This document shows positions 1-50,469 of a stretch of DNA of 50,469 nt, in pieces. This DNA comes from a virus: the IMG/VR virus record IMGVR_UViG_3300004883_000001, positions 1-50,469 of that record; one strand, written 5' to 3'. Every line of letters starts with the position of its first letter. Within the stretch, counting starts at the first letter, position 1. Position numbers and translations under genes: made by a program. The notes under the pieces were generated by a model. That model was not told where the DNA came from. It saw nothing but the letters and a program-made list of their open reading frames with translations, and made no database searches.

Positions 1-99
1 CCCAAGCAGTACCGTAGCGGCCTTTACCTGTTAAAGCTCCTGTAGTCGTGTTAGCTAGCTGATGCGAGGTACCAATAGTATCCAGACCAGATTGCTTGA
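1..99. repeat. Terminal overlap: bases 1-99 are identical to 50371-50469 (circular contig closure or terminal redundancy)
   Basis: Read directly: cccaagcagtaccgtagcgg...tccagaccagattgcttga is present at both window ends; base 100 (a) is where the copies stop. Unique unit length is 50,370 bp. Confidence 0.95.
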
Positions 100-3000
100 A
101 CGCGGTGAACATTTCAATAGCTTCTTCACGTCCACCTTTGAAACCCATCTGCTTTAACCTATCAGGGTCGGTAAGCATCTTCAAAGCCCCAGGCCCGTCA
201 TACATTTGGTAGAACCGCATGTAGTACCCTGTAGCGAATACCTGAAAACTGTCCTTGAAGGTCTCTGGGAACGCTATAGCGGCATGGATACTGGAAGAGA
301 TTTGCAACGGAGCCTGGGCAATGTTAAACAAACCCAGTTTCGAGTGGAAAGCGAATCCACGAATTGCGTTCAATGGGTTGGACTCAGTTAACCACTGAGC
401 AGCTTTAATTCCTGGCCTGCCTAGTCGGGACATCTCATCTTGGATGAAACGGTTTACCCGTGCTACGTTCTGGTCACCTAAGGTTTCTTTTCCGAGTACA
501 CGGTTAATGATTGCCTTCTGAGCCTCGAACTGGGCACGAACAACGTCGTCTGTGCCTGCCTTCAATACCGCGTGCTGTACGAGGGCCTCAGGAGATGCTA
601 AGGCGGGCGTAAGCTTAGGGTCGAAATGTTTGCTGAACGTATTAATCATACGGTTCACAGCTTCAAGGCTGTAGTTGCCGTAACCATTGACGCGAGAAGC
701 ACTGAGGGCTGCACGGTTCAACGTCTGACCAACACTCAATGTAGGAGCAGCGTTGCCGTCGAAACCTTTAAGACGTTCTCCTCGGGCACTGTGGTACATA
801 CGACCTTGTGTTCGGCCTAGAGACTCTAAACTACTGTCAGAAGCCTCGTCAAAGAACCTTGCGATGTTTACGTCTCCGCTGTGAGCCTGTGGGGCAGCAC
901 CATCGATGACAGTCTCGAATACCTCTTTTGGGTCAACCTTACCACTTTTGATGGACTGGACAAACTCTTCGGGGCTTGGGAACTCACCTCGGCCTTGGAA
1001 GACTTTAGCTAGGGCTGCAAGGTTTCCGCCTGTTTCATTGTACACGGCAGCAGCTTGGTTCATAGTCTCGTTCCACTCATCAGCTTGACGCTTAGAAGGG
1101 AAGGTGCGATAAGCTCTGGACTGTAGGAGGGCTTTCTTGCCTGTATCAGGTTGGGTGAAGGTCCGGGCAGCCTTAGAGAACCACTGGTTGCGGTACATAC
1201 GGTGAATACCAGCTTTGTAAGGGACTTGGAGTTGGCTCAAAGGGCCTACCTTGAAGTCTGCTGGCTTACCTACGAAAGTCCGTACTACGGTTCCATCAGG
1301 CATCCTTACAGGAGTTTCCATACGAACTGTAATGAAACCTTCGTCCTTCATACGCTTTAACTGCGCAGCGGTCATGGGTGTCTTAGAGTTGTGGTGAAAG
1401 TTGTCTGTTAAGTTGAATGCACGTTCTTTAGGTATTTCAGTCAGGGAACGTTTAACTTGTGCGTTACCAGCGCCTAGACCCCTAGGGAGAGTTACTTGTT
1501 CCATACCTTGTAAAGCCTTCTGTCGGAAGGCAGCACTGTTACGTACATAGAACTCTAGGTCCATAATCTTATGGATGTCCTCGTAAGCCCCTTGGACTCT
1601 TGGAGACATTGCACGGCCTGTCTGAGACTCCCAAGCTTTTCTTAGCTCGGCTGAGGACAGCCAGTCCCCTTCTTGGTCGACCATGTTCTCTAACATGTTG
1701 TCGAGGTCTTTACGGTCCTTTTTAGGAAGCTTGCCGTAATTACGGAAGGAGAGGTCTTCGAACACTTTACGTGTCTTGTCTGCGATACGTCCAGATTGAA
1801 CAGCAGCACCTTGAAGTTTAGAGTCTGAAACCAGACCACCACCACGAAGCCACTTACCGAAGATAGTCTTTGTGTCAGGTTTGAGAGGTGCGGTGTAGAA
1901 CTGACTCTCTTTTACAGGGAGTTTAGCAGAGGCATACCAAGCACCTGAGGCGTCTTGAAAAACTTCTCCAGATAAACCATACTGTCGAAGTACGTTCTCA
2001 GCACCTTTCTTGGAAGCGTAGCCGCCTGTGCCTTTAACCTTACCTAGTACGGCAACATCGCTGACCACCTTCGAGCCATCAGCTAGTATAGTGTCTTCTA
2101 CATAGACTTCTTTAATAGGGCGATTAGGGATGGCCTTACTCACACGCTGCTCTGCTTGAGCAACTAATGCAGCACTCTCCTCGGCTGTGAGTCGGGCACG
2201 ACCATTCATACTTAAGAACTCATCGTAGATTGCTTTACCGCGAGCCATAGCTTCACCAGCATCTGTGGAGATTCCGACAATACCGTCGTCTAATTCATTC
2301 TTAAGGGCGGCAGGTAATAGGTTACCCACTACTTCGCCTTCTTCCATTCCGTGTCTAGCTGCGGCCGCGGCTTCACCGACTTCATCGGCTTGTCGTCCTG
2401 CACTGGCAGTCATCTCGATAGCTTGCTTGGATGCACCGCCTCTGACTAGAGATTTGGTGGTAGTGGCAATCTTAGAGAAAGGGACAAGCATTGCAACTTC
2501 AAGAGACTGAACTAAGTTCTTCTCAAGGGCAGTAGGAGTATCAAGGCCAAGCTCAGACAGCATGTTAGCTGCATCACCTTCATTAGGCCTCCAGAATACA
2601 ACAGACTTCTCTTCCAGCTTGTTAGCTAGTTCTGGAAGGAATACAGACAGCTCTGGAAGAGACATGTCGTTAAGAGTATCGGACTCTTGTCTAAATCTTT
2701 TTCCTGGCAGGAGAGAGTCTTTAATACGTTGCAGCTTGCTGAAATTCTCAGGGTCTCCTGCAACATCGATGTTACCAGTATGTCTCCATCCTCGGAATAC
2801 ACCTCCTAGGACTTCGCTCATAACGAACTCGTTGATTCTTTCGCCTGTACCACGGCTCTCAGGGTTCATGTCGTCAACCATCTGCTGGACCATCATCTTC
2901 TTAGTAGCGGCTTCGATACGCTTATCTAAGACGGAAGGGTTTTGAAGGTTGTCTTCGTACAGAGCAGCAGCATAGGGGTCCGTAAGGGACAACTGCTGGA

Positions 3001-3427
3001 TTTTAGTCATGGTCTCTTGTTCGAGGCTGAACTTAGCCTTCTGGTCCATGTCCTGAGCGGCAGCACGACGGGCAGCCTCAACGGCACCCTCTCGGATAGA
3101 GTCGTCAGTGGCTGTACGTGCAAGACTTACTAAGTCCTTCACCTCAGACATACGCTTCTTATGTGCATGTTCACGACGTAACTCAGTGTCTCCGACAAGC
3201 TTGAGACGCTCTTCTGCGAGACTCTTAGTCTCTAAAAGAGTGGATAGGTAGTTACGTGGGTTGGCCGCTGCATCGACTAAGTCAGTGCTGCTGAGGGCAG
3301 ACATCATAGCCGTGCGGGAGATGTTGTTCGGGTTTTTACGGGACTCTGGCTCGGCAGGCTTCGTAGCGTCGACAAAGACGTTCTCTGCTGCGGGAGCATC
3401 GTTAGTAAAGAATGTTTCGTTTTCCAC
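1..3427 (-). CDS. Giant virion (internal core/ejection-type) protein, N-terminal 1,142 codons; the ORF wraps the contig junction (total 4,632 nt, 1,543 aa)
   Basis: The minus-strand frame is stop-free from GTG at 3427 down to base 1. AGGAG lies 9 nt upstream of that GTG, which is 4 nt after the upstream stop. Through the 99-bp overlap it joins in frame with track ORF 49166..50311 (...GKGRYGTAWEKAKQVSGTFFFAPERFNRS/VAFTIAWREV...). It is absent from the track only because it runs off the window. Function is inferred from size and its position after the tail-tube/core genes; no catalytic motif was recognised. Confidence 0.8.
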   Translation of the reverse strand, partial: MENETFFTNDAPAAENVFVDATKPAEPESRKNPNNISRTAMMSALSSTDLVDAAANPRNYLSTLLETKSLAEERLKLVGDTELRREHAHKKRMSEVKDLVSLARTATDDSIREGAVEAARRAAAQDMDQKAKFSLEQETMTKIQQLSLTDPYAAALYEDNLQNPSVLDKRIEAATKKMMVQQMVDDMNPESRGTGERINEFVMSEVLGGVFRGWRHTGNIDVAGDPENFSKLQRIKDSLLPGKRFRQESDTLNDMSLPELSVFLPELANKLEEKSVVFWRPNEGDAANMLSELGLDTPTALEKNLVQSLEVAMLVPFSKIATTTKSLVRGGASKQAIEMTASAGRQADEVGEAAAAARHGMEEGEVVGNLLPAALKNELDDGIVGISTDAGEAMARGKAIYDEFLSMNGRARLTAEESAALVAQAEQRVSKAIPNRPIKEVYVEDTILADGSKVVSDVAVLGKVKGTGGYASKKGAENVLRQYGLSGEVFQDASGAWYASAKLPVKESQFYTAPLKPDTKTIFGKWLRGGGLVSDSKLQGAAVQSGRIADKTRKVFEDLSFRNYGKLPKKDRKDLDNMLENMVDQEGDWLSSAELRKAWESQTGRAMSPRVQGAYEDIHKIMDLEFYVRNSAAFRQKALQGMEQVTLPRGLGAGNAQVKRSLTEIPKERAFNLTDNFHHNSKTPMTAAQLKRMKDEGFITVRMETPVRMPDGTVVRTFVGKPADFKVGPLSQLQVPYKAGIHRMYRNQWFSKAARTFTQPDTGKKALLQSRAYRTFPSKRQADEWNETMNQAAAVYNETGGNLAALAKVFQGRGEFPSPEEFVQSIKSGKVDPKEVFETVIDGAAPQAHSGDVNIARFFDEASDSSLESLGRTQGRMYHSARGERLKGFDGNAAPTLSVGQTLNRAALSASRVNGYGNYSLEAVNRMINTFSKHFDPKLTPALASPEALVQHAVLKAGTDDVVRAQFEAQKAIINRVLGKETLGDQNVARVNRFIQDEMSRLGRPGIKAAQWLTESNPLNAIRGFAFHSKLGLFNIAQAPLQISSSIHAAIAFPETFKDSFQVFATGYYMRFYQMYDGPGALKMLTDPDRLKQMGFKGGREEAIEMFTAFKQSGLDTIGTSHQLANTTTGALTGKGRYGTAW

Positions 3428-3431
3428 TCAG

Positions 3432-3827
3432 TTAGGCTCCTATAGCAGCTTTGGCTGCCAACGTTGCACCTTTAATGGCGAAGTTCGTAAGTGCTTTCGC
3501 TCGTGCAGCTTTACGTTGGTAATGGCGTTGTCGGCCTAAGGCTGCCGAGGTCTGGTCTACGATTAAGTTTTGGTTATCGAGGAAAGACAGGTTCGAAGTG
3601 AACTGACTCTTCAATCCACCGATACCGCCTAACGCCGCTGAGCTGGTGTTCACACCCTGAGCTGAGGCTGCTTGCTGTGTCTGAGCTGCTACTATACGGG
3701 CCTCACGAACACTCTCACGTCGTTGTTGAGCTGATGCGAGGTTGTTCTGCTTGACTGTTAAATCATTAGCTTCTTCTTGAGCTTGTGCGGCTTTCTTTGT
3801 GCTTTTGATTCCGAACGGGTCAGACAT
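3432..3827 (-). CDS. Internal virion protein (T7 gp14 position), Ala/Gln-rich
   Basis: 131 aa. It has an ATGTCTGA start/stop overlap with the upstream ORF, A/Q-rich low complexity and an Ala/Gly hydrophobic C-terminus. It sits between nozzle protein B and the giant core ORF. Confidence 0.6.
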   Translation of the reverse strand: MSDPFGIKSTKKAAQAQEEANDLTVKQNNLASAQQRRESVREARIVAAQTQQAASAQGVNTSSAALGGIGGLKSQFTSNLSFLDNQNLIVDQTSAALGRQRHYQRKAARAKALTNFAIKGATLAAKAAIGA

Positions 3828-4392
3828 GCGTTAAGTCCTTGAACATTACTAATTGGTCGTGGTCGTTATAAATATCTGTTCTTTTGAAACCGAAGAACTC
3901 AGCGAAACGGACCTCGGTATCAGTTGTAACAAAACAACCTAGTGTTGACACTCCGTTCTCCAATAGCCACGTCTCTAGTTCATAGAGGACAACCACGTGG
4001 TTTCTTAGAGGGGCGAGGTCATAAATCATTGTGTGGAGGAATAAAGCGTCTTCTATTTCCTCAAGGTAGAGGTCGCCCTCAGAGCTTTCGAAGACTCTTT
4101 TATACCGTCGTGATTCCGGTATAATTAGTTGCCCATCCGAGGAGGTCAAACGTTTTACCAATTTCGGAACTCTCGAACCTAAGCTGGATAGCTCGACCTT
4201 GTCCTCTGGCTTTGTGTTTAGTGGATACAACGGAAGCATCACTGTATCGGTCTGTGATACGGTATCCCTGAACCTTTCGGGACCATCGGTTGCTGTTGTA
4301 GTTTCTGCTCCAGTCCCATCGGGTTTGGAAGAAACAGTCGGAGCCGATTCCAAGGTCTTCGTCGTCTGTTCGTCTGAAATATAGGAAAACAT
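3820..4392 (-). CDS. Hypothetical protein (T7 gp13 position); start uncertain
   Basis: The 190-aa track ORF has its first 97 codons overlapping the 3' end of tail tubular B in the +1 frame. Candidate starts are ATG 4392, GTG 4242/ATG 4239 and TTG 4161, none with a strong SD. Its stop overlaps the next start (ATGTCTGA). Confidence 0.5.
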   Translation of the reverse strand: MFSYISDEQTTKTLESAPTVSSKPDGTGAETTTATDGPERFRDTVSQTDTVMLPLYPLNTKPEDKVELSSLGSRVPKLVKRLTSSDGQLIIPESRRYKRVFESSEGDLYLEEIEDALFLHTMIYDLAPLRNHVVVLYELETWLLENGVSTLGCFVTTDTEVRFAEFFGFKRTDIYNDHDQLVMFKDLTHV

Positions 4393-6334
4393 AATTACTC
4401 TGCTTTCTACGCATAAGGTCTTCTAGTATCTCGTGCCCTGTTTCCATGAAGGATTCATAAGGCTGGTCACCGAAGTCTGCGTATGTTTGAGATTGAAAAT
4501 CACCGTAGGAGAGTCTAGCAGTCGACAGTGTGTCCTGTTCTGCGTATACAAAACGGACATAGCTATTGAACGTATCAGAGCCTTCTTGGGTTTCAATTCC
4601 TGGGGTTTGAATTCTGTTGACGGCTGTACGTTCCACGACACCTACAATCGACCTACCTTGGTTATCTTGTAACGTCCAAGGGTAGAATGCTTGGAGAGTC
4701 ACATCAAGGTTGAGGATACGGTTGAAGAACTTGTTGGGGGTGGTACTGCTGTCGTCTGATTTGAACAACCACTGTACCATGTTACGGATAGGGTCGAATA
4801 CGCCTCTCGCGTGAGCCTTGGCAGACTCTGGTATATTGTTCTGGTAGAAAGATTGTATAGTCGTCTCAGAGATGTTCTCTCTGTCGAACACACCTTCTTG
4901 GGCTCCAAAGACACCTGAACGCTGAGCTAAGCTCATGATACCTGCGTGAGACCACCAGTAGACAACCCCATTGGCTTCCACTAAGGTTCGGGTGCCTAGG
5001 ATACCGTTGGACGATACCTTGGTTACTGAGATGTCAGTAGCAGAGAAGCCTCCATTACCGCCTTGTACAGACCATACACCGTTCTCGGCGAAGACTACAA
5101 GAGAGCCTCCTACAGGGTGGATACGGCGGATGTTGTACGCCTCAGGGATAGGGATTTGGCCGCCATCTGTAGCGATTAAGTCGCTGATGGTTTCTGATGT
5201 GGGGTCTGCCTCTTGGAAGCAGTTACCAGCTTGTCTGTGGTCAATAAGGGTCTGAGAGTAGTACAGGTCGGACTCATGTGCGAACCACACCTTACCCGCG
5301 TAAAAGCTTGTAGTGTTTGGTCGGGTCCTGCTGACCTTAGTCTCTAATCCTGGGACACCTCCTATACTAGAGCGGTCCTTATTAAAGGCGTCTAGGATGA
5401 AATGGCCTCTAGCAGCTAAAGTATTTCCTACATAAGTCTCACAGAGAATGTCAGGGTCGAAATCCCCCGCAGACAAACCTTTGTCGGGGTTGTCAATCTC
5501 TAGTTTCCCTACCCACCATGCCTTGTTGTTACCTGGATATAGCCCAATCTGATTGAAGTATCTGGTTATAGGGCTACTAACCGAGTCAACAGATTGAACT
5601 TGGTTAGAGAAGGAGCCTGCCACGAGACGGAAGATTCCTGGACTATAATCAGTACTAGCTGCTGTACCTATACCTGTGGTGGTAGTGTTACCCTCCTTAG
5701 AGCTGGGAGCTACCCAGCCTTGGTTGCGGAGGTTATAATGATGCTCGTTACTAAGTGTAGGAGGCTCGAAATCGTTGGCAAGCCCGTCGTCTACACCTAC
5801 GAAGTCTCTTACACGGATATTGATGACTCGTGTGGTAAACTGGTTTGTGTCGTTATTGAACTCTACGCTGAACGGTTCAATTTCTTGTCCTACTACAAAC
5901 AGGAAACCTCGTCCCGATGTAAACTCTACCTCAGAGGACTCCATTAGTATAGTGGACTCAGCCACCTGATGGCTTCGAAGGTCGATGATGAAGTCAAAGG
6001 CTTGGGGACTTACCGACTCATTCTCGATAACGCGGTAGAAGTAAATGAAGTTCCCTGCCCGTTGGACAAGAATATCTGTCTCACCTGTCTCGTCTACAGC
6101 CTCCCAAGAGAACTCGTTGATGTCAACGTCTCGGTTCGTAGGTATAAAAAAAGAACTGGAGACCCCCTCAGGTTCCTGTTCAAAGCCTAGTCGGCGTGTT
6201 CGGTTGCCTTTCTGGAAGATTACACAATTGTCTTCACGTGTGGAAGCATTCTCAGGGTATGTGAGAGGGCTAGCTTCTGTAATCATCCCAGCTACAAACG
6301 TTCTGTAAGTCTTATTTGAAACTGAACGTGGCAT
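4100..6334 (-). CDS. Tail tubular protein B / nozzle (T7 gp12-like)
   Basis: 744 aa. The N-terminus FVAGMITEASPLTYPENASTREDNCVIFQKGNRTRRLGFE resembles the conserved start of podovirus nozzle proteins. The gene follows the tubular protein A candidate. Confidence 0.75.
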   Translation of the reverse strand: MPRSVSNKTYRTFVAGMITEASPLTYPENASTREDNCVIFQKGNRTRRLGFEQEPEGVSSSFFIPTNRDVDINEFSWEAVDETGETDILVQRAGNFIYFYRVIENESVSPQAFDFIIDLRSHQVAESTILMESSEVEFTSGRGFLFVVGQEIEPFSVEFNNDTNQFTTRVINIRVRDFVGVDDGLANDFEPPTLSNEHHYNLRNQGWVAPSSKEGNTTTTGIGTAASTDYSPGIFRLVAGSFSNQVQSVDSVSSPITRYFNQIGLYPGNNKAWWVGKLEIDNPDKGLSAGDFDPDILCETYVGNTLAARGHFILDAFNKDRSSIGGVPGLETKVSRTRPNTTSFYAGKVWFAHESDLYYSQTLIDHRQAGNCFQEADPTSETISDLIATDGGQIPIPEAYNIRRIHPVGGSLVVFAENGVWSVQGGNGGFSATDISVTKVSSNGILGTRTLVEANGVVYWWSHAGIMSLAQRSGVFGAQEGVFDRENISETTIQSFYQNNIPESAKAHARGVFDPIRNMVQWLFKSDDSSTTPNKFFNRILNLDVTLQAFYPWTLQDNQGRSIVGVVERTAVNRIQTPGIETQEGSDTFNSYVRFVYAEQDTLSTARLSYGDFQSQTYADFGDQPYESFMETGHEILEDLMRRKQSNYVFLYFRRTDDEDLGIGSDCFFQTRWDWSRNYNSNRWSRKVQGYRITDRYSDASVVSTKHKARGQGRAIQLRFESSEIGKTFDLLGWATNYTGITTV

Positions 6335-6532
6335 CTAAGCTCCCGTATCTTTCGGATAGGTGGCTGGAAACAGAACCCGTTCCCTGCTTTTTAAATATCT
6401 GATAAGCCTATGCTCGGCCTGCTTGAAGTTCATACAGCGTCCTCTGAGTATAGCGGGAGGAGCTCCGACAGCCATCTTGAAGTAGTATAAGGCATCCTCT
6501 CGGCTTCGTCGTATACGTACTTCACAGCCCAT
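6335..6532 (-). CDS. Hypothetical small Arg-rich protein filling the tube A / tube B gap (start uncertain)
   Basis: Track ORF 6335..6616; the internal ATG at 6532 begins 17 nt after the tube A stop. Its stop TAG abuts the tube B ATG (6334). There is no SD and the composition is odd, so it may be non-coding spacer. Confidence 0.3.
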   Translation of the reverse strand: MGCEVRIRRSREDALYYFKMAVGAPPAILRGRCMNFKQAEHRLIRYLKSRERVLFPATYPKDTGA

Positions 6533-6548
6533 GTGGGTTCGGTATCGA

Positions 6549-7307
6549 TTAGCCTCGTGCGAATCTTCCGTATGGGGGGCCAAGTTGCGGCGGTCTCGTG
6601 GTTCGTATCCTGTCACGGTTGTTCTGCTTCATTACTTTCTGTTGACGGGCTCGTAGTTGTGCCTTGGAGTTTGACACCCCTTTGAAGTGGACAAAACAAG
6701 CGTCTATGGCTTCATTAAGTAGGAGAGGGAACTCGTCAACCATCAAAGGCGGCACGAAGGTGTCCTCTAGTTTAAACTCTGGTGCGATTACTCCTCGGAT
6801 TCCTGAACTACGACCTTGAATGGTTTCTTGGTCTCTGAGGTCAACTCTGTCAAAGAACACCGTCTGCTCGTCGAAGGTTGTGTAGTACTCAGCGTCTGCG
6901 TCTGCTCCATAAGGAAAGCAGGGGCCTGTTGTACCGTATGCAGCAGCCTCGGTGGGACATTCTCCAAACACTCGGAACTGACGCTCGACGAATGTTCTAG
7001 GGTCCATGTACTCAGGGCAGACTCTCTGGCCATAGCCATTCTTATACCAGAGGTCCTCAATCCGAACGATGTTGTCAGGGATTCGGAGCTGGTTTGGGAA
7101 GTCCTTGTTGGAGAGGGACTCAAGTTGAGCGTACCCTTCCTTTTGGTAATCTTCGGAGTTGGCCGTGATGTGTCGAAAACTGTCTCTAACCTCAAGGGCT
7201 ACCCCATGAGACTCCACGGTATCATTAATACTGTTGACCTCGTCACTGTCCATCTTCTCAAGGATGGTTTGTACCAAGTCTAGGAGTGTCATTTTTCCAA
7301 TTGTCAC
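6549..7307 (-). CDS. Tail tubular protein A / adaptor (T7 gp11-like)
   Basis: 252 aa. The N-terminal LLDLVQTILEKMDSDEVNSINDTVESHGVALEVRD fits the pattern seen in podovirus gp11-type proteins. It lies immediately upstream of the nozzle gene. Confidence 0.6.
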   Translation of the reverse strand: MTIGKMTLLDLVQTILEKMDSDEVNSINDTVESHGVALEVRDSFRHITANSEDYQKEGYAQLESLSNKDFPNQLRIPDNIVRIEDLWYKNGYGQRVCPEYMDPRTFVERQFRVFGECPTEAAAYGTTGPCFPYGADADAEYYTTFDEQTVFFDRVDLRDQETIQGRSSGIRGVIAPEFKLEDTFVPPLMVDEFPLLLNEAIDACFVHFKGVSNSKAQLRARQQKVMKQNNRDRIRTTRPPQLGPPYGRFARG

Positions 7308-7675
7308 GGTAGCAAACTCCCTTCGGTGCCGTTGTAGTATGTTAGGACTGACAGGGCTAGTGCGGTAGTCCCTGTACTATCTGTTACCTCACAGCCTAAG
7401 GTGTAGTTGGTAAAACTAGCGGGAGGGTTTGTTAAGTCGTAGGTAGTGGTCTGGCTCGTGGGCTGGTTTGGCGCAACGGTTAAGTTTGTAGTCCAACTAT
7501 AGGAGTAGGGTGGGACTCCTCCTGTGACTTGAGCCGTAAGCGGTTCAGTCGTGTAAATATGGTTGGCGTCGAACTCGAAAATACCTTCTGTGATAAGAGG
7601 AGGGTTAATGGACACCTCTAAAGGCTCCGTGGCGATGTTGGACATCAAAGGAGCTATAAATAAAGGGGCTGGCAT
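7304..7675 (-). CDS. Small virion protein with an Ig-like (PKD/HYR-type) repeat signature
   Basis: 123 aa with a GGVPPYSYSWT motif typical of Ig-like surface repeats. Its stop overlaps the next start. Confidence 0.5.
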   Translation of the reverse strand: MPAPLFIAPLMSNIATEPLEVSINPPLITEGIFEFDANHIYTTEPLTAQVTGGVPPYSYSWTTNLTVAPNQPTSQTTTYDLTNPPASFTNYTLGCEVTDSTGTTALALSVLTYYNGTEGSLLP

Positions 7676-7677
7676 TA

Positions 7678-8508
7678 CTACGAGAGACCTGTACCTGAGA
7701 TTACAAAACTAAGACCATCATCACTGAAACAAGTGATTGAGGCGTAACCTCCTGGGGCCACTGTTAAAGTAGGGCTTGGAGTTGTTTGGCCTGCGATGTA
7801 GATGGATACACCTGTGTCGGCTACAATACTGATAGGGCCTCGGTCAGGTGGAGAATAAATAGCATTAACACATCCAACTTCACCTACTTGTACTGTCACC
7901 ACTCGGGTCGAGGCAGAAGCGTTCCTGTACAAGCGTCCCCATACGCCCATATTAGCGTTAGCTGAAAAGGAGCGGAGGGAGAACCTGTCAAAGCGAGGGT
8001 CGTTCTCGTCAGCTTTACTGTCGGGGTTGAAACCTATTAAGTTAGCATCGTATGGCTGGACATCAACGCCGATGCGGAGTCCAAGGTTGATACGTGCTGT
8101 TGCGATGTTTGCAAGGTCTGAGAGGTTGTTGGTAGCTATTAAGTCGCCGATACCTGCTCCGTCGGTCCCTGGGACACCTTGGAGTTCAGCCTTGGAGTAT
8201 AATGTCGTGTAAGTACCTGCTCCTGATGCACGGTACTCTAGGTCGTCTGTTGTAGGGTTACGTCGGACTTCACCGACTTCGATAGCCCCTACATCACTTT
8301 TCTTGATGAAGGGCGAATCCCCTACATTAAGAAGGTTGTTCCCGTTCAAATCAAGGTCAACCAACATAAAATTAGTCTCACTCTCTTCACGAGACAAGAC
8401 TTTAAGGAACGCCTCAGCTATAGCTGCATTGTTCTCCGCGATAACTGCTTCTAGTGCGACTGGGTTAGATGCGTTATTCGGATTCTGTAGAGTTACTTCA
8501 ATAGCCAT
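7678..8508 (-). CDS. Fibre-like virion protein
   Basis: 276 aa. LDLNGNNLLNVGD and NNLSDLANIATARINLGL are motifs recurrent in phage tail-fibre N-terminal regions. Confidence 0.5.
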   Translation of the reverse strand: MAIEVTLQNPNNASNPVALEAVIAENNAAIAEAFLKVLSREESETNFMLVDLDLNGNNLLNVGDSPFIKKSDVGAIEVGEVRRNPTTDDLEYRASGAGTYTTLYSKAELQGVPGTDGAGIGDLIATNNLSDLANIATARINLGLRIGVDVQPYDANLIGFNPDSKADENDPRFDRFSLRSFSANANMGVWGRLYRNASASTRVVTVQVGEVGCVNAIYSPPDRGPISIVADTGVSIYIAGQTTPSPTLTVAPGGYASITCFSDDGLSFVISGTGLS

Positions 8509-8523
8509 AGGACACCTATAAAT

Positions 8524-8553
8524 GAGAGACCTCCCCGAAGGGAGGCCGTCTCG
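8524..8553 (-). terminator. Putative intrinsic terminator/attenuator after the capsid-proximal gene
   Basis: CCTCCC(8530-35)/GGGAGG(8540-45) forms a stem with a CGAA loop, extended by GAGA/TCTC. On the minus strand it is followed by TCATTTAT. Its position is analogous to T7 T-phi after the capsid genes. The U-tract is weak. Confidence 0.4.
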
Positions 8554-8566
8554 GATTACTTACAGA

Positions 8567-9112
8567 TTACTGTGTGTTGAGAGAGTACTCAACCATAATC
8601 TGGACACGACCTGCTGTGAAGTCGCCTGTACCAGTAAGACCAATGGTCACTGGGTCGGCGCCTACAGAGGAAGTGGCTGGTACGGTAAGGGTACCAGCAC
8701 CTACTACTCGCTTACCAATCTGGTCAACGTCAGCAACGGCGAAGGTCGCAAGACCGGCCGCATCAACTGCTGTACCGTCGAACTGGAAGATACCAACATC
8801 TACGCTAGTACCGCCGACAGCGGCCTCGCGAGTGAAGATTTCTACAGATTTGATAGAAGCGTTGGCAGGAATGTAGATGTTGTTCGACAAGAAGCCGTCA
8901 ACAGTACCGTCGTTATCGCGGTCTACATTGAAGTTTGGAGTTCCGTCAGGAAGAGTGGAAAGCTCAAGCTCGTATTCAACGAACTCGCCGCCACCAATTG
9001 TATTCAACTTACCTGTGGACTGGGCACGGTTTTGTTGCCGTGTAACCCAGTACTTAGGGCGTTTGAACTCAATACCTTCGGGGCTAACATAAACGTCACG
9101 TGATGTGGTCAT
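8567..9112 (-). CDS. Hypothetical beta-rich virion protein downstream of the capsid gene
   Basis: 181 aa with plausible Gly/Thr/Val-rich composition, 18 nt after the capsid stop. The competing + strand ORF 8522..9103 is Cys/Trp-rich and looks like a shadow. Confidence 0.55.
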   Translation of the reverse strand: MTTSRDVYVSPEGIEFKRPKYWVTRQQNRAQSTGKLNTIGGGEFVEYELELSTLPDGTPNFNVDRDNDGTVDGFLSNNIYIPANASIKSVEIFTREAAVGGTSVDVGIFQFDGTAVDAAGLATFAVADVDQIGKRVVGAGTLTVPATSSVGADPVTIGLTGTGDFTAGRVQIMVEYSLNTQ

Positions 9113-9130
9113 TATTTAGTTCCTACTCAA

Positions 9131-10135
9131 TTAAAGGTTAGGGTCGTCAGACAGAGTATCTGTCAATACAGTGACAAGGTTGTGACGGTTCTGAGGAGCC
9201 GCACCGTAGCGTGCAGTAACGACGTACTCTTCGCGTTGGTAATCCTTGTTATAGTCGCCGTCTACCTTAGGTGGCTGACGCCAAGCTGCGATGAACGGAG
9301 AGTAGCCTTGCTCAGCAGAGAACATGATGTTCGCTGTAGCGTTCTCGCCAACTGAAACACCGCCGATAGTTTCAACAGAACCGTCGGAGTTAGTGCCAGC
9401 GAATGGTAGGAACTCAGTGCAGTAGATGTCGAAGCCGAAGATGTTACGGATGAAGCGCTTACCAGTCGTGAGACCCTGTGTGACGATACCTTCGAAGCGA
9501 GGGTTGTCAGAGAAGTTCACGAGGTTGGTTGCTGTTTCGAGGACGAAAGCTGTATCAGCATCGACGAAAGCTACGCGGTTATTAGTTGGGACACCAATCT
9601 TAGACAGTGAAAGGTTCGCCTTAGCGAAGTCTTCAACAGCCATAACACGTTTAGTTCCGCGAGTGTCACCGCCAACAAATCGATGGGCATAACCAGCAAT
9701 CATGTTAGGGTCGTCTGCGAGTTGAGCATGAGGGCGACCGCCTGCAACAGGTTGACCTTGCTTAAAGAGGTAAGCTTCTAGGTCGTTCTGGATAGCACGG
9801 TTGGCTTTAGGTACGATAGCAGCTTCAAGACGTGCAGCATATGCAAGGTCTTGGCGGGCTTTGTTCGTGATGTAACCACCAGACTGAACGTACTCAGTGA
9901 TTTCAAACTTGAACTGGCCAGAGTCGATAGGCATGTACTTAACAGCTTCGTCTTCCTTGTAGCTGTTGATGTCCATGTCGCCGATTACGGGACGGATGAA
10001 TTCGTCACCGTGCGGGAAATCGACCCACTCGACCCACGAGTTAAGCATCGTTTCGTCCATCACCATGTCCATTAGTTCCTGTGACCAGAACTCGGCTTTG
10101 ATGAGGGCCTGATGCTGTGGAGTAGTATTACTCAT
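9131..10135 (-). CDS. Major capsid protein
   Basis: 334 aa. It comes directly after the scaffold-like gene in the portal-scaffold-capsid order, and its size is typical of T7-supergroup HK97-fold capsid proteins. Confidence 0.75.
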   Translation of the reverse strand: MSNTTPQHQALIKAEFWSQELMDMVMDETMLNSWVEWVDFPHGDEFIRPVIGDMDINSYKEDEAVKYMPIDSGQFKFEITEYVQSGGYITNKARQDLAYAARLEAAIVPKANRAIQNDLEAYLFKQGQPVAGGRPHAQLADDPNMIAGYAHRFVGGDTRGTKRVMAVEDFAKANLSLSKIGVPTNNRVAFVDADTAFVLETATNLVNFSDNPRFEGIVTQGLTTGKRFIRNIFGFDIYCTEFLPFAGTNSDGSVETIGGVSVGENATANIMFSAEQGYSPFIAAWRQPPKVDGDYNKDYQREEYVVTARYGAAPQNRHNLVTVLTDTLSDDPNL

Positions 10136-10159
10136 TGTTTTACCTTATATAGTAAATGG

Positions 10160-10933
10160 TTAAACACGCTCGTAAAACTTATCAGGATTATCAGAAAGGT
10201 CCTTCATAAGCTGTGGATATAGCCGCTGATACTGTTTAGGGTCCGAAGCTTTAAGCTCTCGGTACCATCGGGCAGTACGGGGTTGGGCTGGACCGTTAGG
10301 CGTGTTCTTCGAAAGAGAGGTAGCATTGATGTCTTTAGGGACATTAAGCGGCCTCGATACGTTAGAGGATGAAGCTCCCATGACTGACAAGAAGCCGTCA
10401 GGAGAAGATGATGCAAGCTCTTTTAAGAAGGTTACACCGACACCAAGTTCAGCAGCTTTAGCAGCTACGGCTTGATTTGTTGCTTCACGTGAACCGTACT
10501 TTCCGTCAAGAGCTGAAACAGCCTTGTTAAAGTTCGATTCGGTTTGTCGTCTCGCTCGGTCTTCGGAAACGTACTTTGCGACCAATTCCTCTAAGTCCTG
10601 CTCTTTAGGGGCCTCTACTGGAGCGGTCGGCTCAACTGGAGGCGTAAGTCCATTTTGAATAGAAGGAGGGGATTGTTCTGTTTTAGCGTCAATTGCAGCT
10701 AGGATTTGTTCTACCGTTTTCTGCTCAGCGGACTGTGCATCAAAAGCGGCTTGGCGTTCTCTCGCCTCTTGCTCTAGTTTTTCAATGTGACGTTGAGAGT
10801 GATAAAGAGCTTTAGCAGCGTCTTCGGCAGTCTCGTACTTCTTACCTTGGCCAACTAAGGCCTCCGTGAAGTTTTCAGGTTCAACGGGCGGTGTGTTAGT
10901 CGGATTCGCTGGTGCGAAGTTTTGCTCGGACAT
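10160..10933 (-). CDS. Scaffolding protein
   Basis: 257 aa, Ala/Glu/Gln/Pro-rich with predicted helical low complexity, located between portal and capsid. Confidence 0.65.
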   Translation of the reverse strand: MSEQNFAPANPTNTPPVEPENFTEALVGQGKKYETAEDAAKALYHSQRHIEKLEQEARERQAAFDAQSAEQKTVEQILAAIDAKTEQSPPSIQNGLTPPVEPTAPVEAPKEQDLEELVAKYVSEDRARRQTESNFNKAVSALDGKYGSREATNQAVAAKAAELGVGVTFLKELASSSPDGFLSVMGASSSNVSRPLNVPKDINATSLSKNTPNGPAQPRTARWYRELKASDPKQYQRLYPQLMKDLSDNPDKFYERV

Positions 10934-11228
10934 CGGTCAATGCCTTTCTTTTGGTTTTTGTGAGGGCTCGGTCTTCCTCGGCGGTGTCGAGTATACCTAA
11001 AAGCTTCTCGTATGCCGCCTGTTGTCCCTCTAGGTAGGCCTTTTCATAGGCCCAGGAAGGGGAGTTGTAGTCTGATTTCCCTACGGAAAGAGAGTCTACG
11101 TATATATTATACACTAAATTCGATACAATGTCAAGTGTTTTTTTCGCATTTTTGATATTTTGTTTAGCGTCGAGCCTCTCCTGCTCGTCTAAACCCTTAA
11201 ACCACAGGTTGTTGAGTCCCATTGGCAT
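10896..11228 (-). CDS. Hypothetical protein between portal and scaffold
   Basis: 110 aa, tightly packed with overlaps on both neighbours. Confidence 0.5.
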   Translation of the reverse strand: MPMGLNNLWFKGLDEQERLDAKQNIKNAKKTLDIVSNLVYNIYVDSLSVGKSDYNSPSWAYEKAYLEGQQAAYEKLLGILDTAEEDRALTKTKRKALTDVRAKLRTSESD

Positions 11229-13011
11229 CTCCTTCTGGGTTCAAGTTCTCAGGGTTCCTAGCTGAGTTCTCCTCAGCTACGACCTGTTGTGCAGCTTGCA
11301 TCTGTTGTTCGGACTCTAATGCTTCCGTGATACCGATATTCTTCTGTACCAGATTGAAACGCTCAACACCGACCACCTGTTCAAGGAGTTTGGCTGTTTT
11401 GTAGCCACTCCAGTGGTTCTTAATGCCAGGGTCTTGTAGAAGCGGAGAGGAGGCGAGCTGAGTGATGTTCTGGAGCATGTTAGCATCACGTTGGAAGTGT
11501 CGTGACCCAATCGGATAAAGCTTGCCAGAGGCCTTTAAATCAGCTTCTGTGATGTTCAAGAACTCTACAGCGCCTGTGTCGTCGTCAGCTACTCGAATGA
11601 GGTCAGAGACGTTCATGTTCTCACGGGCGGAGATTAACATGGCATTCAAGAGAGGCTCAAGGAAAGTCTCTTCGAAGTGGGCAGTCTTGTTGATAAACAC
11701 TCGGTTAGCACCGTTCTCTAGGACTTGGACCTCATATTTGGTCTTCTCTCCTGGGGTACGGAAACCAGCAGCCTGTCTAGGGGCTCCTGCCATCTCTTCC
11801 ATCTTCTGTTCGTACAGAGCGATTTGAGTATCAGCGTTCAACATCGTCACATCAGGACGCATGAACTCGACATCGCCTTCATCGCCTACGTAGATACGTT
11901 CTCCTGGGGTATAGTTATACTCCTCGACATATCCTGTAACCTTCTGGATGGGATGGATAATCAGGTCAAATGCATCTGCCTTTGCATTCTCCAAATGGTC
12001 AATCCGATATTGAAGACCAACGAGGTTGTCAAGAGGCCCCATAGCCATGAGGTTATCAGGCCGAATTCTCCAGCCTGTGTGATAAATAGGTGTGTCGTGA
12101 TGCCAACCAGGCTGAGGCTCATTACGAAGGACATAATGTCTGTCAACAACGGTAACTGCACGGTTGGTTTCGATTTTACCTGTCTGGTAGTTGTAAATAT
12201 CGCCATAAAATTCAAGTATTTCTACGTAGTCGGAGTTAAAGTAATTGTACCAAGATGTAAACCCTGGGATTGAGAAGCTGGTGTCCTTGACGAAGTCGCC
12301 TTGGTTGTAGCCTTTAAAAGCTCCTCGTGTGTCCATCATCTTCTTAAAGATGGGTTCAAGGTATGCTTTATCTGGCCTGCTGTCGATATACTTCCTCAGA
12401 GACCCGATTGTGTTGAGTGAGCGGATAATCTTACCAGAGGAGCTGAAATCACTAGCAGCCACGTTGAATACGATGTCGTTAGGTGAAATCCTTACAAGCT
12501 TAGGTCCGACGTATGCGGTCTCCATCTGACCTGTTTCAGGGTTCTCTCTCTGCTCGTAGACACTTTCCACTGTGGCAAAGCAGTTACCGTAGTCAATATA
12601 GTCTAGAACGAGCTGAGACACGGTTGTAGTGTACTTACCCATTCTAAGCTTGTTGTGCATATAGGACTCGATAATAGCCCTCTTATCGGCCGTCTGAGAG
12701 CCATCGTCGCTACCTTCCCACTTATAAGGCCTATCAGTCGAGAATAACGCTGCCATGTAGTTGGCATGGAGGTTATCGCGTACCTGACAGATTTTAGGGA
12801 TATGCGTCGAGTTCTTCCACGGCAGGTCGCTATTAGCGGTCCCACTCGTGTCTGTGGCGAAGATATACTCTAGAATCTCCTTACGGTCAGTCATCCACTT
12901 AGTCTGGAATGATTGCCACTCGGTGAACTGGTTGGCCACCATAGATGCTACGTCATCAGGGTCTCCCATGATGCTGTATAGTGTTAAGTTGCCTGTAGTG
13001 TTTTGTACCAT
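11197..13011 (-). CDS. Portal (head-tail connector) protein
   Basis: 604 aa, starting 4 nt after the large terminase stop. Size, position and acidic C-terminus fit a T7 gp8-type portal. Confidence 0.8.
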   Translation of the reverse strand: MVQNTTGNLTLYSIMGDPDDVASMVANQFTEWQSFQTKWMTDRKEILEYIFATDTSGTANSDLPWKNSTHIPKICQVRDNLHANYMAALFSTDRPYKWEGSDDGSQTADKRAIIESYMHNKLRMGKYTTTVSQLVLDYIDYGNCFATVESVYEQRENPETGQMETAYVGPKLVRISPNDIVFNVAASDFSSSGKIIRSLNTIGSLRKYIDSRPDKAYLEPIFKKMMDTRGAFKGYNQGDFVKDTSFSIPGFTSWYNYFNSDYVEILEFYGDIYNYQTGKIETNRAVTVVDRHYVLRNEPQPGWHHDTPIYHTGWRIRPDNLMAMGPLDNLVGLQYRIDHLENAKADAFDLIIHPIQKVTGYVEEYNYTPGERIYVGDEGDVEFMRPDVTMLNADTQIALYEQKMEEMAGAPRQAAGFRTPGEKTKYEVQVLENGANRVFINKTAHFEETFLEPLLNAMLISARENMNVSDLIRVADDDTGAVEFLNITEADLKASGKLYPIGSRHFQRDANMLQNITQLASSPLLQDPGIKNHWSGYKTAKLLEQVVGVERFNLVQKNIGITEALESEQQMQAAQQVVAEENSARNPENLNPEGDANGTQQPVV

Positions 13012-13014
13012 GGT

Positions 13015-14604
13015 TTATCCTGCGATGCCGCCGAAACGGGGGTGGGCTTTAATGTGAGTTACTTTTCCTACGCCTCTACGACTCTGACGACCTATAGGAG
13101 GCTGTGCGTGTTCTACGGCTGTAGCTAACGCATCTTTCAAGTCATCATGGGGAGGGAACTGGAGTATCAGCTCCTCCTCTAATGTCTGACAGTTACCGCC
13201 TCGGTAGTGCCACATGGACATGTTCTGGTAGGCGGGTTCGAGAAGAGCTTGTAGACGCTCCTCTTTTGACCCCTGATGCTTGGTAGGTTTGTAATCGACC
13301 ACAGATAGGTTCAAACCGTAGGGCTTGATGTAGTCGGACTTGAGAGACTCTACAATGGCCTTCTGAGCCCCTGTAACCTCTGCAATAAGCTTCCTGAACC
13401 GCCACTTGTTGTACAGGTTGAGGATTCGGTCAAAGTACTCACTAATCTTAGTGGTACGGAACCGTTCGATGTCGAGGACGTATTTGTTCCTGTCAGCGTC
13501 GATACCTAGTACGATGATGGCCGTATAGTCAGATTTCTGGTTTAAACTGTACGCAAAATCCACTGACGCAACAAGGTTGATTTGACGGGCTTGGCCGACC
13601 ATACTGAGCCCATGTTCAGTACGGGTCTGCTGCTTGATGTACCACTTACCGTTTTCTTGAAATAGATGCCTACGTTCGTAGTATTGGAATAGTTCTCGGC
13701 CCACTGGAGCGTTTGTGGTGTCATTCGGGTCGTTGTAGTACTGAGCTCGGAATTGGGTCTTGTCGAGGTATTTACCGCGTTTCTTTGCAAGAATGGCACG
13801 GTCAAAACCGAACCACGCTCCATCGCTACGTTGCTGACGCGGCCAAAGGAACTCGCCAGTCCCATCACCAATGTTTTCAACTTGTCTCTGAAATACTTCA
13901 TAAATAGCTTCCTGTCCTATAATATCGCCGTCATCGTTATACAGGTCTTCCTGCATGTTTAACATTTCGTTGTAAAGGTCTAATGGGTGGTATCGGGTGC
14001 CTACAGCAAGCTCACGGCCCTCAGCTCCCTGAATCGAGGCGAGGAGAGAATACTGAGACATAACCTTAGCACGTCCTTCCTCTGTCTGTGCATTCTCAGC
14101 GACCACAACATCGTCGAGAACAATGAGGTCACAATGAAGGCCAGTAATAGAAGTAGTAAGACCACCAGTAAAGACAGTAGAGTCGCGAACACCTTCATGC
14201 TTACGCTTAGGATGGTCCACACAAATCTCTCCGTTGGTCCACTTTTCCCGTTTTGATACCTCTTTATTGACCATTTCAGGCCAGTACATACGGTATTTGT
14301 CAGATGAGAGAATGTTTTTGATAAAGCCAAGCTGCTTCTCCGCTAAGCCAGATGTGGCTGATATGTATAGCACACGGATGGCAGGGTTCTTTGTAATCTC
14401 CCAACAGACCTTAAAGGCCGCGTAGCGGCTCTTAGCGTGGTCACGGGGGAGAAGTACCAGTTGATTGTCCTTATGCCCCTCACGAGTAAGCCACGTACAC
14501 AGTTCAACGTGTACATGGCCCATTACATTGTTGGGGACTACAAGCCTCACAAAGGTCTCGAAGTTGGCCTCAGCGGCCTCCCTGATTTGTTCTCTACTTG
14601 CCAT
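13015..14604 (-). CDS. terL: Terminase large subunit
   Basis: 529 aa with LVLLPRDHAKS (Walker A-like) and CDLIVLDD (Walker B), followed by a C-terminal nuclease-type region. It lies upstream of the portal. Confidence 0.9.
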   Translation of the reverse strand: MASREQIREAAEANFETFVRLVVPNNVMGHVHVELCTWLTREGHKDNQLVLLPRDHAKSRYAAFKVCWEITKNPAIRVLYISATSGLAEKQLGFIKNILSSDKYRMYWPEMVNKEVSKREKWTNGEICVDHPKRKHEGVRDSTVFTGGLTTSITGLHCDLIVLDDVVVAENAQTEEGRAKVMSQYSLLASIQGAEGRELAVGTRYHPLDLYNEMLNMQEDLYNDDGDIIGQEAIYEVFQRQVENIGDGTGEFLWPRQQRSDGAWFGFDRAILAKKRGKYLDKTQFRAQYYNDPNDTTNAPVGRELFQYYERRHLFQENGKWYIKQQTRTEHGLSMVGQARQINLVASVDFAYSLNQKSDYTAIIVLGIDADRNKYVLDIERFRTTKISEYFDRILNLYNKWRFRKLIAEVTGAQKAIVESLKSDYIKPYGLNLSVVDYKPTKHQGSKEERLQALLEPAYQNMSMWHYRGGNCQTLEEELILQFPPHDDLKDALATAVEHAQPPIGRQSRRGVGKVTHIKAHPRFGGIAG

Positions 14605-14890
14605 TCGGCTTACGTTTCCTAGCAGATTTGGTACGTTTTAAGCTTCGGTTCTTCGATTTGCTCGTGACAGCCCGATTAGAAGCCTTGTTGTTCTTCGGGT
14701 TACCATCCTTGTGATGCACGTCCTTACCGTCACCTTTACGGGACTTACCTTCCTTGATGGAGAGGCGTCTTGCTTTGTTCCTGGCCGCCCTACGTTTCTT
14801 CTGCTCAGGCTTGGCGTTATACTTCTTCTGAGCCCGTTTACGTGCGGCTGTGTTCTTCTGAGTAGTCTTTTTCTTCTTCTTAGCGGGCAT
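14594..14890 (-). CDS. Highly basic 98-aa protein with an HNH_3-like core motif
   Basis: Lys/Arg are about 40 percent of residues. DVHHKDGNPKNNKASNRAVTSKSKN matches the HNH pattern HH-DGN-NN-SN-R-VT-K-N. It overlaps the TerL start by 11 nt. Confidence 0.55.
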   Translation of the reverse strand: MPAKKKKKTTQKNTAARKRAQKKYNAKPEQKKRRAARNKARRLSIKEGKSRKGDGKDVHHKDGNPKNNKASNRAVTSKSKNRSLKRTKSARKRKPNGK

Positions 14891-15116
14891 GTGGGATGAT
14901 TTCCTTTATAGATGATACTGGGTTACAAGACGCCTTGATTGTGTCAGGGAGGTATCCCCCGAAGTCGTCACCAAGGTCTTGACTGGACATTTTGTTCTGA
15001 GTATCCCCTATACACTCATGTAGGCTGGTATACTCGTAAGGGACGAAGTAGGTCTTGCAGGAGTAGAGCTCAAAGTTTAGACAGACCTCTATTAGCATGA
15101 ACCACGAGTCAAGCAC
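14880..15116 (-). CDS. Hypothetical protein
   Basis: 78 aa. It fills the gap exactly, overlapping both neighbours by 8-11 nt. No motif recognised. Confidence 0.35.
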   Translation of the reverse strand: MLDSWFMLIEVCLNFELYSCKTYFVPYEYTSLHECIGDTQNKMSSQDLGDDFGGYLPDTIKASCNPVSSIKEIIPHAR

Positions 15117-15669
15117 CTTTACCGCCGTCTACTATCTTGAGACCTATACGCTCTGCATCGTCTGTGAGTACTGACCTCTTCCTGGTCTCTCGTTTGAGGT
15201 TAGCGGCCACTTCCTTTTTAGAAGGTCGGCCTCGGTTGGACTTCTTCTCCCATCCCTGCTCAGCAAGATACTTGGCAGCAGAGAGGCGTGTTCCTTCGGA
15301 GGCGTCCTCGTTGAGGAGTAGTTGTGTTACCACGTTGATGGCGCGGGCTTTCAGTTTGGTCTCAATTTCTTCACGCCACTCAGTAAGCTCCTCTTGGAAC
15401 CATGTCGCGTCTTCGAACCGTTTGAAGTGTTCGTAGGACTCTAAGTAGGTAGTAGCCCACTTATAGCCTGTGGGGTCTTCTAGTTCGACGAAGGTGGACC
15501 TAGCATCTATAAGATTCTTGCCAGTGACCTCATTTACTAGAGTCCTGCCCTTAAGACTGAACAGTGCTTGATTTAGGTCTTTCTTAAAAGAGACAGCTCG
15601 TTCATAAAAAAGGGACACTGTAAGTAAGTGGCCGTTAGACCTGAATCTAGAGTTCTTAATAATACTCAT
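15109..15669 (-). CDS. First gene of the leftward operon; small-terminase / DNA-binding candidate
   Basis: 186 aa. Its position is upstream of HNH and TerL. TRLSAAKYLAEQGW...NRGRPSKKE resembles small-terminase helix motifs. This is a weak assignment. Confidence 0.5.
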   Translation of the reverse strand: MSIIKNSRFRSNGHLLTVSLFYERAVSFKKDLNQALFSLKGRTLVNEVTGKNLIDARSTFVELEDPTGYKWATTYLESYEHFKRFEDATWFQEELTEWREEIETKLKARAINVVTQLLLNEDASEGTRLSAAKYLAEQGWEKKSNRGRPSKKEVAANLKRETRKRSVLTDDAERIGLKIVDGGKGA

Positions 15670-15691
15670 GCGCTAGCGACCTATTTTAGAG

Positions 15692-15720
15692 TTGACCAAA
15701 AAAAATACTATATATATAAG
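15692..15720 (+). promoter_or_regulatory. Rightward sigma70-like promoter candidate (TTGACC-N17-TATAAG)
   Basis: -35 TTGACC at 15692-97 and -10 TATAAG at 15715-20 (alternatively TATATA with N15), in an AT-rich tract just outside the first leftward gene. Confidence 0.35.
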
Positions 15721-15766
15721 ATTTTAAAAAAGACACGTATAGTACTTTAAAGTTTATATGTGCTTT

Positions 15767-15796
15767 AAGAGAAGGAGAAAGAAGGAAAGAGGAAAA
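15767..15796. repeat. 30-nt uninterrupted polypurine/polypyrimidine tract
   Basis: aagagaaggagaaagaaggaaagaggaaaa is purine-only on the + strand. It lies between the two facing promoters. Confidence 0.9.
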
Positions 15797-15836
15797 TAGT
15801 AATCTTTAAAAGAAATGTTTAAGAACTTATATAAGT

Positions 15837-15865
15837 ATTATAACAGACTTTTATTGGTTTGTCAA
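15837..15865 (-). promoter_or_regulatory. Perfect consensus sigma70 promoter pointing left into the packaging/structural operon
   Basis: The minus strand reads TTGACA-aaccaataaaagtctgt-TATAAT (12/12 match, 17-nt spacer). About 0.006 such matches are expected in 100 kb of sequence. Confidence 0.7.
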
Positions 15866-16073
15866 GAAGAAAATGAAGAAACCCGCGAAAAAACTGCAGA
15901 AAGTCCATGAAAGCGCCGCACACATATCGCTTCTCGATAAATCCTAGGTCAATCTTGTGTGTGTCTTGTCGGGCTTCTGAGAGTTCCGCATGTTGGATGG
16001 TTGGGAATTTCTGTGAGTAATTTTTTGGGCATCTGATTCATAGAAGAAAGGTACCCCCACACCCCCTTATGGC

Positions 16074-16097
16074 CCCCAGTGAAGTCTTCCCCAGTGA
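16074..16097 (+). repeat. Direct repeat CCCCAGTGA x2 (15-bp period)
   Basis: Copies at 16074-82 and 16089-97, preceded by ACCCCCACACCCCC (16053-66). Confidence 0.85.
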
Positions 16098-16137
16098 TTT
16101 ATTTGGGTTCTTTGGGGTTTTATTTGTGTGAGACCCC

Positions 16138-16156
16138 TGAATACTCCGTGAATACT
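16138..16156 (+). repeat. Direct repeat TGAATACT x2 (11-bp period), abutting an extended -10-like TGTATAAAT
   Basis: Copies at 16138-45 and 16149-56; TGtATAAAT at 16156-64. Confidence 0.8.
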
Positions 16157-16218
16157 GTATAAATCATTGTTATTACTTGTTGAAGACCTTGTTTAAGGGG
16201 CGGTGTGTGTGTCACGTA

Positions 16219-16246
16219 GTGACGCGGCATTATATATATATATAAT
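16219..16246 (+). promoter_or_regulatory. Rightward sigma70-like promoter candidate (GTGACG-N16-TATAAT) inside a (TA)n palindrome
   Basis: -10 TATAAT at 16241-46 sits within attatatatatatataat. The -35 overlaps the inverted repeat GTCACgtaGTGAC (16211-23). Confidence 0.3.
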
Positions 16247-16635
16247 CAACCTTACTATTACATGTAGTTTTGTTAATGTTCGAAGAAAAACTGTTATTTA
16301 TCGTTTATCAATATGGACAATCTCAATCCCTTCCCTTATGTTTCAAATCATCGGGAAAGACGGTATGCCTTGAGTGGCCTAAGTCTCACCTGATAACCAA
16401 ATCGCGAAAGCTAGCCGCATAGGCCGTGGACGTGCGACCCGCTAGGGGTGTTGTACAAATTCTAGATGTGGTGAGGACCACGCCCGATTTTACGGGGACG
16501 CATAACATTTATGTTTATGCGGCTGATGAACAGAAACCGACGTGCCTGCCCCGCTTTATAAAAGCACCATACCCCATCAGGGGAGATAGCAAGAGTATGG
16601 TCTAGCTTCGACCGTGGTGTTAGTCACTAAAGCGG

Positions 16636-16670
16636 ATTGACTGCCGACTGTAAAAAGTCATTGACTGCCG
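16636..16670 (+). repeat. Direct repeat ATTGACTGCCG x2 (24-bp period) flanking the small palindrome GACTgtaaaaAGTC
   Basis: Copies at 16636-46 and 16660-70. The second copy ends 2 nt before 11-mer copy 1. Confidence 0.85.
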
Positions 16671-16672
16671 TT

Positions 16673-16683
16673 TAATCTATCAT
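16673..16683 (+). promoter_or_regulatory. 11-mer TAATCTATCAT, copy 1
   Basis: Exact match, 47 nt upstream of ATG 16730. Confidence 0.6.
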
Positions 16684-16729
16684 TAGGTTGAACACGTAAC
16701 TTGAACTGATAAACCGAGGGCTTAGGCTA

Positions 16730-17050
16730 ATGGCCAGACCGAATAAAAGAATACGCCAAGCAAGGGCAAAAGCACGTAGTAGGCGCATGAATGAGGCCGC
16801 CACACGTCACGCCAACGCAGAGGCTATTCCTAACGTGAGGTCCAATGTGTCATCATGGCCAAGAGTGCCAAAGTTTGGCGGTGTAGGTTATACAAGCGGG
16901 GGCGATAGTGCCAGCTTTGGGCAACGTGACATGAATGTCATTGCGGCTAAACGTCTGGACTATGCAGACCCGTCACTATTGGCTTATGGCAAACTTTCGC
17001 CAGAGCTGAGAAAAATAGTTGACAAGAAACGCGAAAGCGTAGTAAGTTAG
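16730..17050 (+). CDS. Hypothetical basic early protein
   Basis: 106 aa with an Arg/Lys-rich N-terminus; GAGGG lies about 12 nt upstream. It is the only ORF of at least 60 aa in the 2.3-kb control region, so it may not be real. Confidence 0.4.
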   Translation: MARPNKRIRQARAKARSRRMNEAATRHANAEAIPNVRSNVSSWPRVPKFGGVGYTSGGDSASFGQRDMNVIAAKRLDYADPSLLAYGKLSPELRKIVDKKRESVVS

Positions 17051-17492
17051 CTTAAGACCTGTTAAATCAGGCAAGACCAGAATATCGGTCTTCACATAAA
17101 GACGCGCTAGGCAATAGTCTATAATGCGGCGTCACTTGGCGAGATAACACTTGCGAGTATGGTATGCTTCCCAACCACATCGGGCGGGGGCGGTCCTGTA
17201 AACCTCATATGCAAGCGATAACAGTTTCCCACACGCTATAGGGTGCAAGTCCCGCGTGGTTAGTAGAAGTGGACTTCTAAAGTAGGGTATTGCGTACCCA
17301 TTTGCAATGCTTTAGTAGTGAGCGAGGGTTTTAGCAGGCCTTTGATGCAAGTATGTAACAAGCGTTACCGCGTCCCGTCTATGGAAACTGAATTAATGAA
17401 TTGACTTAACAGTCACGTCATACGTTATCGTATGGCCAACTTGTTACGCCCCTTTGATATGTGAAAAGGCTATGGCTTCGAACCCGCCTTAG

Positions 17493-17503
17493 TAATCTAT
17501 CAT
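17493..17503 (+). promoter_or_regulatory. 11-mer TAATCTATCAT, copy 2
   Basis: Exact match, 103 nt upstream of small ORF 17606. It is followed by a 10-bp inverted repeat (17530-39 / 17581-90). Confidence 0.6.
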
Positions 17504-17605
17504 AGGCCAGCCGCTTGCGAGTTGTTGTGACTGTTATAGTGAGGCAATCGTTTTCCCCTTCCCTTTGCGCGGTTGTCTCTCTATAACAGTTATGAAGGGG
17601 TTACT

Positions 17606-17707
17606 ATGTTTGACCACATTTTCTTATACTACACACACAAGGCAACTCACGCGACAAGCGATAGTGAGGCTTTAAACTTCTACATAGAGGGGAATAAATA
17701 TGCATAA
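17606..17707 (+). CDS. Possible 33-aa ORF
   Basis: ATG preceded by GAAGGGG. It overlaps the next small ORF (ATGCATAA). Below the track threshold. Confidence 0.3.
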   Translation: MFDHIFLYYTHKATHATSDSEALNFYIEGNKYA

Positions 17708-17786
17708 AGACCGCTGGTTCGACTGGCAAACGCTAGTCGTCGTCATTATAAGCGGGCTCGTTCTCGGTTTCTCGGCGGTGCTATAA
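17700..17786 (+). CDS. Possible 28-aa single-TM peptide
   Basis: MHKDRWFDWQTLVVVIISGLVLGFSAVL with AGAGGGG upstream. Confidence 0.3.
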   Translation: MHKDRWFDWQTLVVVIISGLVLGFSAVL

Positions 17787-17922
17787 TGGTCCGTTTAATC
17801 TTTCAACTAATTGGATTGTATATCGTATGCAATCTTTTCAACATTCTGTGGGGACGGTCCCCGTAGGATAAATCGGCCAACTGTAGGCAATCAAGTCTAT
17901 GGCCAACCATGAAATGAGGAGG

Positions 17923-17933
17923 TAATCTATCAT
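17923..17933 (+). promoter_or_regulatory. 11-mer TAATCTATCAT, copy 3
   Basis: Exact match lying between SD GAGGAGG and the start codon. Its last two bases are the AT of ATG 17932. Confidence 0.6.
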
Positions 17934-18495
17934 GGCTACTACTAAAACTAAAAAGCCTGTCACTAAAACTGAGGCAGGCGGTAACGGTGTCACTATGACA
18001 CAAGTTAACACAGCTATCAAGTCTATGGTGAAAGCTTCCCAAGCTTTCGGTGTCGCTGCTGCGTCGGCTGCTGTCTTGGCTTTAATGCATTGCCAACAAC
18101 ACGGTGACGCGACTGGACTGCAACGCCTATACGCTGCCTTAGGTGAGACTGGTGTTCGCCTAGGCCCTATCCGTCAGAAGGCTCTGATGGCTTGGCTGCA
18201 GGTTTATAGCCCCGTCCGGAAAAATAACAAGTCAGGCGACTTTGGCCTTATCAAGGCTACAGCCCCTAACTATGTCGCGTTTGACACCGACGAAGCGGAA
18301 GCTAACCCGTTTCTCGACTTCATTCCCGACAGTACTCGCGGCCCCGTTATGCAATCGAATGTTAAGATTGCCAAACGTATCGCTTCTATGGTCACTAAAG
18401 ACTATGGTGACGCATGGGAAGGTGCTGCTCTGAACGTTGACGCTGTTATGGCAGAGGTTCGTCGCCAGCTTACTCCAACGGCTGATGGCGCTTAA
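17932..18495 (+). CDS. Hypothetical early protein
   Basis: 187 aa with a strong SD (GAGGAGG, 9-nt spacing) and a Lys/Thr-rich N-terminus. Confidence 0.7.
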   Translation: MATTKTKKPVTKTEAGGNGVTMTQVNTAIKSMVKASQAFGVAAASAAVLALMHCQQHGDATGLQRLYAALGETGVRLGPIRQKALMAWLQVYSPVRKNNKSGDFGLIKATAPNYVAFDTDEAEANPFLDFIPDSTRGPVMQSNVKIAKRIASMVTKDYGDAWEGAALNVDAVMAEVRRQLTPTADGA

Positions 18496-18787
18496 CCTCC
18501 CAAAGCTGGTTGAGGACTACTATGTGTGGTCTATAGCTTATTACCGTCAGGGGCGTTCGCTCGCCTCTGATAACATGTTTGACACATGCTGTAAGATATT
18601 GCTTGCAAACTATTCCAAGACACCAGACAGTTTTAAAAAGCTGACCACTAAATCGGATTTGAAATGCGGTACTGGTATGACGTTAACATATGAAAACCTC
18701 TACAACTCTGTAGAAGCTGACGTGTGCGACGCTGTATCTCACCGTTTAGAGAATGACAGGGAGTGGCCAGCCGAGTTGAATTACTAA
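18485..18787 (+). CDS. Hypothetical protein
   Basis: Track ORF 18437..18787. The internal ATG at 18485 overlaps the upstream stop by 11 nt. Its stop TAA is the start of 11-mer copy 4. Confidence 0.55.
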   Translation: MALNLPKLVEDYYVWSIAYYRQGRSLASDNMFDTCCKILLANYSKTPDSFKKLTTKSDLKCGTGMTLTYENLYNSVEADVCDAVSHRLENDREWPAELNY

Positions 18788-18795
18788 TCTATCAT
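18785..18795 (+). promoter_or_regulatory. 11-mer TAATCTATCAT, copy 4
   Basis: Exact match; its TAA is the stop codon of ORF 18485..18787. It shares the 18-mer CTAATCTATCATCAACA with copy 7. Confidence 0.6.
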
Positions 18796-18888
18796 CAACA
18801 GCAGGCCGCTTATTTGACGTAAGTAGGTTTGCAAACAACCTCGTAAGCTTGACGCTTGCGGGGTATTTTTATGGAAAGGAGTCCAGTC

Positions 18889-19026
18889 ATGCTTGATGTA
18901 ATGCTGTCTTCTGGAGAGGTTATCACACTTATCGCTGCATGGGGTGTGGTTATATATTTATTGATGTGCCTTATACTACTTATAGTGGGTATGTGGGTCA
19001 TAGGCTCGGAGATTAACCGAGGTTGA
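18889..19026 (+). CDS. 45-aa single-TM membrane peptide
   Basis: AAAGGAG lies 7 nt upstream of the ATG. Sequence: MLDVMLSSGEVITLIAAWGVVIYLLMCLILLIVGMWVIGSEINRG. Below the track threshold; the antisense track ORF 18810..19001 is judged a shadow. Confidence 0.5.
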   Translation: MLDVMLSSGEVITLIAAWGVVIYLLMCLILLIVGMWVIGSEINRG

Positions 19027-19109
19027 AATGTCCGTGAGCAACGCTACGTAGTGCGGGCCGACGCTGTATTCGGTCACATACAGCAGCTATTTAATTAATG
19101 GAGAGTGTT

Positions 19110-19370
19110 ATGCTTATCGAAATCGCCCTTATGTGTGCCTACGTATTCATAGGTATAGTTACTTTAGCTGTCTTACGGTCTTGCGAAGGTATTCAAGACT
19201 TCAACGAAGAAGATGTAGGATTGAACTTCTCTGTTGTTCTTGCGTGGCCTGTAGCATGGTTCTTTGGTTCAATACTGGCCCTCTACTGGGCATCCATGAA
19301 AGGCTCTGACCTTTTAATCAAGGTTTTTGAGGCCTTAAAGCCCAGTAAATCTGAAAAGTCTTCCCGCTAA
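19110..19370 (+). CDS. 2-TM membrane protein, paralogue A
   Basis: Track ORF 19098..19370. I prefer ATG 19110 because GGAGAG then serves as the SD. A 19-nt leader TTAATTAATGGAGAGTGTT is identical to that of the next gene. Confidence 0.65.
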   Translation: MLIEIALMCAYVFIGIVTLAVLRSCEGIQDFNEEDVGLNFSVVLAWPVAWFFGSILALYWASMKGSDLLIKVFEALKPSKSEKSSR

Positions 19371-19424
19371 CCCTTTGAAATCATTGATTAAACAAGGGTA
19401 ATTAGTTAATTAATGGAGAGTGTT

Positions 19425-19664
19425 GTGACTACAGTTATAATTCTAGGGGTCTACCTACTAATCGGTGTAGTCTTTCTTGGTGTTGTGCAATTCCTCTCGG
19501 AGGATGTCCTACGACAAAAAGAGGATACGTTATTAGCGATAATAGTATTAATAGGATGGCCTCTAGTTGCACTGGTCGTTGCAGGAGAAGCTCTCTATAA
19601 TTTACTCTTTCTATTATCTACCTATGTCACTGAAATCATCAAGAAAATCAGTACATCTCGCTAA
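19425..19664 (+). CDS. 2-TM membrane protein, paralogue B
   Basis: Track ORF 19413..19664. GTG 19425 follows the same 19-nt leader and the topology is the same (TM - acidic loop - TM with a WP motif). Its stop TAA starts 11-mer copy 5. Confidence 0.65.
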   Translation: MTTVIILGVYLLIGVVFLGVVQFLSEDVLRQKEDTLLAIIVLIGWPLVALVVAGEALYNLLFLLSTYVTEIIKKISTSR

Positions 19665-19672
19665 TCTATCAT
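19662..19672 (+). promoter_or_regulatory. 11-mer TAATCTATCAT, copy 5
   Basis: Exact match; its TAA is the stop of 19425..19664. GGAGG lies 4 nt downstream. Confidence 0.6.
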
Positions 19673-19688
19673 CATTTGGAGGACCACA

Positions 19689-19817
19689 GTGGCACCTTTT
19701 AGAACATATCCGCGTCGGCGTCGGCGTTGGCTATCGCAGCTCAACAACGTTAACGTAGAGAGTCCTGGAGAACGGGTTCTCTTCTGCCGTGCGAAAAAAC
19801 GACGGAGAGTGAAATGA
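19689..19817 (+). CDS. Possible 42-aa Arg-rich peptide
   Basis: GGAGG-N7-GTG start. Sequence: MAPFRTYPRRRRRWLSQLNNVNVESPGERVLFCRAKKRRRVK. It has an ATGA overlap with the next gene. Confidence 0.35.
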   Translation: MAPFRTYPRRRRRWLSQLNNVNVESPGERVLFCRAKKRRRVK

Positions 19818-20410
19818 CTGAACAGCTTATTATCCGAGGCGACACGGTCCGCTTAAAGACAGAAAGAAGACATATCAAGGTCACTCGCGTGTACGGACGG
19901 CGTGTTGCCAGTTGTTTCGATGAAGGTGGCCTGGTATTCGACGGGTACTACATCACCTCTGGTATGACGGTATCTGAAAAGTCGGTGTCAACGGCTATCC
20001 GCGTAAAGAAAGGTGAGTCTGAACAGCTTACTACAGATACGGCCCAGGAAAACGGCGAGTATGTCATGTTCAACGATAACAATGTTGTGCAGGCTAATCG
20101 CTGGGTGCTGGATGAAGGGTCTTGGTATTACTACAGCGATGCGGAGAAGAGATGGAAACGTGTCGCTAGAAGGGCGTATCCTTTAAAGGTCTTATATGCC
20201 TCTCCTACTCCCCTTGGATTTAAGCCTTTCGACCTTTTGGAGGGCAAACCTTACAGGCCTTTTGTCACATGGCACGGGTTTCACTTCCCTTCTGCACACT
20301 ATAAACCTATGAAGGAGAAATCCTGTCGTCTATTGCAGGTCTGTGCAGCCTATGAGCAATGGGTGAAAGACGGTTGCCCTAGGCCTCCCACCCCTGCCCC
20401 GTTTAAGTAA
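19814..20410 (+). CDS. Hypothetical protein
   Basis: 198 aa with GGAGAG upstream. The stop context is TAATCTTTT. Confidence 0.7.
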   Translation: MTEQLIIRGDTVRLKTERRHIKVTRVYGRRVASCFDEGGLVFDGYYITSGMTVSEKSVSTAIRVKKGESEQLTTDTAQENGEYVMFNDNNVVQANRWVLDEGSWYYYSDAEKRWKRVARRAYPLKVLYASPTPLGFKPFDLLEGKPYRPFVTWHGFHFPSAHYKPMKEKSCRLLQVCAAYEQWVKDGCPRPPTPAPFK

Positions 20411-20437
20411 TCTTTTAAATAAACTCTCTGGAGAAAT

Positions 20438-20800
20438 ATGATGAATAATCTATCATGGCTGCTATACCTCGCTGAGGTTTGCGGTAACCTTAAAATCGTA
20501 TCGGAAGCCTTTTTTTGGGTTGGAGCGATTCTCTTAGCTGTAGCAGGAATATGTTTAGGTCCTGTCGCTGAAATGGACTCTGATGACGAGATGTGGGGTA
20601 GAGGGATTAGTGTAGCTAAAAAATCTATCCCTCTATTAGTAGTAGGAGTAGTCCTCACAGTCTTCGTCCCTTCGAAAACAACAGTTTACCTTATCGCTGC
20701 CTCTGAAATGGGCGAAGAGGCTATGAACACCGAGACAGCACAGAAGATAGGCGACTATCTAGACGTGCTTCTGGACGAACTAACAGGTGTGGCTGAGTAA
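20438..20800 (+). CDS. Membrane protein (about 3 TM)
   Basis: 120 aa with GGAG upstream, hydrophobic segments and an acidic C-terminus. Confidence 0.7.
   Translation: MMNNLSWLLYLAEVCGNLKIVSEAFFWVGAILLAVAGICLGPVAEMDSDDEMWGRGISVAKKSIPLLVVGVVLTVFVPSKTTVYLIAASEMGEEAMNTETAQKIGDYLDVLLDELTGVAE
20446..20456 (+). promoter_or_regulatory. 11-mer TAATCTATCAT, copy 6
   Basis: Exact match, inside codons 3-7 of ORF 20438 (read as N-N-L-S-W). It is followed by GGCT, as in copy 3. Confidence 0.55.
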
Positions 20801-21034
20801 TCGTTCCAGGACAGCCGCGTCCTGTTCCATATTAGTGACGGACATGTTACCTGCTGTGTCATGTGACCTCTGAGTCGTCAATTTTCGAACGGCCTCGCGG
20901 CTGTCACCCTTTTCATCTCAGTTCCGTGGGCGGTTTGCTGACGACCTCTTCGCGTACACTCATAAAACCTCGTTTAAGCATCTTTAATGCATCCTTCCTT
21001 GACTGGACCTGATGCGCGCCTCTATGCGACCATC

Positions 21035-21062
21035 TTGAGTGAGAAGTAACTGGCGCTATAAA
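21035..21062 (+). promoter_or_regulatory. sigma70-like promoter candidate (TTGAGT-N16-TATAAA)
   Basis: Located in the 340-nt ORF-free gap upstream of ORF 21140. Confidence 0.3.
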
Positions 21063-21121
21063 AGTTAGATATTGTGAATGTACTAACTATACTCCTGTTC
21101 AATCGGGAGGCTGAGACCATC

Positions 21122-21132
21122 TAATCTATCAT
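21122..21132 (+). promoter_or_regulatory. 11-mer TAATCTATCAT, copy 7
   Basis: Exact match, 8 nt upstream of ATG 21140 and 23 nt upstream of ATG 21155. Confidence 0.6.
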
Positions 21133-21139
21133 CAACAAC

Positions 21140-22192
21140 ATGGAGGGCACGGAGATGCCTACTTATCCAGAAATAACTGACCCTCAAACTACAGCATTTC
21201 GTGCCCTGTTTGATAAACGTTCTGTTAAAAGTCGGAAGACGTTCTACGCGAACTATAAAGTCAAACACCTTAACAATGCTTTGAAGGGCAGCATTTCTTA
21301 CTTCCGTAATGACACGGTTTTCTCTGGCCTCGCTATTGAAGGTAAAATCGGTCCAGCGTATGCCGCCCAGTTGTCTCGCTCCTGTAGTGGTAAGTATTCT
21401 GTACTAAGACAGAGAGGGGATTTCACAAAGAAGGTTCAAGAGCTTCGATTGTTTTTGTCTATGTGCAACACTGACTATAACCAAGAGCTTCTGAACCACT
21501 TAGTGGAGTCTACGAGAGGTTCTTTCGCCCCTAGAACTATCGGGTACCCAAACTGTTGCGGGGCGTACCTCTACGATGGCCTTAAGCTCCCGTATGAACG
21601 GATTAACATGGACGCCAAAACCTTGAAAGAGTGGGCGGCGGGTATATCTCAGGTTGGCTCTGGTCCTGGACGTTTCATTGTTTTACCTGAACATGTTGCA
21701 GACGAGTACGGCCAACCGTTTGAAGACATAGGTTTCGTTAGGTTCCTTACCTACGACAACGTCGTCTACTTCTTCCGTGCTAAGCTCAGGGACCACCATG
21801 CAGCCCGTGTCAAGAAACAGAAGTTGACCTTCGTTCCTAAGTTAAAAAAGCTTCAAGAGGATGCAAGAGAAGTCGAGCTCAACAGCTCAGCTTTCCCTAA
21901 GATTCCGAGCCAATCTATCAAAGGCTGCTTGAGTATTTACTCTGGTTTTAGTTCTAACAGTAAGTTAGGGCCTAGGTCTTTTACATCCTCTCTGGCTCCC
22001 GTGGATATGTTGCTCTTAAGGGAGCTTAACACCGACAAACAGATAACTAAACATTATCGCCACGTGGAAGCGTTAGGGTTTAAACCTCTCTATGATGGGT
22101 TTGAGCCTTTCCAGAACTCGGTACACTCTGACAGTAACCGTTGGCTGTTGCCTATGTACCGCATCAACCCCTTCTACGAAGAGGACCGATAG
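21140..22192 (+). CDS. Hypothetical protein
   Basis: 350 aa. The alternative start ATG 21155 has GGAGG/GGAG upstream. No motif recognised. Confidence 0.7.
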   Translation: MEGTEMPTYPEITDPQTTAFRALFDKRSVKSRKTFYANYKVKHLNNALKGSISYFRNDTVFSGLAIEGKIGPAYAAQLSRSCSGKYSVLRQRGDFTKKVQELRLFLSMCNTDYNQELLNHLVESTRGSFAPRTIGYPNCCGAYLYDGLKLPYERINMDAKTLKEWAAGISQVGSGPGRFIVLPEHVADEYGQPFEDIGFVRFLTYDNVVYFFRAKLRDHHAARVKKQKLTFVPKLKKLQEDAREVELNSSAFPKIPSQSIKGCLSIYSGFSSNSKLGPRSFTSSLAPVDMLLLRELNTDKQITKHYRHVEALGFKPLYDGFEPFQNSVHSDSNRWLLPMYRINPFYEEDR

Positions 22193-22193
22193 C

Positions 22194-22727
22194 ATGGCAA
22201 AGAAAGCCCCTAAGGTTGAGACTCCTTTTGTCTGGAAGCCTTTAACTATCTGTTTGAAGTATCCTGCTACTCCTATCACTTTTACAGAGCTATCGGAACA
22301 GCAGCAGGAGCTATCCGCTCAACGCCCTATAATGTCGTTTGAAGAGGATTTCTCAACGGTAAATATTGAGTCTGATGGTAAGAACCCTACATATATTGAG
22401 ATTGATGACATACCTCCTCTTGAAGGTTCGGTGGATGAAGGAGGTTTTTCTAAGGGAAGCCTTTGTCAGTACATCTTTATGTCGGAGGACGAGGAGTTAA
22501 TGATTGCCTTCCTTACGTCTCCTAGCGCTGTTCGTGCAGGTATGCTACGTACACAGGAGTTTGACGACGGAAGTCGCCTATACTTCATAGGCTTCCAAGA
22601 CACTACCGAGGCTACATACTTCTATTGGGAGATGGCTTATGAGCCAGGACTAATGGAACGTGTCACCTTTAACGGTCACCGAGTTATCTGCGGGGAAGAG
22701 TTAATCTCCCGTGGGTCAGCTATCTAA
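22194..22727 (+). CDS. Hypothetical acidic protein
   Basis: Track ORF 22092..22727. ATG 22194 starts 2 nt after the upstream stop with GAGGA upstream. Its stop TAA starts 11-mer copy 8. Confidence 0.65.
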   Translation: MAKKAPKVETPFVWKPLTICLKYPATPITFTELSEQQQELSAQRPIMSFEEDFSTVNIESDGKNPTYIEIDDIPPLEGSVDEGGFSKGSLCQYIFMSEDEELMIAFLTSPSAVRAGMLRTQEFDDGSRLYFIGFQDTTEATYFYWEMAYEPGLMERVTFNGHRVICGEELISRGSAI

Positions 22728-22735
22728 TCTATCAT
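22725..22735 (+). promoter_or_regulatory. 11-mer TAATCTATCAT, copy 8
   Basis: Exact match; its TAA is the stop of 22194..22727. It lies 19 nt upstream of ATG 22754. Confidence 0.6.
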
Positions 22736-22753
22736 CATCTGCGAGGTCATAAC

Positions 22754-23218
22754 ATGACAACATCTCTTAACCCCACAATCATCCCTTCGGACAGGCTCCT
22801 ACAGGCTGGTGACATCTTTGCTGTGTATGGTACGTTACGTAAAGGTAACGGTAACTACAAGTACACTGGTATGCGTACAGGCGCTAAGTTCCTTGGAGAG
22901 GAGACCGTACAGGGCACCTTGTATCACCTAGGAGGCTTCCCAGGGCTTACTCAAGAGGCTTCTCCTGTTCCAGTGACCGTAGAGGTATATAAACTTCTAG
23001 ACCCCGCCTTAGGGGTCCGCTTAGACCGTCTGGAGGGCTATAAACCTGCTAAGCCGGAGGGTAGTATGTATATCCGTGCTAAGACGGTGACCAACAGTGG
23101 TCGTGAGGCGTTTATCTACTACTACAACTCTCTTCGTGTTCCTGCCCGTAGGGTAATCCTGTCAGGTGACTGGCATAACCGTGGTGAGATAGGGGCTCTT
23201 GAGAAGGCCGCCTCTTAA
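22754..23218 (+). CDS. Gamma-glutamyl cyclotransferase-like protein (AIG2/GGACT family)
   Basis: 154 aa. The family pattern is present: IFAVYGTLRKGNGNY ... GTLYHLGGFPGL ... VEVYKL ... LDRLEGY. Confidence 0.8.
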   Translation: MTTSLNPTIIPSDRLLQAGDIFAVYGTLRKGNGNYKYTGMRTGAKFLGEETVQGTLYHLGGFPGLTQEASPVPVTVEVYKLLDPALGVRLDRLEGYKPAKPEGSMYIRAKTVTNSGREAFIYYYNSLRVPARRVILSGDWHNRGEIGALEKAAS

Positions 23219-23296
23219 AAGGGTATATATCAACCCCCACAGGCGACAAGTCTATTATACCACATATTTTCAATTTGTCAAGCGAAAAATAAAAAA

Positions 23297-24142
23297 ATGT
23301 CTAAAAAAAGCAAGCGTAGGGCACGCAACAAGCGAAAGCTCGAAGAGCAACGTAAAAACACAGAGGAGTCAAACGTGATTCTACCGTTCAAGAAGAAGAA
23401 AGCCAACAAACGTATCATCAAGGTTCATGTGGTCGAAGCCCCAGGGACGTATGGCTCCTCTATCTACCGTGCGTGGGTCGCGTGCGACCCCTTCATGGAG
23501 GTATGTAGAAAGCCTATGGACGCAGATGTTTTGCTGTTCACTGGCGGTGCTGACGTATCCCCTCAAATCTACGGACAGCCTCCCCATAAGCGGACACATT
23601 GCGATGTTAATCGTGACAATTATGAGACAGCGTTGTTCGCCATAGGCAAAGACAAACTCAAGGTAGGCATCTGTCGAGGCGCCCAGCTATTGAACGTCCT
23701 GTCTGGTGGCTCTATGCTGCAACATGTTTCAGGGCACACGTCATCACATGACCTCGTCCTCCTGCATGAGAAGAATGCTATAATGCGTGATGTGCCTTCC
23801 ACTCACCATCAGATGATGCTGCCCTCGCCTCACGTACACACTAGAAGCATCCTTGCTACGGCCTATAAAGATGGGAAACAGTGTATAGCCTCCCCTATGG
23901 AAAAGGAAGTCCCTACGGAGATGATGCGGGAGCGTTGGAAGTTCTTAGAGAAATATAAGTCAAAAGACTTCAACCCGTTCCAAATGGACGCTGAGATTTT
24001 GTATTACTATAACACCAACTCGTTGTGTATACAAAGCCATCCCGAGAAACGGAAATGCCCCTCACAGTTCACCGCTTATTGTAACAATCTAATTGTCACT
24101 CTGGCAGAACGCCACATCAAAAGATTAGCGGAAGCTAGCTAA
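23297..24142 (+). CDS. Class-I glutamine amidotransferase / peptidase C26 (gamma-glutamyl hydrolase, PuuD-like)
   Basis: FTGGADVSPQIYG ... GICRGAQLLNVLSGGSMLQHV ... STHHQMM. The first 26 codons are polybasic and lack an SD. GTG 23375, preceded by GAGGAG-N6, is an alternative start. Confidence 0.8.
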   Translation: MSKKSKRRARNKRKLEEQRKNTEESNVILPFKKKKANKRIIKVHVVEAPGTYGSSIYRAWVACDPFMEVCRKPMDADVLLFTGGADVSPQIYGQPPHKRTHCDVNRDNYETALFAIGKDKLKVGICRGAQLLNVLSGGSMLQHVSGHTSSHDLVLLHEKNAIMRDVPSTHHQMMLPSPHVHTRSILATAYKDGKQCIASPMEKEVPTEMMRERWKFLEKYKSKDFNPFQMDAEILYYYNTNSLCIQSHPEKRKCPSQFTAYCNNLIVTLAERHIKRLAEAS

Positions 24143-24150
24143 TCTATCAT
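24140..24150 (+). promoter_or_regulatory. 11-mer TAATCTATCAT, copy 9
   Basis: Exact match; its TAA is the stop of 23297..24142. It lies 28 nt upstream of ATG 24178. Confidence 0.6.
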
Positions 24151-24177
24151 TACACGTCACATTTCTAGGAGATTATT

Positions 24178-25293
24178 ATGTGCGGACACGTCGGAGTTGC
24201 AGGAGATTTAACTGCAGCAGCAGCAAGAGCCTTTAAGGATATGCTGTATATGGACGCCCTTAGGGGCCGTCACGGTACAGGTATATTTACAGTGCCTTTC
24301 CGAGGAGACAGGATGTTGAATGGCGGTAACATCGTCAAAGCCCCCTTCTCGGCTGAGGTGTGTCTTCAAAACAAAGCTTTTGAAAAGGCTGCCGAGGACC
24401 CCACCTCTGCGGTCATCATGGGACATAACCGTCACGCTACCATCGGCCAACACATCCAAGGGAACACCCACCCTTTCCGTCAAGGAGACATAGTCGGAGC
24501 ACATAACGGCACCGTATCCGCAGGTAACCGTACCTTAAAAGTCAAAGGCTCTTTTGGCACGGACTCTGAGAAAATCATGGCATCTATCAGTCAGTACGGT
24601 ATTCAAGATACTATCAAGGAAATGATTCCTTGCTCTCAAGGTGCTTGGGCGTTTGTCTGGTATGATTTTCATTCCAATGAGATTAACTTCCTTAGGAACG
24701 AGTACCGTCCTTTCTTCTACGGGTTTTCTAAAGACCGTGGTATTATGTACTGGGCCAGCGAAGCTCATATACTTCGTGCTGCTTGTGCTCGCCGCGGAGC
24801 TGACCTTGATAAGGTCTATGAGCTGCCTGTGGACACTCACTTGCGTTGGACTGTCCCTGGGGTAGGAGAGGTCTTCGGCAAGGAAACGCGGAGTAAGTGT
24901 GTCGGAAAAAAGCGGCCAGCTCTTCCAGCTTACAAAGGCAATACCAGCAGGGTTCGGAATACGGGGACTCGGAATGGGACGACCACTGGTTTTGGTGTGC
25001 GTATTCCCTCTGACTTCTCTGTGGAGCTGCAAGACTATACCTTATTCGACAACTCTGATGTAGTCGAGCTGTTCCAAACCAAGAAACAGTGTATTTGGTG
25101 TCACGAAGAGGTGACTGCTGCCGACATCAAAAACAAGGGAGGGGCTGCTGTTGTAGCCAGAAACAGTGTTGTGTGTGCTAAGCATGCTAAACTACCTATC
25201 TTCCAAGCCACTCTCAAGGCTCGTATATCCAACGAGATAGCGAGCAGTAAGAGTAAGAGTAAAACTGCAAAGAGCTGTTCCGCAGCTAACTGA
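24178..25293 (+). CDS. Class-II (Ntn, N-terminal Cys) glutamine amidotransferase-domain protein with a C-terminal Cys/His cluster
   Basis: 371 aa. It starts MCGHVGVAG (Cys2 nucleophile) and contains GHNRHATIG ... HPF ... GAHNGTV ... GTDSEKI. The C-terminus has CIWCHEE...VCAKH. AGGAG SD. Confidence 0.75.
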   Translation: MCGHVGVAGDLTAAAARAFKDMLYMDALRGRHGTGIFTVPFRGDRMLNGGNIVKAPFSAEVCLQNKAFEKAAEDPTSAVIMGHNRHATIGQHIQGNTHPFRQGDIVGAHNGTVSAGNRTLKVKGSFGTDSEKIMASISQYGIQDTIKEMIPCSQGAWAFVWYDFHSNEINFLRNEYRPFFYGFSKDRGIMYWASEAHILRAACARRGADLDKVYELPVDTHLRWTVPGVGEVFGKETRSKCVGKKRPALPAYKGNTSRVRNTGTRNGTTTGFGVRIPSDFSVELQDYTLFDNSDVVELFQTKKQCIWCHEEVTAADIKNKGGAAVVARNSVVCAKHAKLPIFQATLKARISNEIASSKSKSKTAKSCSAAN

Positions 25294-25331
25294 GACCAAC
25301 CACCCATCAGCAAACTAACAAGGAGTTCAAT

Positions 25332-26144
25332 ATGTCTGCTGCAATTCTTATCGGGTCTGACCCCGAAGTTTTCCTTCGAAACACTTCTACAGGTGCTTTC
25401 GCTAGTGCCCACGGTGTAATCCCTGGGTCCAAGGAAGAACCTTTCACGGTGCCTCTAGGTGCTGTCCAAGTGGACGGAATGGCTTGTGAGTTCAACACCG
25501 ACCCTGCGAAGACTCGGAAGGAGTTCATCGACAATGTCACGGGAGTGTTTAAAACGTTGGACGAGATGCTCCCTGATAATCTATCATTGGTTCCTGGGGT
25601 TCCTGTCGCACATTTCTCGGAAGAGGTGTTCGCTGCACAGCCTGCTGAGGCTCTGGAGCTTGGATGTGAGCCTGACTACGACGCCTACACAGGAAGCGAG
25701 AACCCTCGACCTAACGCCCACAACAAGCCTATGCGTACCGCTGCTGGTCACGTTCATATCGGCTTCAAGGATACCGAGGACCCTCTTGGTATGTTGCATA
25801 TGATGGAGTGTTGTGACTTGGTGAAGATGCTGGACGTCTTCCTCGGTTTATATAGCTTGACCTTCGACACTGACACTGAGCGTCGCTCTCTGTACGGTAA
25901 AGCTGGTGCCTTCCGCCCTAAACCTTATGGGGTCGAGTACCGCGTGCTGTCCAATGCATGGCTGGTCTCGGAGGAGCTGATTGGTGATGTCTACGACATA
26001 GCCACCCTCACAACGGAACTGTACCTTGAAGGTGCCCGTCTAGACCAGGACACGTATGACCGTGCCCGTATGGCTATCAACACCAGCAACGTTAAGGTCG
26101 GCGCTAAAATCCTCGCAGATGCGAAAAAGTTTTTTCAAATCTAA
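25332..26144 (+). CDS. COOH-NH2 ligase, phiEco32-like type 2 (glutamine-synthetase/GCS2-like fold)
   Basis: 270 aa with IGSDPEVFL ... VDGMACEFN ... AAGHVHIGF ... YGVEYRVLSNAW, the motif set I recall for the Pfam COOH-NH2_lig family. AAGGAG SD. Confidence 0.7.
   Translation: MSAAILIGSDPEVFLRNTSTGAFASAHGVIPGSKEEPFTVPLGAVQVDGMACEFNTDPAKTRKEFIDNVTGVFKTLDEMLPDNLSLVPGVPVAHFSEEVFAAQPAEALELGCEPDYDAYTGSENPRPNAHNKPMRTAAGHVHIGFKDTEDPLGMLHMMECCDLVKMLDVFLGLYSLTFDTDTERRSLYGKAGAFRPKPYGVEYRVLSNAWLVSEELIGDVYDIATLTTELYLEGARLDQDTYDRARMAINTSNVKVGAKILADAKKFFQI
25577..25587 (+). promoter_or_regulatory. 11-mer TAATCTATCAT, copy 10
   Basis: Exact match inside ORF 25332..26144, read as D-N-L-S-L. Confidence 0.55.
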
Positions 26145-26171
26145 TCTAACTTAACCCTCTAGGAGATTGAT

Positions 26172-26999
26172 ATGGCTTTAAAAGCTAAAGTCGTTAAGCT
26201 GCCTAAATCCAAGTCCCCTGACTTTGGGTCGACTAAAGACTGGTCGCTGCGATTACATCAAACCTTGGTCTGGTATAAGGACCAACCTTTCTATGTTCGG
26301 GATGTCAAAAGTAAAGACACTCCTAAGACGGCTGAGCTTAGACGGGCCTACCGAGCAGCGGTAGACACTTATCAAAATGCTGCTTCCGAAGCGGAACATA
26401 TTAAAGGCCGTGAGATTGCTCGACGTCTTGACCGTGAGCTGAAAGCTTACATGAAAAGTGCTAAAGCTTCTTCGGTTGCCAAAGGTCAGATATTCCCTTT
26501 GAAGGCGGACGGTAAGGAAGTTGACATAGGAAAAAATAACAGCTCTCACTCTGTAACCAGTTTAGACCTAAGGCTCCGACCTATGGGTTTTTATAACCGA
26601 AATCTGGAAGACAGTAGGATTGCTACTTATGTTTCACGTCTAGCTCGGCAGCAGAGCCGGCACGGGCTAAGCTCATCAAACACCCTTGCTAGCAGCGTAG
26701 GTAGGGGACGTTACGCGGACTTCCATCCTGCGGACAAGGAGTTTCTTACAAGTCTTTACGGGATTTACCCTTCTCTAGAAGAGTGTTTAGACACCCTCTT
26801 CCCAATGGAAGGGACTAACTCCATGGCATTCTGCAGGAAATACGCTATACAGGTCGATGCTGTGGGCCACGTCGTCCTTTTCTACCGAACCAAAATGGTG
26901 GGCATGTCAAGCGACGAAGGTAAGACCTTCAAGCTTCTCGGGCGTCACACCTACCTTAAAGAAGACCTCACAGATACAGGAGTTACCATTGACTCGTAA
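26172..26999 (+). CDS. Hypothetical protein embedded in the amidoligase operon
   Basis: 275 aa with an AGGAG SD. No motif recognised. It is preceded by the degenerate 11-mer TAATCTAACTT (26142). Confidence 0.7.
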   Translation: MALKAKVVKLPKSKSPDFGSTKDWSLRLHQTLVWYKDQPFYVRDVKSKDTPKTAELRRAYRAAVDTYQNAASEAEHIKGREIARRLDRELKAYMKSAKASSVAKGQIFPLKADGKEVDIGKNNSSHSVTSLDLRLRPMGFYNRNLEDSRIATYVSRLARQQSRHGLSSSNTLASSVGRGRYADFHPADKEFLTSLYGIYPSLEECLDTLFPMEGTNSMAFCRKYAIQVDAVGHVVLFYRTKMVGMSSDEGKTFKLLGRHTYLKEDLTDTGVTIDS

Positions 27000-27048
27000 T
27001 AGTAAAAACCCTCTAAACTCAGCGGAGAAGCTGGTAGCTGCAAACCCT

Positions 27049-28059
27049 ATGAAGACCACTGTACGGGAGTATTTTGGACCTTTCAGGAGTGAGACGGACG
27101 GTCGTCGTATCGGTATTGAAGTCGAGGTGGAAACCGCTAATGACCATTACCCCAACGCTGGACGTGTTAACGATACCTCTAAATACTGGCTCGCCACTAT
27201 TGACGGGTCTCTTCGCAACGCTAAGGGGACTGGTGCAGGTGGACAGGAGTACATCATCAAAAACTCTATCCCTTTTGGAGAGGCCGAACCAGCGTTAAAG
27301 GAATTGGAAACCCTTTTGAAAGGAGCTAGGTCTAAGGTCCGTAAATCTAACCGAACCTCTGTCCACGTCCATGTTAACGTACAGGACATGACCCTTACCG
27401 AGCTGATGACTTTCTTCTGTCTCTACTATACGGTGGAGCCTATCCTATGTCGTTACAACGGGTTTGAACGGGAGAACAATCTGTTCGCTTTACAGGCCAT
27501 CACCTCCGAGACTATCTTAGCTAATCTATCATATTTCCTTCGAAACCGACGTTTCAGCAACAAGACGAAATACTCTGCATTGAATTTTATGACCTTGGGT
27601 ACCGGTTCCCTCGGTACTGTCGAGTTCCGTGCAGGAGCTGGAATCGAGAAGAGCCCTATGGAGGTTCTACCTTGGATTGCGCTTATAGAGTCCTTGTTCG
27701 ACTCTTTAGGGGCGTTCAAAAAACCTGAGGACGTCCTTTACGCTATCTCTGAACGCGGCCCTCTTCGTTTCCTTCAAAAGTACGTACCCTACATTTTCGA
27801 GGTAGGGACTAAAGTGTTTGAATTGGACGAGCTAGACCACTTGATTATGCAGTCCACTCGTAACGCTCAAGGCTTGGCCTACGAGATTGATTGGGGCGAC
27901 TACAAACCTACCAAAAAGAAGGCTGGTAGTAAAACTTCTTTAACACCAGTTTACGGCGCTAGAGCCAATGCCGCCCCACCGCCACAGCCACGGCCGAGGA
28001 CCGTCGCTGCCCCTCATCTAGGCGTAGCTGCCGAACTCGCTGAATTTGACTGGGACTAA
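27049..28059 (+). CDS. Amidoligase (Amidoligase_2-type, GS-like fold)
   Basis: Track ORF 26857..28059; ATG 27049 is the first start after the upstream stop. Motifs: RRIGIEVEVE ... TIDGSL ... TSVHVHVNV ... GTVEFRAGAG. The C-terminus is Pro/Ala-rich. Confidence 0.7.
   Translation: MKTTVREYFGPFRSETDGRRIGIEVEVETANDHYPNAGRVNDTSKYWLATIDGSLRNAKGTGAGGQEYIIKNSIPFGEAEPALKELETLLKGARSKVRKSNRTSVHVHVNVQDMTLTELMTFFCLYYTVEPILCRYNGFERENNLFALQAITSETILANLSYFLRNRRFSNKTKYSALNFMTLGTGSLGTVEFRAGAGIEKSPMEVLPWIALIESLFDSLGAFKKPEDVLYAISERGPLRFLQKYVPYIFEVGTKVFELDELDHLIMQSTRNAQGLAYEIDWGDYKPTKKKAGSKTSLTPVYGARANAAPPPQPRPRTVAAPHLGVAAELAEFDWD
27522..27532 (+). promoter_or_regulatory. 11-mer TAATCTATCAT, copy 11
   Basis: Exact match inside ORF 27049..28059, read as A-N-L-S-Y. 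Confidence 0.55.
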
Positions 28060-28096
28060 ACTTTTAACACCACTTTGACATTATAAGGAGAACCAC

Positions 28097-29224
28097 ATGT
28101 CAACCAAAAAGAAACGCACAACAATTTTCGTGCACCCTTACAACGGAGCTTCGGAGGGTGCTAAAACCCTTACCGCAGCCTTAGGAGGGAAACGTATCCT
28201 CACTGGAGGACGCTCAGCGTTCAAATATTCTAAGGGCAAGACTGTCATCAACTGGGGGTCGTCGGAGTATCACGTAGGCAAGGACGTCCCTATGCTCAAC
28301 CCGCCTGCTGCGGTAGCTAAAGCTTCTAACAAGCTGACATTCTTTCAGTCTTTGAAGGGCAGCAGCACACGCATCGTACCGTTCACAACAGACGTGGAAG
28401 AGGTGCAGGAATGGTTGAACGCGGGCTCTGTTGTGTGTGCCCGAACTAAATTAACTGGACATTCTGGCGAAGGTTTGGTGATTTTAGGTGATAAAGAGGT
28501 TGACATTGCCTCTGCGAAGCTGTATACTAAGTACGTGAAGAAAGCTCGTGAGTATCGAGTCCACGTAGTTGACGGTAAAGTCATCCGTGTTCAGAAGAAG
28601 ATTCTTCGGCCCGAGCTGACTGAACGTATCCGAGACCCTAAGGATGAGTTCTCTAAGGATGACGTCAACTGGGAAGTCCGTAACCACGGCAACGGTTTCG
28701 TATACGTCACTGACGGAGTCGAAGAAGATTGTCCTAAAGACGTTCTATCACAGGCTCGTTCTGCTATATGCCGTACAGGTCTTGACTTCGGAGCTGTGGA
28801 CGTAATCTGGAGCAACAAGAAGCAGCAAGCTTTTGTTCTTGAGATTAATTGTGCCCCTGGCCTCGAAGGAGGCACTACTACTGCCTATGTAGATGCTTTC
28901 CAAGCCCTCATTGCGAACGGCGTCCCTACTAAAAAAAAGACCTTAAAGGTTGAAAAACGTCCCTGGGATACGGTTAACATAGTCAACGTGGAGCTGTGGG
29001 GGGGCAGAGCATGCCTACGAGCTGTCATAGACCATGCCAGAGGGGTCAGAAACGACACCGACTGGTGTAATTGGTCAGAGACAGGGGAAGCTATGTTCCC
29101 TTACAGCGAGGACGACGCTACAAGATTAGAAGCCGACTTAGAAGAGGCTATGGGAAATCCGCCTTCTAAATGGGTTCAGATGTTGGCTCAAGATGTCTGC
29201 GAATACCAAGGCATCAACTACTAA
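28097..29224 (+). CDS. ATP-grasp ligase
   Basis: 375 aa with KLYTKYVKKAREYRVHVVDGKVIRVQKK ... GAVDVIW ... FVLEINCAPGLEG (E-x-N metal site). AAGGAG SD. Confidence 0.8.
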   Translation: MSTKKKRTTIFVHPYNGASEGAKTLTAALGGKRILTGGRSAFKYSKGKTVINWGSSEYHVGKDVPMLNPPAAVAKASNKLTFFQSLKGSSTRIVPFTTDVEEVQEWLNAGSVVCARTKLTGHSGEGLVILGDKEVDIASAKLYTKYVKKAREYRVHVVDGKVIRVQKKILRPELTERIRDPKDEFSKDDVNWEVRNHGNGFVYVTDGVEEDCPKDVLSQARSAICRTGLDFGAVDVIWSNKKQQAFVLEINCAPGLEGGTTTAYVDAFQALIANGVPTKKKTLKVEKRPWDTVNIVNVELWGGRACLRAVIDHARGVRNDTDWCNWSETGEAMFPYSEDDATRLEADLEEAMGNPPSKWVQMLAQDVCEYQGINY

Positions 29225-29230
29225 GAATAT

Positions 29231-29318
29231 GTGCGAGTATGCAAGTGGTTAAAGCACGCAGTCTGTAAAACTGCTCTCGTATTGGGGTACGCTGGTTCGA
29301 ATCCAGCCTCGCACACCA
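29231..29318 (+). tRNA. tRNA-Tyr (anticodon GTA), class II with long variable arm, CCA encoded
   Basis: Acceptor GTGCGAG/CTCGCAC; 3-bp D stem TGC/GCA; anticodon stem GCAGT/ACTGC with loop CTGTAAA; variable arm TCTCGTATTGGGGTAC; T arm GCTGG-TTCGAAT-CCAGC; discriminator A followed by CCA. Confidence 0.9.
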
Positions 29319-29332
29319 ATAACATACCTTGC

Positions 29333-29369
29333 ACAGGGGTGGTACAATCTATCATCCCTGTGTCTTTTT
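29333..29369 (+). terminator. Hairpin plus T-tract after the tRNA (possible intrinsic terminator) carrying 11-mer copy 12 in its loop
   Basis: CACAGGG (29333-39) pairs with CCCTGTG (29356-62), with a 16-nt loop, then TCTTTTT. Confidence 0.4.
29345..29355 (+). promoter_or_regulatory. 11-mer variant CAATCTATCAT, copy 12
   Basis: 10/11 match (AATCTATCAT is exact), 41 nt upstream of ATG 29396. Confidence 0.55.
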
Positions 29370-29395
29370 CAACTATAATAATAAGGAGGACATGG

Positions 29396-29593
29396 ATGCG
29401 TTGCCATATTTGCGACCGTAACATAGCCCACCCCTCAAAACACCCTATTTCAGGTGAGTACGAACCCTGCAATGTTTGCTTGGAAGCTGCTCTACCTAAC
29501 GCCCACTTTCTCGATACTGAGATGGGCAACCTTTTAACCGATGAAGACTTGTCGACGCTCGAAGAATTCGAGGTATCTCCCGTTGACGATTAA
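29396..29593 (+). CDS. 65-aa zinc-ribbon protein with an acidic tail
   Basis: AAGGAGG SD. MRCHICDR...EPCNVCLE has a CxxC-N17-CxxC arrangement. The track ORF 29231..29593 begins inside the tRNA, so the internal ATG is preferred. Confidence 0.6.
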   Translation: MRCHICDRNIAHPSKHPISGEYEPCNVCLEAALPNAHFLDTEMGNLLTDEDLSTLEEFEVSPVDD

Positions 29594-31292
29594 AATCGGT
29601 AAAGGCCCCTGTGGGTCCTGCGGGAGCAGCGATGCCAAGATGACCTATGAAGATGGGCATACGCATTGTTTCTCCTGTGGGGCCCATACAGGTCCTATTA
29701 ATACCACTGGCGATAAGCTCCGCCCAACCTATAATCAAGAAGAAGAAGAGAGCCCTATTACTCCAAACCCCTTACCACCCATCCCTAGTGCATCTGACTA
29801 CGTAGCACTAAAGGACCGAGGCATATCCGCTGAGACTGCTAAAGTCTACGGCGTCACCAACAACTTAGGGGAAGGTATGACAAAACATATCTACCCTTAC
29901 TTCGACTCGCATGGGACCTACGTTGCAGCGAAGTTACGAAGCCACACGAAGAAATTCAAGTGGGCAGGAAATACCAAGACTGCGGCCTTATTCGGTCAGT
30001 CTAATTTCCCGCCTAACTCTGCTAAGCAAATCACCATTACGGAGGGTGAGTGTGACGCTATGGCAGCCTATCAGATGCAGGGCAGTAAATACCCTGTAGT
30101 GTCTGTACACAGTGCCAGCTCTGCTGTTAAAAACTGTGCTGAGAACTTCAAGTATTTGGACTCCTTCGAGACCATCGTCATCTGTTTCGATGCTGATGAA
30201 GGTAAGTTCAACCCCATGACAGGTCAAACTGGGTATCCTGGGCAGGAAGCCGCTGATGCGGTAGCACGTCTTTTCGCCATTGGAAAAGTACGTGTGGTCA
30301 CCTTAAATAAACATAAAGACGCCAATGATTATCTCTTAGAGGGAGATGGCGGTGCCTTTATGCAGGAGTGGTGGAATGCCCCAACCTTTACCCCTACTGG
30401 TCTCGTAGCTGCCAAGGACATGTGGGACAAAATCAAGGAACCTAAGAGACACGATTCAATCGCGTATCCGTGGTCTGTCCTACAAACTCTCACCTACGGT
30501 ATCCGTCTATCGGAGATGGTAACCGTTACAGCGGAGACAGGTATTGGTAAGACTACTATCCTCAAAGAGGTTCAGCATCATATCCTCTCTACTGTGGAAG
30601 ATGCAGGGGTGGGTATACTCCATCTCGAAGAGCCTAATGACGATACCGCCTTAGGTCTTATGTCCATTACTGCCAACAAACCTCTACATCTGCCAGATGT
30701 CCGAGAGGAGGTAGAGACAGAGGAGCTGCGGGAGTACTTCGACCAGACGTTGAACAACGACCGAGTAATCATGTTCGACCACTTTGGCTCTAACTCAATT
30801 GACATCATTATCTCTGCGATTCGCTATATGGTCAACATGGGATGTAAGTACATCTTCCTAGACCATCTCAGCATCCTTGTAAGTGACCAGAGTGGCGATG
30901 AACGTAAACAACTGGACGAGGCTGCCACAAAGCTTAAAACCCTATGTATGGAGCTTAACGTCGCCCTCATCTGTGTTATCCATCAGAACAGAAATGGACA
31001 AATCCGAGGCACCGCTGGTGTGGAGCAGCTCAGTAACATCGTTATTAAGATGAACCGCGACAAGAAAGCCAAGGACCCATTTGTGCGTAACGTCACTACC
31101 ATTGAGGTGGAGAAGAACCGCTTCTGTGGGCGGACAGGGCCTGCTGGCTTCCTCTTCTACGAGAATGAGACAGGGCGGCTTAGAGAATTAGACGACCACG
31201 AGACTCAACGCTTTCAGGAGGGTGTCGCCCCTGAGGGTTTCGTGTTCGAGAACGACAAACCAAAAGAAGAAGGATGGGACGATGAGCCTTAA
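29541..31292 (+). CDS. Bifunctional primase-helicase (T7 gp4-like)
   Basis: Zn finger CGSCGSS...HCFSCG; TOPRIM ITITEGECDAMAAYQ and FDADEGK; helicase Walker A TAETGIGKTT and Walker B IFLDHL. In-frame TTG 29583 with GAGGT upstream is an alternative start. Confidence 0.9.
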   Translation: MKTCRRSKNSRYLPLTIKIGKGPCGSCGSSDAKMTYEDGHTHCFSCGAHTGPINTTGDKLRPTYNQEEEESPITPNPLPPIPSASDYVALKDRGISAETAKVYGVTNNLGEGMTKHIYPYFDSHGTYVAAKLRSHTKKFKWAGNTKTAALFGQSNFPPNSAKQITITEGECDAMAAYQMQGSKYPVVSVHSASSAVKNCAENFKYLDSFETIVICFDADEGKFNPMTGQTGYPGQEAADAVARLFAIGKVRVVTLNKHKDANDYLLEGDGGAFMQEWWNAPTFTPTGLVAAKDMWDKIKEPKRHDSIAYPWSVLQTLTYGIRLSEMVTVTAETGIGKTTILKEVQHHILSTVEDAGVGILHLEEPNDDTALGLMSITANKPLHLPDVREEVETEELREYFDQTLNNDRVIMFDHFGSNSIDIIISAIRYMVNMGCKYIFLDHLSILVSDQSGDERKQLDEAATKLKTLCMELNVALICVIHQNRNGQIRGTAGVEQLSNIVIKMNRDKKAKDPFVRNVTTIEVEKNRFCGRTGPAGFLFYENETGRLRELDDHETQRFQEGVAPEGFVFENDKPKEEGWDDEP

Positions 31293-31336
31293 TTTTCTTA
31301 CGTACGAACAGGCAGTAGAGACTTCGTGTCTCGCCC

Positions 31337-31774
31337 ATGTTGACTGAACTACTGCTCCTGCTACAAACTGAACACACGTGTCTCTCCAAGACTATTTTTG
31401 GGGAGGCCCGTTCGGAGCCAATAGTATCTCAACTGGACGTAGCACTGACAGTGTTGAATAGGGTCAACAGCCCGCTGTTCCCCGACACTATCTGTGGGGT
31501 AACAAACCAGCCCTACCAGTACACGTCCCGTAATGAGTTCGACACCAACTACTGGTTCACCGAGAGAGTGTTTGTCGGCTTCGAGACGACCCTTGGTGAG
31601 AGGAAAGCTAAGGAGAAGTCCCAAATCCTAGCCACCTTTGCTATGGAGAACTATAAGGAGCTTACCAATCCTATAATCTATCATTATCACGCGGCTGGTC
31701 ACAACCCTGTATGGGCTAGTGAGCTGACCTATTCCCACACTAGCGGGACCCACCTATTTTATACAGGATATTAA
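31337..31774 (+). CDS. SleB-type cell-wall hydrolase domain protein
   Basis: 145 aa. TIFGEARSEPIVSQLDVALTVLNRVNSPLFPDTICGVTNQPYQYTS fits the Hydrolase_2 (SleB) core. Confidence 0.7.
   Translation: MLTELLLLLQTEHTCLSKTIFGEARSEPIVSQLDVALTVLNRVNSPLFPDTICGVTNQPYQYTSRNEFDTNYWFTERVFVGFETTLGERKAKEKSQILATFAMENYKELTNPIIYHYHAAGHNPVWASELTYSHTSGTHLFYTGY
31674..31684 (+). promoter_or_regulatory. 11-mer TAATCTATCAT, copy 13
   Basis: Exact match inside ORF 31337..31774, read as I-I-Y-H-Y. It lies 92 nt upstream of ATG 31776 and is the last copy on the arm. Confidence 0.55.
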
Positions 31775-31775
31775 C

Positions 31776-31973
31776 ATGCCCCCATTAAAGCAGTATTGGT
31801 ATGAAATAAACCTCAACTCAGACGCTGACTCTTCGTCAGGGTGGTATGAATGTAGAGCTATATCTATCGTTCACGTAGTACGTGAGATTTCAGACCTGTA
31901 CAGGGCGGCGTACGGGAAAGAGATACAGTCGATAACAGTTGAACGCGAACCTACTAAGGAAAAATGTACTTAA
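31776..31973 (+). CDS. Hypothetical protein
   Basis: 65 aa, starting 2 nt after the upstream stop and overlapping the polymerase start by 10 nt. Confidence 0.55.
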   Translation: MPPLKQYWYEINLNSDADSSSGWYECRAISIVHVVREISDLYRAAYGKEIQSITVEREPTKEKCT

Positions 31974-33817
31974 GAAACCACGAAGACTACACTTACCTCT
32001 GTATCGACTTGGAAACCGACGCACTCAAGGCCACGAAAATCTGGTGTGCGGTAGTACAAGATGTCTATACAGGACAAGTCTGGAAGTTCGAACCACATGA
32101 GATGGAGAAACTTGCAGAATTCATAACAAAAAATAAGAAACCCACAGTCAAGTGGGTCGGACATAATGCAATCAGCTTTGACTTCCCTGTTATATCTCGC
32201 CTGCTTGGTGTTGATATTCCCATTAATTCTATTCTTGACACCCTTAATCTTTCCTACCTTTATCATCCTCACATGCCTAAAGGCCACTCGCTCAAAGCGT
32301 GGGGAGAGAGGTTTGGAGATGACAAGATAGAGTTTGACGACTTCTCGGCCTACTCCGAGGAGATGATGACGTACTGCGTACAAGACGTCGCCTTAACTTG
32401 CAAGGTCTTTAAGGCCCTCACCAAACGAATGTTAGGACGAGGCTTCACAGAACTCTCTTGCGAGATTGAACATAAAATTCGAAAGATAATTGATGACCAA
32501 CAAAACAATGGCGTCTGGTTCGACGAAAGAGCCGCGACGATATTGCTTGCAGACTTCGAGTCTCGTAAAGCCAAGTTGGAGGAACGCATTCACTCCGTGT
32601 TCCCTCCCGAACTTGTCATTCAAAATACATATAACTATCGAGTTCGACAGGACGGCACCCCCTACGCCAGCTACCAAAGACATGTTGAGCGCTATCCTTC
32701 GATTACCTTCAACAATGACCGAAGCATGTACCGAACATGGGATTATCGGCATTTCAATATTGGCTCTCCCAAGCAACGAGTCGAGCGACTACTACGTCTG
32801 GGATGGGAGCCGACAGAATTCACACCCGTTACTAAGAAAGGTGGGGGCGGCAATCCAAAGGTAACTGAGGACCAGCTAATAGCCTTCGCCGAGAAATCGG
32901 GAATTGAAGAAGTAGAATTAATCAAAGATTGGATGCTCTATGAAACCCGTATCTCAAGCCTGCGAGAATGGCTTAAACACCTCTCAGAGGATTCAAGAAT
33001 ACACGGACGTGTCTATACTTGCGGTGCTGGCACTCGCCGTATGCGCCACACTACTCCTAACACTGCAAATATATGTGGAATCCACAAACCTTATGGTGAA
33101 GAGATGCGTTCTCTTTGGGGGTGTAGTCCTGGCACTCTTCTTGTCGGTATTGATGCTAAAGGTTTAGAGGGCCGAGTATTAATCCACTACCTGGAGAGCG
33201 AGGAGGCTAAAGCCGTCTTCATGTCTGGTGACGTCCATCAGATGAATGCTGACGCCTGTTCCGCGGCCCTTGGTTTTGAGGTCTCCCGTAACACCGCAAA
33301 AACCCTCTACTACGCATTTCTATATGGAGCAAGCGATGGAAAACTTGGAAAGACTGTCGGGAAGAGCAGGAAAGCAGGGAAACTTATTCGTGCTGCCATT
33401 ATGGCCAACGTTCCAGGACTTGCAGAACTCACAGCCTCAATCCAGAACGAGTTCCATGCCACCGCCGAAGGGTGGCTGGCTACTATTGATGGTGGCTTTG
33501 TGCGTTGTCCTAGTCCTCATGCGGCACTAAACTACAAGTGCCAGTCAGCTGGCGGTATCCTAATGAAGGCTGCCACTATCCTGGCCTACGGTATGGAGCT
33601 GGACGGAGTCTTTATGGACAACCCTTGGGACCTGTCAAAGGTTAAGAAAGTCTTAGACGTGCATGATGAAGTGCAGATGGAGTCCGAACCAGGCTACGCA
33701 GAGACCTGCGGACAAATCTACTGTGATGCGATAACACTGGCGGGTGAGCTGCTAGGGTTTAACATCAAACAAGAAGGAGACTATAGTGTCGGGCAAAACT
33801 GGAAAGAAACCCACTAA
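31964..33817 (+). CDS. Family-A DNA polymerase with 3'-5' exonuclease domain (T7 gp5-like)
   Basis: 617 aa. Exo I LCIDLETDAL; motif A LVGIDAKGLEGRVL; motif B RNTAKTLYYAFLYGAS; motif C VHDEVQ. Confidence 0.92.
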   Translation: MYLRNHEDYTYLCIDLETDALKATKIWCAVVQDVYTGQVWKFEPHEMEKLAEFITKNKKPTVKWVGHNAISFDFPVISRLLGVDIPINSILDTLNLSYLYHPHMPKGHSLKAWGERFGDDKIEFDDFSAYSEEMMTYCVQDVALTCKVFKALTKRMLGRGFTELSCEIEHKIRKIIDDQQNNGVWFDERAATILLADFESRKAKLEERIHSVFPPELVIQNTYNYRVRQDGTPYASYQRHVERYPSITFNNDRSMYRTWDYRHFNIGSPKQRVERLLRLGWEPTEFTPVTKKGGGGNPKVTEDQLIAFAEKSGIEEVELIKDWMLYETRISSLREWLKHLSEDSRIHGRVYTCGAGTRRMRHTTPNTANICGIHKPYGEEMRSLWGCSPGTLLVGIDAKGLEGRVLIHYLESEEAKAVFMSGDVHQMNADACSAALGFEVSRNTAKTLYYAFLYGASDGKLGKTVGKSRKAGKLIRAAIMANVPGLAELTASIQNEFHATAEGWLATIDGGFVRCPSPHAALNYKCQSAGGILMKAATILAYGMELDGVFMDNPWDLSKVKKVLDVHDEVQMESEPGYAETCGQIYCDAITLAGELLGFNIKQEGDYSVGQNWKETH

Positions 33818-34034
33818 ACTTGACGGCTGGTCCGTTATTGATAAATCCTCTCAATTCAAGGGACGGGGTCTGACAGCTTACAAACTGTCGGGCACCCTCT
33901 CTGAGGGTAGGAAGAAGACTAAGGTTGTGACCGAATATGTGTTTGACCGAGTAGACCCTCGTGATGAATTGATTGAAGGGTCTACAGTGCGGACCCGCAA
34001 CTACTACTACCAACTAGGAGAAAGAAATGGTTGA
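33786..34034 (+). CDS. Hypothetical protein
   Basis: 82 aa with an AAGGAG-N6-GTG start overlapping the polymerase 3' end. Confidence 0.55.
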   Translation: MSGKTGKKPTKLDGWSVIDKSSQFKGRGLTAYKLSGTLSEGRKKTKVVTEYVFDRVDPRDELIEGSTVRTRNYYYQLGERNG

Positions 34035-34272
34035 TTACATGAATTTACTGGTATCCAGGATAACTCAAACTATTTCAGTCTACCCTGAGTCTATGGGCCA
34101 CATCGTATGGTCAAAAGGTGCACGGAAGTTCTCCTGGTATGTCCAAACTCAAGGCGGAGACATCTTAAGCTCAGGCCAAACGTCTTGCACACATCAAGGT
34201 GCTGTAGACGACATGCGCCAGTATTTCACCTTTATCGCTCCTAAGAAAGGAAGCGCCCCGTGGACAAAGTAG
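34027..34272 (+). CDS. Hypothetical protein
   Basis: 81 aa with a GGAG SD and an 8-nt overlap with the upstream ORF. Confidence 0.6.
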   Translation: MVDYMNLLVSRITQTISVYPESMGHIVWSKGARKFSWYVQTQGGDILSSGQTSCTHQGAVDDMRQYFTFIAPKKGSAPWTK

Positions 34273-34324
34273 ACTTGAAATCAAGACTACGTCTGAACCT
34301 ACCTACACCTACTAAGGAGACTAT

Positions 34325-34513
34325 ATGACTAAGAAAACCTCAAAAGGTCGTCGACCATCGGCACCTATCCCTACCGAGTTCACGCAGCGTCCTGATGGTC
34401 GCTACAACTTCTGGCAATACCGATTCATTAAAGGCCACTCTGCAAGCAGGAATAACCCTGTGTGGTGTATTATGGGCGTCTTGAAGAAAATACCTGACTG
34501 GGCAACGTCATGA
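34325..34513 (+). CDS. Hypothetical protein
   Basis: 62 aa with an AAGGAG SD and an ATGA overlap with the next gene. Confidence 0.6.
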   Translation: MTKKTSKGRRPSAPIPTEFTQRPDGRYNFWQYRFIKGHSASRNNPVWCIMGVLKKIPDWATS

Positions 34514-34755
34514 GAAAAGCAGCAGGAACAGTCTTGGCAGCACTACTCGGCCTATTCATCGTAGCCTCTGTAGGCACGGTAATGGCATTAATATTCAGCT
34601 TCCTAGACTGGATAGGGTATGATAATTCCATGAAAGTATTCGGAGCAGTTCTTATGCTCGTTCTTATATCGTCAGGCTACATGGCAGGAACCATGTTCCT
34701 CCCTGAAATCCAAGAAAAACTACTTAATAGACTCTTTGGAAGGAGTAAGATATGA
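34510..34755 (+). CDS. Membrane protein, tandem paralogue 1
   Basis: 81 aa, 2-3 TM. The C-terminus LPEIQEKLLNRLFG matches the next gene. Confidence 0.65.
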   Translation: MRKAAGTVLAALLGLFIVASVGTVMALIFSFLDWIGYDNSMKVFGAVLMLVLISSGYMAGTMFLPEIQEKLLNRLFGRSKI

Positions 34756-34979
34756 GAACTGTTGTAGACCTAATCATCCGAACTGTCGTCGGGCTGTTAG
34801 TATTAGCTTTAACGCTTCTCTTTTTTGTCGTGTGTTTCTACGTAATCGCGTGGATTGGTGTTGAAATATTCATAGCGGTTGTGTTAGCAACGGTGGTAAC
34901 GATAGTCTGTGCATCCTTGGGAGGTGAAATACTCCCTTCATTCCGAAAAAAACTACTTGACAAACTCTTCAAAGGGTGA
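34752..34979 (+). CDS. Membrane protein, tandem paralogue 2
   Basis: 75 aa, 2-3 TM, C-terminus LPSFRKKLLDKLFKG, with an ATGA overlap with paralogue 1. Confidence 0.65.
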   Translation: MRTVVDLIIRTVVGLLVLALTLLFFVVCFYVIAWIGVEIFIAVVLATVVTIVCASLGGEILPSFRKKLLDKLFKG

Positions 34980-34985
34980 TATGAT
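34957..34985 (+). promoter_or_regulatory. Near-consensus sigma70 promoter (TTGACA-N17-TATGAT) upstream of the SSB/recombination block
   Basis: -35 at 34957-62 and -10 at 34980-85 (11/12 match to consensus). It overlaps the end of ORF 34752..34979 and lies 87 nt before ATG 35072. Confidence 0.5.
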
Positions 34986-35071
34986 ACCTCATAAGACTTG
35001 TGCGTGCTACTGGCACCAGTCCTCTATATTCCTACCACAGCAGCCAAAAACAAAAAGAAAAGAAAACGTTT

Positions 35072-35551
35072 ATGATTATTGAAAGCACCATTTGGTGGGC
35101 TAAAGTTCTTAAAGCCGTCCCTAACTACAACAAAGACGGTGAAGAGTTCACGGTCGATGTCACAGTCACTCCTGCTATTCGTGAGCAGCTACGTGAGGCT
35201 GGCATTGAACATAAAATCCAACCTGCGGTTAACTCCAGAGGCCGCGCCCACGTATCGGAAGGTGAGTACATTAACATCACAATCCCCACGATGGGCGGGA
35301 AGACTGCTTTGCGTCCGCCCCAAGTCAAAGACCGTTTCGGCAACGACTGGCCAAAAGACGCCCTCATTGGTAACGGTTCTACAGCCGAAATCATGTTTGA
35401 AGTTCGTTCAGGCGTCCTCCGCAACGGTGACGCATGGGCTAAGCCTTCTCTTCGGGCAGTCAAAATCCTTGACCATGTCCCTGTAGAGCCTAAGGAAGAC
35501 TTCACCTATGACGTCGCACCTGCTGACGTTACGCAGGAGGCTTGGGACTAA
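35072..35551 (+). CDS. Single-stranded DNA-binding protein (T7 gp2.5-like) candidate
   Basis: Track ORF 35000..35551 with internal ATG 35072. WWAKVLKAVPNY..., IGNGSTAEIMFEV...LRAVKIL and the acidic/aromatic tail DVTQEAWD parallel gp2.5 features. Confidence 0.55.
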   Translation: MIIESTIWWAKVLKAVPNYNKDGEEFTVDVTVTPAIREQLREAGIEHKIQPAVNSRGRAHVSEGEYINITIPTMGGKTALRPPQVKDRFGNDWPKDALIGNGSTAEIMFEVRSGVLRNGDAWAKPSLRAVKILDHVPVEPKEDFTYDVAPADVTQEAWD

Positions 35552-36441
35552 TCGCCAAGAAAACCATAGACACCCTCATCCCCGATATATATGCGTTGTT
35601 CGAGGATGGGGTTGTTTGTGACAAGGAATTGCTGGCCAAGTATGGGGAAATGGTCGGCAAGAACCTTGCACAACAGCTTGAAGACGCTACAACTGAACGA
35701 GTTCCGAGGCTCAGGCTTAGTGCTATTGGGAAGCCCTCTCGTCAGCTATACTACGAGCTGAACTACGCCCCTAAGGAATCTCTTACAGGTGACACCCTCT
35801 TTAAGTTCCAGTACGGTCACATACTCGAAGAGATGGTCCTCTACCTAGCCAAAGAGGCTGGACATGAGGTACTATACGAGCAGAAGGAAGTGACCATCGG
35901 AGGTATTAAGGGACATATCGATGCTTACATTGATGGTGTCCTAGTCGACGTTAAATCCGCAAGCCCCTTCGGCTTCTTAAAGTTCAAGAACGGTACCATC
36001 CGTCAGAACGATGGGTTCAATTATATACCTCAGCTAGCAGCCTACAGCCAATCCGAAGGAAACCCTGACGGGGCCTTCCTCGCCATTAACAAGATTAACG
36101 GTGAGATGTGTTTGTGTAAGTTCCCTTCCGAGGAGTTAGCAGCAGTAGACATACAAGGTCACATCGCTCGACAGAAGCGTGTTCAAGATAACCCACATCG
36201 GGTCCCTGAACGATGTTTCGATACCGTACCTGAGGGTAAGTCTGGCAACATGCGTCTTGGAACTAACTGCGGATACTGTCCCTTTAAGCAACACTGCTGG
36301 AGAGACGCTAACGGAGGGAAAGGCCTACGTGCCTTCGCGTATTCTAATAAGGTGACTTTCTTAACGAAAGTTGCAAAGCAGCCTCGAGTGTTTGAGGTTG
36401 AAATGAAAAAACCAAAAGAAAGAGTAAAACCTAGTGTCTGA
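35542..36441 (+). CDS. PD-(D/E)xK exonuclease, Cas4/RecB-like with C-terminal Cys cluster
   Basis: 299 aa. GHIDAYIDGVLVDVKS (D...D-x-K) and NCGYCPFKQHCW. The TTG start is from the track and remains uncertain. Confidence 0.7.
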   Translation: MGLIAKKTIDTLIPDIYALFEDGVVCDKELLAKYGEMVGKNLAQQLEDATTERVPRLRLSAIGKPSRQLYYELNYAPKESLTGDTLFKFQYGHILEEMVLYLAKEAGHEVLYEQKEVTIGGIKGHIDAYIDGVLVDVKSASPFGFLKFKNGTIRQNDGFNYIPQLAAYSQSEGNPDGAFLAINKINGEMCLCKFPSEELAAVDIQGHIARQKRVQDNPHRVPERCFDTVPEGKSGNMRLGTNCGYCPFKQHCWRDANGGKGLRAFAYSNKVTFLTKVAKQPRVFEVEMKKPKERVKPSV

Positions 36442-36733
36442 TAACAATAATAATAACGAAGACAGTAATGTTACCCCAATCCGACGAGGCAAAACTAAAG
36501 ACTATCTCGCAGAGATTCTTGAAGAAGCCAACCAAACCGTCCGACCACCTTCATGGTCTATTCTCATGGAAGAAGGCATCGAGTTCCTTTTAGAAGGGAA
36601 TGTATCTATCATAGGCGGCGCTTACGCCCTGCTTGATACGGAAGGCAAGGTCATCTGGACGGCTCCTCTGGACGCTGTAAACCACATGGTCATGCTGGAT
36701 AATTCCTTAGAGGATGACGAACCGCATGGCTAA
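36434..36733 (+). CDS. Hypothetical acidic protein
   Basis: 99 aa with a GTG start and a poly-Asn N-terminus. It contains the near-match GTATCTATCAT at 36602. Confidence 0.55.
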   Translation: MSDNNNNNEDSNVTPIRRGKTKDYLAEILEEANQTVRPPSWSILMEEGIEFLLEGNVSIIGGAYALLDTEGKVIWTAPLDAVNHMVMLDNSLEDDEPHG

Positions 36734-37130
36734 GGCCGAGCGTAAAGTACCTGCTGCCAAGAGGCGGGGCAAGTATCGTTCCATATTTGAGTTCGACCTT
36801 GCCTCAGCTCTTAAGAAAAAGAAAGTAGAGTTTGATTACGAGAAGACCAAAGTACCTTATGTGCTTAGAAAGACATACACCATTGATATGGACGTCTACC
36901 CTAAATCTGGCGGAGTCTTCTACGTGGAAGCTAAGGGAGTCTTGACCCCTGCTGACAGAACAAAAATGAGGGCTGTGAAAGAACAGCATCCCCACCTTGA
37001 CATAAGGTTTGTCTTTCAGAACGCTTACAATAAGTTGAACAAACGCAGTAAAACCACCTACGCTCAGTGGGCCGACAAGAACGGCTTCCAGTGGGCACAC
37101 AAGAGGATACCAGTAGAATGGACCACTTAG
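36714..37130 (+). CDS. Endonuclease I / Holliday-junction resolvase (T7 gp3-like)
   Basis: KVEFDYEKTKVPYV...YTIDMDV...FYVEAKG...DRTKMRAVKEQHPHLDIRFVF...TTYAQWADKNGF...IPVEW is co-linear with T7 endonuclease I. ATG 36726 is an alternative start. Confidence 0.9.
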   Translation: MTNRMAKAERKVPAAKRRGKYRSIFEFDLASALKKKKVEFDYEKTKVPYVLRKTYTIDMDVYPKSGGVFYVEAKGVLTPADRTKMRAVKEQHPHLDIRFVFQNAYNKLNKRSKTTYAQWADKNGFQWAHKRIPVEWTT

Positions 37131-37489
37131 ACATCCTTCCTTCTTTCCGTAAAGTTCGTAGAGTAGGCTCACAAAACATAGTAGGAGTCACACCTAACGA
37201 CTCAGACTTTTTAGTTTTGTGTAGCAGACGAGAAAGCACTTTAAAAAGACTGGAAAAGCTTGGGTATCTAGTAGAGTCAGGTCGGGAGTCGTCCTACGGA
37301 GCTGTCTTTTTGAAGGATTTTGTCTCTTTGAGAAAAAACAAGATTAATATTATCTTGACCTCTGATAAGAAGTTCTTTTTAAACTTTCTCATGGCTAATA
37401 AGGTGTGCGTAGACCTCCAACTAACTTCACGAGAGGACCGTGTCAAGGTACATAAAACTCTCTTATACACAAATCCAAAGGATTTATAG
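37118..37489 (+). CDS. Hypothetical protein
   Basis: Track ORF 37067..37489. The internal ATG 37118 overlaps the endonuclease stop by 13 nt. Confidence 0.5.
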   Translation: MDHLDILPSFRKVRRVGSQNIVGVTPNDSDFLVLCSRRESTLKRLEKLGYLVESGRESSYGAVFLKDFVSLRKNKINIILTSDKKFFLNFLMANKVCVDLQLTSREDRVKVHKTLLYTNPKDL

Positions 37490-37490
37490 A

Positions 37491-38231
37491 TTGAAAATAC
37501 TAATATACGATATTGAAACAACCCCCATCCTTGGCTACACTTGGGGCACTTGGAATACTAACGTTATCCAGGTCAAACAAGACTGGCAGATGATTTGTTT
37601 CGCCTACAAGTGGTACGGCTCCAAAGCCCGACCAGCTTTTGTACGGCCTCCATTAGGCGACCCGTGGAACGATAAGGCGATGGTTAAAGAGTTGTGGACA
37701 CTCTTCGACGAAGCTGATGTTCTGGTGGGTCACAATGTGGATAAGTTCGACACGAAGAAGGTTAACGCCTTGTTCCTCCGTCATGGGCTTAGACCGCCTT
37801 CCCCAACTAAGTCTGTGGACACTCTCAAGGTCTCTCGACGTAACTTCTCTAACAGCTCTAATAAGCTGGACTCACTGACCCAGATGTTGGACCTCGGAAA
37901 GAAGACGGAGAATGCTGGCTACATGAAGCTGTTCAACGGCTGTATGCTGGATGATGACCCTAAGATGTGGAGACTTATGGAACGCTACAACAAGCAAGAC
38001 ATCGTCCTCACTGAGCGTCTCTATCTAATGCTTCTACCGTGGATGAAGTCACATCCTGTGGACTTAGACAACCCTGATGGGTGTCGTGCCTGTGGCCATA
38101 CAAAGCTACAGAAGCGAGGCTTCCAAGACACCAATACGTTCCGTTATCAGCGGTATCAGTGCCCTAAGTGTGGCAAGTGGCATCGTGGTAGGACTCGTAT
38201 CCCTCTCGATAAAAAACCGGAGTACACGTAA
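37491..38231 (+). CDS. RNase H-fold (DnaQ/PolB-exo-like) 3'-5' exonuclease with C-terminal zinc ribbon
   Basis: ILIYDIETTP (Exo I), LVGHNVDKFD (Exo II) and CRACGH...CPKCGKWH. Track start is 37440; TTG 37491 follows AAGGA-N8 and comes right after the upstream stop. Confidence 0.65.
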   Translation: MKILIYDIETTPILGYTWGTWNTNVIQVKQDWQMICFAYKWYGSKARPAFVRPPLGDPWNDKAMVKELWTLFDEADVLVGHNVDKFDTKKVNALFLRHGLRPPSPTKSVDTLKVSRRNFSNSSNKLDSLTQMLDLGKKTENAGYMKLFNGCMLDDDPKMWRLMERYNKQDIVLTERLYLMLLPWMKSHPVDLDNPDGCRACGHTKLQKRGFQDTNTFRYQRYQCPKCGKWHRGRTRIPLDKKPEYT

Positions 38232-38467
38232 TGAGAACTAAAGGAACTTTGAAAGTAGGTAAGCTTACTATCACATACAGCTTCAACAAAGGGGACCCTG
38301 TGTACGATTTCACCACCCCTAAGTACGGGTGGAGTATGTCAACAGCAATGATTGACAGCGAGCCTCAGCTAGCTCGTAAGTATCTAAACACTCAGTTCGA
38401 CAAGCTTGACTTCAATTTAGACACTAGAAAACGTCTCTTCCAGTCTTTAGGTCTTGCCGATGCCTAG
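38231..38467 (+). CDS. Hypothetical protein
   Basis: 78 aa with a TAATG overlap with the upstream gene. Confidence 0.55.
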   Translation: MRTKGTLKVGKLTITYSFNKGDPVYDFTTPKYGWSMSTAMIDSEPQLARKYLNTQFDKLDFNLDTRKRLFQSLGLADA

Positions 38468-38630
38468 TGAATTAGATGTAATCTTAGAACGACTCAAAGC
38501 TCACTTCACGGTGAGTGAGTTCGTCGACTTCTTAGACCTCGAGTGGTACCACCTGTTGGACCAAGAGACTGTCCTAGACCTTATCGCTGACAACCTACAA
38601 GCAATCAAAGAGGAGATTGGAATTGACTGA
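38460..38630 (+). CDS. Hypothetical 56-aa acidic protein
   Basis: ATG overlaps the upstream stop by 8 nt. Sequence: MPSELDVILERLKAHFTVSEFVDFLDLEWYHLLDQETVLDLIADNLQAIKEEIGID. Below the track threshold. Confidence 0.5.
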   Translation: MPSELDVILERLKAHFTVSEFVDFLDLEWYHLLDQETVLDLIADNLQAIKEEIGID

Positions 38631-39222
38631 TACAACTAAATCTGGAACTTCGGACAGAGGCAATTTCACCATCGTCCAGTCAGGGAGGAAATTTTATTTC
38701 TCTGACCCGCGTCCCGAAGAGATTGACATAACGGACATTGCCCACTCCCTGTCTAGACAGTTCCGCTTCACAGGTCACACCACAGTGCCTTGGAGCGTGG
38801 CTCAGCATAGTCTAGCTCTCTTGTATTACGCACAGGTAGAACTTAATCTGACCAACTGTCAACTGCACACTATCCTGCTACATGACGCCTCTGAGGCCTA
38901 CCTATCAGATGTAGCACGACCTGCAAAACGTATGTTACAAGGCTACATGGAGTTGGAAGACCAAGTTCACGAAGCTATTTCTAATAAGTACGAGCTTGAG
39001 TTTCCACACCAAGCGTGGTTGAAGGAGATTGATTACCGAATCACAGCCGACGAAGTCCTTGAGTTCTGTGAGAACAAAGACATCTACGGTGACTGGGGTT
39101 TTGAAGTGGAGCCTTTAGGGTTGAGCCCGTACTTGAAGACTCTGTCCGCTATGACTATGGAGGAGATTAAAGAACGGTTCTTACAGGAGCATGAAAATAT
39201 GGAAAGGCTTCGTAATGTCTAA
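38623..39222 (+). CDS. HD-domain phosphohydrolase, YfbR-like 5'-deoxynucleotidase type
   Basis: WSVAQHSLAL ... ILLHDASEAYLSDVARPAK (H...HD...D). Track start is TTG 38617; TTG 38623 has AGGAG 7 nt upstream. Confidence 0.7.
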   Translation: MTDTTKSGTSDRGNFTIVQSGRKFYFSDPRPEEIDITDIAHSLSRQFRFTGHTTVPWSVAQHSLALLYYAQVELNLTNCQLHTILLHDASEAYLSDVARPAKRMLQGYMELEDQVHEAISNKYELEFPHQAWLKEIDYRITADEVLEFCENKDIYGDWGFEVEPLGLSPYLKTLSAMTMEEIKERFLQEHENMERLRNV

Positions 39223-39442
39223 GCTAGGTATTATCGAGTTAATTGGCACCATCCTCGCCTTAATTGGTGCCACCTTACTAGCCTTTAATATAGGCGTCTC
39301 TAAGTATGCTTACCTGTTCTTTATCAGTGCAGCCCCGTTCCTTTGTATGGTTTGCTATAAGAACAAGCTATGGGGTTTCCTTGGACTGCAGGCAGCATAC
39401 TTCACCATCAACGTTATTGGCCTAATCAACTGGCTGTTATAG
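39215..39442 (+). CDS. 3-TM membrane protein, PnuC/SemiSWEET-like half-transporter pattern
   Basis: Track ORF 39191..39442; ATG 39215 overlaps the HD stop. IELIGTILALIGATLLAFN...LWGFLGLQAAYFTINVIGLINW resembles one PnuC repeat. The functional call is weak. Confidence 0.45.
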   Translation: MSKLGIIELIGTILALIGATLLAFNIGVSKYAYLFFISAAPFLCMVCYKNKLWGFLGLQAAYFTINVIGLINWLL

Positions 39443-39450
39443 GAGTACAG

Positions 39451-39765
39451 ATGAGCGACAACACCGCTGTAAAGTTTGACGGAGACAAGATTCGAATGGA
39501 GCTTCTCCCTACACATGCCTTAGAAGAGATTGGCAAAGTCATGACCTTCGGAGCTAAGAAGTACGACGATGAGAACTGGCGAGGAGGTATGAGCTGGAAA
39601 AGGTTGGTAGGTGCTGCACTACGACATCTATTCGCTTGGTCGTCAGGTGAGAACACGGACCCCGAGAGCGGCCTCTCACATCTATCACATGCCGCCTGTT
39701 GCCTGGCCTTCCTCATCACGTATGAGAAGACCTCTACGGGTACAGATGACCGATACGTCTACTAG
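39451..39765 (+). CDS. DUF5664 / dATP-dGTP diphosphohydrolase (MazZ) N-terminal-domain-like protein
   Basis: Track ORF 39370..39765; ATG 39451 follows AGGAG. KFDGDKIRMELLP..ALEEIGKVMTFGAKKYDDENWRGG...AALRHLFAWSSGENTDPESGLSHLSHAA matches the family pattern as I recall it. Confidence 0.6.
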   Translation: MSDNTAVKFDGDKIRMELLPTHALEEIGKVMTFGAKKYDDENWRGGMSWKRLVGAALRHLFAWSSGENTDPESGLSHLSHAACCLAFLITYEKTSTGTDDRYVY

Positions 39766-39782
39766 GTCAGTTCATTAAGCAT

Positions 39783-39821
39783 AAAAAAGCCCCCTTGGAG
39801 AAATCCTTGGGGGCTTTTTTT
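39783..39821. terminator. Bidirectional intrinsic terminator at the convergence of the two arms
   Basis: AAAAAA-GCCCCCttGGA-gaaa-TCCttGGGGGC-TTTTTTT: the stem spans 39789-39814 with a GAAA loop, an A-tract on one side and a T-tract on the other. It lies between the stops at 39765 (+) and 39841 (-). Confidence 0.85.
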
Positions 39822-39840
39822 ATGTTTAAATTTCTAAAGT

Positions 39841-40413
39841 CTAGCTTAAAGTCACGCCTGTGATGGCTTCACCTATCTGACGCCTAAGCCTGACCCCTAC
39901 ACGGGCATCCGAAACGGTGCCCGACTTCTGCGAAGTGAAGAAACCTAAAGGGGCTGCCTCAGCAGGAAAAGGAAGACTGTGAGGGGTGGCAAACTCTTCA
40001 TACTTGTGAGTATGGTTAACCTGCCCTCCGCCGTCTGTGGGGCTGCTTACGGTTATGCTACATACATCCTGAGAGGAGGTGTTCGATGCCGACTGAAACT
40101 GACGACAGACCACAGTGGCGTTAGAGCCTGTTGTGAAACTGTCCGCTTGGAAGTACATGGCAAATACCTCCCACCCTGACTTACCGTCATGAGGGATACC
40201 GACATAACCTGTAGAACCGTTACCGTAAGACCACTCGAAACCACTGGCGTTCAACGTAGCGTTCTCTTCCGCCCAAATCTCTCGATACTCGTAGATGGGT
40301 GTAGTAGTTACTGACAACGACAACCCTTCTCTTGCTTCAACCCTATCGTTAAGATTGACAAGCTTAGTGGCGAGTAGAGTGTGAGCGTCCAAGGACTTCT
40401 CGGTAATAGTCAT
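39841..40413 (-). CDS. Fibre/receptor-binding candidate, paralogous N-terminus to the upstream gene
   Basis: 190 aa. The N-terminus LDAHTLLATKLVNLNDR parallels LAFELLATKLVELHDE of ORF 40430..40945, and the remainder is beta-rich. It is the last gene of the leftward arm. Confidence 0.5.
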   Translation of the reverse strand: MTITEKSLDAHTLLATKLVNLNDRVEAREGLSLSVTTTPIYEYREIWAEENATLNASGFEWSYGNGSTGYVGIPHDGKSGWEVFAMYFQADSFTTGSNATVVCRQFQSASNTSSQDVCSITVSSPTDGGGQVNHTHKYEEFATPHSLPFPAEAAPLGFFTSQKSGTVSDARVGVRLRRQIGEAITGVTLS

Positions 40414-40429
40414 AGCTAGCCCTTTTCAA

Positions 40430-40945
40430 TTAGAAGTTTAGGATGGCGTTGATGTCGCCTACAGGGTCGTAAGTACTCTCGTCGCCGATAGCAGCAGTGT
40501 TAGCTGAGATGGCTGTAGAATTAGTGTTTACGTCGTCCGTAGAAGCGGCGTCGATGTTCGACCGAGCCTGTGTCTTTTGAGCTTCTGTGAGAGTCTGCGG
40601 TGCGTTTGCAGAGACGAGACCCATATCAGCAGCTTGCAGGGCAGCGATAGCATCAGCAAGGTCTGATAGGTCTTCGCCTTCGAGAGCAGCAGCGATTTGA
40701 CCAGCAATCTCTGTGGCCGTCTTATCGCTTGACCAAACGCTAGTAGTGCTTGTGCCTGTGTCGTCGATAGAGACGTTACCAGCAGCAGCGCTGTCAGCTA
40801 CGGCTTTAACTTCGTTGATGGCCTCAACAAGAGTGGCCTTCGCAGCCGTCGACAGCGTAGCTAAATCACCGTGCTCGTCGTGTAGTTCCACCAGCTTCGT
40901 AGCTAAAAGCTCAAATGCTAATGTATTTTTGGCAGTTAATGACAT
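40430..40945 (-). CDS. Fibre-like protein
   Basis: 171 aa. LSTAAKATLVEAINEV, SIDDTGTSTTSVWSS and LTEAQKTQARSNIDA are motifs recurrent in phage fibre shafts. Confidence 0.5.
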   Translation of the reverse strand: MSLTAKNTLAFELLATKLVELHDEHGDLATLSTAAKATLVEAINEVKAVADSAAAGNVSIDDTGTSTTSVWSSDKTATEIAGQIAAALEGEDLSDLADAIAALQAADMGLVSANAPQTLTEAQKTQARSNIDAASTDDVNTNSTAISANTAAIGDESTYDPVGDINAILNF

Positions 40946-40957
40946 GTTGGAATTCCT

Positions 40958-41248
40958 TTAAAATGTCAAAATTGAAAGAACTATAGCGTGGTTGTCGTTA
41001 TCGTCACCGTTGTCACCTAGTTCTGTGTTAGCGTACACCACGTCAAAACTCGCGTCCAAGATGTGAAACACCACGGAGTAGTTGTCTTGAGATGGGTCGA
41101 TAGAGACCTGACCCCCAACCTGTGAGATGAACTCAGAGGATTGGAGGAGGTCGATAAGGTCACTTTCATCGAAAGCGCCTTGGCTGTAAGACGCAGGGCC
41201 ACGGAATCTAGCTCCGTTGAACGTGCGTCTCTTAAAGAGAGCTGGCAT
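40958..41248 (-). CDS. Hypothetical protein
   Basis: Track ORF 40958..41335. The internal ATG 41248 forms a TAATG overlap with the upstream stop. 96 aa, acidic C-terminal half, no TM segment or lipobox. Confidence 0.5.
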   Translation of the reverse strand: MPALFKRRTFNGARFRGPASYSQGAFDESDLIDLLQSSEFISQVGGQVSIDPSQDNYSVVFHILDASFDVVYANTELGDNGDDNDNHAIVLSILTF

Positions 41249-41832
41249 TAGAACGCCCCGCCAGCAGCCCTTAAGTTGTTGCCGTTCTCGATATTCTGAA
41301 CGACGCGTTTGATGGACCTGTCTCCGAACCACCATGTTACAGACATCTCTGTGAGTCCGTAGATGGTTGCTAGAGCGGCATTGTCCTTGATTAAGTCATA
41401 GAGGTTTTTGTCTACGTCGATGCCGAGGGCTTTAGCGTCTGTGACAGTGCCTAGTCCTTGAACAGAAGCATAGATGGTGATGCCGATTAAAGCGGAGGTC
41501 AAAACAGGCCTGAACAACGAGATAGCATCCTTGACCCATGTAGACGCTTCTACAGTGGTTTTGGTCTGCTGGTCTGTGGTTTGCTTGAGACCCTCCCAAG
41601 AGCCTTTAATTTCCGTTAGGAAAGCTTCTTGTTCCGTCTCTGCAACCTTAGCTTGGCTTTGCAGCTTAAGCATCTCCCCTTCATGTGCCCAAAGCCGGGC
41701 CTCATGGGTTCTAGCCTTATCACGGTCAGCGAGTTCTAATGCCAGTGTCTTGCGGTCTTCCTTACGGTTGAGCCAGCCAAACACGTTGGTACTTACTGAG
41801 CCGAATAGGCCAATGATTGCACCTATAGCCAT
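41248..41832 (-). CDS. Holin-like protein of the 3-TM 'GTA holin' type
   Basis: 194 aa with a short hydrophobic N-terminus, a charged helix (KEDRKTLALELADRDKARTHEARLW...) and hydrophobic segments (FRPVLTSALIGITIYA). This architecture matches what I recall for the Holin-of-3TMs family. Confidence 0.5.
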   Translation of the reverse strand: MAIGAIIGLFGSVSTNVFGWLNRKEDRKTLALELADRDKARTHEARLWAHEGEMLKLQSQAKVAETEQEAFLTEIKGSWEGLKQTTDQQTKTTVEASTWVKDAISLFRPVLTSALIGITIYASVQGLGTVTDAKALGIDVDKNLYDLIKDNAALATIYGLTEMSVTWWFGDRSIKRVVQNIENGNNLRAAGGAF

Positions 41833-42227
41833 TGTGGGTTCCTTTTCTCTATCCTAGGCCAGCTCCTAAGCCTTCCTAGGTCTACATGCAAGAAAGTGTT
41901 GTAAAATCCATAGCCTCGGAAGCCTGCCTCTATGGCGGCCTTTAAAACCTTTTTAGGGTCCTTTCCTCGTATGGAGATGTCTACCGCCAACTTCTTATGT
42001 TGGGACAGCGGTGCGCCACCTACTCTTGCATTATGTAGACGACATCTGTGAGCGCTGTTAAGTCTGACAGGCTCTCCTAAGAGTGTCCTGACATGTTGCA
42101 GACGGTCAAGGAACTCAGGCCAGTGGTAGTACTCTCCACAGTGGGAGCAACTAAGCTCCTCTGCTTTGAAGTTAGGCCATCGCTCCTTGTCCCAGTCTTT
42201 AAAGTCTGAGAAGTGACGATAAATCAT
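41823..42227 (-). CDS. Endolysin, peptidase M15 (zinc D-Ala-D-Ala / L-Ala-D-Glu peptidase type)
   Basis: NSAHRCRLHNARVGGAPLSQHKKLAVDI ... FYNTFLHVD (H-x6-D ... H). Track start is 42278; ATG 42227 lies 10 nt after the upstream stop. Confidence 0.8.
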   Translation of the reverse strand: MIYRHFSDFKDWDKERWPNFKAEELSCSHCGEYYHWPEFLDRLQHVRTLLGEPVRLNSAHRCRLHNARVGGAPLSQHKKLAVDISIRGKDPKKVLKAAIEAGFRGYGFYNTFLHVDLGRLRSWPRIEKRNPQWL

Positions 42228-42237
42228 CTGAGTAGAC

Positions 42238-42435
42238 CTACAGGCCCCACTCTTTCTCTTTTTGCATCTGCTCGTCACGAGTCAGAACACGGACGGCATC
42301 GCCATACTGTTTTGCCATATGTTTAGGCAAGAGTACGTAGTCAGGCTCAGCGCCAGGGTGGTCAGAGTTGTTGCTATATGTTCGCCCTTCGAACTGTAGC
42401 TTGAATGTTTTTACTTCGCAAAGAACTGTGTACAT
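42238..42435 (-). CDS. Hypothetical protein in the lysis cassette
   Basis: 65 aa. Its start abuts the upstream stop (shared base at 42435). Confidence 0.5.
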   Translation of the reverse strand: MYTVLCEVKTFKLQFEGRTYSNNSDHPGAEPDYVLLPKHMAKQYGDAVRVLTRDEQMQKEKEWGL

Positions 42436-42635
42436 TATTTATCCTCTTCAAGGTCTTCGATTTCTAATCTAGTCTTCTTTATAACAAAGAATAGGTGGAT
42501 AACACCTAATATGGTAAGCATGAGACCCGCAGCTTTAATTGTCAAGTCCATACCTTGGTCTACAGAGATTTGTAGGGTGCCGAAAAGTATGTAAATGAAA
42601 CTAAGAGTAGCTGCGGGTATTTGGTCTAAAGTCAT
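42435..42635 (-). CDS. Class-II-like holin candidate (2 TM, charged C-terminus)
   Basis: 66 aa: MTLDQIPAATLSFIYILFGTLQISVDQGMDLTIKAAGLMLTILGVIHLFFVIKKTRLEIEDLEEDK. Confidence 0.55.
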   Translation of the reverse strand: MTLDQIPAATLSFIYILFGTLQISVDQGMDLTIKAAGLMLTILGVIHLFFVIKKTRLEIEDLEEDK

Positions 42636-42721
42636 TGGGTTTCAAGAAGTTTCTGTATTAAGTGTTAGTCGGTTGTAATATGTAAATGATTAGGAGTAGT
42701 ATGATTGTGTGTATCTATATA

Positions 42722-44314
42722 TTAAGCCTTTTGCCCGTACACGGACCAATTAAAAGAAGCTGCTGTATTACCTGACCTAAACAATTCTAGAGTTGTCCCA
42801 GTGCTAGCGTTTATTCGAGGTTGAATATGCCTCTCAACACTTTCTTTAGTGGTAATGTGAACTTCACACTCCGATATATTCAACACTTCCACTGGAAGAC
42901 TTACACTGTCCACGTTCGCAGCGGCACCCCACATACGTACAAATCCGTCTCCATCATCTTTTATATGGACGTCACCTATTTTTTCATAGGTATTGTTGGG
43001 TTGTACCACCACACTGGTCGAAGGCTTCTGCTCAATCTCAACAAAAGCGCGGGTTATGTCAACTCCCGACGTCCCTCCCGTGGTTACCCGTAGAGACACT
43101 TCCACTGGTCCTTCTGATGCGTCTACGATAGCCGTGGAACTGGGGTTGTAATATTCGGGCTGGCTGTGCCCGCCTGACGCAAACACCCTGAACTGTGCCT
43201 CTTGGTTTTGACTGACAACTGCTCCATCTGAGAACCATTCAACTTCCCATGCCCCTACAGGGGAGCCATCAAAGTCAAAACCGATAATCGCTTTCAAACT
43301 GTAAGGAATATCGCTCTGCGGTAGTGTGAACACATCTCCTGTAGGGTTAAGAGTAATTCCTCCGCTTAAGGACGTAAAAGTGTCCATGACAAGGTCCGTA
43401 CCCGAAGACGGGGACTCTATTTGTGTCGTCATATTTGCAACAGAGCTATTTAATAGGTCTGATGGAGAATTCGAGCCTGTCGACGTAGGGTCAACGTAAT
43501 CATCCATGATGAAGTACCACTGCATAGCGTAGTTAGCTGGACGGGTTTCACCTGCACTTGTGTCTATACTTCTTACTGTGTTGCCGCCGCCTCCATTGAC
43601 CTGTGTGCTGACTGGGTTATTTGGGCTCCTTGCTTGGGCATGGTTTTGGAAGGTTTCAAACCCCGAAGCCCTACCTCCAAGGTTACGTGAGAAAGCTCCT
43701 TCTAACGTGGAAGGAAACACTAGGTCAGGACCGTTTACCAGTGACGGCCAAAGCTCGGCAAACCTAGGGTTATCTGCTGCACCATTTACAATCGTGCGTT
43801 CATATATTTCTTTAACCCCTTTAATCTCATTCTCAAGATTAGGAGGCCCTTCCAGTTTAAAACCAATAAGAGGGGAAGAACCTTCTGCACGTCTTCTAAA
43901 CTCTATCCGAGTAATCTCGTAACCGAATACTCCAGACTGACTTTCAGCTTTGAAGTTGATGCTGCCAGAAGCAAGCTCTGCCTGTGTAGTTATATCTACA
44001 GCTAAGAACTGGTTATCGAAATGACTGATAAGCATTCCCTGAGCTATTCCTAACTCTATATCTTTAATCCTTACACGTCTGACAGGGCAAGGCCATAAGT
44101 CAGCCCCGCTAGCGTCGACATTCCTTGTAAAGCTTATGAGAATATGGTCAACATCTTCTATGAGATTTAACCCAGTTTCAAGGGTCTTAGTCTCATTGTC
44201 TGACATAATAAGACCATCGTCCCAAGCAGGTGCCGCGTCAACGGTCACCCCTTCATGGATGGAAGTATAGACCCCTCTGAATACAGAAGGGTTGGAGTTT
44301 GTAATAGTAGTCAT
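42722..44314 (-). CDS. Tail fibre protein with a tail-collar-like segment
   Basis: 530 aa. GAFSRNLGGRASGFETFQNHAQ...GGGGNTVRS...GETRPANYAMQWYFIM resembles the phage tail-collar domain ending. Confidence 0.55.
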   Translation of the reverse strand: MTTITNSNPSVFRGVYTSIHEGVTVDAAPAWDDGLIMSDNETKTLETGLNLIEDVDHILISFTRNVDASGADLWPCPVRRVRIKDIELGIAQGMLISHFDNQFLAVDITTQAELASGSINFKAESQSGVFGYEITRIEFRRRAEGSSPLIGFKLEGPPNLENEIKGVKEIYERTIVNGAADNPRFAELWPSLVNGPDLVFPSTLEGAFSRNLGGRASGFETFQNHAQARSPNNPVSTQVNGGGGNTVRSIDTSAGETRPANYAMQWYFIMDDYVDPTSTGSNSPSDLLNSSVANMTTQIESPSSGTDLVMDTFTSLSGGITLNPTGDVFTLPQSDIPYSLKAIIGFDFDGSPVGAWEVEWFSDGAVVSQNQEAQFRVFASGGHSQPEYYNPSSTAIVDASEGPVEVSLRVTTGGTSGVDITRAFVEIEQKPSTSVVVQPNNTYEKIGDVHIKDDGDGFVRMWGAAANVDSVSLPVEVLNISECEVHITTKESVERHIQPRINASTGTTLELFRSGNTAASFNWSVYGQKA

Positions 44315-44322
44315 TTATTTTC

Positions 44323-46920
44323 CTATTGGATGAGGGTTCCAGACGGGTCGATAACACGAGCGCCTGTGTCTACTGTGATGGTTGGATTGCCGTTTGCGTT
44401 AGTGATATCAGCGTTGCTCAGTGTGTCAGCTTGCAAGTCTCCCGTGAAGGTGGCTCCACGTGCAATCATCTTACCGATAGAACGTAGTTTAATTTCCCCT
44501 ACAGTTCCTCCTGAGATGTTTACAGTACCGCCTCCAGAGGCTACGACGTCACCTTGATTGTTATTACCTATAAGGTTGTTGCCTGTGGACTCAGCATTGT
44601 CCCCTGTGAAGCGTCCACCACGGTCACATAGGATACCAGAGAACTGGTTGTCAGTGATTACGACCCCGTTAGCGAGAACATCAGCCATACTAATGTCAAC
44701 ACCGTGAGTACCGTTGAGAAGGATTTCACTGTCAGAGATTTGCAGGGAAGCGCTTCCGAGAGTTGCAGCGCCTTGAGCAAGACCGCCGACTAGAGTAGCG
44801 TCACTGGCCACACAGCCAGCACCACCTTCGGTTTCCAGTAAGCTAGCCCCTCCGCCAGTACATACCATACCCTTAACGTTACCTTCCCCTCCGTTGCCAA
44901 TTTGGAAGCTGCGCCAGCCACAATTACTGATAACTAAATCAATACCACGACACTTGCCGCCTTTACCTTGGACCCCGTTGTTAGGCCACCCGATGATTGC
45001 GACAGCCTCAAGCTGTACCCAACAGTCGTTGACTTGAGTTGTCTCTGTGTTACCTGTGACGTGTGTGTTAGCTTGTTGTCCGACAAGGATACCGTCGTTA
45101 GGCCCGTCAGAGGGGCTGTCTACGCGTGGGTCATAGTATCCTCGGACTACCATGTTCCTAAACATGCCTGTAGAGTTTGAGAACGCGATGCCACGGCCTT
45201 CTGTCCACGTTAGGACAGTCGTCAGCAGACGATAGCGGCCCGTGATAGATGTCTGGACGGGCAGGACTGCATCCTTATAAGGGACACGTACCGTTACCTT
45301 GTCAGGGGTAGCAGGGTTGTATGCTAGGATTTCACAAACGCCTTGGTAACACTGATGAAGATGTGGACCAGTTGTGACAGTGATGGTAAGGTAAGCCCCT
45401 ACTGCCATTTGCCCGGGAGGGTCCTGGATAGTAAGCTCAACCTCATGGTCGAAAGGTCCGACAGAGTTGATGATTTGTGTTGCGGTGATGTCTCGTTTTG
45501 AGAAGCTACGTCCACCGATTATACAGTTCAAGAGATACGGATGGTCGAGGTCCATGAAGTTAGCTCCACGGTTGAAGTCCTGACCTTCTAGTACTATCTC
45601 TGAGCCTGGGGTTAGGAACCACACGCGGTTGATGTTGTCGAGGAATGCTTCACTCTCCACAGCGTTAAGAGCGTCTGAGAAGATTCCCTCTACGGCGACA
45701 GGAACTGTGCTAGGGGAGTCCTCTAAGGCCTGTCTCAACTGAGACCCTGTTAGGTTTCCACGAGCATTCAAGTAGTAAATATCGTTGAAGACGTATCGGA
45801 GGTTAACTGACCCTGCTGTATTGATAGTACGGTTGGCTGCTGTGTCTTCTACGTATAGATAGTTACCTGCACGCCAGAAGTTTCCAACACCCTTACGGGT
45901 CGAAGTGGACGCCATCAAGTCTGCTACAGTCTCATAGGTCTCTACAATAGGGAGAGGGTAGACGCCTGATACAGCCGTGTTAGGCCAGTTGGCAGGGATG
46001 ACCCAATCAGCTCCAGTGTCGTTACGGTATGTGATTCCATCACGGAAGAAGTAAGCCCCATCCGCAACAGTATCTCCCGCCTCAGGCAGGGAAGCTGCTT
46101 CGACAGGTTTAACCAGTTCAGGACGTACAGCGTCAGCTACGCTGGCAGTAGCGGCGGAAGAGGCAGCTATTTCTGTTGCAATCTCCTCAGCAGTACGTGG
46201 AGTGTCTGCTGAGCCGAGTGTCAAGGTTCCCTGCGAGTAGAGACGAACGTCATTGCCCTCGGACACTAGGATATAGACACCAGCATCTCCAGGGAAAGAT
46301 GGGAGGATATTTCCTTCGGGGTCTAAGATGTCCCCGTTGATGTTATTAAGAGTCACTGAACCTGCGGATACAGTGTCGAGAACACGGAACCAAGCCCACG
46401 TACCTGCATCAAGGTCGAAACGAGCGGTCTCACCGTTGTCGATAGACACGTAAGAGTTTGCAGGGTAGTTAGTGGTGCCGTCTGTATTAACCCACTCTAC
46501 AGAGGAGCCGAGAGACATGGCAACCCAGTTACCCGCTTCTACTTTAAAAATGGTGTCGCTTGAAGTGTCCACACCTAGCTTAGCGCCAGCAGGGGCAGCA
46601 CCCACAAGAGGGGTAGCAGAGACAACGATTTCTCTATCTTCGCCAGGCTCCAGTGTAGTACCTAAAGACCACGTACCGTTGTACTCCCACACCTCGACCT
46701 TGCCGTCATCAAGTACGACCAAAGCTGTTGAAGGGTTGGGCGGAGTAGGGTACTCAACAGAGGTAGGAGCTACATTAGTTACAGTGTTGTCTCGTGAGAT
46801 AGTCCTGTCAGAGGTTGTCTGAACAATTTGTTCGGCCACTTGAGCTTGGGTCTGGCCACTGGTAGAAGTGCCTTGACCGAAACCCCATAGGCGGGGATGG
46901 GAGTCAGTATATACAAACAT
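44323..46920 (-). CDS. Large tailspike/fibre-like receptor-binding protein (beta-helix-like C-terminal half)
   Basis: 865 aa. The C-terminal third is rich in Gly/Asn/Thr/Val short repeats (GNNLIGNNNQGDVVASGGGTVNISGGTVGEI...). Located after the core proteins. Confidence 0.5.
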   Translation of the reverse strand: MFVYTDSHPRLWGFGQGTSTSGQTQAQVAEQIVQTTSDRTISRDNTVTNVAPTSVEYPTPPNPSTALVVLDDGKVEVWEYNGTWSLGTTLEPGEDREIVVSATPLVGAAPAGAKLGVDTSSDTIFKVEAGNWVAMSLGSSVEWVNTDGTTNYPANSYVSIDNGETARFDLDAGTWAWFRVLDTVSAGSVTLNNINGDILDPEGNILPSFPGDAGVYILVSEGNDVRLYSQGTLTLGSADTPRTAEEIATEIAASSAATASVADAVRPELVKPVEAASLPEAGDTVADGAYFFRDGITYRNDTGADWVIPANWPNTAVSGVYPLPIVETYETVADLMASTSTRKGVGNFWRAGNYLYVEDTAANRTINTAGSVNLRYVFNDIYYLNARGNLTGSQLRQALEDSPSTVPVAVEGIFSDALNAVESEAFLDNINRVWFLTPGSEIVLEGQDFNRGANFMDLDHPYLLNCIIGGRSFSKRDITATQIINSVGPFDHEVELTIQDPPGQMAVGAYLTITVTTGPHLHQCYQGVCEILAYNPATPDKVTVRVPYKDAVLPVQTSITGRYRLLTTVLTWTEGRGIAFSNSTGMFRNMVVRGYYDPRVDSPSDGPNDGILVGQQANTHVTGNTETTQVNDCWVQLEAVAIIGWPNNGVQGKGGKCRGIDLVISNCGWRSFQIGNGGEGNVKGMVCTGGGASLLETEGGAGCVASDATLVGGLAQGAATLGSASLQISDSEILLNGTHGVDISMADVLANGVVITDNQFSGILCDRGGRFTGDNAESTGNNLIGNNNQGDVVASGGGTVNISGGTVGEIKLRSIGKMIARGATFTGDLQADTLSNADITNANGNPTITVDTGARVIDPSGTLIQ

Positions 46921-46931
46921 GAGTGTTCCTG

Positions 46932-47102
46932 TTAGGGGTTGTTTACGATGGCGTAGGTGTTGGTGGATAAGGCGTAATAGAGGTTGACCTTATCGTCCTC
47001 GGTTACGAAGTAGATTCGGTCCTTGACAAGTCGGTCTTGAGCCCAAAGGCGGGCAAAGACTTCCCCTGTGATGGGTGTGTGTAGTCTAGTACAGTCAGAC
47101 AT
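46932..47102 (-). CDS. Hypothetical 56-aa protein
   Basis: TAATG overlap with the upstream stop. Sequence: MSDCTRLHTPITGEVFARLWAQDRLVKDRIYFVTEDDKVNLYYALSTNTYAIVNNP. It ends 11 nt before the tailspike ATG. Below the track threshold. Confidence 0.5.
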   Translation of the reverse strand: MSDCTRLHTPITGEVFARLWAQDRLVKDRIYFVTEDDKVNLYYALSTNTYAIVNNP

Positions 47103-49162
47103 TATTCATTCTCCTCCTTCTTAGGCTCTTCTTCCTCTTCCACAGGCGGTAGTATCTTAGGTTGAGGTTGGACTGAGATGTCCTGTAATGCAGCAGGGTC
47201 GTTAACGAATTGACCAAGCTTGCTAAAGTCCCCTGTGGCAAACGCTTTACGGTATTCAAACTCAGGGAGGTTGGCTGCAATAGACTTGTCGTGGTCACGT
47301 GTACGCACTAAGAAGTCTAGTGCAGTGTTAAGGGTTTCTGCTCTTTCCACTCCTTCGGTTTCAGGCGGGGTGTCCGCTATATTGTCAGGTAAATCTGGTA
47401 GGAAAGGGGCCCCTGTACGTCTGAGAGTATCTAATCTCTTTTGAGCCCGCTCTACGCTAAACACTGCTTCGAACCTGCCTGTGGAGGAGCTAAACCTGAC
47501 CCACGTACTGTCTTCGAGCCTGTTTCTAGAATTAGTGTCAATAGACCGTAAAGTCTTATCTGCCATCTTACGGGTTGTAGTCATAGCCAAACCAGCTTCA
47601 ACTTTAGTCTCAGGGTTGTTCATAGACACCTCTAAGGCTTGTGCAACCTCAGGGGCGAACAGTAAACCTGAACCTGCCTTCATGTCTTTAAACGTGTCTT
47701 GTGTCTCGGACACTAGCTTATTGTACATAGGAAGCATAGCTGTGTGGGCCTGAATGAACTCAGGGGCTGTAACCTCTACGGGCAGGGCTGCATTACCTGA
47801 CAAAAGAGACCTGACGGATTGGCCGTGGGCGTAAGCGTTAAACTTAATCTTACCTTTAGACTCTTTCACAGTAAGTGCAGGGGAGTCTACAGGGATGGAG
47901 GGGTCGGTAACAGTCTTATAGTATGAAGAAGCCTCTGTGACGATACCTGAGACTAGGTCACCAAGACCTTTAGTTAACTCTGCGTCTCCCGCCAACGTGA
48001 TGCCGATACCTTGCATTACAGGCTCACTGACACTCCGAGGCAGCACTTCCATCTCCAGTAAAGCAGGGTTTGCTTCAAACATCCCAATCTTAGCGTTGGT
48101 CATTAAATTCTTAAGGCGAGTAGCTTCACGTTTACCGTGGGACAAGTCACCTGTGGACATCTTAGATATGAAATCAACCTGACGGTCAATCTGTTTATCA
48201 ATCTGAGACATGATGTCTTTATCGTAGCCTGCGAGTTCGTGGAGGTTGAACCTCTCCTGCTCTAGGTTAGCCAACACTTGTGGGGCTTGCGCCTGTAGCT
48301 GAGAGAACTCCTCAGGTGTGTTGACCTGTGTGATACGATTGATGAACCCGTTGGTTACAGCTCCGCTAAGCTGGCGTGTAGCAGACAAAGCACTTCTACC
48401 TAGCTCACGGTCAATGGACTTCAACTCAGCTTCTCTTTCGTCGAGCTTTAAACGTCGGTTGTCATTGATAAGCTGTTGCTGCTCTTTCAACTGTTTTACA
48501 TGAGCTTCCGTGGCGCTCACTGTCTGTCCGATAGAAACTGCTTGGTGTTCAGGTGTGCTGTCGTCAGCTAGTCCACGGTCATAGGCTAACTTAATAGCAC
48601 TTGTACGGGCAGCCTCTCGGGCCTCACGCTCATTCTCATGGGCACTCTTCTGGTCCAAGAGGTCACCGATGACTAAGTGGCTGAGGCCAGCCTTCTTGAA
48701 GCCCTCGTTAAGCTCAGCAGACATGTCAGGGAACTCAGTAAGAAGGCTTGTGACAGACTTCTCAGTTTCCAGACGAAGAGAGGTTGACGGTAACGCACCC
48801 TGCTTGATAGCAGACTGAGTCTTGGACAACCCTCTCAGAGAGGTAGCTAGACTATCTTGGAAGTTGTCCGACCTGTCCTTGCTGATTCTATCGTCTTGAC
48901 GTTGAGCGAACTCAACCTCTTGACGTTCAGCACTACGGATGGCGCGTTGCTCACCACGCTGAGCCCGCTCTTCACGGACTTGAGCGGAGGCGGCGGCCTT
49001 ATCAGCTTTCTTCTTATCACTGATTGCACCTGCAACTCCCACAGCAGCGTCAAAGATACTGGTAGCACCGTTGATAGCCTCTAAGGTGGGGTCAATAAGC
49101 GGTCCTGTGTCTGTTACCCGTTTATTAGGGCCAGTAGGAGTGTTTAGAGTAGGGTTAAACAA
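47102..49162 (-). CDS. Internal virion (core/ejection) protein, coiled-coil rich
   Basis: 686 aa with long Glu/Lys/Gln/Ala helical stretches, located directly after the giant core ORF. Confidence 0.55.
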   Translation of the reverse strand: MFNPTLNTPTGPNKRVTDTGPLIDPTLEAINGATSIFDAAVGVAGAISDKKKADKAAASAQVREERAQRGEQRAIRSAERQEVEFAQRQDDRISKDRSDNFQDSLATSLRGLSKTQSAIKQGALPSTSLRLETEKSVTSLLTEFPDMSAELNEGFKKAGLSHLVIGDLLDQKSAHENEREAREAARTSAIKLAYDRGLADDSTPEHQAVSIGQTVSATEAHVKQLKEQQQLINDNRRLKLDEREAELKSIDRELGRSALSATRQLSGAVTNGFINRITQVNTPEEFSQLQAQAPQVLANLEQERFNLHELAGYDKDIMSQIDKQIDRQVDFISKMSTGDLSHGKREATRLKNLMTNAKIGMFEANPALLEMEVLPRSVSEPVMQGIGITLAGDAELTKGLGDLVSGIVTEASSYYKTVTDPSIPVDSPALTVKESKGKIKFNAYAHGQSVRSLLSGNAALPVEVTAPEFIQAHTAMLPMYNKLVSETQDTFKDMKAGSGLLFAPEVAQALEVSMNNPETKVEAGLAMTTTRKMADKTLRSIDTNSRNRLEDSTWVRFSSSTGRFEAVFSVERAQKRLDTLRRTGAPFLPDLPDNIADTPPETEGVERAETLNTALDFLVRTRDHDKSIAANLPEFEYRKAFATGDFSKLGQFVNDPAALQDISVQPQPKILPPVEEEEEPKKEENE

Positions 49163-49165
49163 GTT

Positions 49166-50469
49166 CTATTCCTTCTTATTCATCTGTTCTTCGATGGTCT
49201 TTTGAAGCTGCTTCTGCTGCCGCTCTTTCTCAAAGCGACGCTGCACAGTATTAGCTAACGAGTCTACATCGCTGAAACGATTAACACGTTGGACAATCTT
49301 ATTCCAGAGGATAGGGTCATCTACGATTTGCTGGTAAGTCGAGATGATTTCCATGTTCTCGTCGGTCTTATCAGGGTTGTTAAAAGCTTCGGTACGTAAG
49401 TTCGAAATAAGCTTAGCCGTATCTTCTACAATCTTACGGTCATCACTCATGTACTTCATCATGGTAGCTGTGTCGTTCATGGTGTTGTTGCCAATACCGA
49501 ACATCATTGCTATAGCCTCAGGTTTAGTAACCTCAGAGTCAACCAGTAAGCCTTTACGGCTGTAGAGTTGACCATACTTAAACGCCACCCAACCTTTGTG
49601 AGCATTGTTATAGCTTGAGATGTTTTGAGCTAGGTTATGAAGAGTACGCTTCCCTAGAGGGTTTCCGAAATCACCGTTTATAGCGGCAGAGTGTTTACCA
49701 AGGATTGAAAGAGAGTTGTAAGCCTCGGCAACTGAAACAGAGTTAAAAGTATCGGTAATTGACTGACCACTAACCCCACCTAAGATGTTAAGCATGGACT
49801 TGTCACCGTAAGGGGACTCGTTCAACATGTCGGCCCAAAGGTTAGCAGCAAAAGCTCCTGTACCAATACGGTCTCCGGCGTTGATGTCTGTCTCTCCGCC
49901 TATAGCCATGTTTAGGGCGGTATCAACCAATCCTCGGTCTAAAGCATAAGCAACAGTACCTTTCTCGAAAGACTGTCCACGTTGGTTCTTGACAATCTCA
50001 CCGGCAATATGTGTCCCGATGAAACCAGCAGAGCCGTACATAAGAACCTGAGAGCCTAGCAGGCGTCTCTTCTGCTGAGCTGTCAGCTTAGTGCCAACGA
50101 ACTGCATCTCCGTCAGACGGATAGGGTACGACCAGAACTGTGTGGGGATTGAGGCAAGACCTTTCTGGAAGCCAGCAGCAGAGTCAGACATCATCTGAAA
50201 CGCATAAGTCTCAGTCTTGTCCATCACCTGCTTCATTGCAGCGCCGTCGAAACGGCTTATAGGTTTACCAATCTGGTCGCGCACTTCTCTCCACGCAATT
50301 GTGAAGGCCACTGAGCGGTTGAACCTTTCAGGAGCGAAGAAGAATGTTCCAGATACTTGTTTGGCTTTCTCCCAAGCAGTACCGTAGCGGCCTTTACCTG
50401 TTAAAGCTCCTGTAGTCGTGTTAGCTAGCTGATGCGAGGTACCAATAGTATCCAGACCAGATTGCTTGA
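49166..50469 (-). CDS. Giant virion protein, C-terminal part (continuation of 1..3427 across the junction)
   Basis: The track ORF 49166..50311 starts at an internal GTG. The frame stays open upstream to the window end and joins base 1 in phase (50371 corresponds to base 1). Confidence 0.8.
   Translation of the reverse strand, partial: KQSGLDTIGTSHQLANTTTGALTGKGRYGTAWEKAKQVSGTFFFAPERFNRSVAFTIAWREVRDQIGKPISRFDGAAMKQVMDKTETYAFQMMSDSAAGFQKGLASIPTQFWSYPIRLTEMQFVGTKLTAQQKRRLLGSQVLMYGSAGFIGTHIAGEIVKNQRGQSFEKGTVAYALDRGLVDTALNMAIGGETDINAGDRIGTGAFAANLWADMLNESPYGDKSMLNILGGVSGQSITDTFNSVSVAEAYNSLSILGKHSAAINGDFGNPLGKRTLHNLAQNISSYNNAHKGWVAFKYGQLYSRKGLLVDSEVTKPEAIAMMFGIGNNTMNDTATMMKYMSDDRKIVEDTAKLISNLRTEAFNNPDKTDENMEIISTYQQIVDDPILWNKIVQRVNRFSDVDSLANTVQRRFEKERQQKQLQKTIEEQMNKKE
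50371..50469. repeat. Terminal overlap, second copy (identical to 1-99)
   Basis: Read directly. Confidence 0.95.

Follow-up and report, generated by a model that had tools for sequence, protein, structure and literature searches.

A strand-restricted repeated motif in the early arm of an uncultured phage and its resemblance to the nick-associated motif of LUZ24-type phages

LUZ24-type phages (Bruynogheviruses) carry 9-14 one-strand copies of TACTRTGAC per genome of ~45-50 kb, and TACT/RTGMC has been mapped experimentally as ligatable nicks in phages tf and Rembedalsseter. In tf, all 14 copies of TACTRTGMC are on the top strand, as are one-mismatch variants, and each of the 14 is a ligatable nick, with 11 of them in the genome's left half. 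Rembedalsseter has 13 one-strand copies (WACTRTGAC), each marked by a strand-specific drop in nanopore coverage, and this motif is retained in 61 related phages, often at gene beginnings and mostly on the coding strand. Across the Bruynogheviruses 12% of motif copies lie outside coding sequence, which equals the background, and in LUZ24, where 16 transcription starts have been mapped, 10 are sigma70-like and a phage-specific promoter motif did not emerge. The literature has put forward packaging, ejection, recombination and expression as roles of phage nicks. The localized nicks of T5 and phiKMV-like phages are, like those proposed here, site- and strand-specific interruptions of virion DNA biased towards one half of the genome, but their consensus sequences (R/GCGCRGG; CGACNNNNNCCTA/CTCCGG) are unrelated to the motif described below, their sites are fewer, their genome context is not homologous, and the phiKMV-like nicks lie on the non-coding strand.

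A one-stranded repeat in the rightward arm

The window, the whole 50,469-nt stretch of phage DNA analysed here, contains 13 copies of an 11-nt motif, 12 of them exact (TAATCTATCAT) and one a single-mismatch variant (CAATCTATCAT, at 29345) that shares their strand. All are + strand copies, the first beginning at 16673 and the last ending at 31684, and the − strand of the window holds no copy of either form. An exact and one-mismatch count recovered all 13 positions given in the preliminary description, which had reported a same-strand repeat free of reverse-complement copies and judged it not to be chance; dinucleotide shuffles bear out that judgement, with 0.58 matches on average, and never more than 4, at up to one mismatch. 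The motif is the most repeated word of 8 to 12 nt in the window, and the same repeat search returned no second dispersed word. The repeat is genuine and is conserved among relatives of this uncultured phage. Its core, TCTATCA, occurs 18 times on the + strand, always between 16676 and 39681, and twice on the − strand (8857 and 45249), each time within a leftward arm; the opposite strand of the rightward arm has none. The confinement to the rightward early arm described earlier stands for the 13 copies, and the weaker copies at 36602 and 39678 carry the repeat on to the end of that arm. The features are as follows.

16203..39765, + strand: rightward arm, holding every copy and syntenic with the LUZ24 left arm
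16673..16683, + strand: copy 1, TAATCTATCAT, intergenic; an ATG at 16730 follows 47 nt on
17493..17503, + strand: copy 2, within the ORF-poor stretch 17051-17931
17923..17933, + strand: copy 3, occupying the GGAGG-to-ATG (17932) spacer of a gp2-like early gene
18785..18795, + strand: copy 4, its TAA being the stop of ORF 18437-18787
19662..19672, + strand: copy 5, its TAA being the stop of ORF 19413-19664; GTG (19689) 17 nt downstream
20446..20456, + strand: copy 6, in codons 3-6 of ORF 20438-20800
21122..21132, + strand: copy 7, intergenic; ATG at 21155, 23 nt downstream
21911..21921, + strand: doubtful weaker copy, CAATCTATCAA
22725..22735, + strand: copy 8, its TAA being the stop of ORF 22092-22727; GGACT gene (22754) 19 nt on
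24140..24150, + strand: copy 9, its TAA being the stop of the peptidase C26 gene; GATase gene (24178) 28 nt on
25577..25587, + strand: copy 10, within the COOH-NH2 ligase gene (25332-26144)
27522..27532, + strand: copy 11, within the amidoligase gene (26989-28059)
29345..29355, + strand: copy 12, CAATCTATCAT, within a terminator-like hairpin (29331-29363), in its loop
31674..31684, + strand: copy 13, within the cell-wall hydrolase gene (31337-31774)
36602..36612, + strand: weaker copy, GTATCTATCAT, retaining the family core ATCTATCAT
39678..39688, + strand: weaker copy, ACATCTATCAC, retaining the family core ATCTATCAC; the last before the convergent junction

Along this arm are encoded a gp2-like early gene, an amidoligase/GATase/RimK/GGACT cluster, a primase-helicase, PolA, a Cas4-like nuclease, endonuclease I and an exonuclease. 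In its structural arm the window resembles Zobellviridae and not LUZ24, none of the structural genes of the window is preceded by a motif copy, and a perfect sigma70 consensus promoter stands at the head of the leftward arm. Placement of the copies is strongly biased towards gene boundaries, as 7 of the 13 end no more than 50 nt upstream of a start codon (background 7.4%, P = 1.4e-5). Independent gene calls upheld both the four copies said earlier to supply the stop codon of the preceding ORF (18785, 19662, 22725 and 24140) and the four placed inside ORFs (20446, 25577, 27522 and 31674). Copy 4 stands 43 nt 5' of a terminator-like hairpin (18838-18864), and the hairpin that holds copy 12 lies directly 3' of a tRNA-Tyr (29231-29318). 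The copies are spaced more evenly than random placement would give (CV 0.47, P = 0.005), with gaps that widen from left to right (Spearman 0.84, P = 0.0006), so that copy density declines along the arm.

Conservation among related metagenomic phages

In related metagenomic phages of ~50 kb the core TCTATCA(Y) recurs at 6-16 copies per 14-22 kb and on the same strand only, with sense-to-opposite counts for TCTATCA of 12:0 (L019), 16:0 (L018), 11:0 (L020), 6:0 (L017) and 6:0 (L099). In 133 kb of family sequence the opposite strand holds ~2 copies against roughly 8 expected by our estimate; the motif is strictly one-stranded and is avoided on the other strand. The core is conserved across a large uncultured clade, with 5' bases that are specific to the phage (AA-, RA-, CG- or ACG-TCTATCA), and its presence goes with those relatives whose T7-type primase-helicase and PolA are closely related. 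The motif is missing from ICP2, whose structural arm is related but which lacks an early arm of this type. A crude gene caller puts 51 of 82 family copies in same-strand coding sequence and 23 of 82 in intergenic sequence, against a share of ~7% for non-coding sequence; in L018, 12 of 16 copies are within called genes. A single copy in a single relative runs against the local direction of genes, namely the full copy cTAATCTATCAC in L017, which is on the same strand as the others and sits inside a leftward endolysin gene past the convergent junction. In the window and in L099, by comparison, all copies lie in the rightward arm and are co-directional with transcription.

The preliminary description had proposed positional conservation as a check. 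Copy 13 has an orthologous counterpart in L095, the longest identical run of a diverged region there, and copy 6 has the same place in L019 and is shifted to the spacer just 5' of the ATG in L020; the spot orthologous to copy 12 in L096 reads TAATCTATCAC. Copy positions drift between phages, while the density gradient along the arm is retained in four genomes. In close relatives no identical stretch at the orthologous positions is longer than the motif, a family-wide element under selection as DNA. TACTGTAC(T), close to the TACTGTGAC of phage tf, is carried by other metagenomic phages that share the gene cluster of the arm, in 6-9 sense-strand copies with 0-2 on the opposite strand, and a further phage group carries G-CTATCA-T. 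CT[A/G]T is common to the motifs of the window, the LUZ24-type phages and these other phages.

A putative nick site and its rivals

The reading best supported by these comparisons, drawn by analogy and given about an even chance, is that the motif is a sequence variant of the LUZ24-type nick-associated motif. It would serve as the recognition site of a site- and strand-specific nicking activity, presumably phage-encoded, whose products in packaged DNA would be ligatable single-strand interruptions of the + strand; with TACT/RTGMC of phage tf as the analogue, the cut is predicted between T and A (TAATCT^ATCAT). The preliminary description had offered four hypotheses and chosen none, and the nick site it named last has gained most, whereas the promoter it named first has been weakened. 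Several lines of evidence carry this preference, among them the selection on the motif as DNA across the family, the mid-gene place of most copies in relatives, the lack of a phage-specific promoter motif in LUZ24 and the lack of the motif in ICP2. The rightward arm is homologous to and syntenic with the LUZ24-type early arm in which published nicks map, with counterparts of gp2, gp16, gp18, gp19, gp21, gp24 (the primase-helicase), PolA and gp43 in largely conserved order and identities of 39-40% for gp16 (COOH-NH2 ligase), 32% for gp19 (GATase) and 35% for gp21 (RimK-like). The core CTATCAY differs from LUZ24 CTATGAC at one position. The statistical signature, with 13 copies on one strand and a density gradient, is that of the mapped nick motifs: in tf (TACT/RTGMC), LUZ24 and PaP3 (TACTATGAC) and Rembedalsseter (WACTRTGAC), as here, copies keep to one strand, near-variants included, cluster in the arm for early, amidoligase and replication genes and thin out along it, lie mostly on the coding strand and frequently where genes begin, save for the odd copy in the arm of opposite direction, and vary slightly between related phages around a shared CTAT-A-C/Y. 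LUZ24 itself has 9 copies on + and 0 on −, 8 of the 9 within the homologous arm, and its copy at 29861, inside the leftward gp50, is equivalent to the endolysin-gene copy of L017.

Several observations count against the nick reading. Here the sequence is ATCTATCAY, in the window an exact 11-mer, and not TACTRTGAC; LUZ24 TA-CTAT-GA-C and family AT-CTAT-CA-Y are identical at 6 of 9 positions when Y is C, a similarity to WACTRTGAC that is only marginally significant by our estimate (P near 0.01 for a single register, near 0.05 once shifts are allowed). Copies in the window are also tied to gene boundaries far more than in the Bruynogheviruses. For the window and L099, where all copies are co-directional, a transcription- or RNA-linked role fits equally well. 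Neither of two putative nickases, a small HNH-like ORF adjoining TerL and the gp2-like protein, could be linked to the motif; both also occur in relatives that lack it.

Were the motif instead a single-element promoter, a phage factor, either a very divergent sigma or a protein that modifies RNA polymerase, would bring the host enzyme to TCTATCAY and transcripts would start a few bases downstream, on the model of phiEco32 gp36 with tAATGTAtA or T4 gp55 with TATAAATA. We consider this unlikely, despite a resemblance to phiEco32 that was noted at the outset and that is real in the window: the 11-mer matches 7 of 9 positions of a short AT-rich element that likewise acts singly, with starts 6-8 bp downstream, and both phages have a COOH-NH2 ligase-type cluster. 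The co-direction of every window copy with its genes, the excess of copies just upstream of start codons and in intergenic sequence, and the phage-specific 5' part of the motif, which is the pattern of co-evolving factor and promoter pairs, are also in its favour. The TAAT part of the phiEco32 match, however, is not kept in relatives (CG-, RA-, ACG-TCTATCA). The promoters of phiEco32, only six in number, precede middle and late genes, structural ones included, and need gp36, of which phmmer found no homologue among all ORFs of the window. Pfam and PHROGs likewise revealed no RNA polymerase or sigma gene there, in line with the earlier reading; this search is a weak one, since even phiEco32 gp36 reaches no better than E = 0.002 in Pfam and a divergent gp36-like sigma would be barely detectable, so the missing match weighs little against a promoter. 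T4 late promoters (gp55/gp33 with the gp45 clamp) share the single -10-like element without a -35, and T4 late transcription can be activated in vitro from nicks in the non-transcribed strand, a known case in which polar nicks are tied to transcription, but the window motif is absent from late genes and gp55, gp33 and gp45 homologues were not detected in the window. Copy 1 lies upstream of the genes that open the arm, at a stage when no phage factor from that arm could yet exist, and the homologous LUZ24 arm is read from sigma70-type promoters. The argument made earlier from copies 3 and 5 against a simple promoter was correct: GGAGG and the ATG at 17932 do flank copy 3, and four copies in relatives similarly fill the spacer between Shine-Dalgarno sequence and ATG (five in all), so that a transcript starting downstream would lose its start codon. 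Copy 12 in a terminator loop, copy 4 just before a terminator, the mid-gene position of most copies in relatives and the lack of copies ahead of structural or late genes, with a sigma70 promoter heading the leftward arm instead, also speak against a promoter.

A signal acting in RNA, such as a cleavage or binding site in early and middle transcripts where a ribonuclease or RNA-binding protein of the phage or its host would shut off, process or tune translation, as T4 RegB (which cuts GGAG in early mRNAs) or RegA does, seems improbable to us. It would suit copies that are sense-strand only and, in the window, limited to the rightward transcription unit, that often occupy translation initiation regions or directly follow stop codons, and that in two cases come after a tRNA or tRNA-like 3' end. 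But the motif is as likely to be unpaired as AT-rich control words are (P = 0.27), with no shared structural context, Rfam gave no match, the distance to the start codon is highly variable, family copies are mostly mid-gene, and the L017 endolysin-gene copy would appear in RNA only via read-through past the convergent junction. Nor would a signal in RNA alone predict avoidance of the opposite strand. Strict polarity, fairly regular spacing and the density gradient are what a polar DNA signal without a nick would share, be it a site bound by a phage DNA-binding protein or a mark for one-directional replication or packaging machinery (sites where priming or helicase loading occurs on the template of the lagging strand at rightward forks, or ejection or packaging pause sites); we regard this as rather unlikely, though a little less so than an RNA signal. 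The spacing of 0.4-2.3 kb falls in the range of Okazaki fragments, and the association with a T7-type primase-helicase and PolA points the same way. We know of no precedent, however, for primase or helicase sites of 7 to 11 nt in T7-type replisomes, no protein emerged as a binding candidate, and the closest documented analogue of the signature, in the homologous arm, is a nick site.

Copies 4 and 7 share a longer word, given earlier as an 18-mer, which is in fact 17 nt long (CTAATCTATCATCAACA).

A strand-restricted repeat and its conservation among uncultured relatives

The 11-mer dispersed along the rightward arm is real, highly non-random and conserved over a large clade of uncultured phages. 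A pattern search of the whole window returned TAATCTATCAT twelve times and CAATCTATCAT once, every time on the + strand and within 16673-31684, which agrees copy for copy with the preliminary description. That description had also proposed counting both strands against shuffled controls, and at up to one mismatch this count gave 13:0 in 50.4 kb, with no copy on the - strand of the window, against a mean of 0.58 matches and a maximum of 4 in shuffled sequences. Allowing two mismatches added nine matches (seven on +, two on -), which alone is not above chance. An exhaustive count of 8- to 12-mers ranked the motif as the most repeated word of the window and yielded no second dispersed repeated word, for example upstream of the structural genes. 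On the + strand the core of 7 nt, TCTATCA, is present 18 times, always within 16676-39681, and on the - strand it is present twice, both times in the leftward arms. Full copies span 16.7-31.7 kb and weaker ones extend the series to 39.7 kb:

36602, + strand, weaker copy keeping ATCTATCAY
39678, + strand, weaker copy keeping ATCTATCAY

The copies are spaced more evenly than random (CV 0.47, P = 0.005), and the gaps, which had been put at 0.4-2.3 kb and are borne out here, grow from left to right, from 0.4-0.9 kb to 2.3 kb (gap versus order, Spearman 0.84, P = 0.0006).

Among cultured phages there is no near-identity DNA match to the rightward arm, and the PolA closest to that of the window is 36% identical. 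Metagenomic relatives of the primase-helicase number in the thousands (55-84% identity), with many of them on contigs of 48-52 kb, and in syntenic contigs the same core is again the top strand-specific word.

Forms of the motif in metagenomic relative contigs
L015, L016 and L019: AATCTATCA(T/C), 8-12 copies
L017: AATCTATCA, 5-6 copies
L020: RATCTATCAT, 11 copies
L018: CG-TCTATCA, 7 copies; TCTATCA overall, 16 copies
L099: (ACG/TAA)TCTATCA, 6 copies

None of these words occurs on the opposite strand of these seven contigs, and the core TCTATCA is distributed 6-16:0 by strand in five relatives. The 5' prefix differs from phage to phage (AA-, RA-, CG-, ACG-) while TCTATCA(Y) stays. In more distant members the copies are fewer (L091-L093, L081) or take the form G-CTATCA-T (L033, L042).

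A search for positional conservation, as had been suggested, found the motif at orthologous positions in close relatives. Copy 13 (31674-31684), in the cell-wall hydrolase gene, recurs at the orthologous site of a relative whose helicase is 84% identical, where, in surroundings of about 60% identity, no other identical stretch is as long, and the position of copy 12 (29345-29355) carries TAATCTATCAC in a 76% relative. At one conserved early gene start the motif supplies codons 3-6 in the window and in L019 and lies in the untranslated spacer before the ATG in L020, a move from codons to spacer that places selection on the DNA or RNA word and not on the protein. Other positions drift, and the thinning from left to right is retained in the window, L018, L019 and L020. 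Placed by a crude gene caller, 51 of 82 family copies fall within same-strand coding sequence and 23 are intergenic, a share above the non-coding fraction of about 7%, with the majority still mid-gene. L017 has a full copy on the same strand within a leftward endolysin gene; it is the only such case found, and a search for further copies against the local gene direction in L099, L091-L093 and L177 was negative or uninformative. Two distant relatives also carry short tandem arrays in their early regions, L030 at 3935-4060 (units GCATTAGC) and L051 at 16156-16370 (units TTCGGCTGCT), both unrelated to the dispersed motif.

Genome organisation and the LUZ24-like arm

Positions 1-99 and 50371-50469 are identical over 99 nt, so the record is a metagenomic assembly that closes into a circle, with 50,370 unique bases and an arbitrary start point. 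Its main features are as follows.

3432-15669 and 39841-50311, - strand: structural genes (large terminase, portal, tail appendage, internal virion protein, beta-helix tail protein, M15 peptidase)
16203-39765, + strand: rightward arm, opening with small early genes
22754-29224, + strand: cluster of GGACT, peptidase C26, glutamine amidotransferase, phiEco32-type COOH-NH2 ligase, unknown ORF, amidoligase and RimK-like ATP-grasp enzyme genes
After the cluster, + strand, in order: tRNA-Tyr, T7-type primase-helicase, family A DNA polymerase
Next, + strand: Cas4-like nuclease (35542-36441), endonuclease I homologue (36726-37130), exonuclease (37440-38231)
Last listed, + strand: dNMP phosphatase, MazZ-like diphosphohydrolase

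The rightward arm matches the left arm of Pseudomonas phage LUZ24 in tblastn and BLASTP searches at 26-42% identity, with gene order largely kept. Most of the cluster at 22754-29224 matches LUZ24 gp16-gp22, and this cluster was found in all fetched relatives.

LUZ24 genes and their counterparts
gp2, 'conserved early protein': window ORF at 17932, E = 7e-5
gp16: COOH-NH2 ligase, 39-40% identity
gp18: amidoligase
gp19: amidotransferase, 32% identity
gp21: RimK-like, 35% identity
gp22: counterpart of the window's GGACT gene; BLAST match in L043, L057, L042 and L093, not in the window itself
gp24: primase-helicase
Split PolA: window PolA
gp43: endonuclease

The structural arm of LUZ24, in contrast, is not homologous to that of the window, whose portal is 47-51% identical to those of SIO1-like roseophages and Vibrio phage ICP2 (Zobellviridae). 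With a Zobellviridae-like portal and a LUZ24-like rightward arm, the genome is therefore a mosaic in which a virion module has been joined to an early/replication module. ICP2, a cultured member of the Zobellviridae, has neither the amidoligase cluster nor a comparable motif.

A perfect sigma70 consensus promoter stands at the head of the leftward structural arm (15865..15837, - strand). A second, antisense to the rightward arm in which it lies, separates the genes for GGACT and peptidase C26 (23281..23254, - strand); both consist of TTGACA, a spacer of 16-17 nt and a TG-extended TATAAT. At the far end of the arm, the ORF at 39370-39765 corresponds to the N-terminal domain of a MazZ-like dATP/dGTP diphosphohydrolase (E = 2e-35) and adjoins a dNMP phosphatase-like gene at 38617-39222, a pairing that hints at manipulation of the nucleotide pool.

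Resemblance to phage nick sites and competing readings

Phage T5 has been known for some 50 years to have localized nicks in its DNA, and phiKMV-like and LUZ24-like phages were later added to it. The LUZ24-like phage tf carries 14 copies of TACTRTGMC, on the top strand only, and all 14 have ligatable nicks at TACT/RTGMC; the left half holds 11 of them, variants with one mismatch are likewise confined to the top strand, LUZ24, PaP3 and MR299-2 have 8-9 similarly placed copies whose main sequence is slightly different, and the authors suggested co-evolution of nickase and site (PMC3517423). Nanopore reads of Rembedalsseter show strand-specific losses of coverage at 13 copies of WACTRTGAC, and the word is enriched in 61 related phages, one-sided, often at gene beginnings and mostly on the coding strand (PMC11780129). 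Our own count in LUZ24 gave nine copies on the + strand and none on the - strand, including three intergenic copies, one containing a start codon, one just after a start codon and one within a leftward structural gene; the k-mer method as used on the window returned GTACTATGAC as LUZ24's top strand-specific word.

The motif of the window shares much of this behavior. It too is one-stranded together with its near-variants, its 13 copies in 50.4 kb are comparable to about 9-14 copies of a word of about 9 nt per 45-50 kb in LUZ24-type phages, its copies thin along the early/replication half as theirs do, and in both groups the motif is conserved among relatives with small phage-specific changes. 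The words themselves differ: the family form here is ATCTATCAY and departs from the consensus WACTRTGAC or TACTRTGMC, the latter not being enriched in the window. Aligned with LUZ24 TACTATGAC, ATCTATCAY nevertheless agrees at six of nine positions (TA-CTAT-GA-C against AT-CTAT-CA-Y, with CTAT-A-C in common), an agreement that we estimate to arise by chance at about 0.01 per register and about 0.05 with shifts. Contigs L043 (1321-15753) and L057, which carry the same amidoligase cluster, have TACTGTAC(T) in 6-9 sense-strand copies against 0-2 on the other strand, and this word is close to the tf nick site TACTGTGAC. CT[A/G]T is found in every variant of the motif.

On this comparison, the motif is most likely, at about even odds, a version of the nick-associated motif of LUZ24-type phages that differs in sequence, and a nick is predicted at TAATCT^ATCAT. 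Such a role would cover the strict one-strandedness and the avoidance of the other strand, as well as the copy number, the gradient, the turnover of positions and the phage-specific variation of the word. It would also accommodate copies within genes, in a terminator loop or between a Shine-Dalgarno sequence and its ATG, and the same-strand copy inside the leftward endolysin gene of L017. Counting against a nick site, copies in the window show a stronger tendency to lie at gene boundaries than has been reported for Bruynogheviruses, and those of the window and L099 are all co-directional with transcription.

The boundary bias is clear in the window, where seven of the 13 copies end at most 50 nt upstream of a start codon (background 7.4%, P = 1.4e-5). 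Our gene calls agree with the preliminary description that in four cases the preceding ORF takes its stop codon from the motif, that one copy fills the spacer between GGAGG and ATG, and that four copies lie within ORFs, which we resolve into one at codons 3-6 and three deep inside genes. Copy 12 forms the loop of a terminator-like hairpin directly 3' of tRNA-Tyr (anticodon GTA; 29231-29363), and another copy lies 43 nt 5' of a second terminator-like hairpin. Upstream conservation had been described as absent, and the flanks are indeed unconserved overall, apart from a frequent C at -1. The clustering may stem from the word itself, which starts with TAA and ends with CAT and would thus be cheapest as a stop codon, in a spacer or just before an ATG; small early genes would offer many such sites. 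Copy 2 falls in a stretch of 880 nt without a convincing ORF (17051-17931), where it is preceded by the tRNA T-arm-like GGCTTCGAACCCGCC; this stretch has no Rfam match, and the predicted folding of 17060-17560 is no stronger than that of shuffled sequence (z = -1.4).

The upstream bias is also what a single-element promoter would produce, and the motif matches the phiEco32 element tAATGTAtA at seven of nine positions (PMC8948821), so that the likeness pointed out earlier stands as far as the window goes. Across the family it does not hold, since the matching TAAT part varies in relatives and the conserved core is TCTATCA. Placement differs as well: the phiEco32 element precedes middle and late genes, structural genes included, whereas here no late gene has the motif and the leftward structural arms have no copy inside or ahead of them, and family copies are mostly mid-gene, some between Shine-Dalgarno sequence and ATG and one in a terminator loop. 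Nor was a dedicated factor found. As stated previously, no single-subunit RNA polymerase or sigma gene is recognisable: no window ORF matched phiEco32 gp36-like sigma in phmmer, none of about 80 ORFs matched a sigma70 or RNA polymerase family in Pfam or PHROGs, and no ORF of at least 40 aa matched the T7-type single-subunit polymerase family RNA_pol; the large unassigned ORFs lie in the structural arm. The sigma result is a weak negative, because gp36 itself reaches only E = 0.002 against Pfam Sigma70_r2 and a divergent sigma could escape. ONT-cappable-seq detected sigma70-like promoters in LUZ24 but no promoter motif particular to the phage (PMC10914365), and the homologous arm therefore needs no special promoter. 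We consider a promoter role unlikely; if correct, it would imply an unrecognised transcription factor in phages without their own RNA polymerase. A sigma70-type motif was rejected, as neither TATCAT nor TAATCT is usable as a -10 element paired with a conserved -35. Relatives may also have C as the last base, and a promoter scan gave no excess over shuffles (27 matches against 23.7 expected).

A polar DNA signal of some other kind is, in our judgement, quite unlikely. Chi-like and uptake-sequence functions were rejected because the word is rich in A and T and, even between close relatives, has a variable 5' part. A signal acting in RNA we regard as improbable: structure around the copies is the same as in AT-rich controls, no Rfam family besides tRNA was found, and avoidance of the motif on the non-transcribed strand is not predicted by such a role.

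Should the motif mark nicks, the phenomenon would reach beyond a few cultured Pseudomonas and E. coli phages into a large and widespread uncultured clade, with primase-helicase relatives in the thousands and complete genomes of about 50 kb, and the trait would follow the early/replication arm and not the virion module. A bolder proposal, which we hold to be very doubtful, is that the motif, TACTRTGAC and TACTGTAC(T) belong to one ancient CT[A/G]T-centred system encoded in the shared early/replication arm, placing graded, polar nicks on the non-template strand, and that the gradient is functional; it might, for example, pace genome entry, couple entry or replication to early transcription, or seed recombination. 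Under that proposal the nickase would be directly searchable, because it would be encoded by one of the few genes common to all arms. If the sites are nicked, setting the variants CTATGAC, CTGTGAC, CTGTACT and CTATCAY against the few shared genes would offer a route to the nickase and to the role of the gradient.

Candidate enzymes and readers of the motif

No nickase candidate could be tied to the motif. The gp2-like early protein was considered as its reader and rejected, as the family also occurs in ICP2 and other motif-less relatives. This family includes the 187-aa protein of the window (17932-18495), L094 1208-1762, L090 28102-28593, LUZ24 gp2 and ICP2 gp27, and comprises 277 clusters at 50% identity; the window protein had no fold, PDB or Pfam match, and its structure model is poor (pLDDT 57). 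The ORF at 14594-14890 (- strand), flanked by a putative small terminase and the large terminase, encodes a very basic protein of 98 aa with the HNH core DVHHKDGNPKNN and scores 23.9 bits against HNH_3, just below the cut-off. It was rejected as the nickase on the ground that it is conserved beside TerL in relatives without the motif too, being found there in many related contigs whether the motif is present or not.

The small ORF at 18437-18787 is limited to domain Ia, the NAD+-binding N-terminal part of an NAD+-dependent DNA ligase (PF22745, E = 5.5e-7), which stands alone here. We speculate that its product could modulate the host ligase, which would be relevant if virion DNA is nicked.

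Follow-up and report, generated by a model that had tools for sequence, protein, structure and literature searches.

What would a tailed phage make with three ATP-dependent amide-bond ligases and three enzymes that cleave glutamine or gamma-glutamyl bonds, encoded side by side with a protein of no known fold? The question is raised by seven neighboring phage genes, all on the + strand (22754–29224), which occur in IMG/VR record IMGVR_UViG_3300004883_000001 and are followed by a tRNA-Tyr and a strong terminator. The whole stretch of DNA analyzed, 50,469 nucleotides in length, is referred to as the window. The carrier is a roughly 50.4-kb Zobellviridae-like podophage, whose proteins share at most 57% identity with those of any GenBank phage and for which no nucleotide-level match was found among GenBank phages. 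The features of the locus are as follows:

22754–23218, + strand: GGACT/AIG2-like gamma-glutamylamine cyclotransferase, 154 aa (Pfam PF06094, 1.7e-18), an accessory member
23297–24142, + strand: class-I glutamine amidotransferase (GATase-I)/peptidase C26, 281 aa (Pfam PF07722, 2.9e-17)
24178–25293, + strand: Ntn (class-II) glutamine amidotransferase, 371 aa (Pfam GATase_6, 3.3e-15; N-terminal MCGH)
25332–26144, + strand: COOH-NH2 ligase type 2, 270 aa (PF14395, 37 bits against a cut-off of 25)
26172–26999, + strand: conserved 275-aa protein without matching solved fold (192 representative relatives)
27049–28059, + strand: Amidoligase_2, a second GS-like carboxylate-amine ligase, 336 aa (phrog_7469, 1e-41)
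28097–29224, + strand: RimK-like ATP-grasp ligase, 375 aa (phrog_2599, 8e-81)
29231–29318, + strand: tRNA-Tyr (GTA) (ARAGORN; Rfam 53.6 bits)
29331–29363, + strand: intrinsic terminator hairpin, a 14-bp stem followed by CTTTTT

An initial annotation, made from the sequence alone, had placed all seven ORFs at these positions, and each of its enzyme-family calls was supported by Pfam, PHROG, or family-profile searches, the motifs it quoted proving to be invariant columns of the family alignments. The GGACT, Peptidase_C26, GATase_6, and COOH-NH2_lig models matched in Pfam; Amidoligase_2 (PF12224) scored 19.4 bits, below the cut-off of 22 that a same-position orthologue passes at 45.3 bits, and the ATP-grasp protein had no Pfam match, both assignments being supported by PHROG. 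A strong SD had been ascribed to every gene. A well-placed GGAG/AGGAG precedes the Ntn, COOH-NH2 ligase, 275-aa protein, and ATP-grasp genes, and that of the GGACT gene is acceptable, but none is present at the GATase-I start (23297) and that of the amidoligase (27049) is badly spaced. ORFs 21140 and 22194, suggested as possible extra members, had no homologue in any of the related loci compared and thus fall outside the module.

Catalytic motifs are conserved throughout the cluster in family alignments, and the seven genes make up a complete and catalytically intact version of the phiEco32-type amidoligase module of phages, which Iyer, Abhiman, Burroughs & Aravind (2009) set out as a comparative-genomics prediction. 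This label, given in the initial annotation, is supported. The neighborhood described by Iyer et al. (2009; Pfam PF14395, "Phage phiEco32-like COOH.NH2 ligase-type 2") likewise combines COOH-NH2 ligase type 2, Amidoligase_2, ATP-grasp, Ntn GATase, and GGACT genes, lies upstream of primase/helicase, and occurs in tailed phages only. The module is collinear with those of PA11, CW02, Kuravirus Bas89, and Bruynoghevirus MHN1/UFV-P2. The Zobellviridae-type version found here differs in that it adds a class-I GATase/C26 gene, of which HMM searches found none in the Kuravirus and Bruynoghevirus loci, and in that the Ntn gene stands before the ligases.

Gene order was compared across 87 loci. The COOH-NH2 ligase and Ntn genes were present in all of them, the amidoligase and ATP-grasp genes in 86, and GATase-I in 80, whereas GGACT was found in 19 and was missing from about 78%. 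All seven genes of the proposed unit are present here, but the conserved core, as judged from these loci, comprises six, with GGACT accessory. The exact order of the window recurs in 15 loci and the identical order minus GGACT in 46. More broadly, genes of the module were found in nearly the same order on 451 IMG/VR contigs and in 4,208 protein clusters, and GenBank phages with the COOH-NH2 ligase (319) or the ATP-grasp ligase (313) have near-identical genus distributions. Among 185,579 species genomes of a bacterial collection there were 30 matches; MAG contigs carry all of them, and about a third of these contigs are of phage-like length, 45–51 kb. The module is restricted to phages, and these infect very different hosts. 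In the window the primase/helicase and DNA polymerase genes follow it directly, and in related loci they always come immediately after it. Where such loci are annotated, its neighbors are only hypothetical proteins, homing endonucleases, and tRNAs, with no transporter, oxidase, dehydrogenase, decarboxylase, or carrier protein beside it.

The COOH-NH2 ligase (phrog_3815, 1e-83) is, according to a confident AF2 model (pLDDT 96.3), a minimal carboxylate-amine ligase of the glutamine-synthetase/GCL fold. Foldseek matched this model to GS (4lnn, 7.7e-5), YbdK (1r8g, TMq 0.55), GCL (2gwc), and GmaS (9qur), and its family alignment contains 47 invariant columns, including D10-P-E12, E53, H140/H142, and E202/R204. 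Amidoligase_2 retains invariant ExExE, HxH, and ExR motifs. The third ligase had been described as having a glutathione-synthetase fold, but its family profile is closest to RimK structures (4iwx at 2.9e-11, also 5zct and 7qys). In NCBIfam, MptN and the RimK family (26.6 bits, where the cut-off is 143) matched weakly, and the Pfam RimK threshold was not reached. Judged by this family-level likeness, the ligase is nearest to RimK-family alpha-L-glutamate ligases and not to glutathione synthetase; K79, R116, E152, K168, D235, E249, and N251 are invariant, and no related locus contained a homologue of the C-terminal extension, which begins near residue 281.

D-Ala-D-Ala ligases match the ATP-grasp profile more weakly (1e-6 and above), a similarity that would suit cell-envelope modification, in which envelope peptides that contain glutamate, such as the peptidoglycan stem peptide, would be altered to block superinfection. 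Stem-peptide carboxylates are amidated by a ligase and a GATase in MurT/GatD, which offers a precedent. The proposal is credited to Iyer et al. (2009) in PMC10580990 and PMC11706807. We nevertheless consider it improbable: the cluster proteins gave no Mur-ligase, lipid-II, or envelope-related match in homology searches, the module adjoins replication genes rather than genes for lysis or host recognition, and its phages infect very different hosts. Among the Gram-negative ones, a common target would need to be cytoplasmic precursors.

Between the two GS-fold ligases lies the 275-aa protein, whose family (~200 aa) occupies this place in 87/87 loci; it is a universal core member and no passenger. 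The ligase/~200-aa protein/amidoligase triad holds equal positions in Kuravirus and Bruynoghevirus, although similarity to their positional equivalents is weak (hhalign E 6e-4, 29% probability; 0.018). The core spans residues ~110–270, with G139, R156, and P200 invariant in the family, and the N-terminal extension is common to 11 full-length relatives. The protein had no Pfam match and only a function-unknown PHROG; its confident AF2 model (pLDDT 93.1) matched nothing in the PDB at E<=1e-3, whereas its matches in BFVD included CW02 gp8 and further phage proteins. A role as LysW/Pup-type carrier was ruled out because the family lacks a conserved C-terminus. Pupylation (PafA/Dop) resembles the module in its two adjacent paralogous GS-fold carboxylate-amine ligases and in the availability of glutamine deamidation chemistry; unlike that system, the module encodes no Pup-like small protein, the gaps within the cluster being 27–78 nt, and the ~200-aa partner does not end in a conserved Glu or Gln.

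The Ntn protein consists of an amidotransferase domain (residues 1–235; C2, R85, N110-G111, and D129 invariant) followed by a C-terminal CxxC...CxxH region. Its family profile is closest to the glutaminase domains of GlmS and PurF (1e-17), with the gamma-glutamyl hydrolase EgtC a distant match (3e-3). Among the matches listed, 23 of 120 homologues (about a fifth) carry a ribosome-modulation-factor (RMF)-like module, which reaches the Pfam cut-off in five of nine orthologues tested; the window's protein lacks it, as do about 80% of the homologues listed. Cluster context was checked for the carriers L064, L119, and L120. Representative homologues (nine sequences) have a Cys/His-rich C-terminal motif and no recognizable synthase domain. 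These C-terminal features, together with the RMF-like module of in-cluster orthologues, the lack of a transporter beside the module in related loci, and the fact that, among solved structures, the ATP-grasp enzyme is nearest to RimK, a protein C-terminal glutamate ligase, hint at a macromolecular target. RimK/RimABK polyglutamylation of S6 is similar also in joining a glutamate-adding ligase with enzymes able to remove glutamates, and RMF is a ribosome-binding protein. The likeness is one of families, however: the module contains no S6-like substrate, RimA, or RimB, and nothing in RimABK corresponds to its two additional GS-fold ligases or its two glutaminases.

The PurF and GlmS similarity might instead indicate a nucleotide- or DNA-directed function, i.e., amino-acid-type hypermodification of phage DNA or nucleotides, or a larger supply of nucleotide precursors. 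This would fit the module adjoining replication genes, and nucleotide-metabolism genes are nearby:

38617: dNMP phosphatase-like gene
39370: dATP/dGTP diphosphohydrolase N-domain gene

It is very unlikely, since no hydroxymethylase/ThyA-like enzyme, base kinase, DpdA-type transglycosylase, glycosyltransferase, or PRTase domain was seen among the window ORFs that were annotated or in the Ntn C-terminal regions tested.

The remaining two enzymes are GATase-I and the cyclotransferase. GATase-I (invariant C126, H248, and E250) has a lysine-rich N-terminus of ~70 aa without match in related loci, and its profile is closest to the C26 enzymes Lin1909 (3fij, 3e-21), 7d4r (7e-12), and PuuD (6vtv, 8.5e-9). 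The cyclotransferase, with invariant YGxL and D91/E94, belongs by its profile (YtfP 1xhs at 7e-22, also mammalian GGACT 1vkb/2kl2) to the GGACT/YtfP branch. An alternative is small-molecule gamma-glutamyl-amine metabolism, in which the GS-fold ligases would gamma-glutamylate a free amine, e.g., a polyamine, for release by C26 and GGACT enzymes, serving polyamine or glutamate/glutamine pool control or transient protection during metabolite synthesis. The fold matches of the COOH-NH2 ligase (GS, YbdK, gamma-glutamylmethylamide synthetase, and 1-naphthylamine GS) are all small-molecule gamma-glutamyl ligases, and PuuD is a gamma-Glu-GABA hydrolase. In the butirosin pathway, the ATP-grasp enzyme BtrJ is paired with a GGACT-like deprotecting enzyme, BtrG, which lends this reading a precedent. 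The Puu/Pau pathway (PuuA/PauA with PuuD/SpuA) likewise combines a ligase of the GS fold and a C26 hydrolase, but the module lacks its oxidase/dehydrogenase steps, and the minimal ligases (270–336 aa) have only the fold in common with it. The modest fold matches (TM 0.45–0.56), the rarity of GGACT, Ntn modules atypical of small-molecule synthases, and the absence of an oxidase, dehydrogenase, decarboxylase, transporter, or carrier protein beside the module in annotated related loci make this alternative rather unlikely. The gamma-glutamyl (Meister) cycle invoked in the initial annotation, which also combines a GCL-fold ligase, an ATP-grasp ligase, a gamma-glutamyl hydrolase-type enzyme, and a cyclotransferase, was rejected and stands as an analogy: the ATP-grasp enzyme is RimK-like and not GshB-like, the Ntn domain GlmS/PurF-like, and the cyclotransferase of the GGACT/YtfP branch and absent from most copies. 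General annotation of the ORFs gave no match to GGT or 5-oxoprolinase.

Transcription signals in and around the cluster include the following:

22725–22735, + strand: 11-mer TAATCTATCAT, promoter-like, just 5' of the GGACT gene
23254–23281, - strand: antisense promoter matching the sigma-70 consensus perfectly (TTGACA-16-TGgTATAAT), between the GGACT and GATase-I genes
24140–24150, + strand: 11-mer copy, promoter-like, 5' of the Ntn gene
25577–25587, + strand: 11-mer copy within the COOH-NH2 ligase gene
27522–27532, + strand: 11-mer copy within the amidoligase gene

These four copies are exact. A fifth, at 29345–29355, has one mismatch and forms the loop and 3' arm of the terminator hairpin (-21.3 kcal/mol, z = -5.4). 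The TAA of the first terminates the ORF before it. The five positions had been taken to punctuate the block; they are correct, but the element is not specific to it, with two copies intragenic, one in the terminator, and 13 in all, on the + strand only, from 16673 to 31684 (0.58 expected by chance). The same 11-mer occurs 7–10 times on the + strand of divergent relatives and resembles the phiEco32 gp36-sigma promoter core, AATGTA (PMC12276001). Its conservation and this resemblance suggest a general phage-type promoter-like signal of the + strand block; the window yielded no sigma-factor homologue. The closest relative has a 26/28-identical sigma-70 element in the same place and orientation. 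The block probably has several phage-type promoters and a single strong terminator after the tRNA-Tyr, which directly follows the block as first described, is predicted to be cotranscribed with it here, and was found in none of the 60 related loci scanned.

Full-text literature searches found no experimentally determined product or substrate for any module member, in agreement with the initial annotation, which describes the 2009 survey as prediction only, and the functional ideas in later literature cite Iyer et al. (2009) as sole source. GS/GCL-fold ligases, PuuD-type hydrolases, and GGACT act mostly on small molecules, and the RMF-like module occurs in a minority of the Ntn homologues listed and not in the window copy; both observations weigh against a macromolecular target.

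The window copy is an ordinary one of a widespread module already predicted in 2009. For this module we tentatively prefer, as a possibility short of an even chance, stepwise glutamyl/amide ligation. Genes, families, folds, catalytic residues, gene order, and the confinement to phages are observed, whereas the substrate, the reaction sequence, and the target belong to the proposed model. The COOH-NH2 ligase and Amidoligase_2 would each use ATP to activate a carboxylate, which is then coupled to an amine, with the ~200-aa protein, always placed between them, as a putative partner or specificity subunit. The RimK-like enzyme would attach at least one alpha-linked amino acid, most likely glutamate; the GlmS/PurF-type glutaminase would supply ammonia for amidation of one activated carboxylate; and the PuuD-like hydrolase, with GGACT where present, would remove or trim gamma-glutamyl groups. 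The net product would be a small glutamyl/glutaminyl peptide-like adduct, in our preferred reading not a free metabolite but attached to a macromolecular target, which may be a host or phage protein and possibly part of the translation apparatus.

The seven-gene block of the window belongs to a phage module that is known but functionally unsolved; it is an ordinary copy and adds no new type. The window, at 48% G+C, corresponds to an entire JGI metagenome contig, and its exact 99-bp terminal overlap (1–99 versus 50371–50469) shows it to be a complete phage genome of ~50.37 kb, either circularly assembled or terminally redundant. Gene content is that of a podophage, with large terminase, head-tail adaptor, and tail genes on the minus strand and a long plus-strand block encoding a primase/helicase, a split family-A DNA polymerase, a Cas4-like exonuclease, and endonuclease I. 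The module ORFs lie consecutively on the plus strand (22754–29224), with intergenic gaps of 27–78 nt, and are followed directly by a tRNA-Tyr gene, as the initial annotation had stated. This tRNA was the sole match in an Rfam scan, and PADLOC defense-system models gave zero matches for the nine proteins tested.

Table. Features of the module and its surroundings, with the number of loci carrying each module family among 87 (86 related loci plus the window) scanned with iterated HMMs.
22754–23218, plus: GGACT-family cyclotransferase; 19 of 87 loci
23297–24142, plus: class-I GATase/Peptidase_C26; 80 of 87 loci
24178–25293, plus: Ntn GATase; 87 of 87 loci
25332–26144, plus: COOH-NH2 ligase; 87 of 87 loci
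26172–26999, plus: 275-aa protein; family in 87 of 87 loci
27049–28059, plus: amidoligase; 86 of 87 loci
28097–29224, plus: ATP-grasp protein; 86 of 87 loci
ORFs 21140 and 22194: window only
29231–29318, plus: tRNA-Tyr(GTA)
from 29541, plus: primase/helicase, adjoining the module
31337–31774: SleB-type cell-wall hydrolase (PF07486, 6e-13), between primase/helicase and DNA polymerase
38617–39222, end of plus-strand block: deoxyribonucleoside-5'-monophosphate-phosphatase-like protein
39370–39765, end of plus-strand block: dATP/dGTP diphosphohydrolase N-terminal-domain protein (PF18909, 2e-35)

A nucleotide search of the window against GenBank phages returned no match. At the protein level, the COOH-NH2 ligase was found in 319 GenBank phage records and the ATP-grasp protein in 313, with a near-identical spread over host genera (Pseudomonas, 121 and 120; Escherichia, 94 and 94; Vibrio, 22 and 22). 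The top identities, 52–57%, were to Paundecimvirus (PA11, O4, TC6) and to oyster-metagenome genomes of the Zobellviridae. IMG/VR yielded 451 relatives, and a large protein collection contained 4,208 clusters at E ≤ 1e-5. In a set of 185,579 species genomes, the 30 matches were confined to MAG contigs, with none in an isolate genome; about a third of these contigs had the length of a phage genome (45–51 kb).

The order class-I GATase, Ntn GATase, COOH-NH2 ligase, 275-aa family protein, amidoligase, ATP-grasp was found in 46 of the 87 loci, and an additional 15 have the arrangement of the window, in which GGACT stands in front. In Kuravirus (Bas89) and Bruynoghevirus (MHN1, UFV-P2), the order is COOH-NH2 ligase, a ~190–204-aa protein, amidoligase, Ntn GATase, ATP-grasp, GGACT, and primase. 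Comparison of these orders leaves an invariant kernel of two ligases of the glutamine synthetase (GS) fold on either side of a ~200-aa protein. The module always adjoins replication genes, as seen also in PA11, CW02, Bas89, and MHN1. The phiEco32-type label given initially therefore stands, since the window shares with that module the PF14395 ligase, Amidoligase_2, the ATP-grasp protein, the Ntn GATase, and a collinear order beside replication genes. ORFs 21140 and 22194, which had been put forward as further members, gave no family matches and have no homologue in 88 related loci. As a separate observation, one related locus, L005 (a "jumbo" record, Vibrio phage V07, MT135025.1, 349 kb, UNVERIFIED_ORG), carries the whole podophage-type module beside a second terminase gene and resembles a chimera in which a T4-like phage and a Zobellviridae-like phage were assembled together.

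Five copies of an 11-mer had been taken to mark the block. The copies are present, but the signal extends well past it: TAATCTATCAT occurs in 12 exact copies and one with a single mismatch, all on the plus strand between 16673 and 31684 (0.58 expected by chance), with two copies inside cluster genes and the fifth within a terminator. That hairpin (29331–29363; 14-bp stem, −21.3 kcal/mol, z = −5.4) lies directly after tRNA-Tyr, and the one-mismatch copy (CAATCTATCAT) forms its loop and 3' arm. The 11-mer recurs 7–10 times in each of the divergent relatives L103, L064, L007, and L008, always on the plus strand, which identifies it as a conserved signal; it is genome-wide within the early/middle plus-strand block. 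The genes of the module block run in one direction, and their best description is a predicted single unit that contains several promoter-like sites and ends in one strong terminator. The phiEco32 sigma factor gp36 recognizes an AATGTA element (PMC12276001), from which the 11-mer core, AATCTA, differs by one base. Relatives such as PA11 and CW02 carry an annotated sigma factor gene between those for primase and polymerase. No sigma factor was found in the window, where PA11 gp012 as query retrieved nothing, and the gene at 31337, which occupies the corresponding slot, was rejected as a candidate because it encodes the cell-wall hydrolase.

Other elements of the region were recorded in their own right. 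A promoter that matches the sigma-70 consensus perfectly (TTGACA, 16 nt, TGgTATAAT, preceded by an A/T-rich stretch) is located on the minus strand at 23254–23281, in the 78-nt gap between the GGACT and class-I GATase genes and antisense to the whole plus-strand block. L007, the closest relative, has a counterpart that is identical at 26 of 28 positions and likewise placed and oriented, with proteins only ~50–57% identical, which suggests that a putative antisense transcript is conserved. Perfect 12/12 promoters of this type are strikingly frequent in the phage group, numbering 41 in 1.9 Mb of loci versus about 0.7 expected by chance; two of the 41, at 15865 and 11134 of the window (minus strand), lie in its structural-gene region. 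The tRNA-Tyr gene was rejected as a conserved module part, being absent from all 60 related loci scanned. Arg-TCT/CCT and Leu-TAA make up most of the other tRNAs, which are present in 29 of these 60 loci (among them L012, L021, L022, L025, L026, L031, L035, L056, L059, L062, and L063), in many cases upstream of the module or in the interval separating the class-I and Ntn GATase genes.

The family-level identities first proposed for the seven genes were borne out by Pfam, PHROG, and profile matches and by conserved catalytic residues. Profile searches upheld the ligase and amidotransferase assignments, and structure models were made for the COOH-NH2 ligase and the 275-aa protein. The COOH-NH2 ligase scored 37 bits against PF14395 (cut-off 25) and matched phrog_3815 at 1e-83. 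Its AlphaFold model (pLDDT 96.3) matched glutamine synthetase, YbdK, plant glutamate-cysteine ligase (GCL), gamma-glutamylmethylamide synthetase, and 1-naphthylamine GS in Foldseek (E about 1e-4, TM 0.45–0.56), so that the protein, as modeled, is a minimal carboxylate-amine ligase of the GS/GCL fold, in agreement with its Pfam name. The window amidoligase matched phrog_7469 (1e-41) and scored 19.4 bits against Amidoligase_2 (PF12224), just below the cut-off of 22, while an orthologue at the same position scored 45.3 bits, above it; the ExExE, HxH, and ExR columns of the amidoligase alignment are invariant. In the family alignments of both GS-like ligases, the acidic ExE-type, HxH, and ExR motifs are invariant or nearly so. 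Single-sequence and profile searches of PDB sequences found zero relatives of either.

The ATP-grasp protein matched phrog_2599 (8e-81) and had no Pfam match, Pfam RimK included, at E ≤ 0.01. When its family profile was compared with PDB sequences, RimK was nearest (4iwx, 2.9e-11; 5zct; 7qys), followed by microviridin-type ligases, Ddl, cyanophycin synthetase, and LysX, with no GshB in the list; its best NCBIfam matches were to MptN and the RimK family. Its score against TIGR00768 was 26.6 bits versus a cut-off of 143. The putative kinship with RimK thus comes from the profile-to-PDB match only, the family thresholds (Pfam RimK, TIGR00768) being missed. The Mg/ATP residues D235, E249, and N251 are invariant, and a Lys/Arg set is invariant or nearly so.

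The remaining enzymes also retain their catalytic residues. The Ntn GATase matched Pfam GATase_6 (3.3e-15), and its domain profile is nearest to the glutaminase domains of GlmS and PurF (1e-17), far closer than to AsnB (6e-7) or EgtC (3e-3). Its N-terminal Cys is invariant, and R85, N110-G111, and D129, which we take to correspond to glutamine-binding and oxyanion residues of GlmS, are conserved. The class-I enzyme (Pfam, 2.9e-17) is nearest to the C26 proteins Lin1909, 7d4r, and PuuD (8.5e-9 for PuuD) and conserves Cys126, His248, and Glu250. GGACT (Pfam, 1.7e-18) is nearest to YtfP, YkqA, and mammalian GGACT and conserves YGxL and E94. Across alignments built from 19–62 relatives per enzyme, all expected catalytic residues are invariant or nearly so, which argues that the enzymes are under purifying selection as active catalysts. 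Because these residues are all kept across lineages with only about 35–55% protein identity, the module clearly does something important. Lineage-specific extensions (ATP-grasp C-terminus, class-I GATase N-terminus, Ntn C-terminus) had zero detectable relatives in the related loci.

The protein between the two GS-fold ligases matched a function-unknown PHROG only. A word-indexed protein search retrieved only the query itself, and an exhaustive HMMER search was needed to recover its 192 representative relatives, most of 190–220 aa; the window copy and eleven others have an N-terminal extension. G139, R156, and P200 are invariant and N142, G165, Y199, A219, and E264 nearly so. Its confident AlphaFold model (pLDDT 93.1, pTM 0.83) retrieved nothing from the PDB in Foldseek at E ≤ 1e-3, as did single-sequence and profile searches of PDB sequences. 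In a viral structure library, it matched only uncharacterized phage proteins, including CW02 gp8 (TM 0.82), the product of the gene at the equivalent position. The positional equivalents in Kuravirus and Bruynoghevirus (hhalign E 6e-4, 29% probability, and 0.018) would be, at best, very distant relatives. C-termini vary across the ~200-aa family. This speaks against a function as a LysW-, Pup-, or S6-like carrier, and the protein was rejected as a C-terminal carrier or tag. We infer that the two ligases require it as a partner or specificity subunit.

The chemistry predicted to be available comprises three ATP-dependent carboxylate-amine ligations (two GS-type, one RimK-type), one bona fide glutaminase able to deliver ammonia, and one or two gamma-glutamyl-cleaving enzymes. 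The initial comparison with a gamma-glutamyl cycle was not sustained: GGT and 5-oxoprolinase were not seen in those window ORFs that Pfam or PHROG scans covered, the ATP-grasp protein is nearest to the RimK group rather than glutathione synthetase, and the cyclotransferase is dispensable. Pupylation differs too, as no tag ORF with a conserved C-terminal Gln/Glu was found and the 27–78-nt gaps are too small for one. Our tentative preference is for the stepwise building and trimming of a small glutamyl/glutaminyl adduct, which would more likely sit on a macromolecule than be a free metabolite. Small-molecule gamma-glutamyl-amine (e.g., polyamine) metabolism is a rather unlikely alternative. Compared with the Puu/Pau gamma-glutamyl-polyamine pathway, the ligase has the fold of the GS-like ligase, PuuD is a relative of the C26 enzyme, and no oxidase or dehydrogenase was found in the cluster. 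The module's position beside replication genes brings to mind a DNA or nucleotide role, the least probable reading considered; dUMP hydroxymethylase, 5-hmdU kinase, aGPT-Pplase, and DpdA, known from thymidine and 7-deazaguanine hypermodification, are absent among the annotated ORFs. Envelope modification, an idea credited in later papers to Iyer et al. (2009), is improbable; those papers only repeat the 2009 prediction. The literature searched, including the HIDEN-SEQ, BASEL, and RimK papers, contained no experimental evidence for a module product, in line with the initial annotation.

Among the matches listed, 23 of 120 Ntn homologues carry an RMF-like module of ~45 residues (Pfam RMF, ribosome modulation factor, PF04957), and five of nine tested reach the Pfam gathering score. 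The motif GY-AG--G----CPY------W--G is common to these modules and E. coli RMF. In the in-cluster Ntn proteins of L064, L119, and L120, the module lies at about residues 300–360. The window protein belongs to a shorter subfamily (357–371 aa) without the RMF-like module and has the Cys/His-rich C-terminal motif of the other representative homologues read (nine sequences).

Table. RMF-like modules in related loci.
L064, 8609–9958: RMF-bearing Ntn gene, confirmed in-cluster
L119, 4948–6267: RMF-bearing Ntn gene, confirmed in-cluster
L120, 7001–8380: RMF-bearing Ntn gene, confirmed in-cluster
L009, 4339–4518: small stand-alone RMF-like ORF
L025, 20478–20705: small stand-alone RMF-like ORF

Together with RimK as the nearest solved relative of the ATP-grasp protein, the RMF-like module points weakly, and as a lead only, to the translation apparatus. 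It is doubtful that the whole set is a ribosome-directed modification system, in which the RMF-like module would dock the enzymes on the 30S subunit and the ligases and their partner would then install, amidate, or trim glutamyl-type groups on a ribosomal protein or nearby factor, reprogramming host translation in the replication phase.

Few tailed-phage enzyme sets of unknown function are as widespread as the amidoligase module, and its carriers include therapy-relevant phages of Pseudomonas, E. coli, and Klebsiella. The comparison defines a six-gene core, makes a protein of apparently new fold an obligatory member of the module, and, in the RMF-like domain, offers one concrete lead, toward the ribosome.
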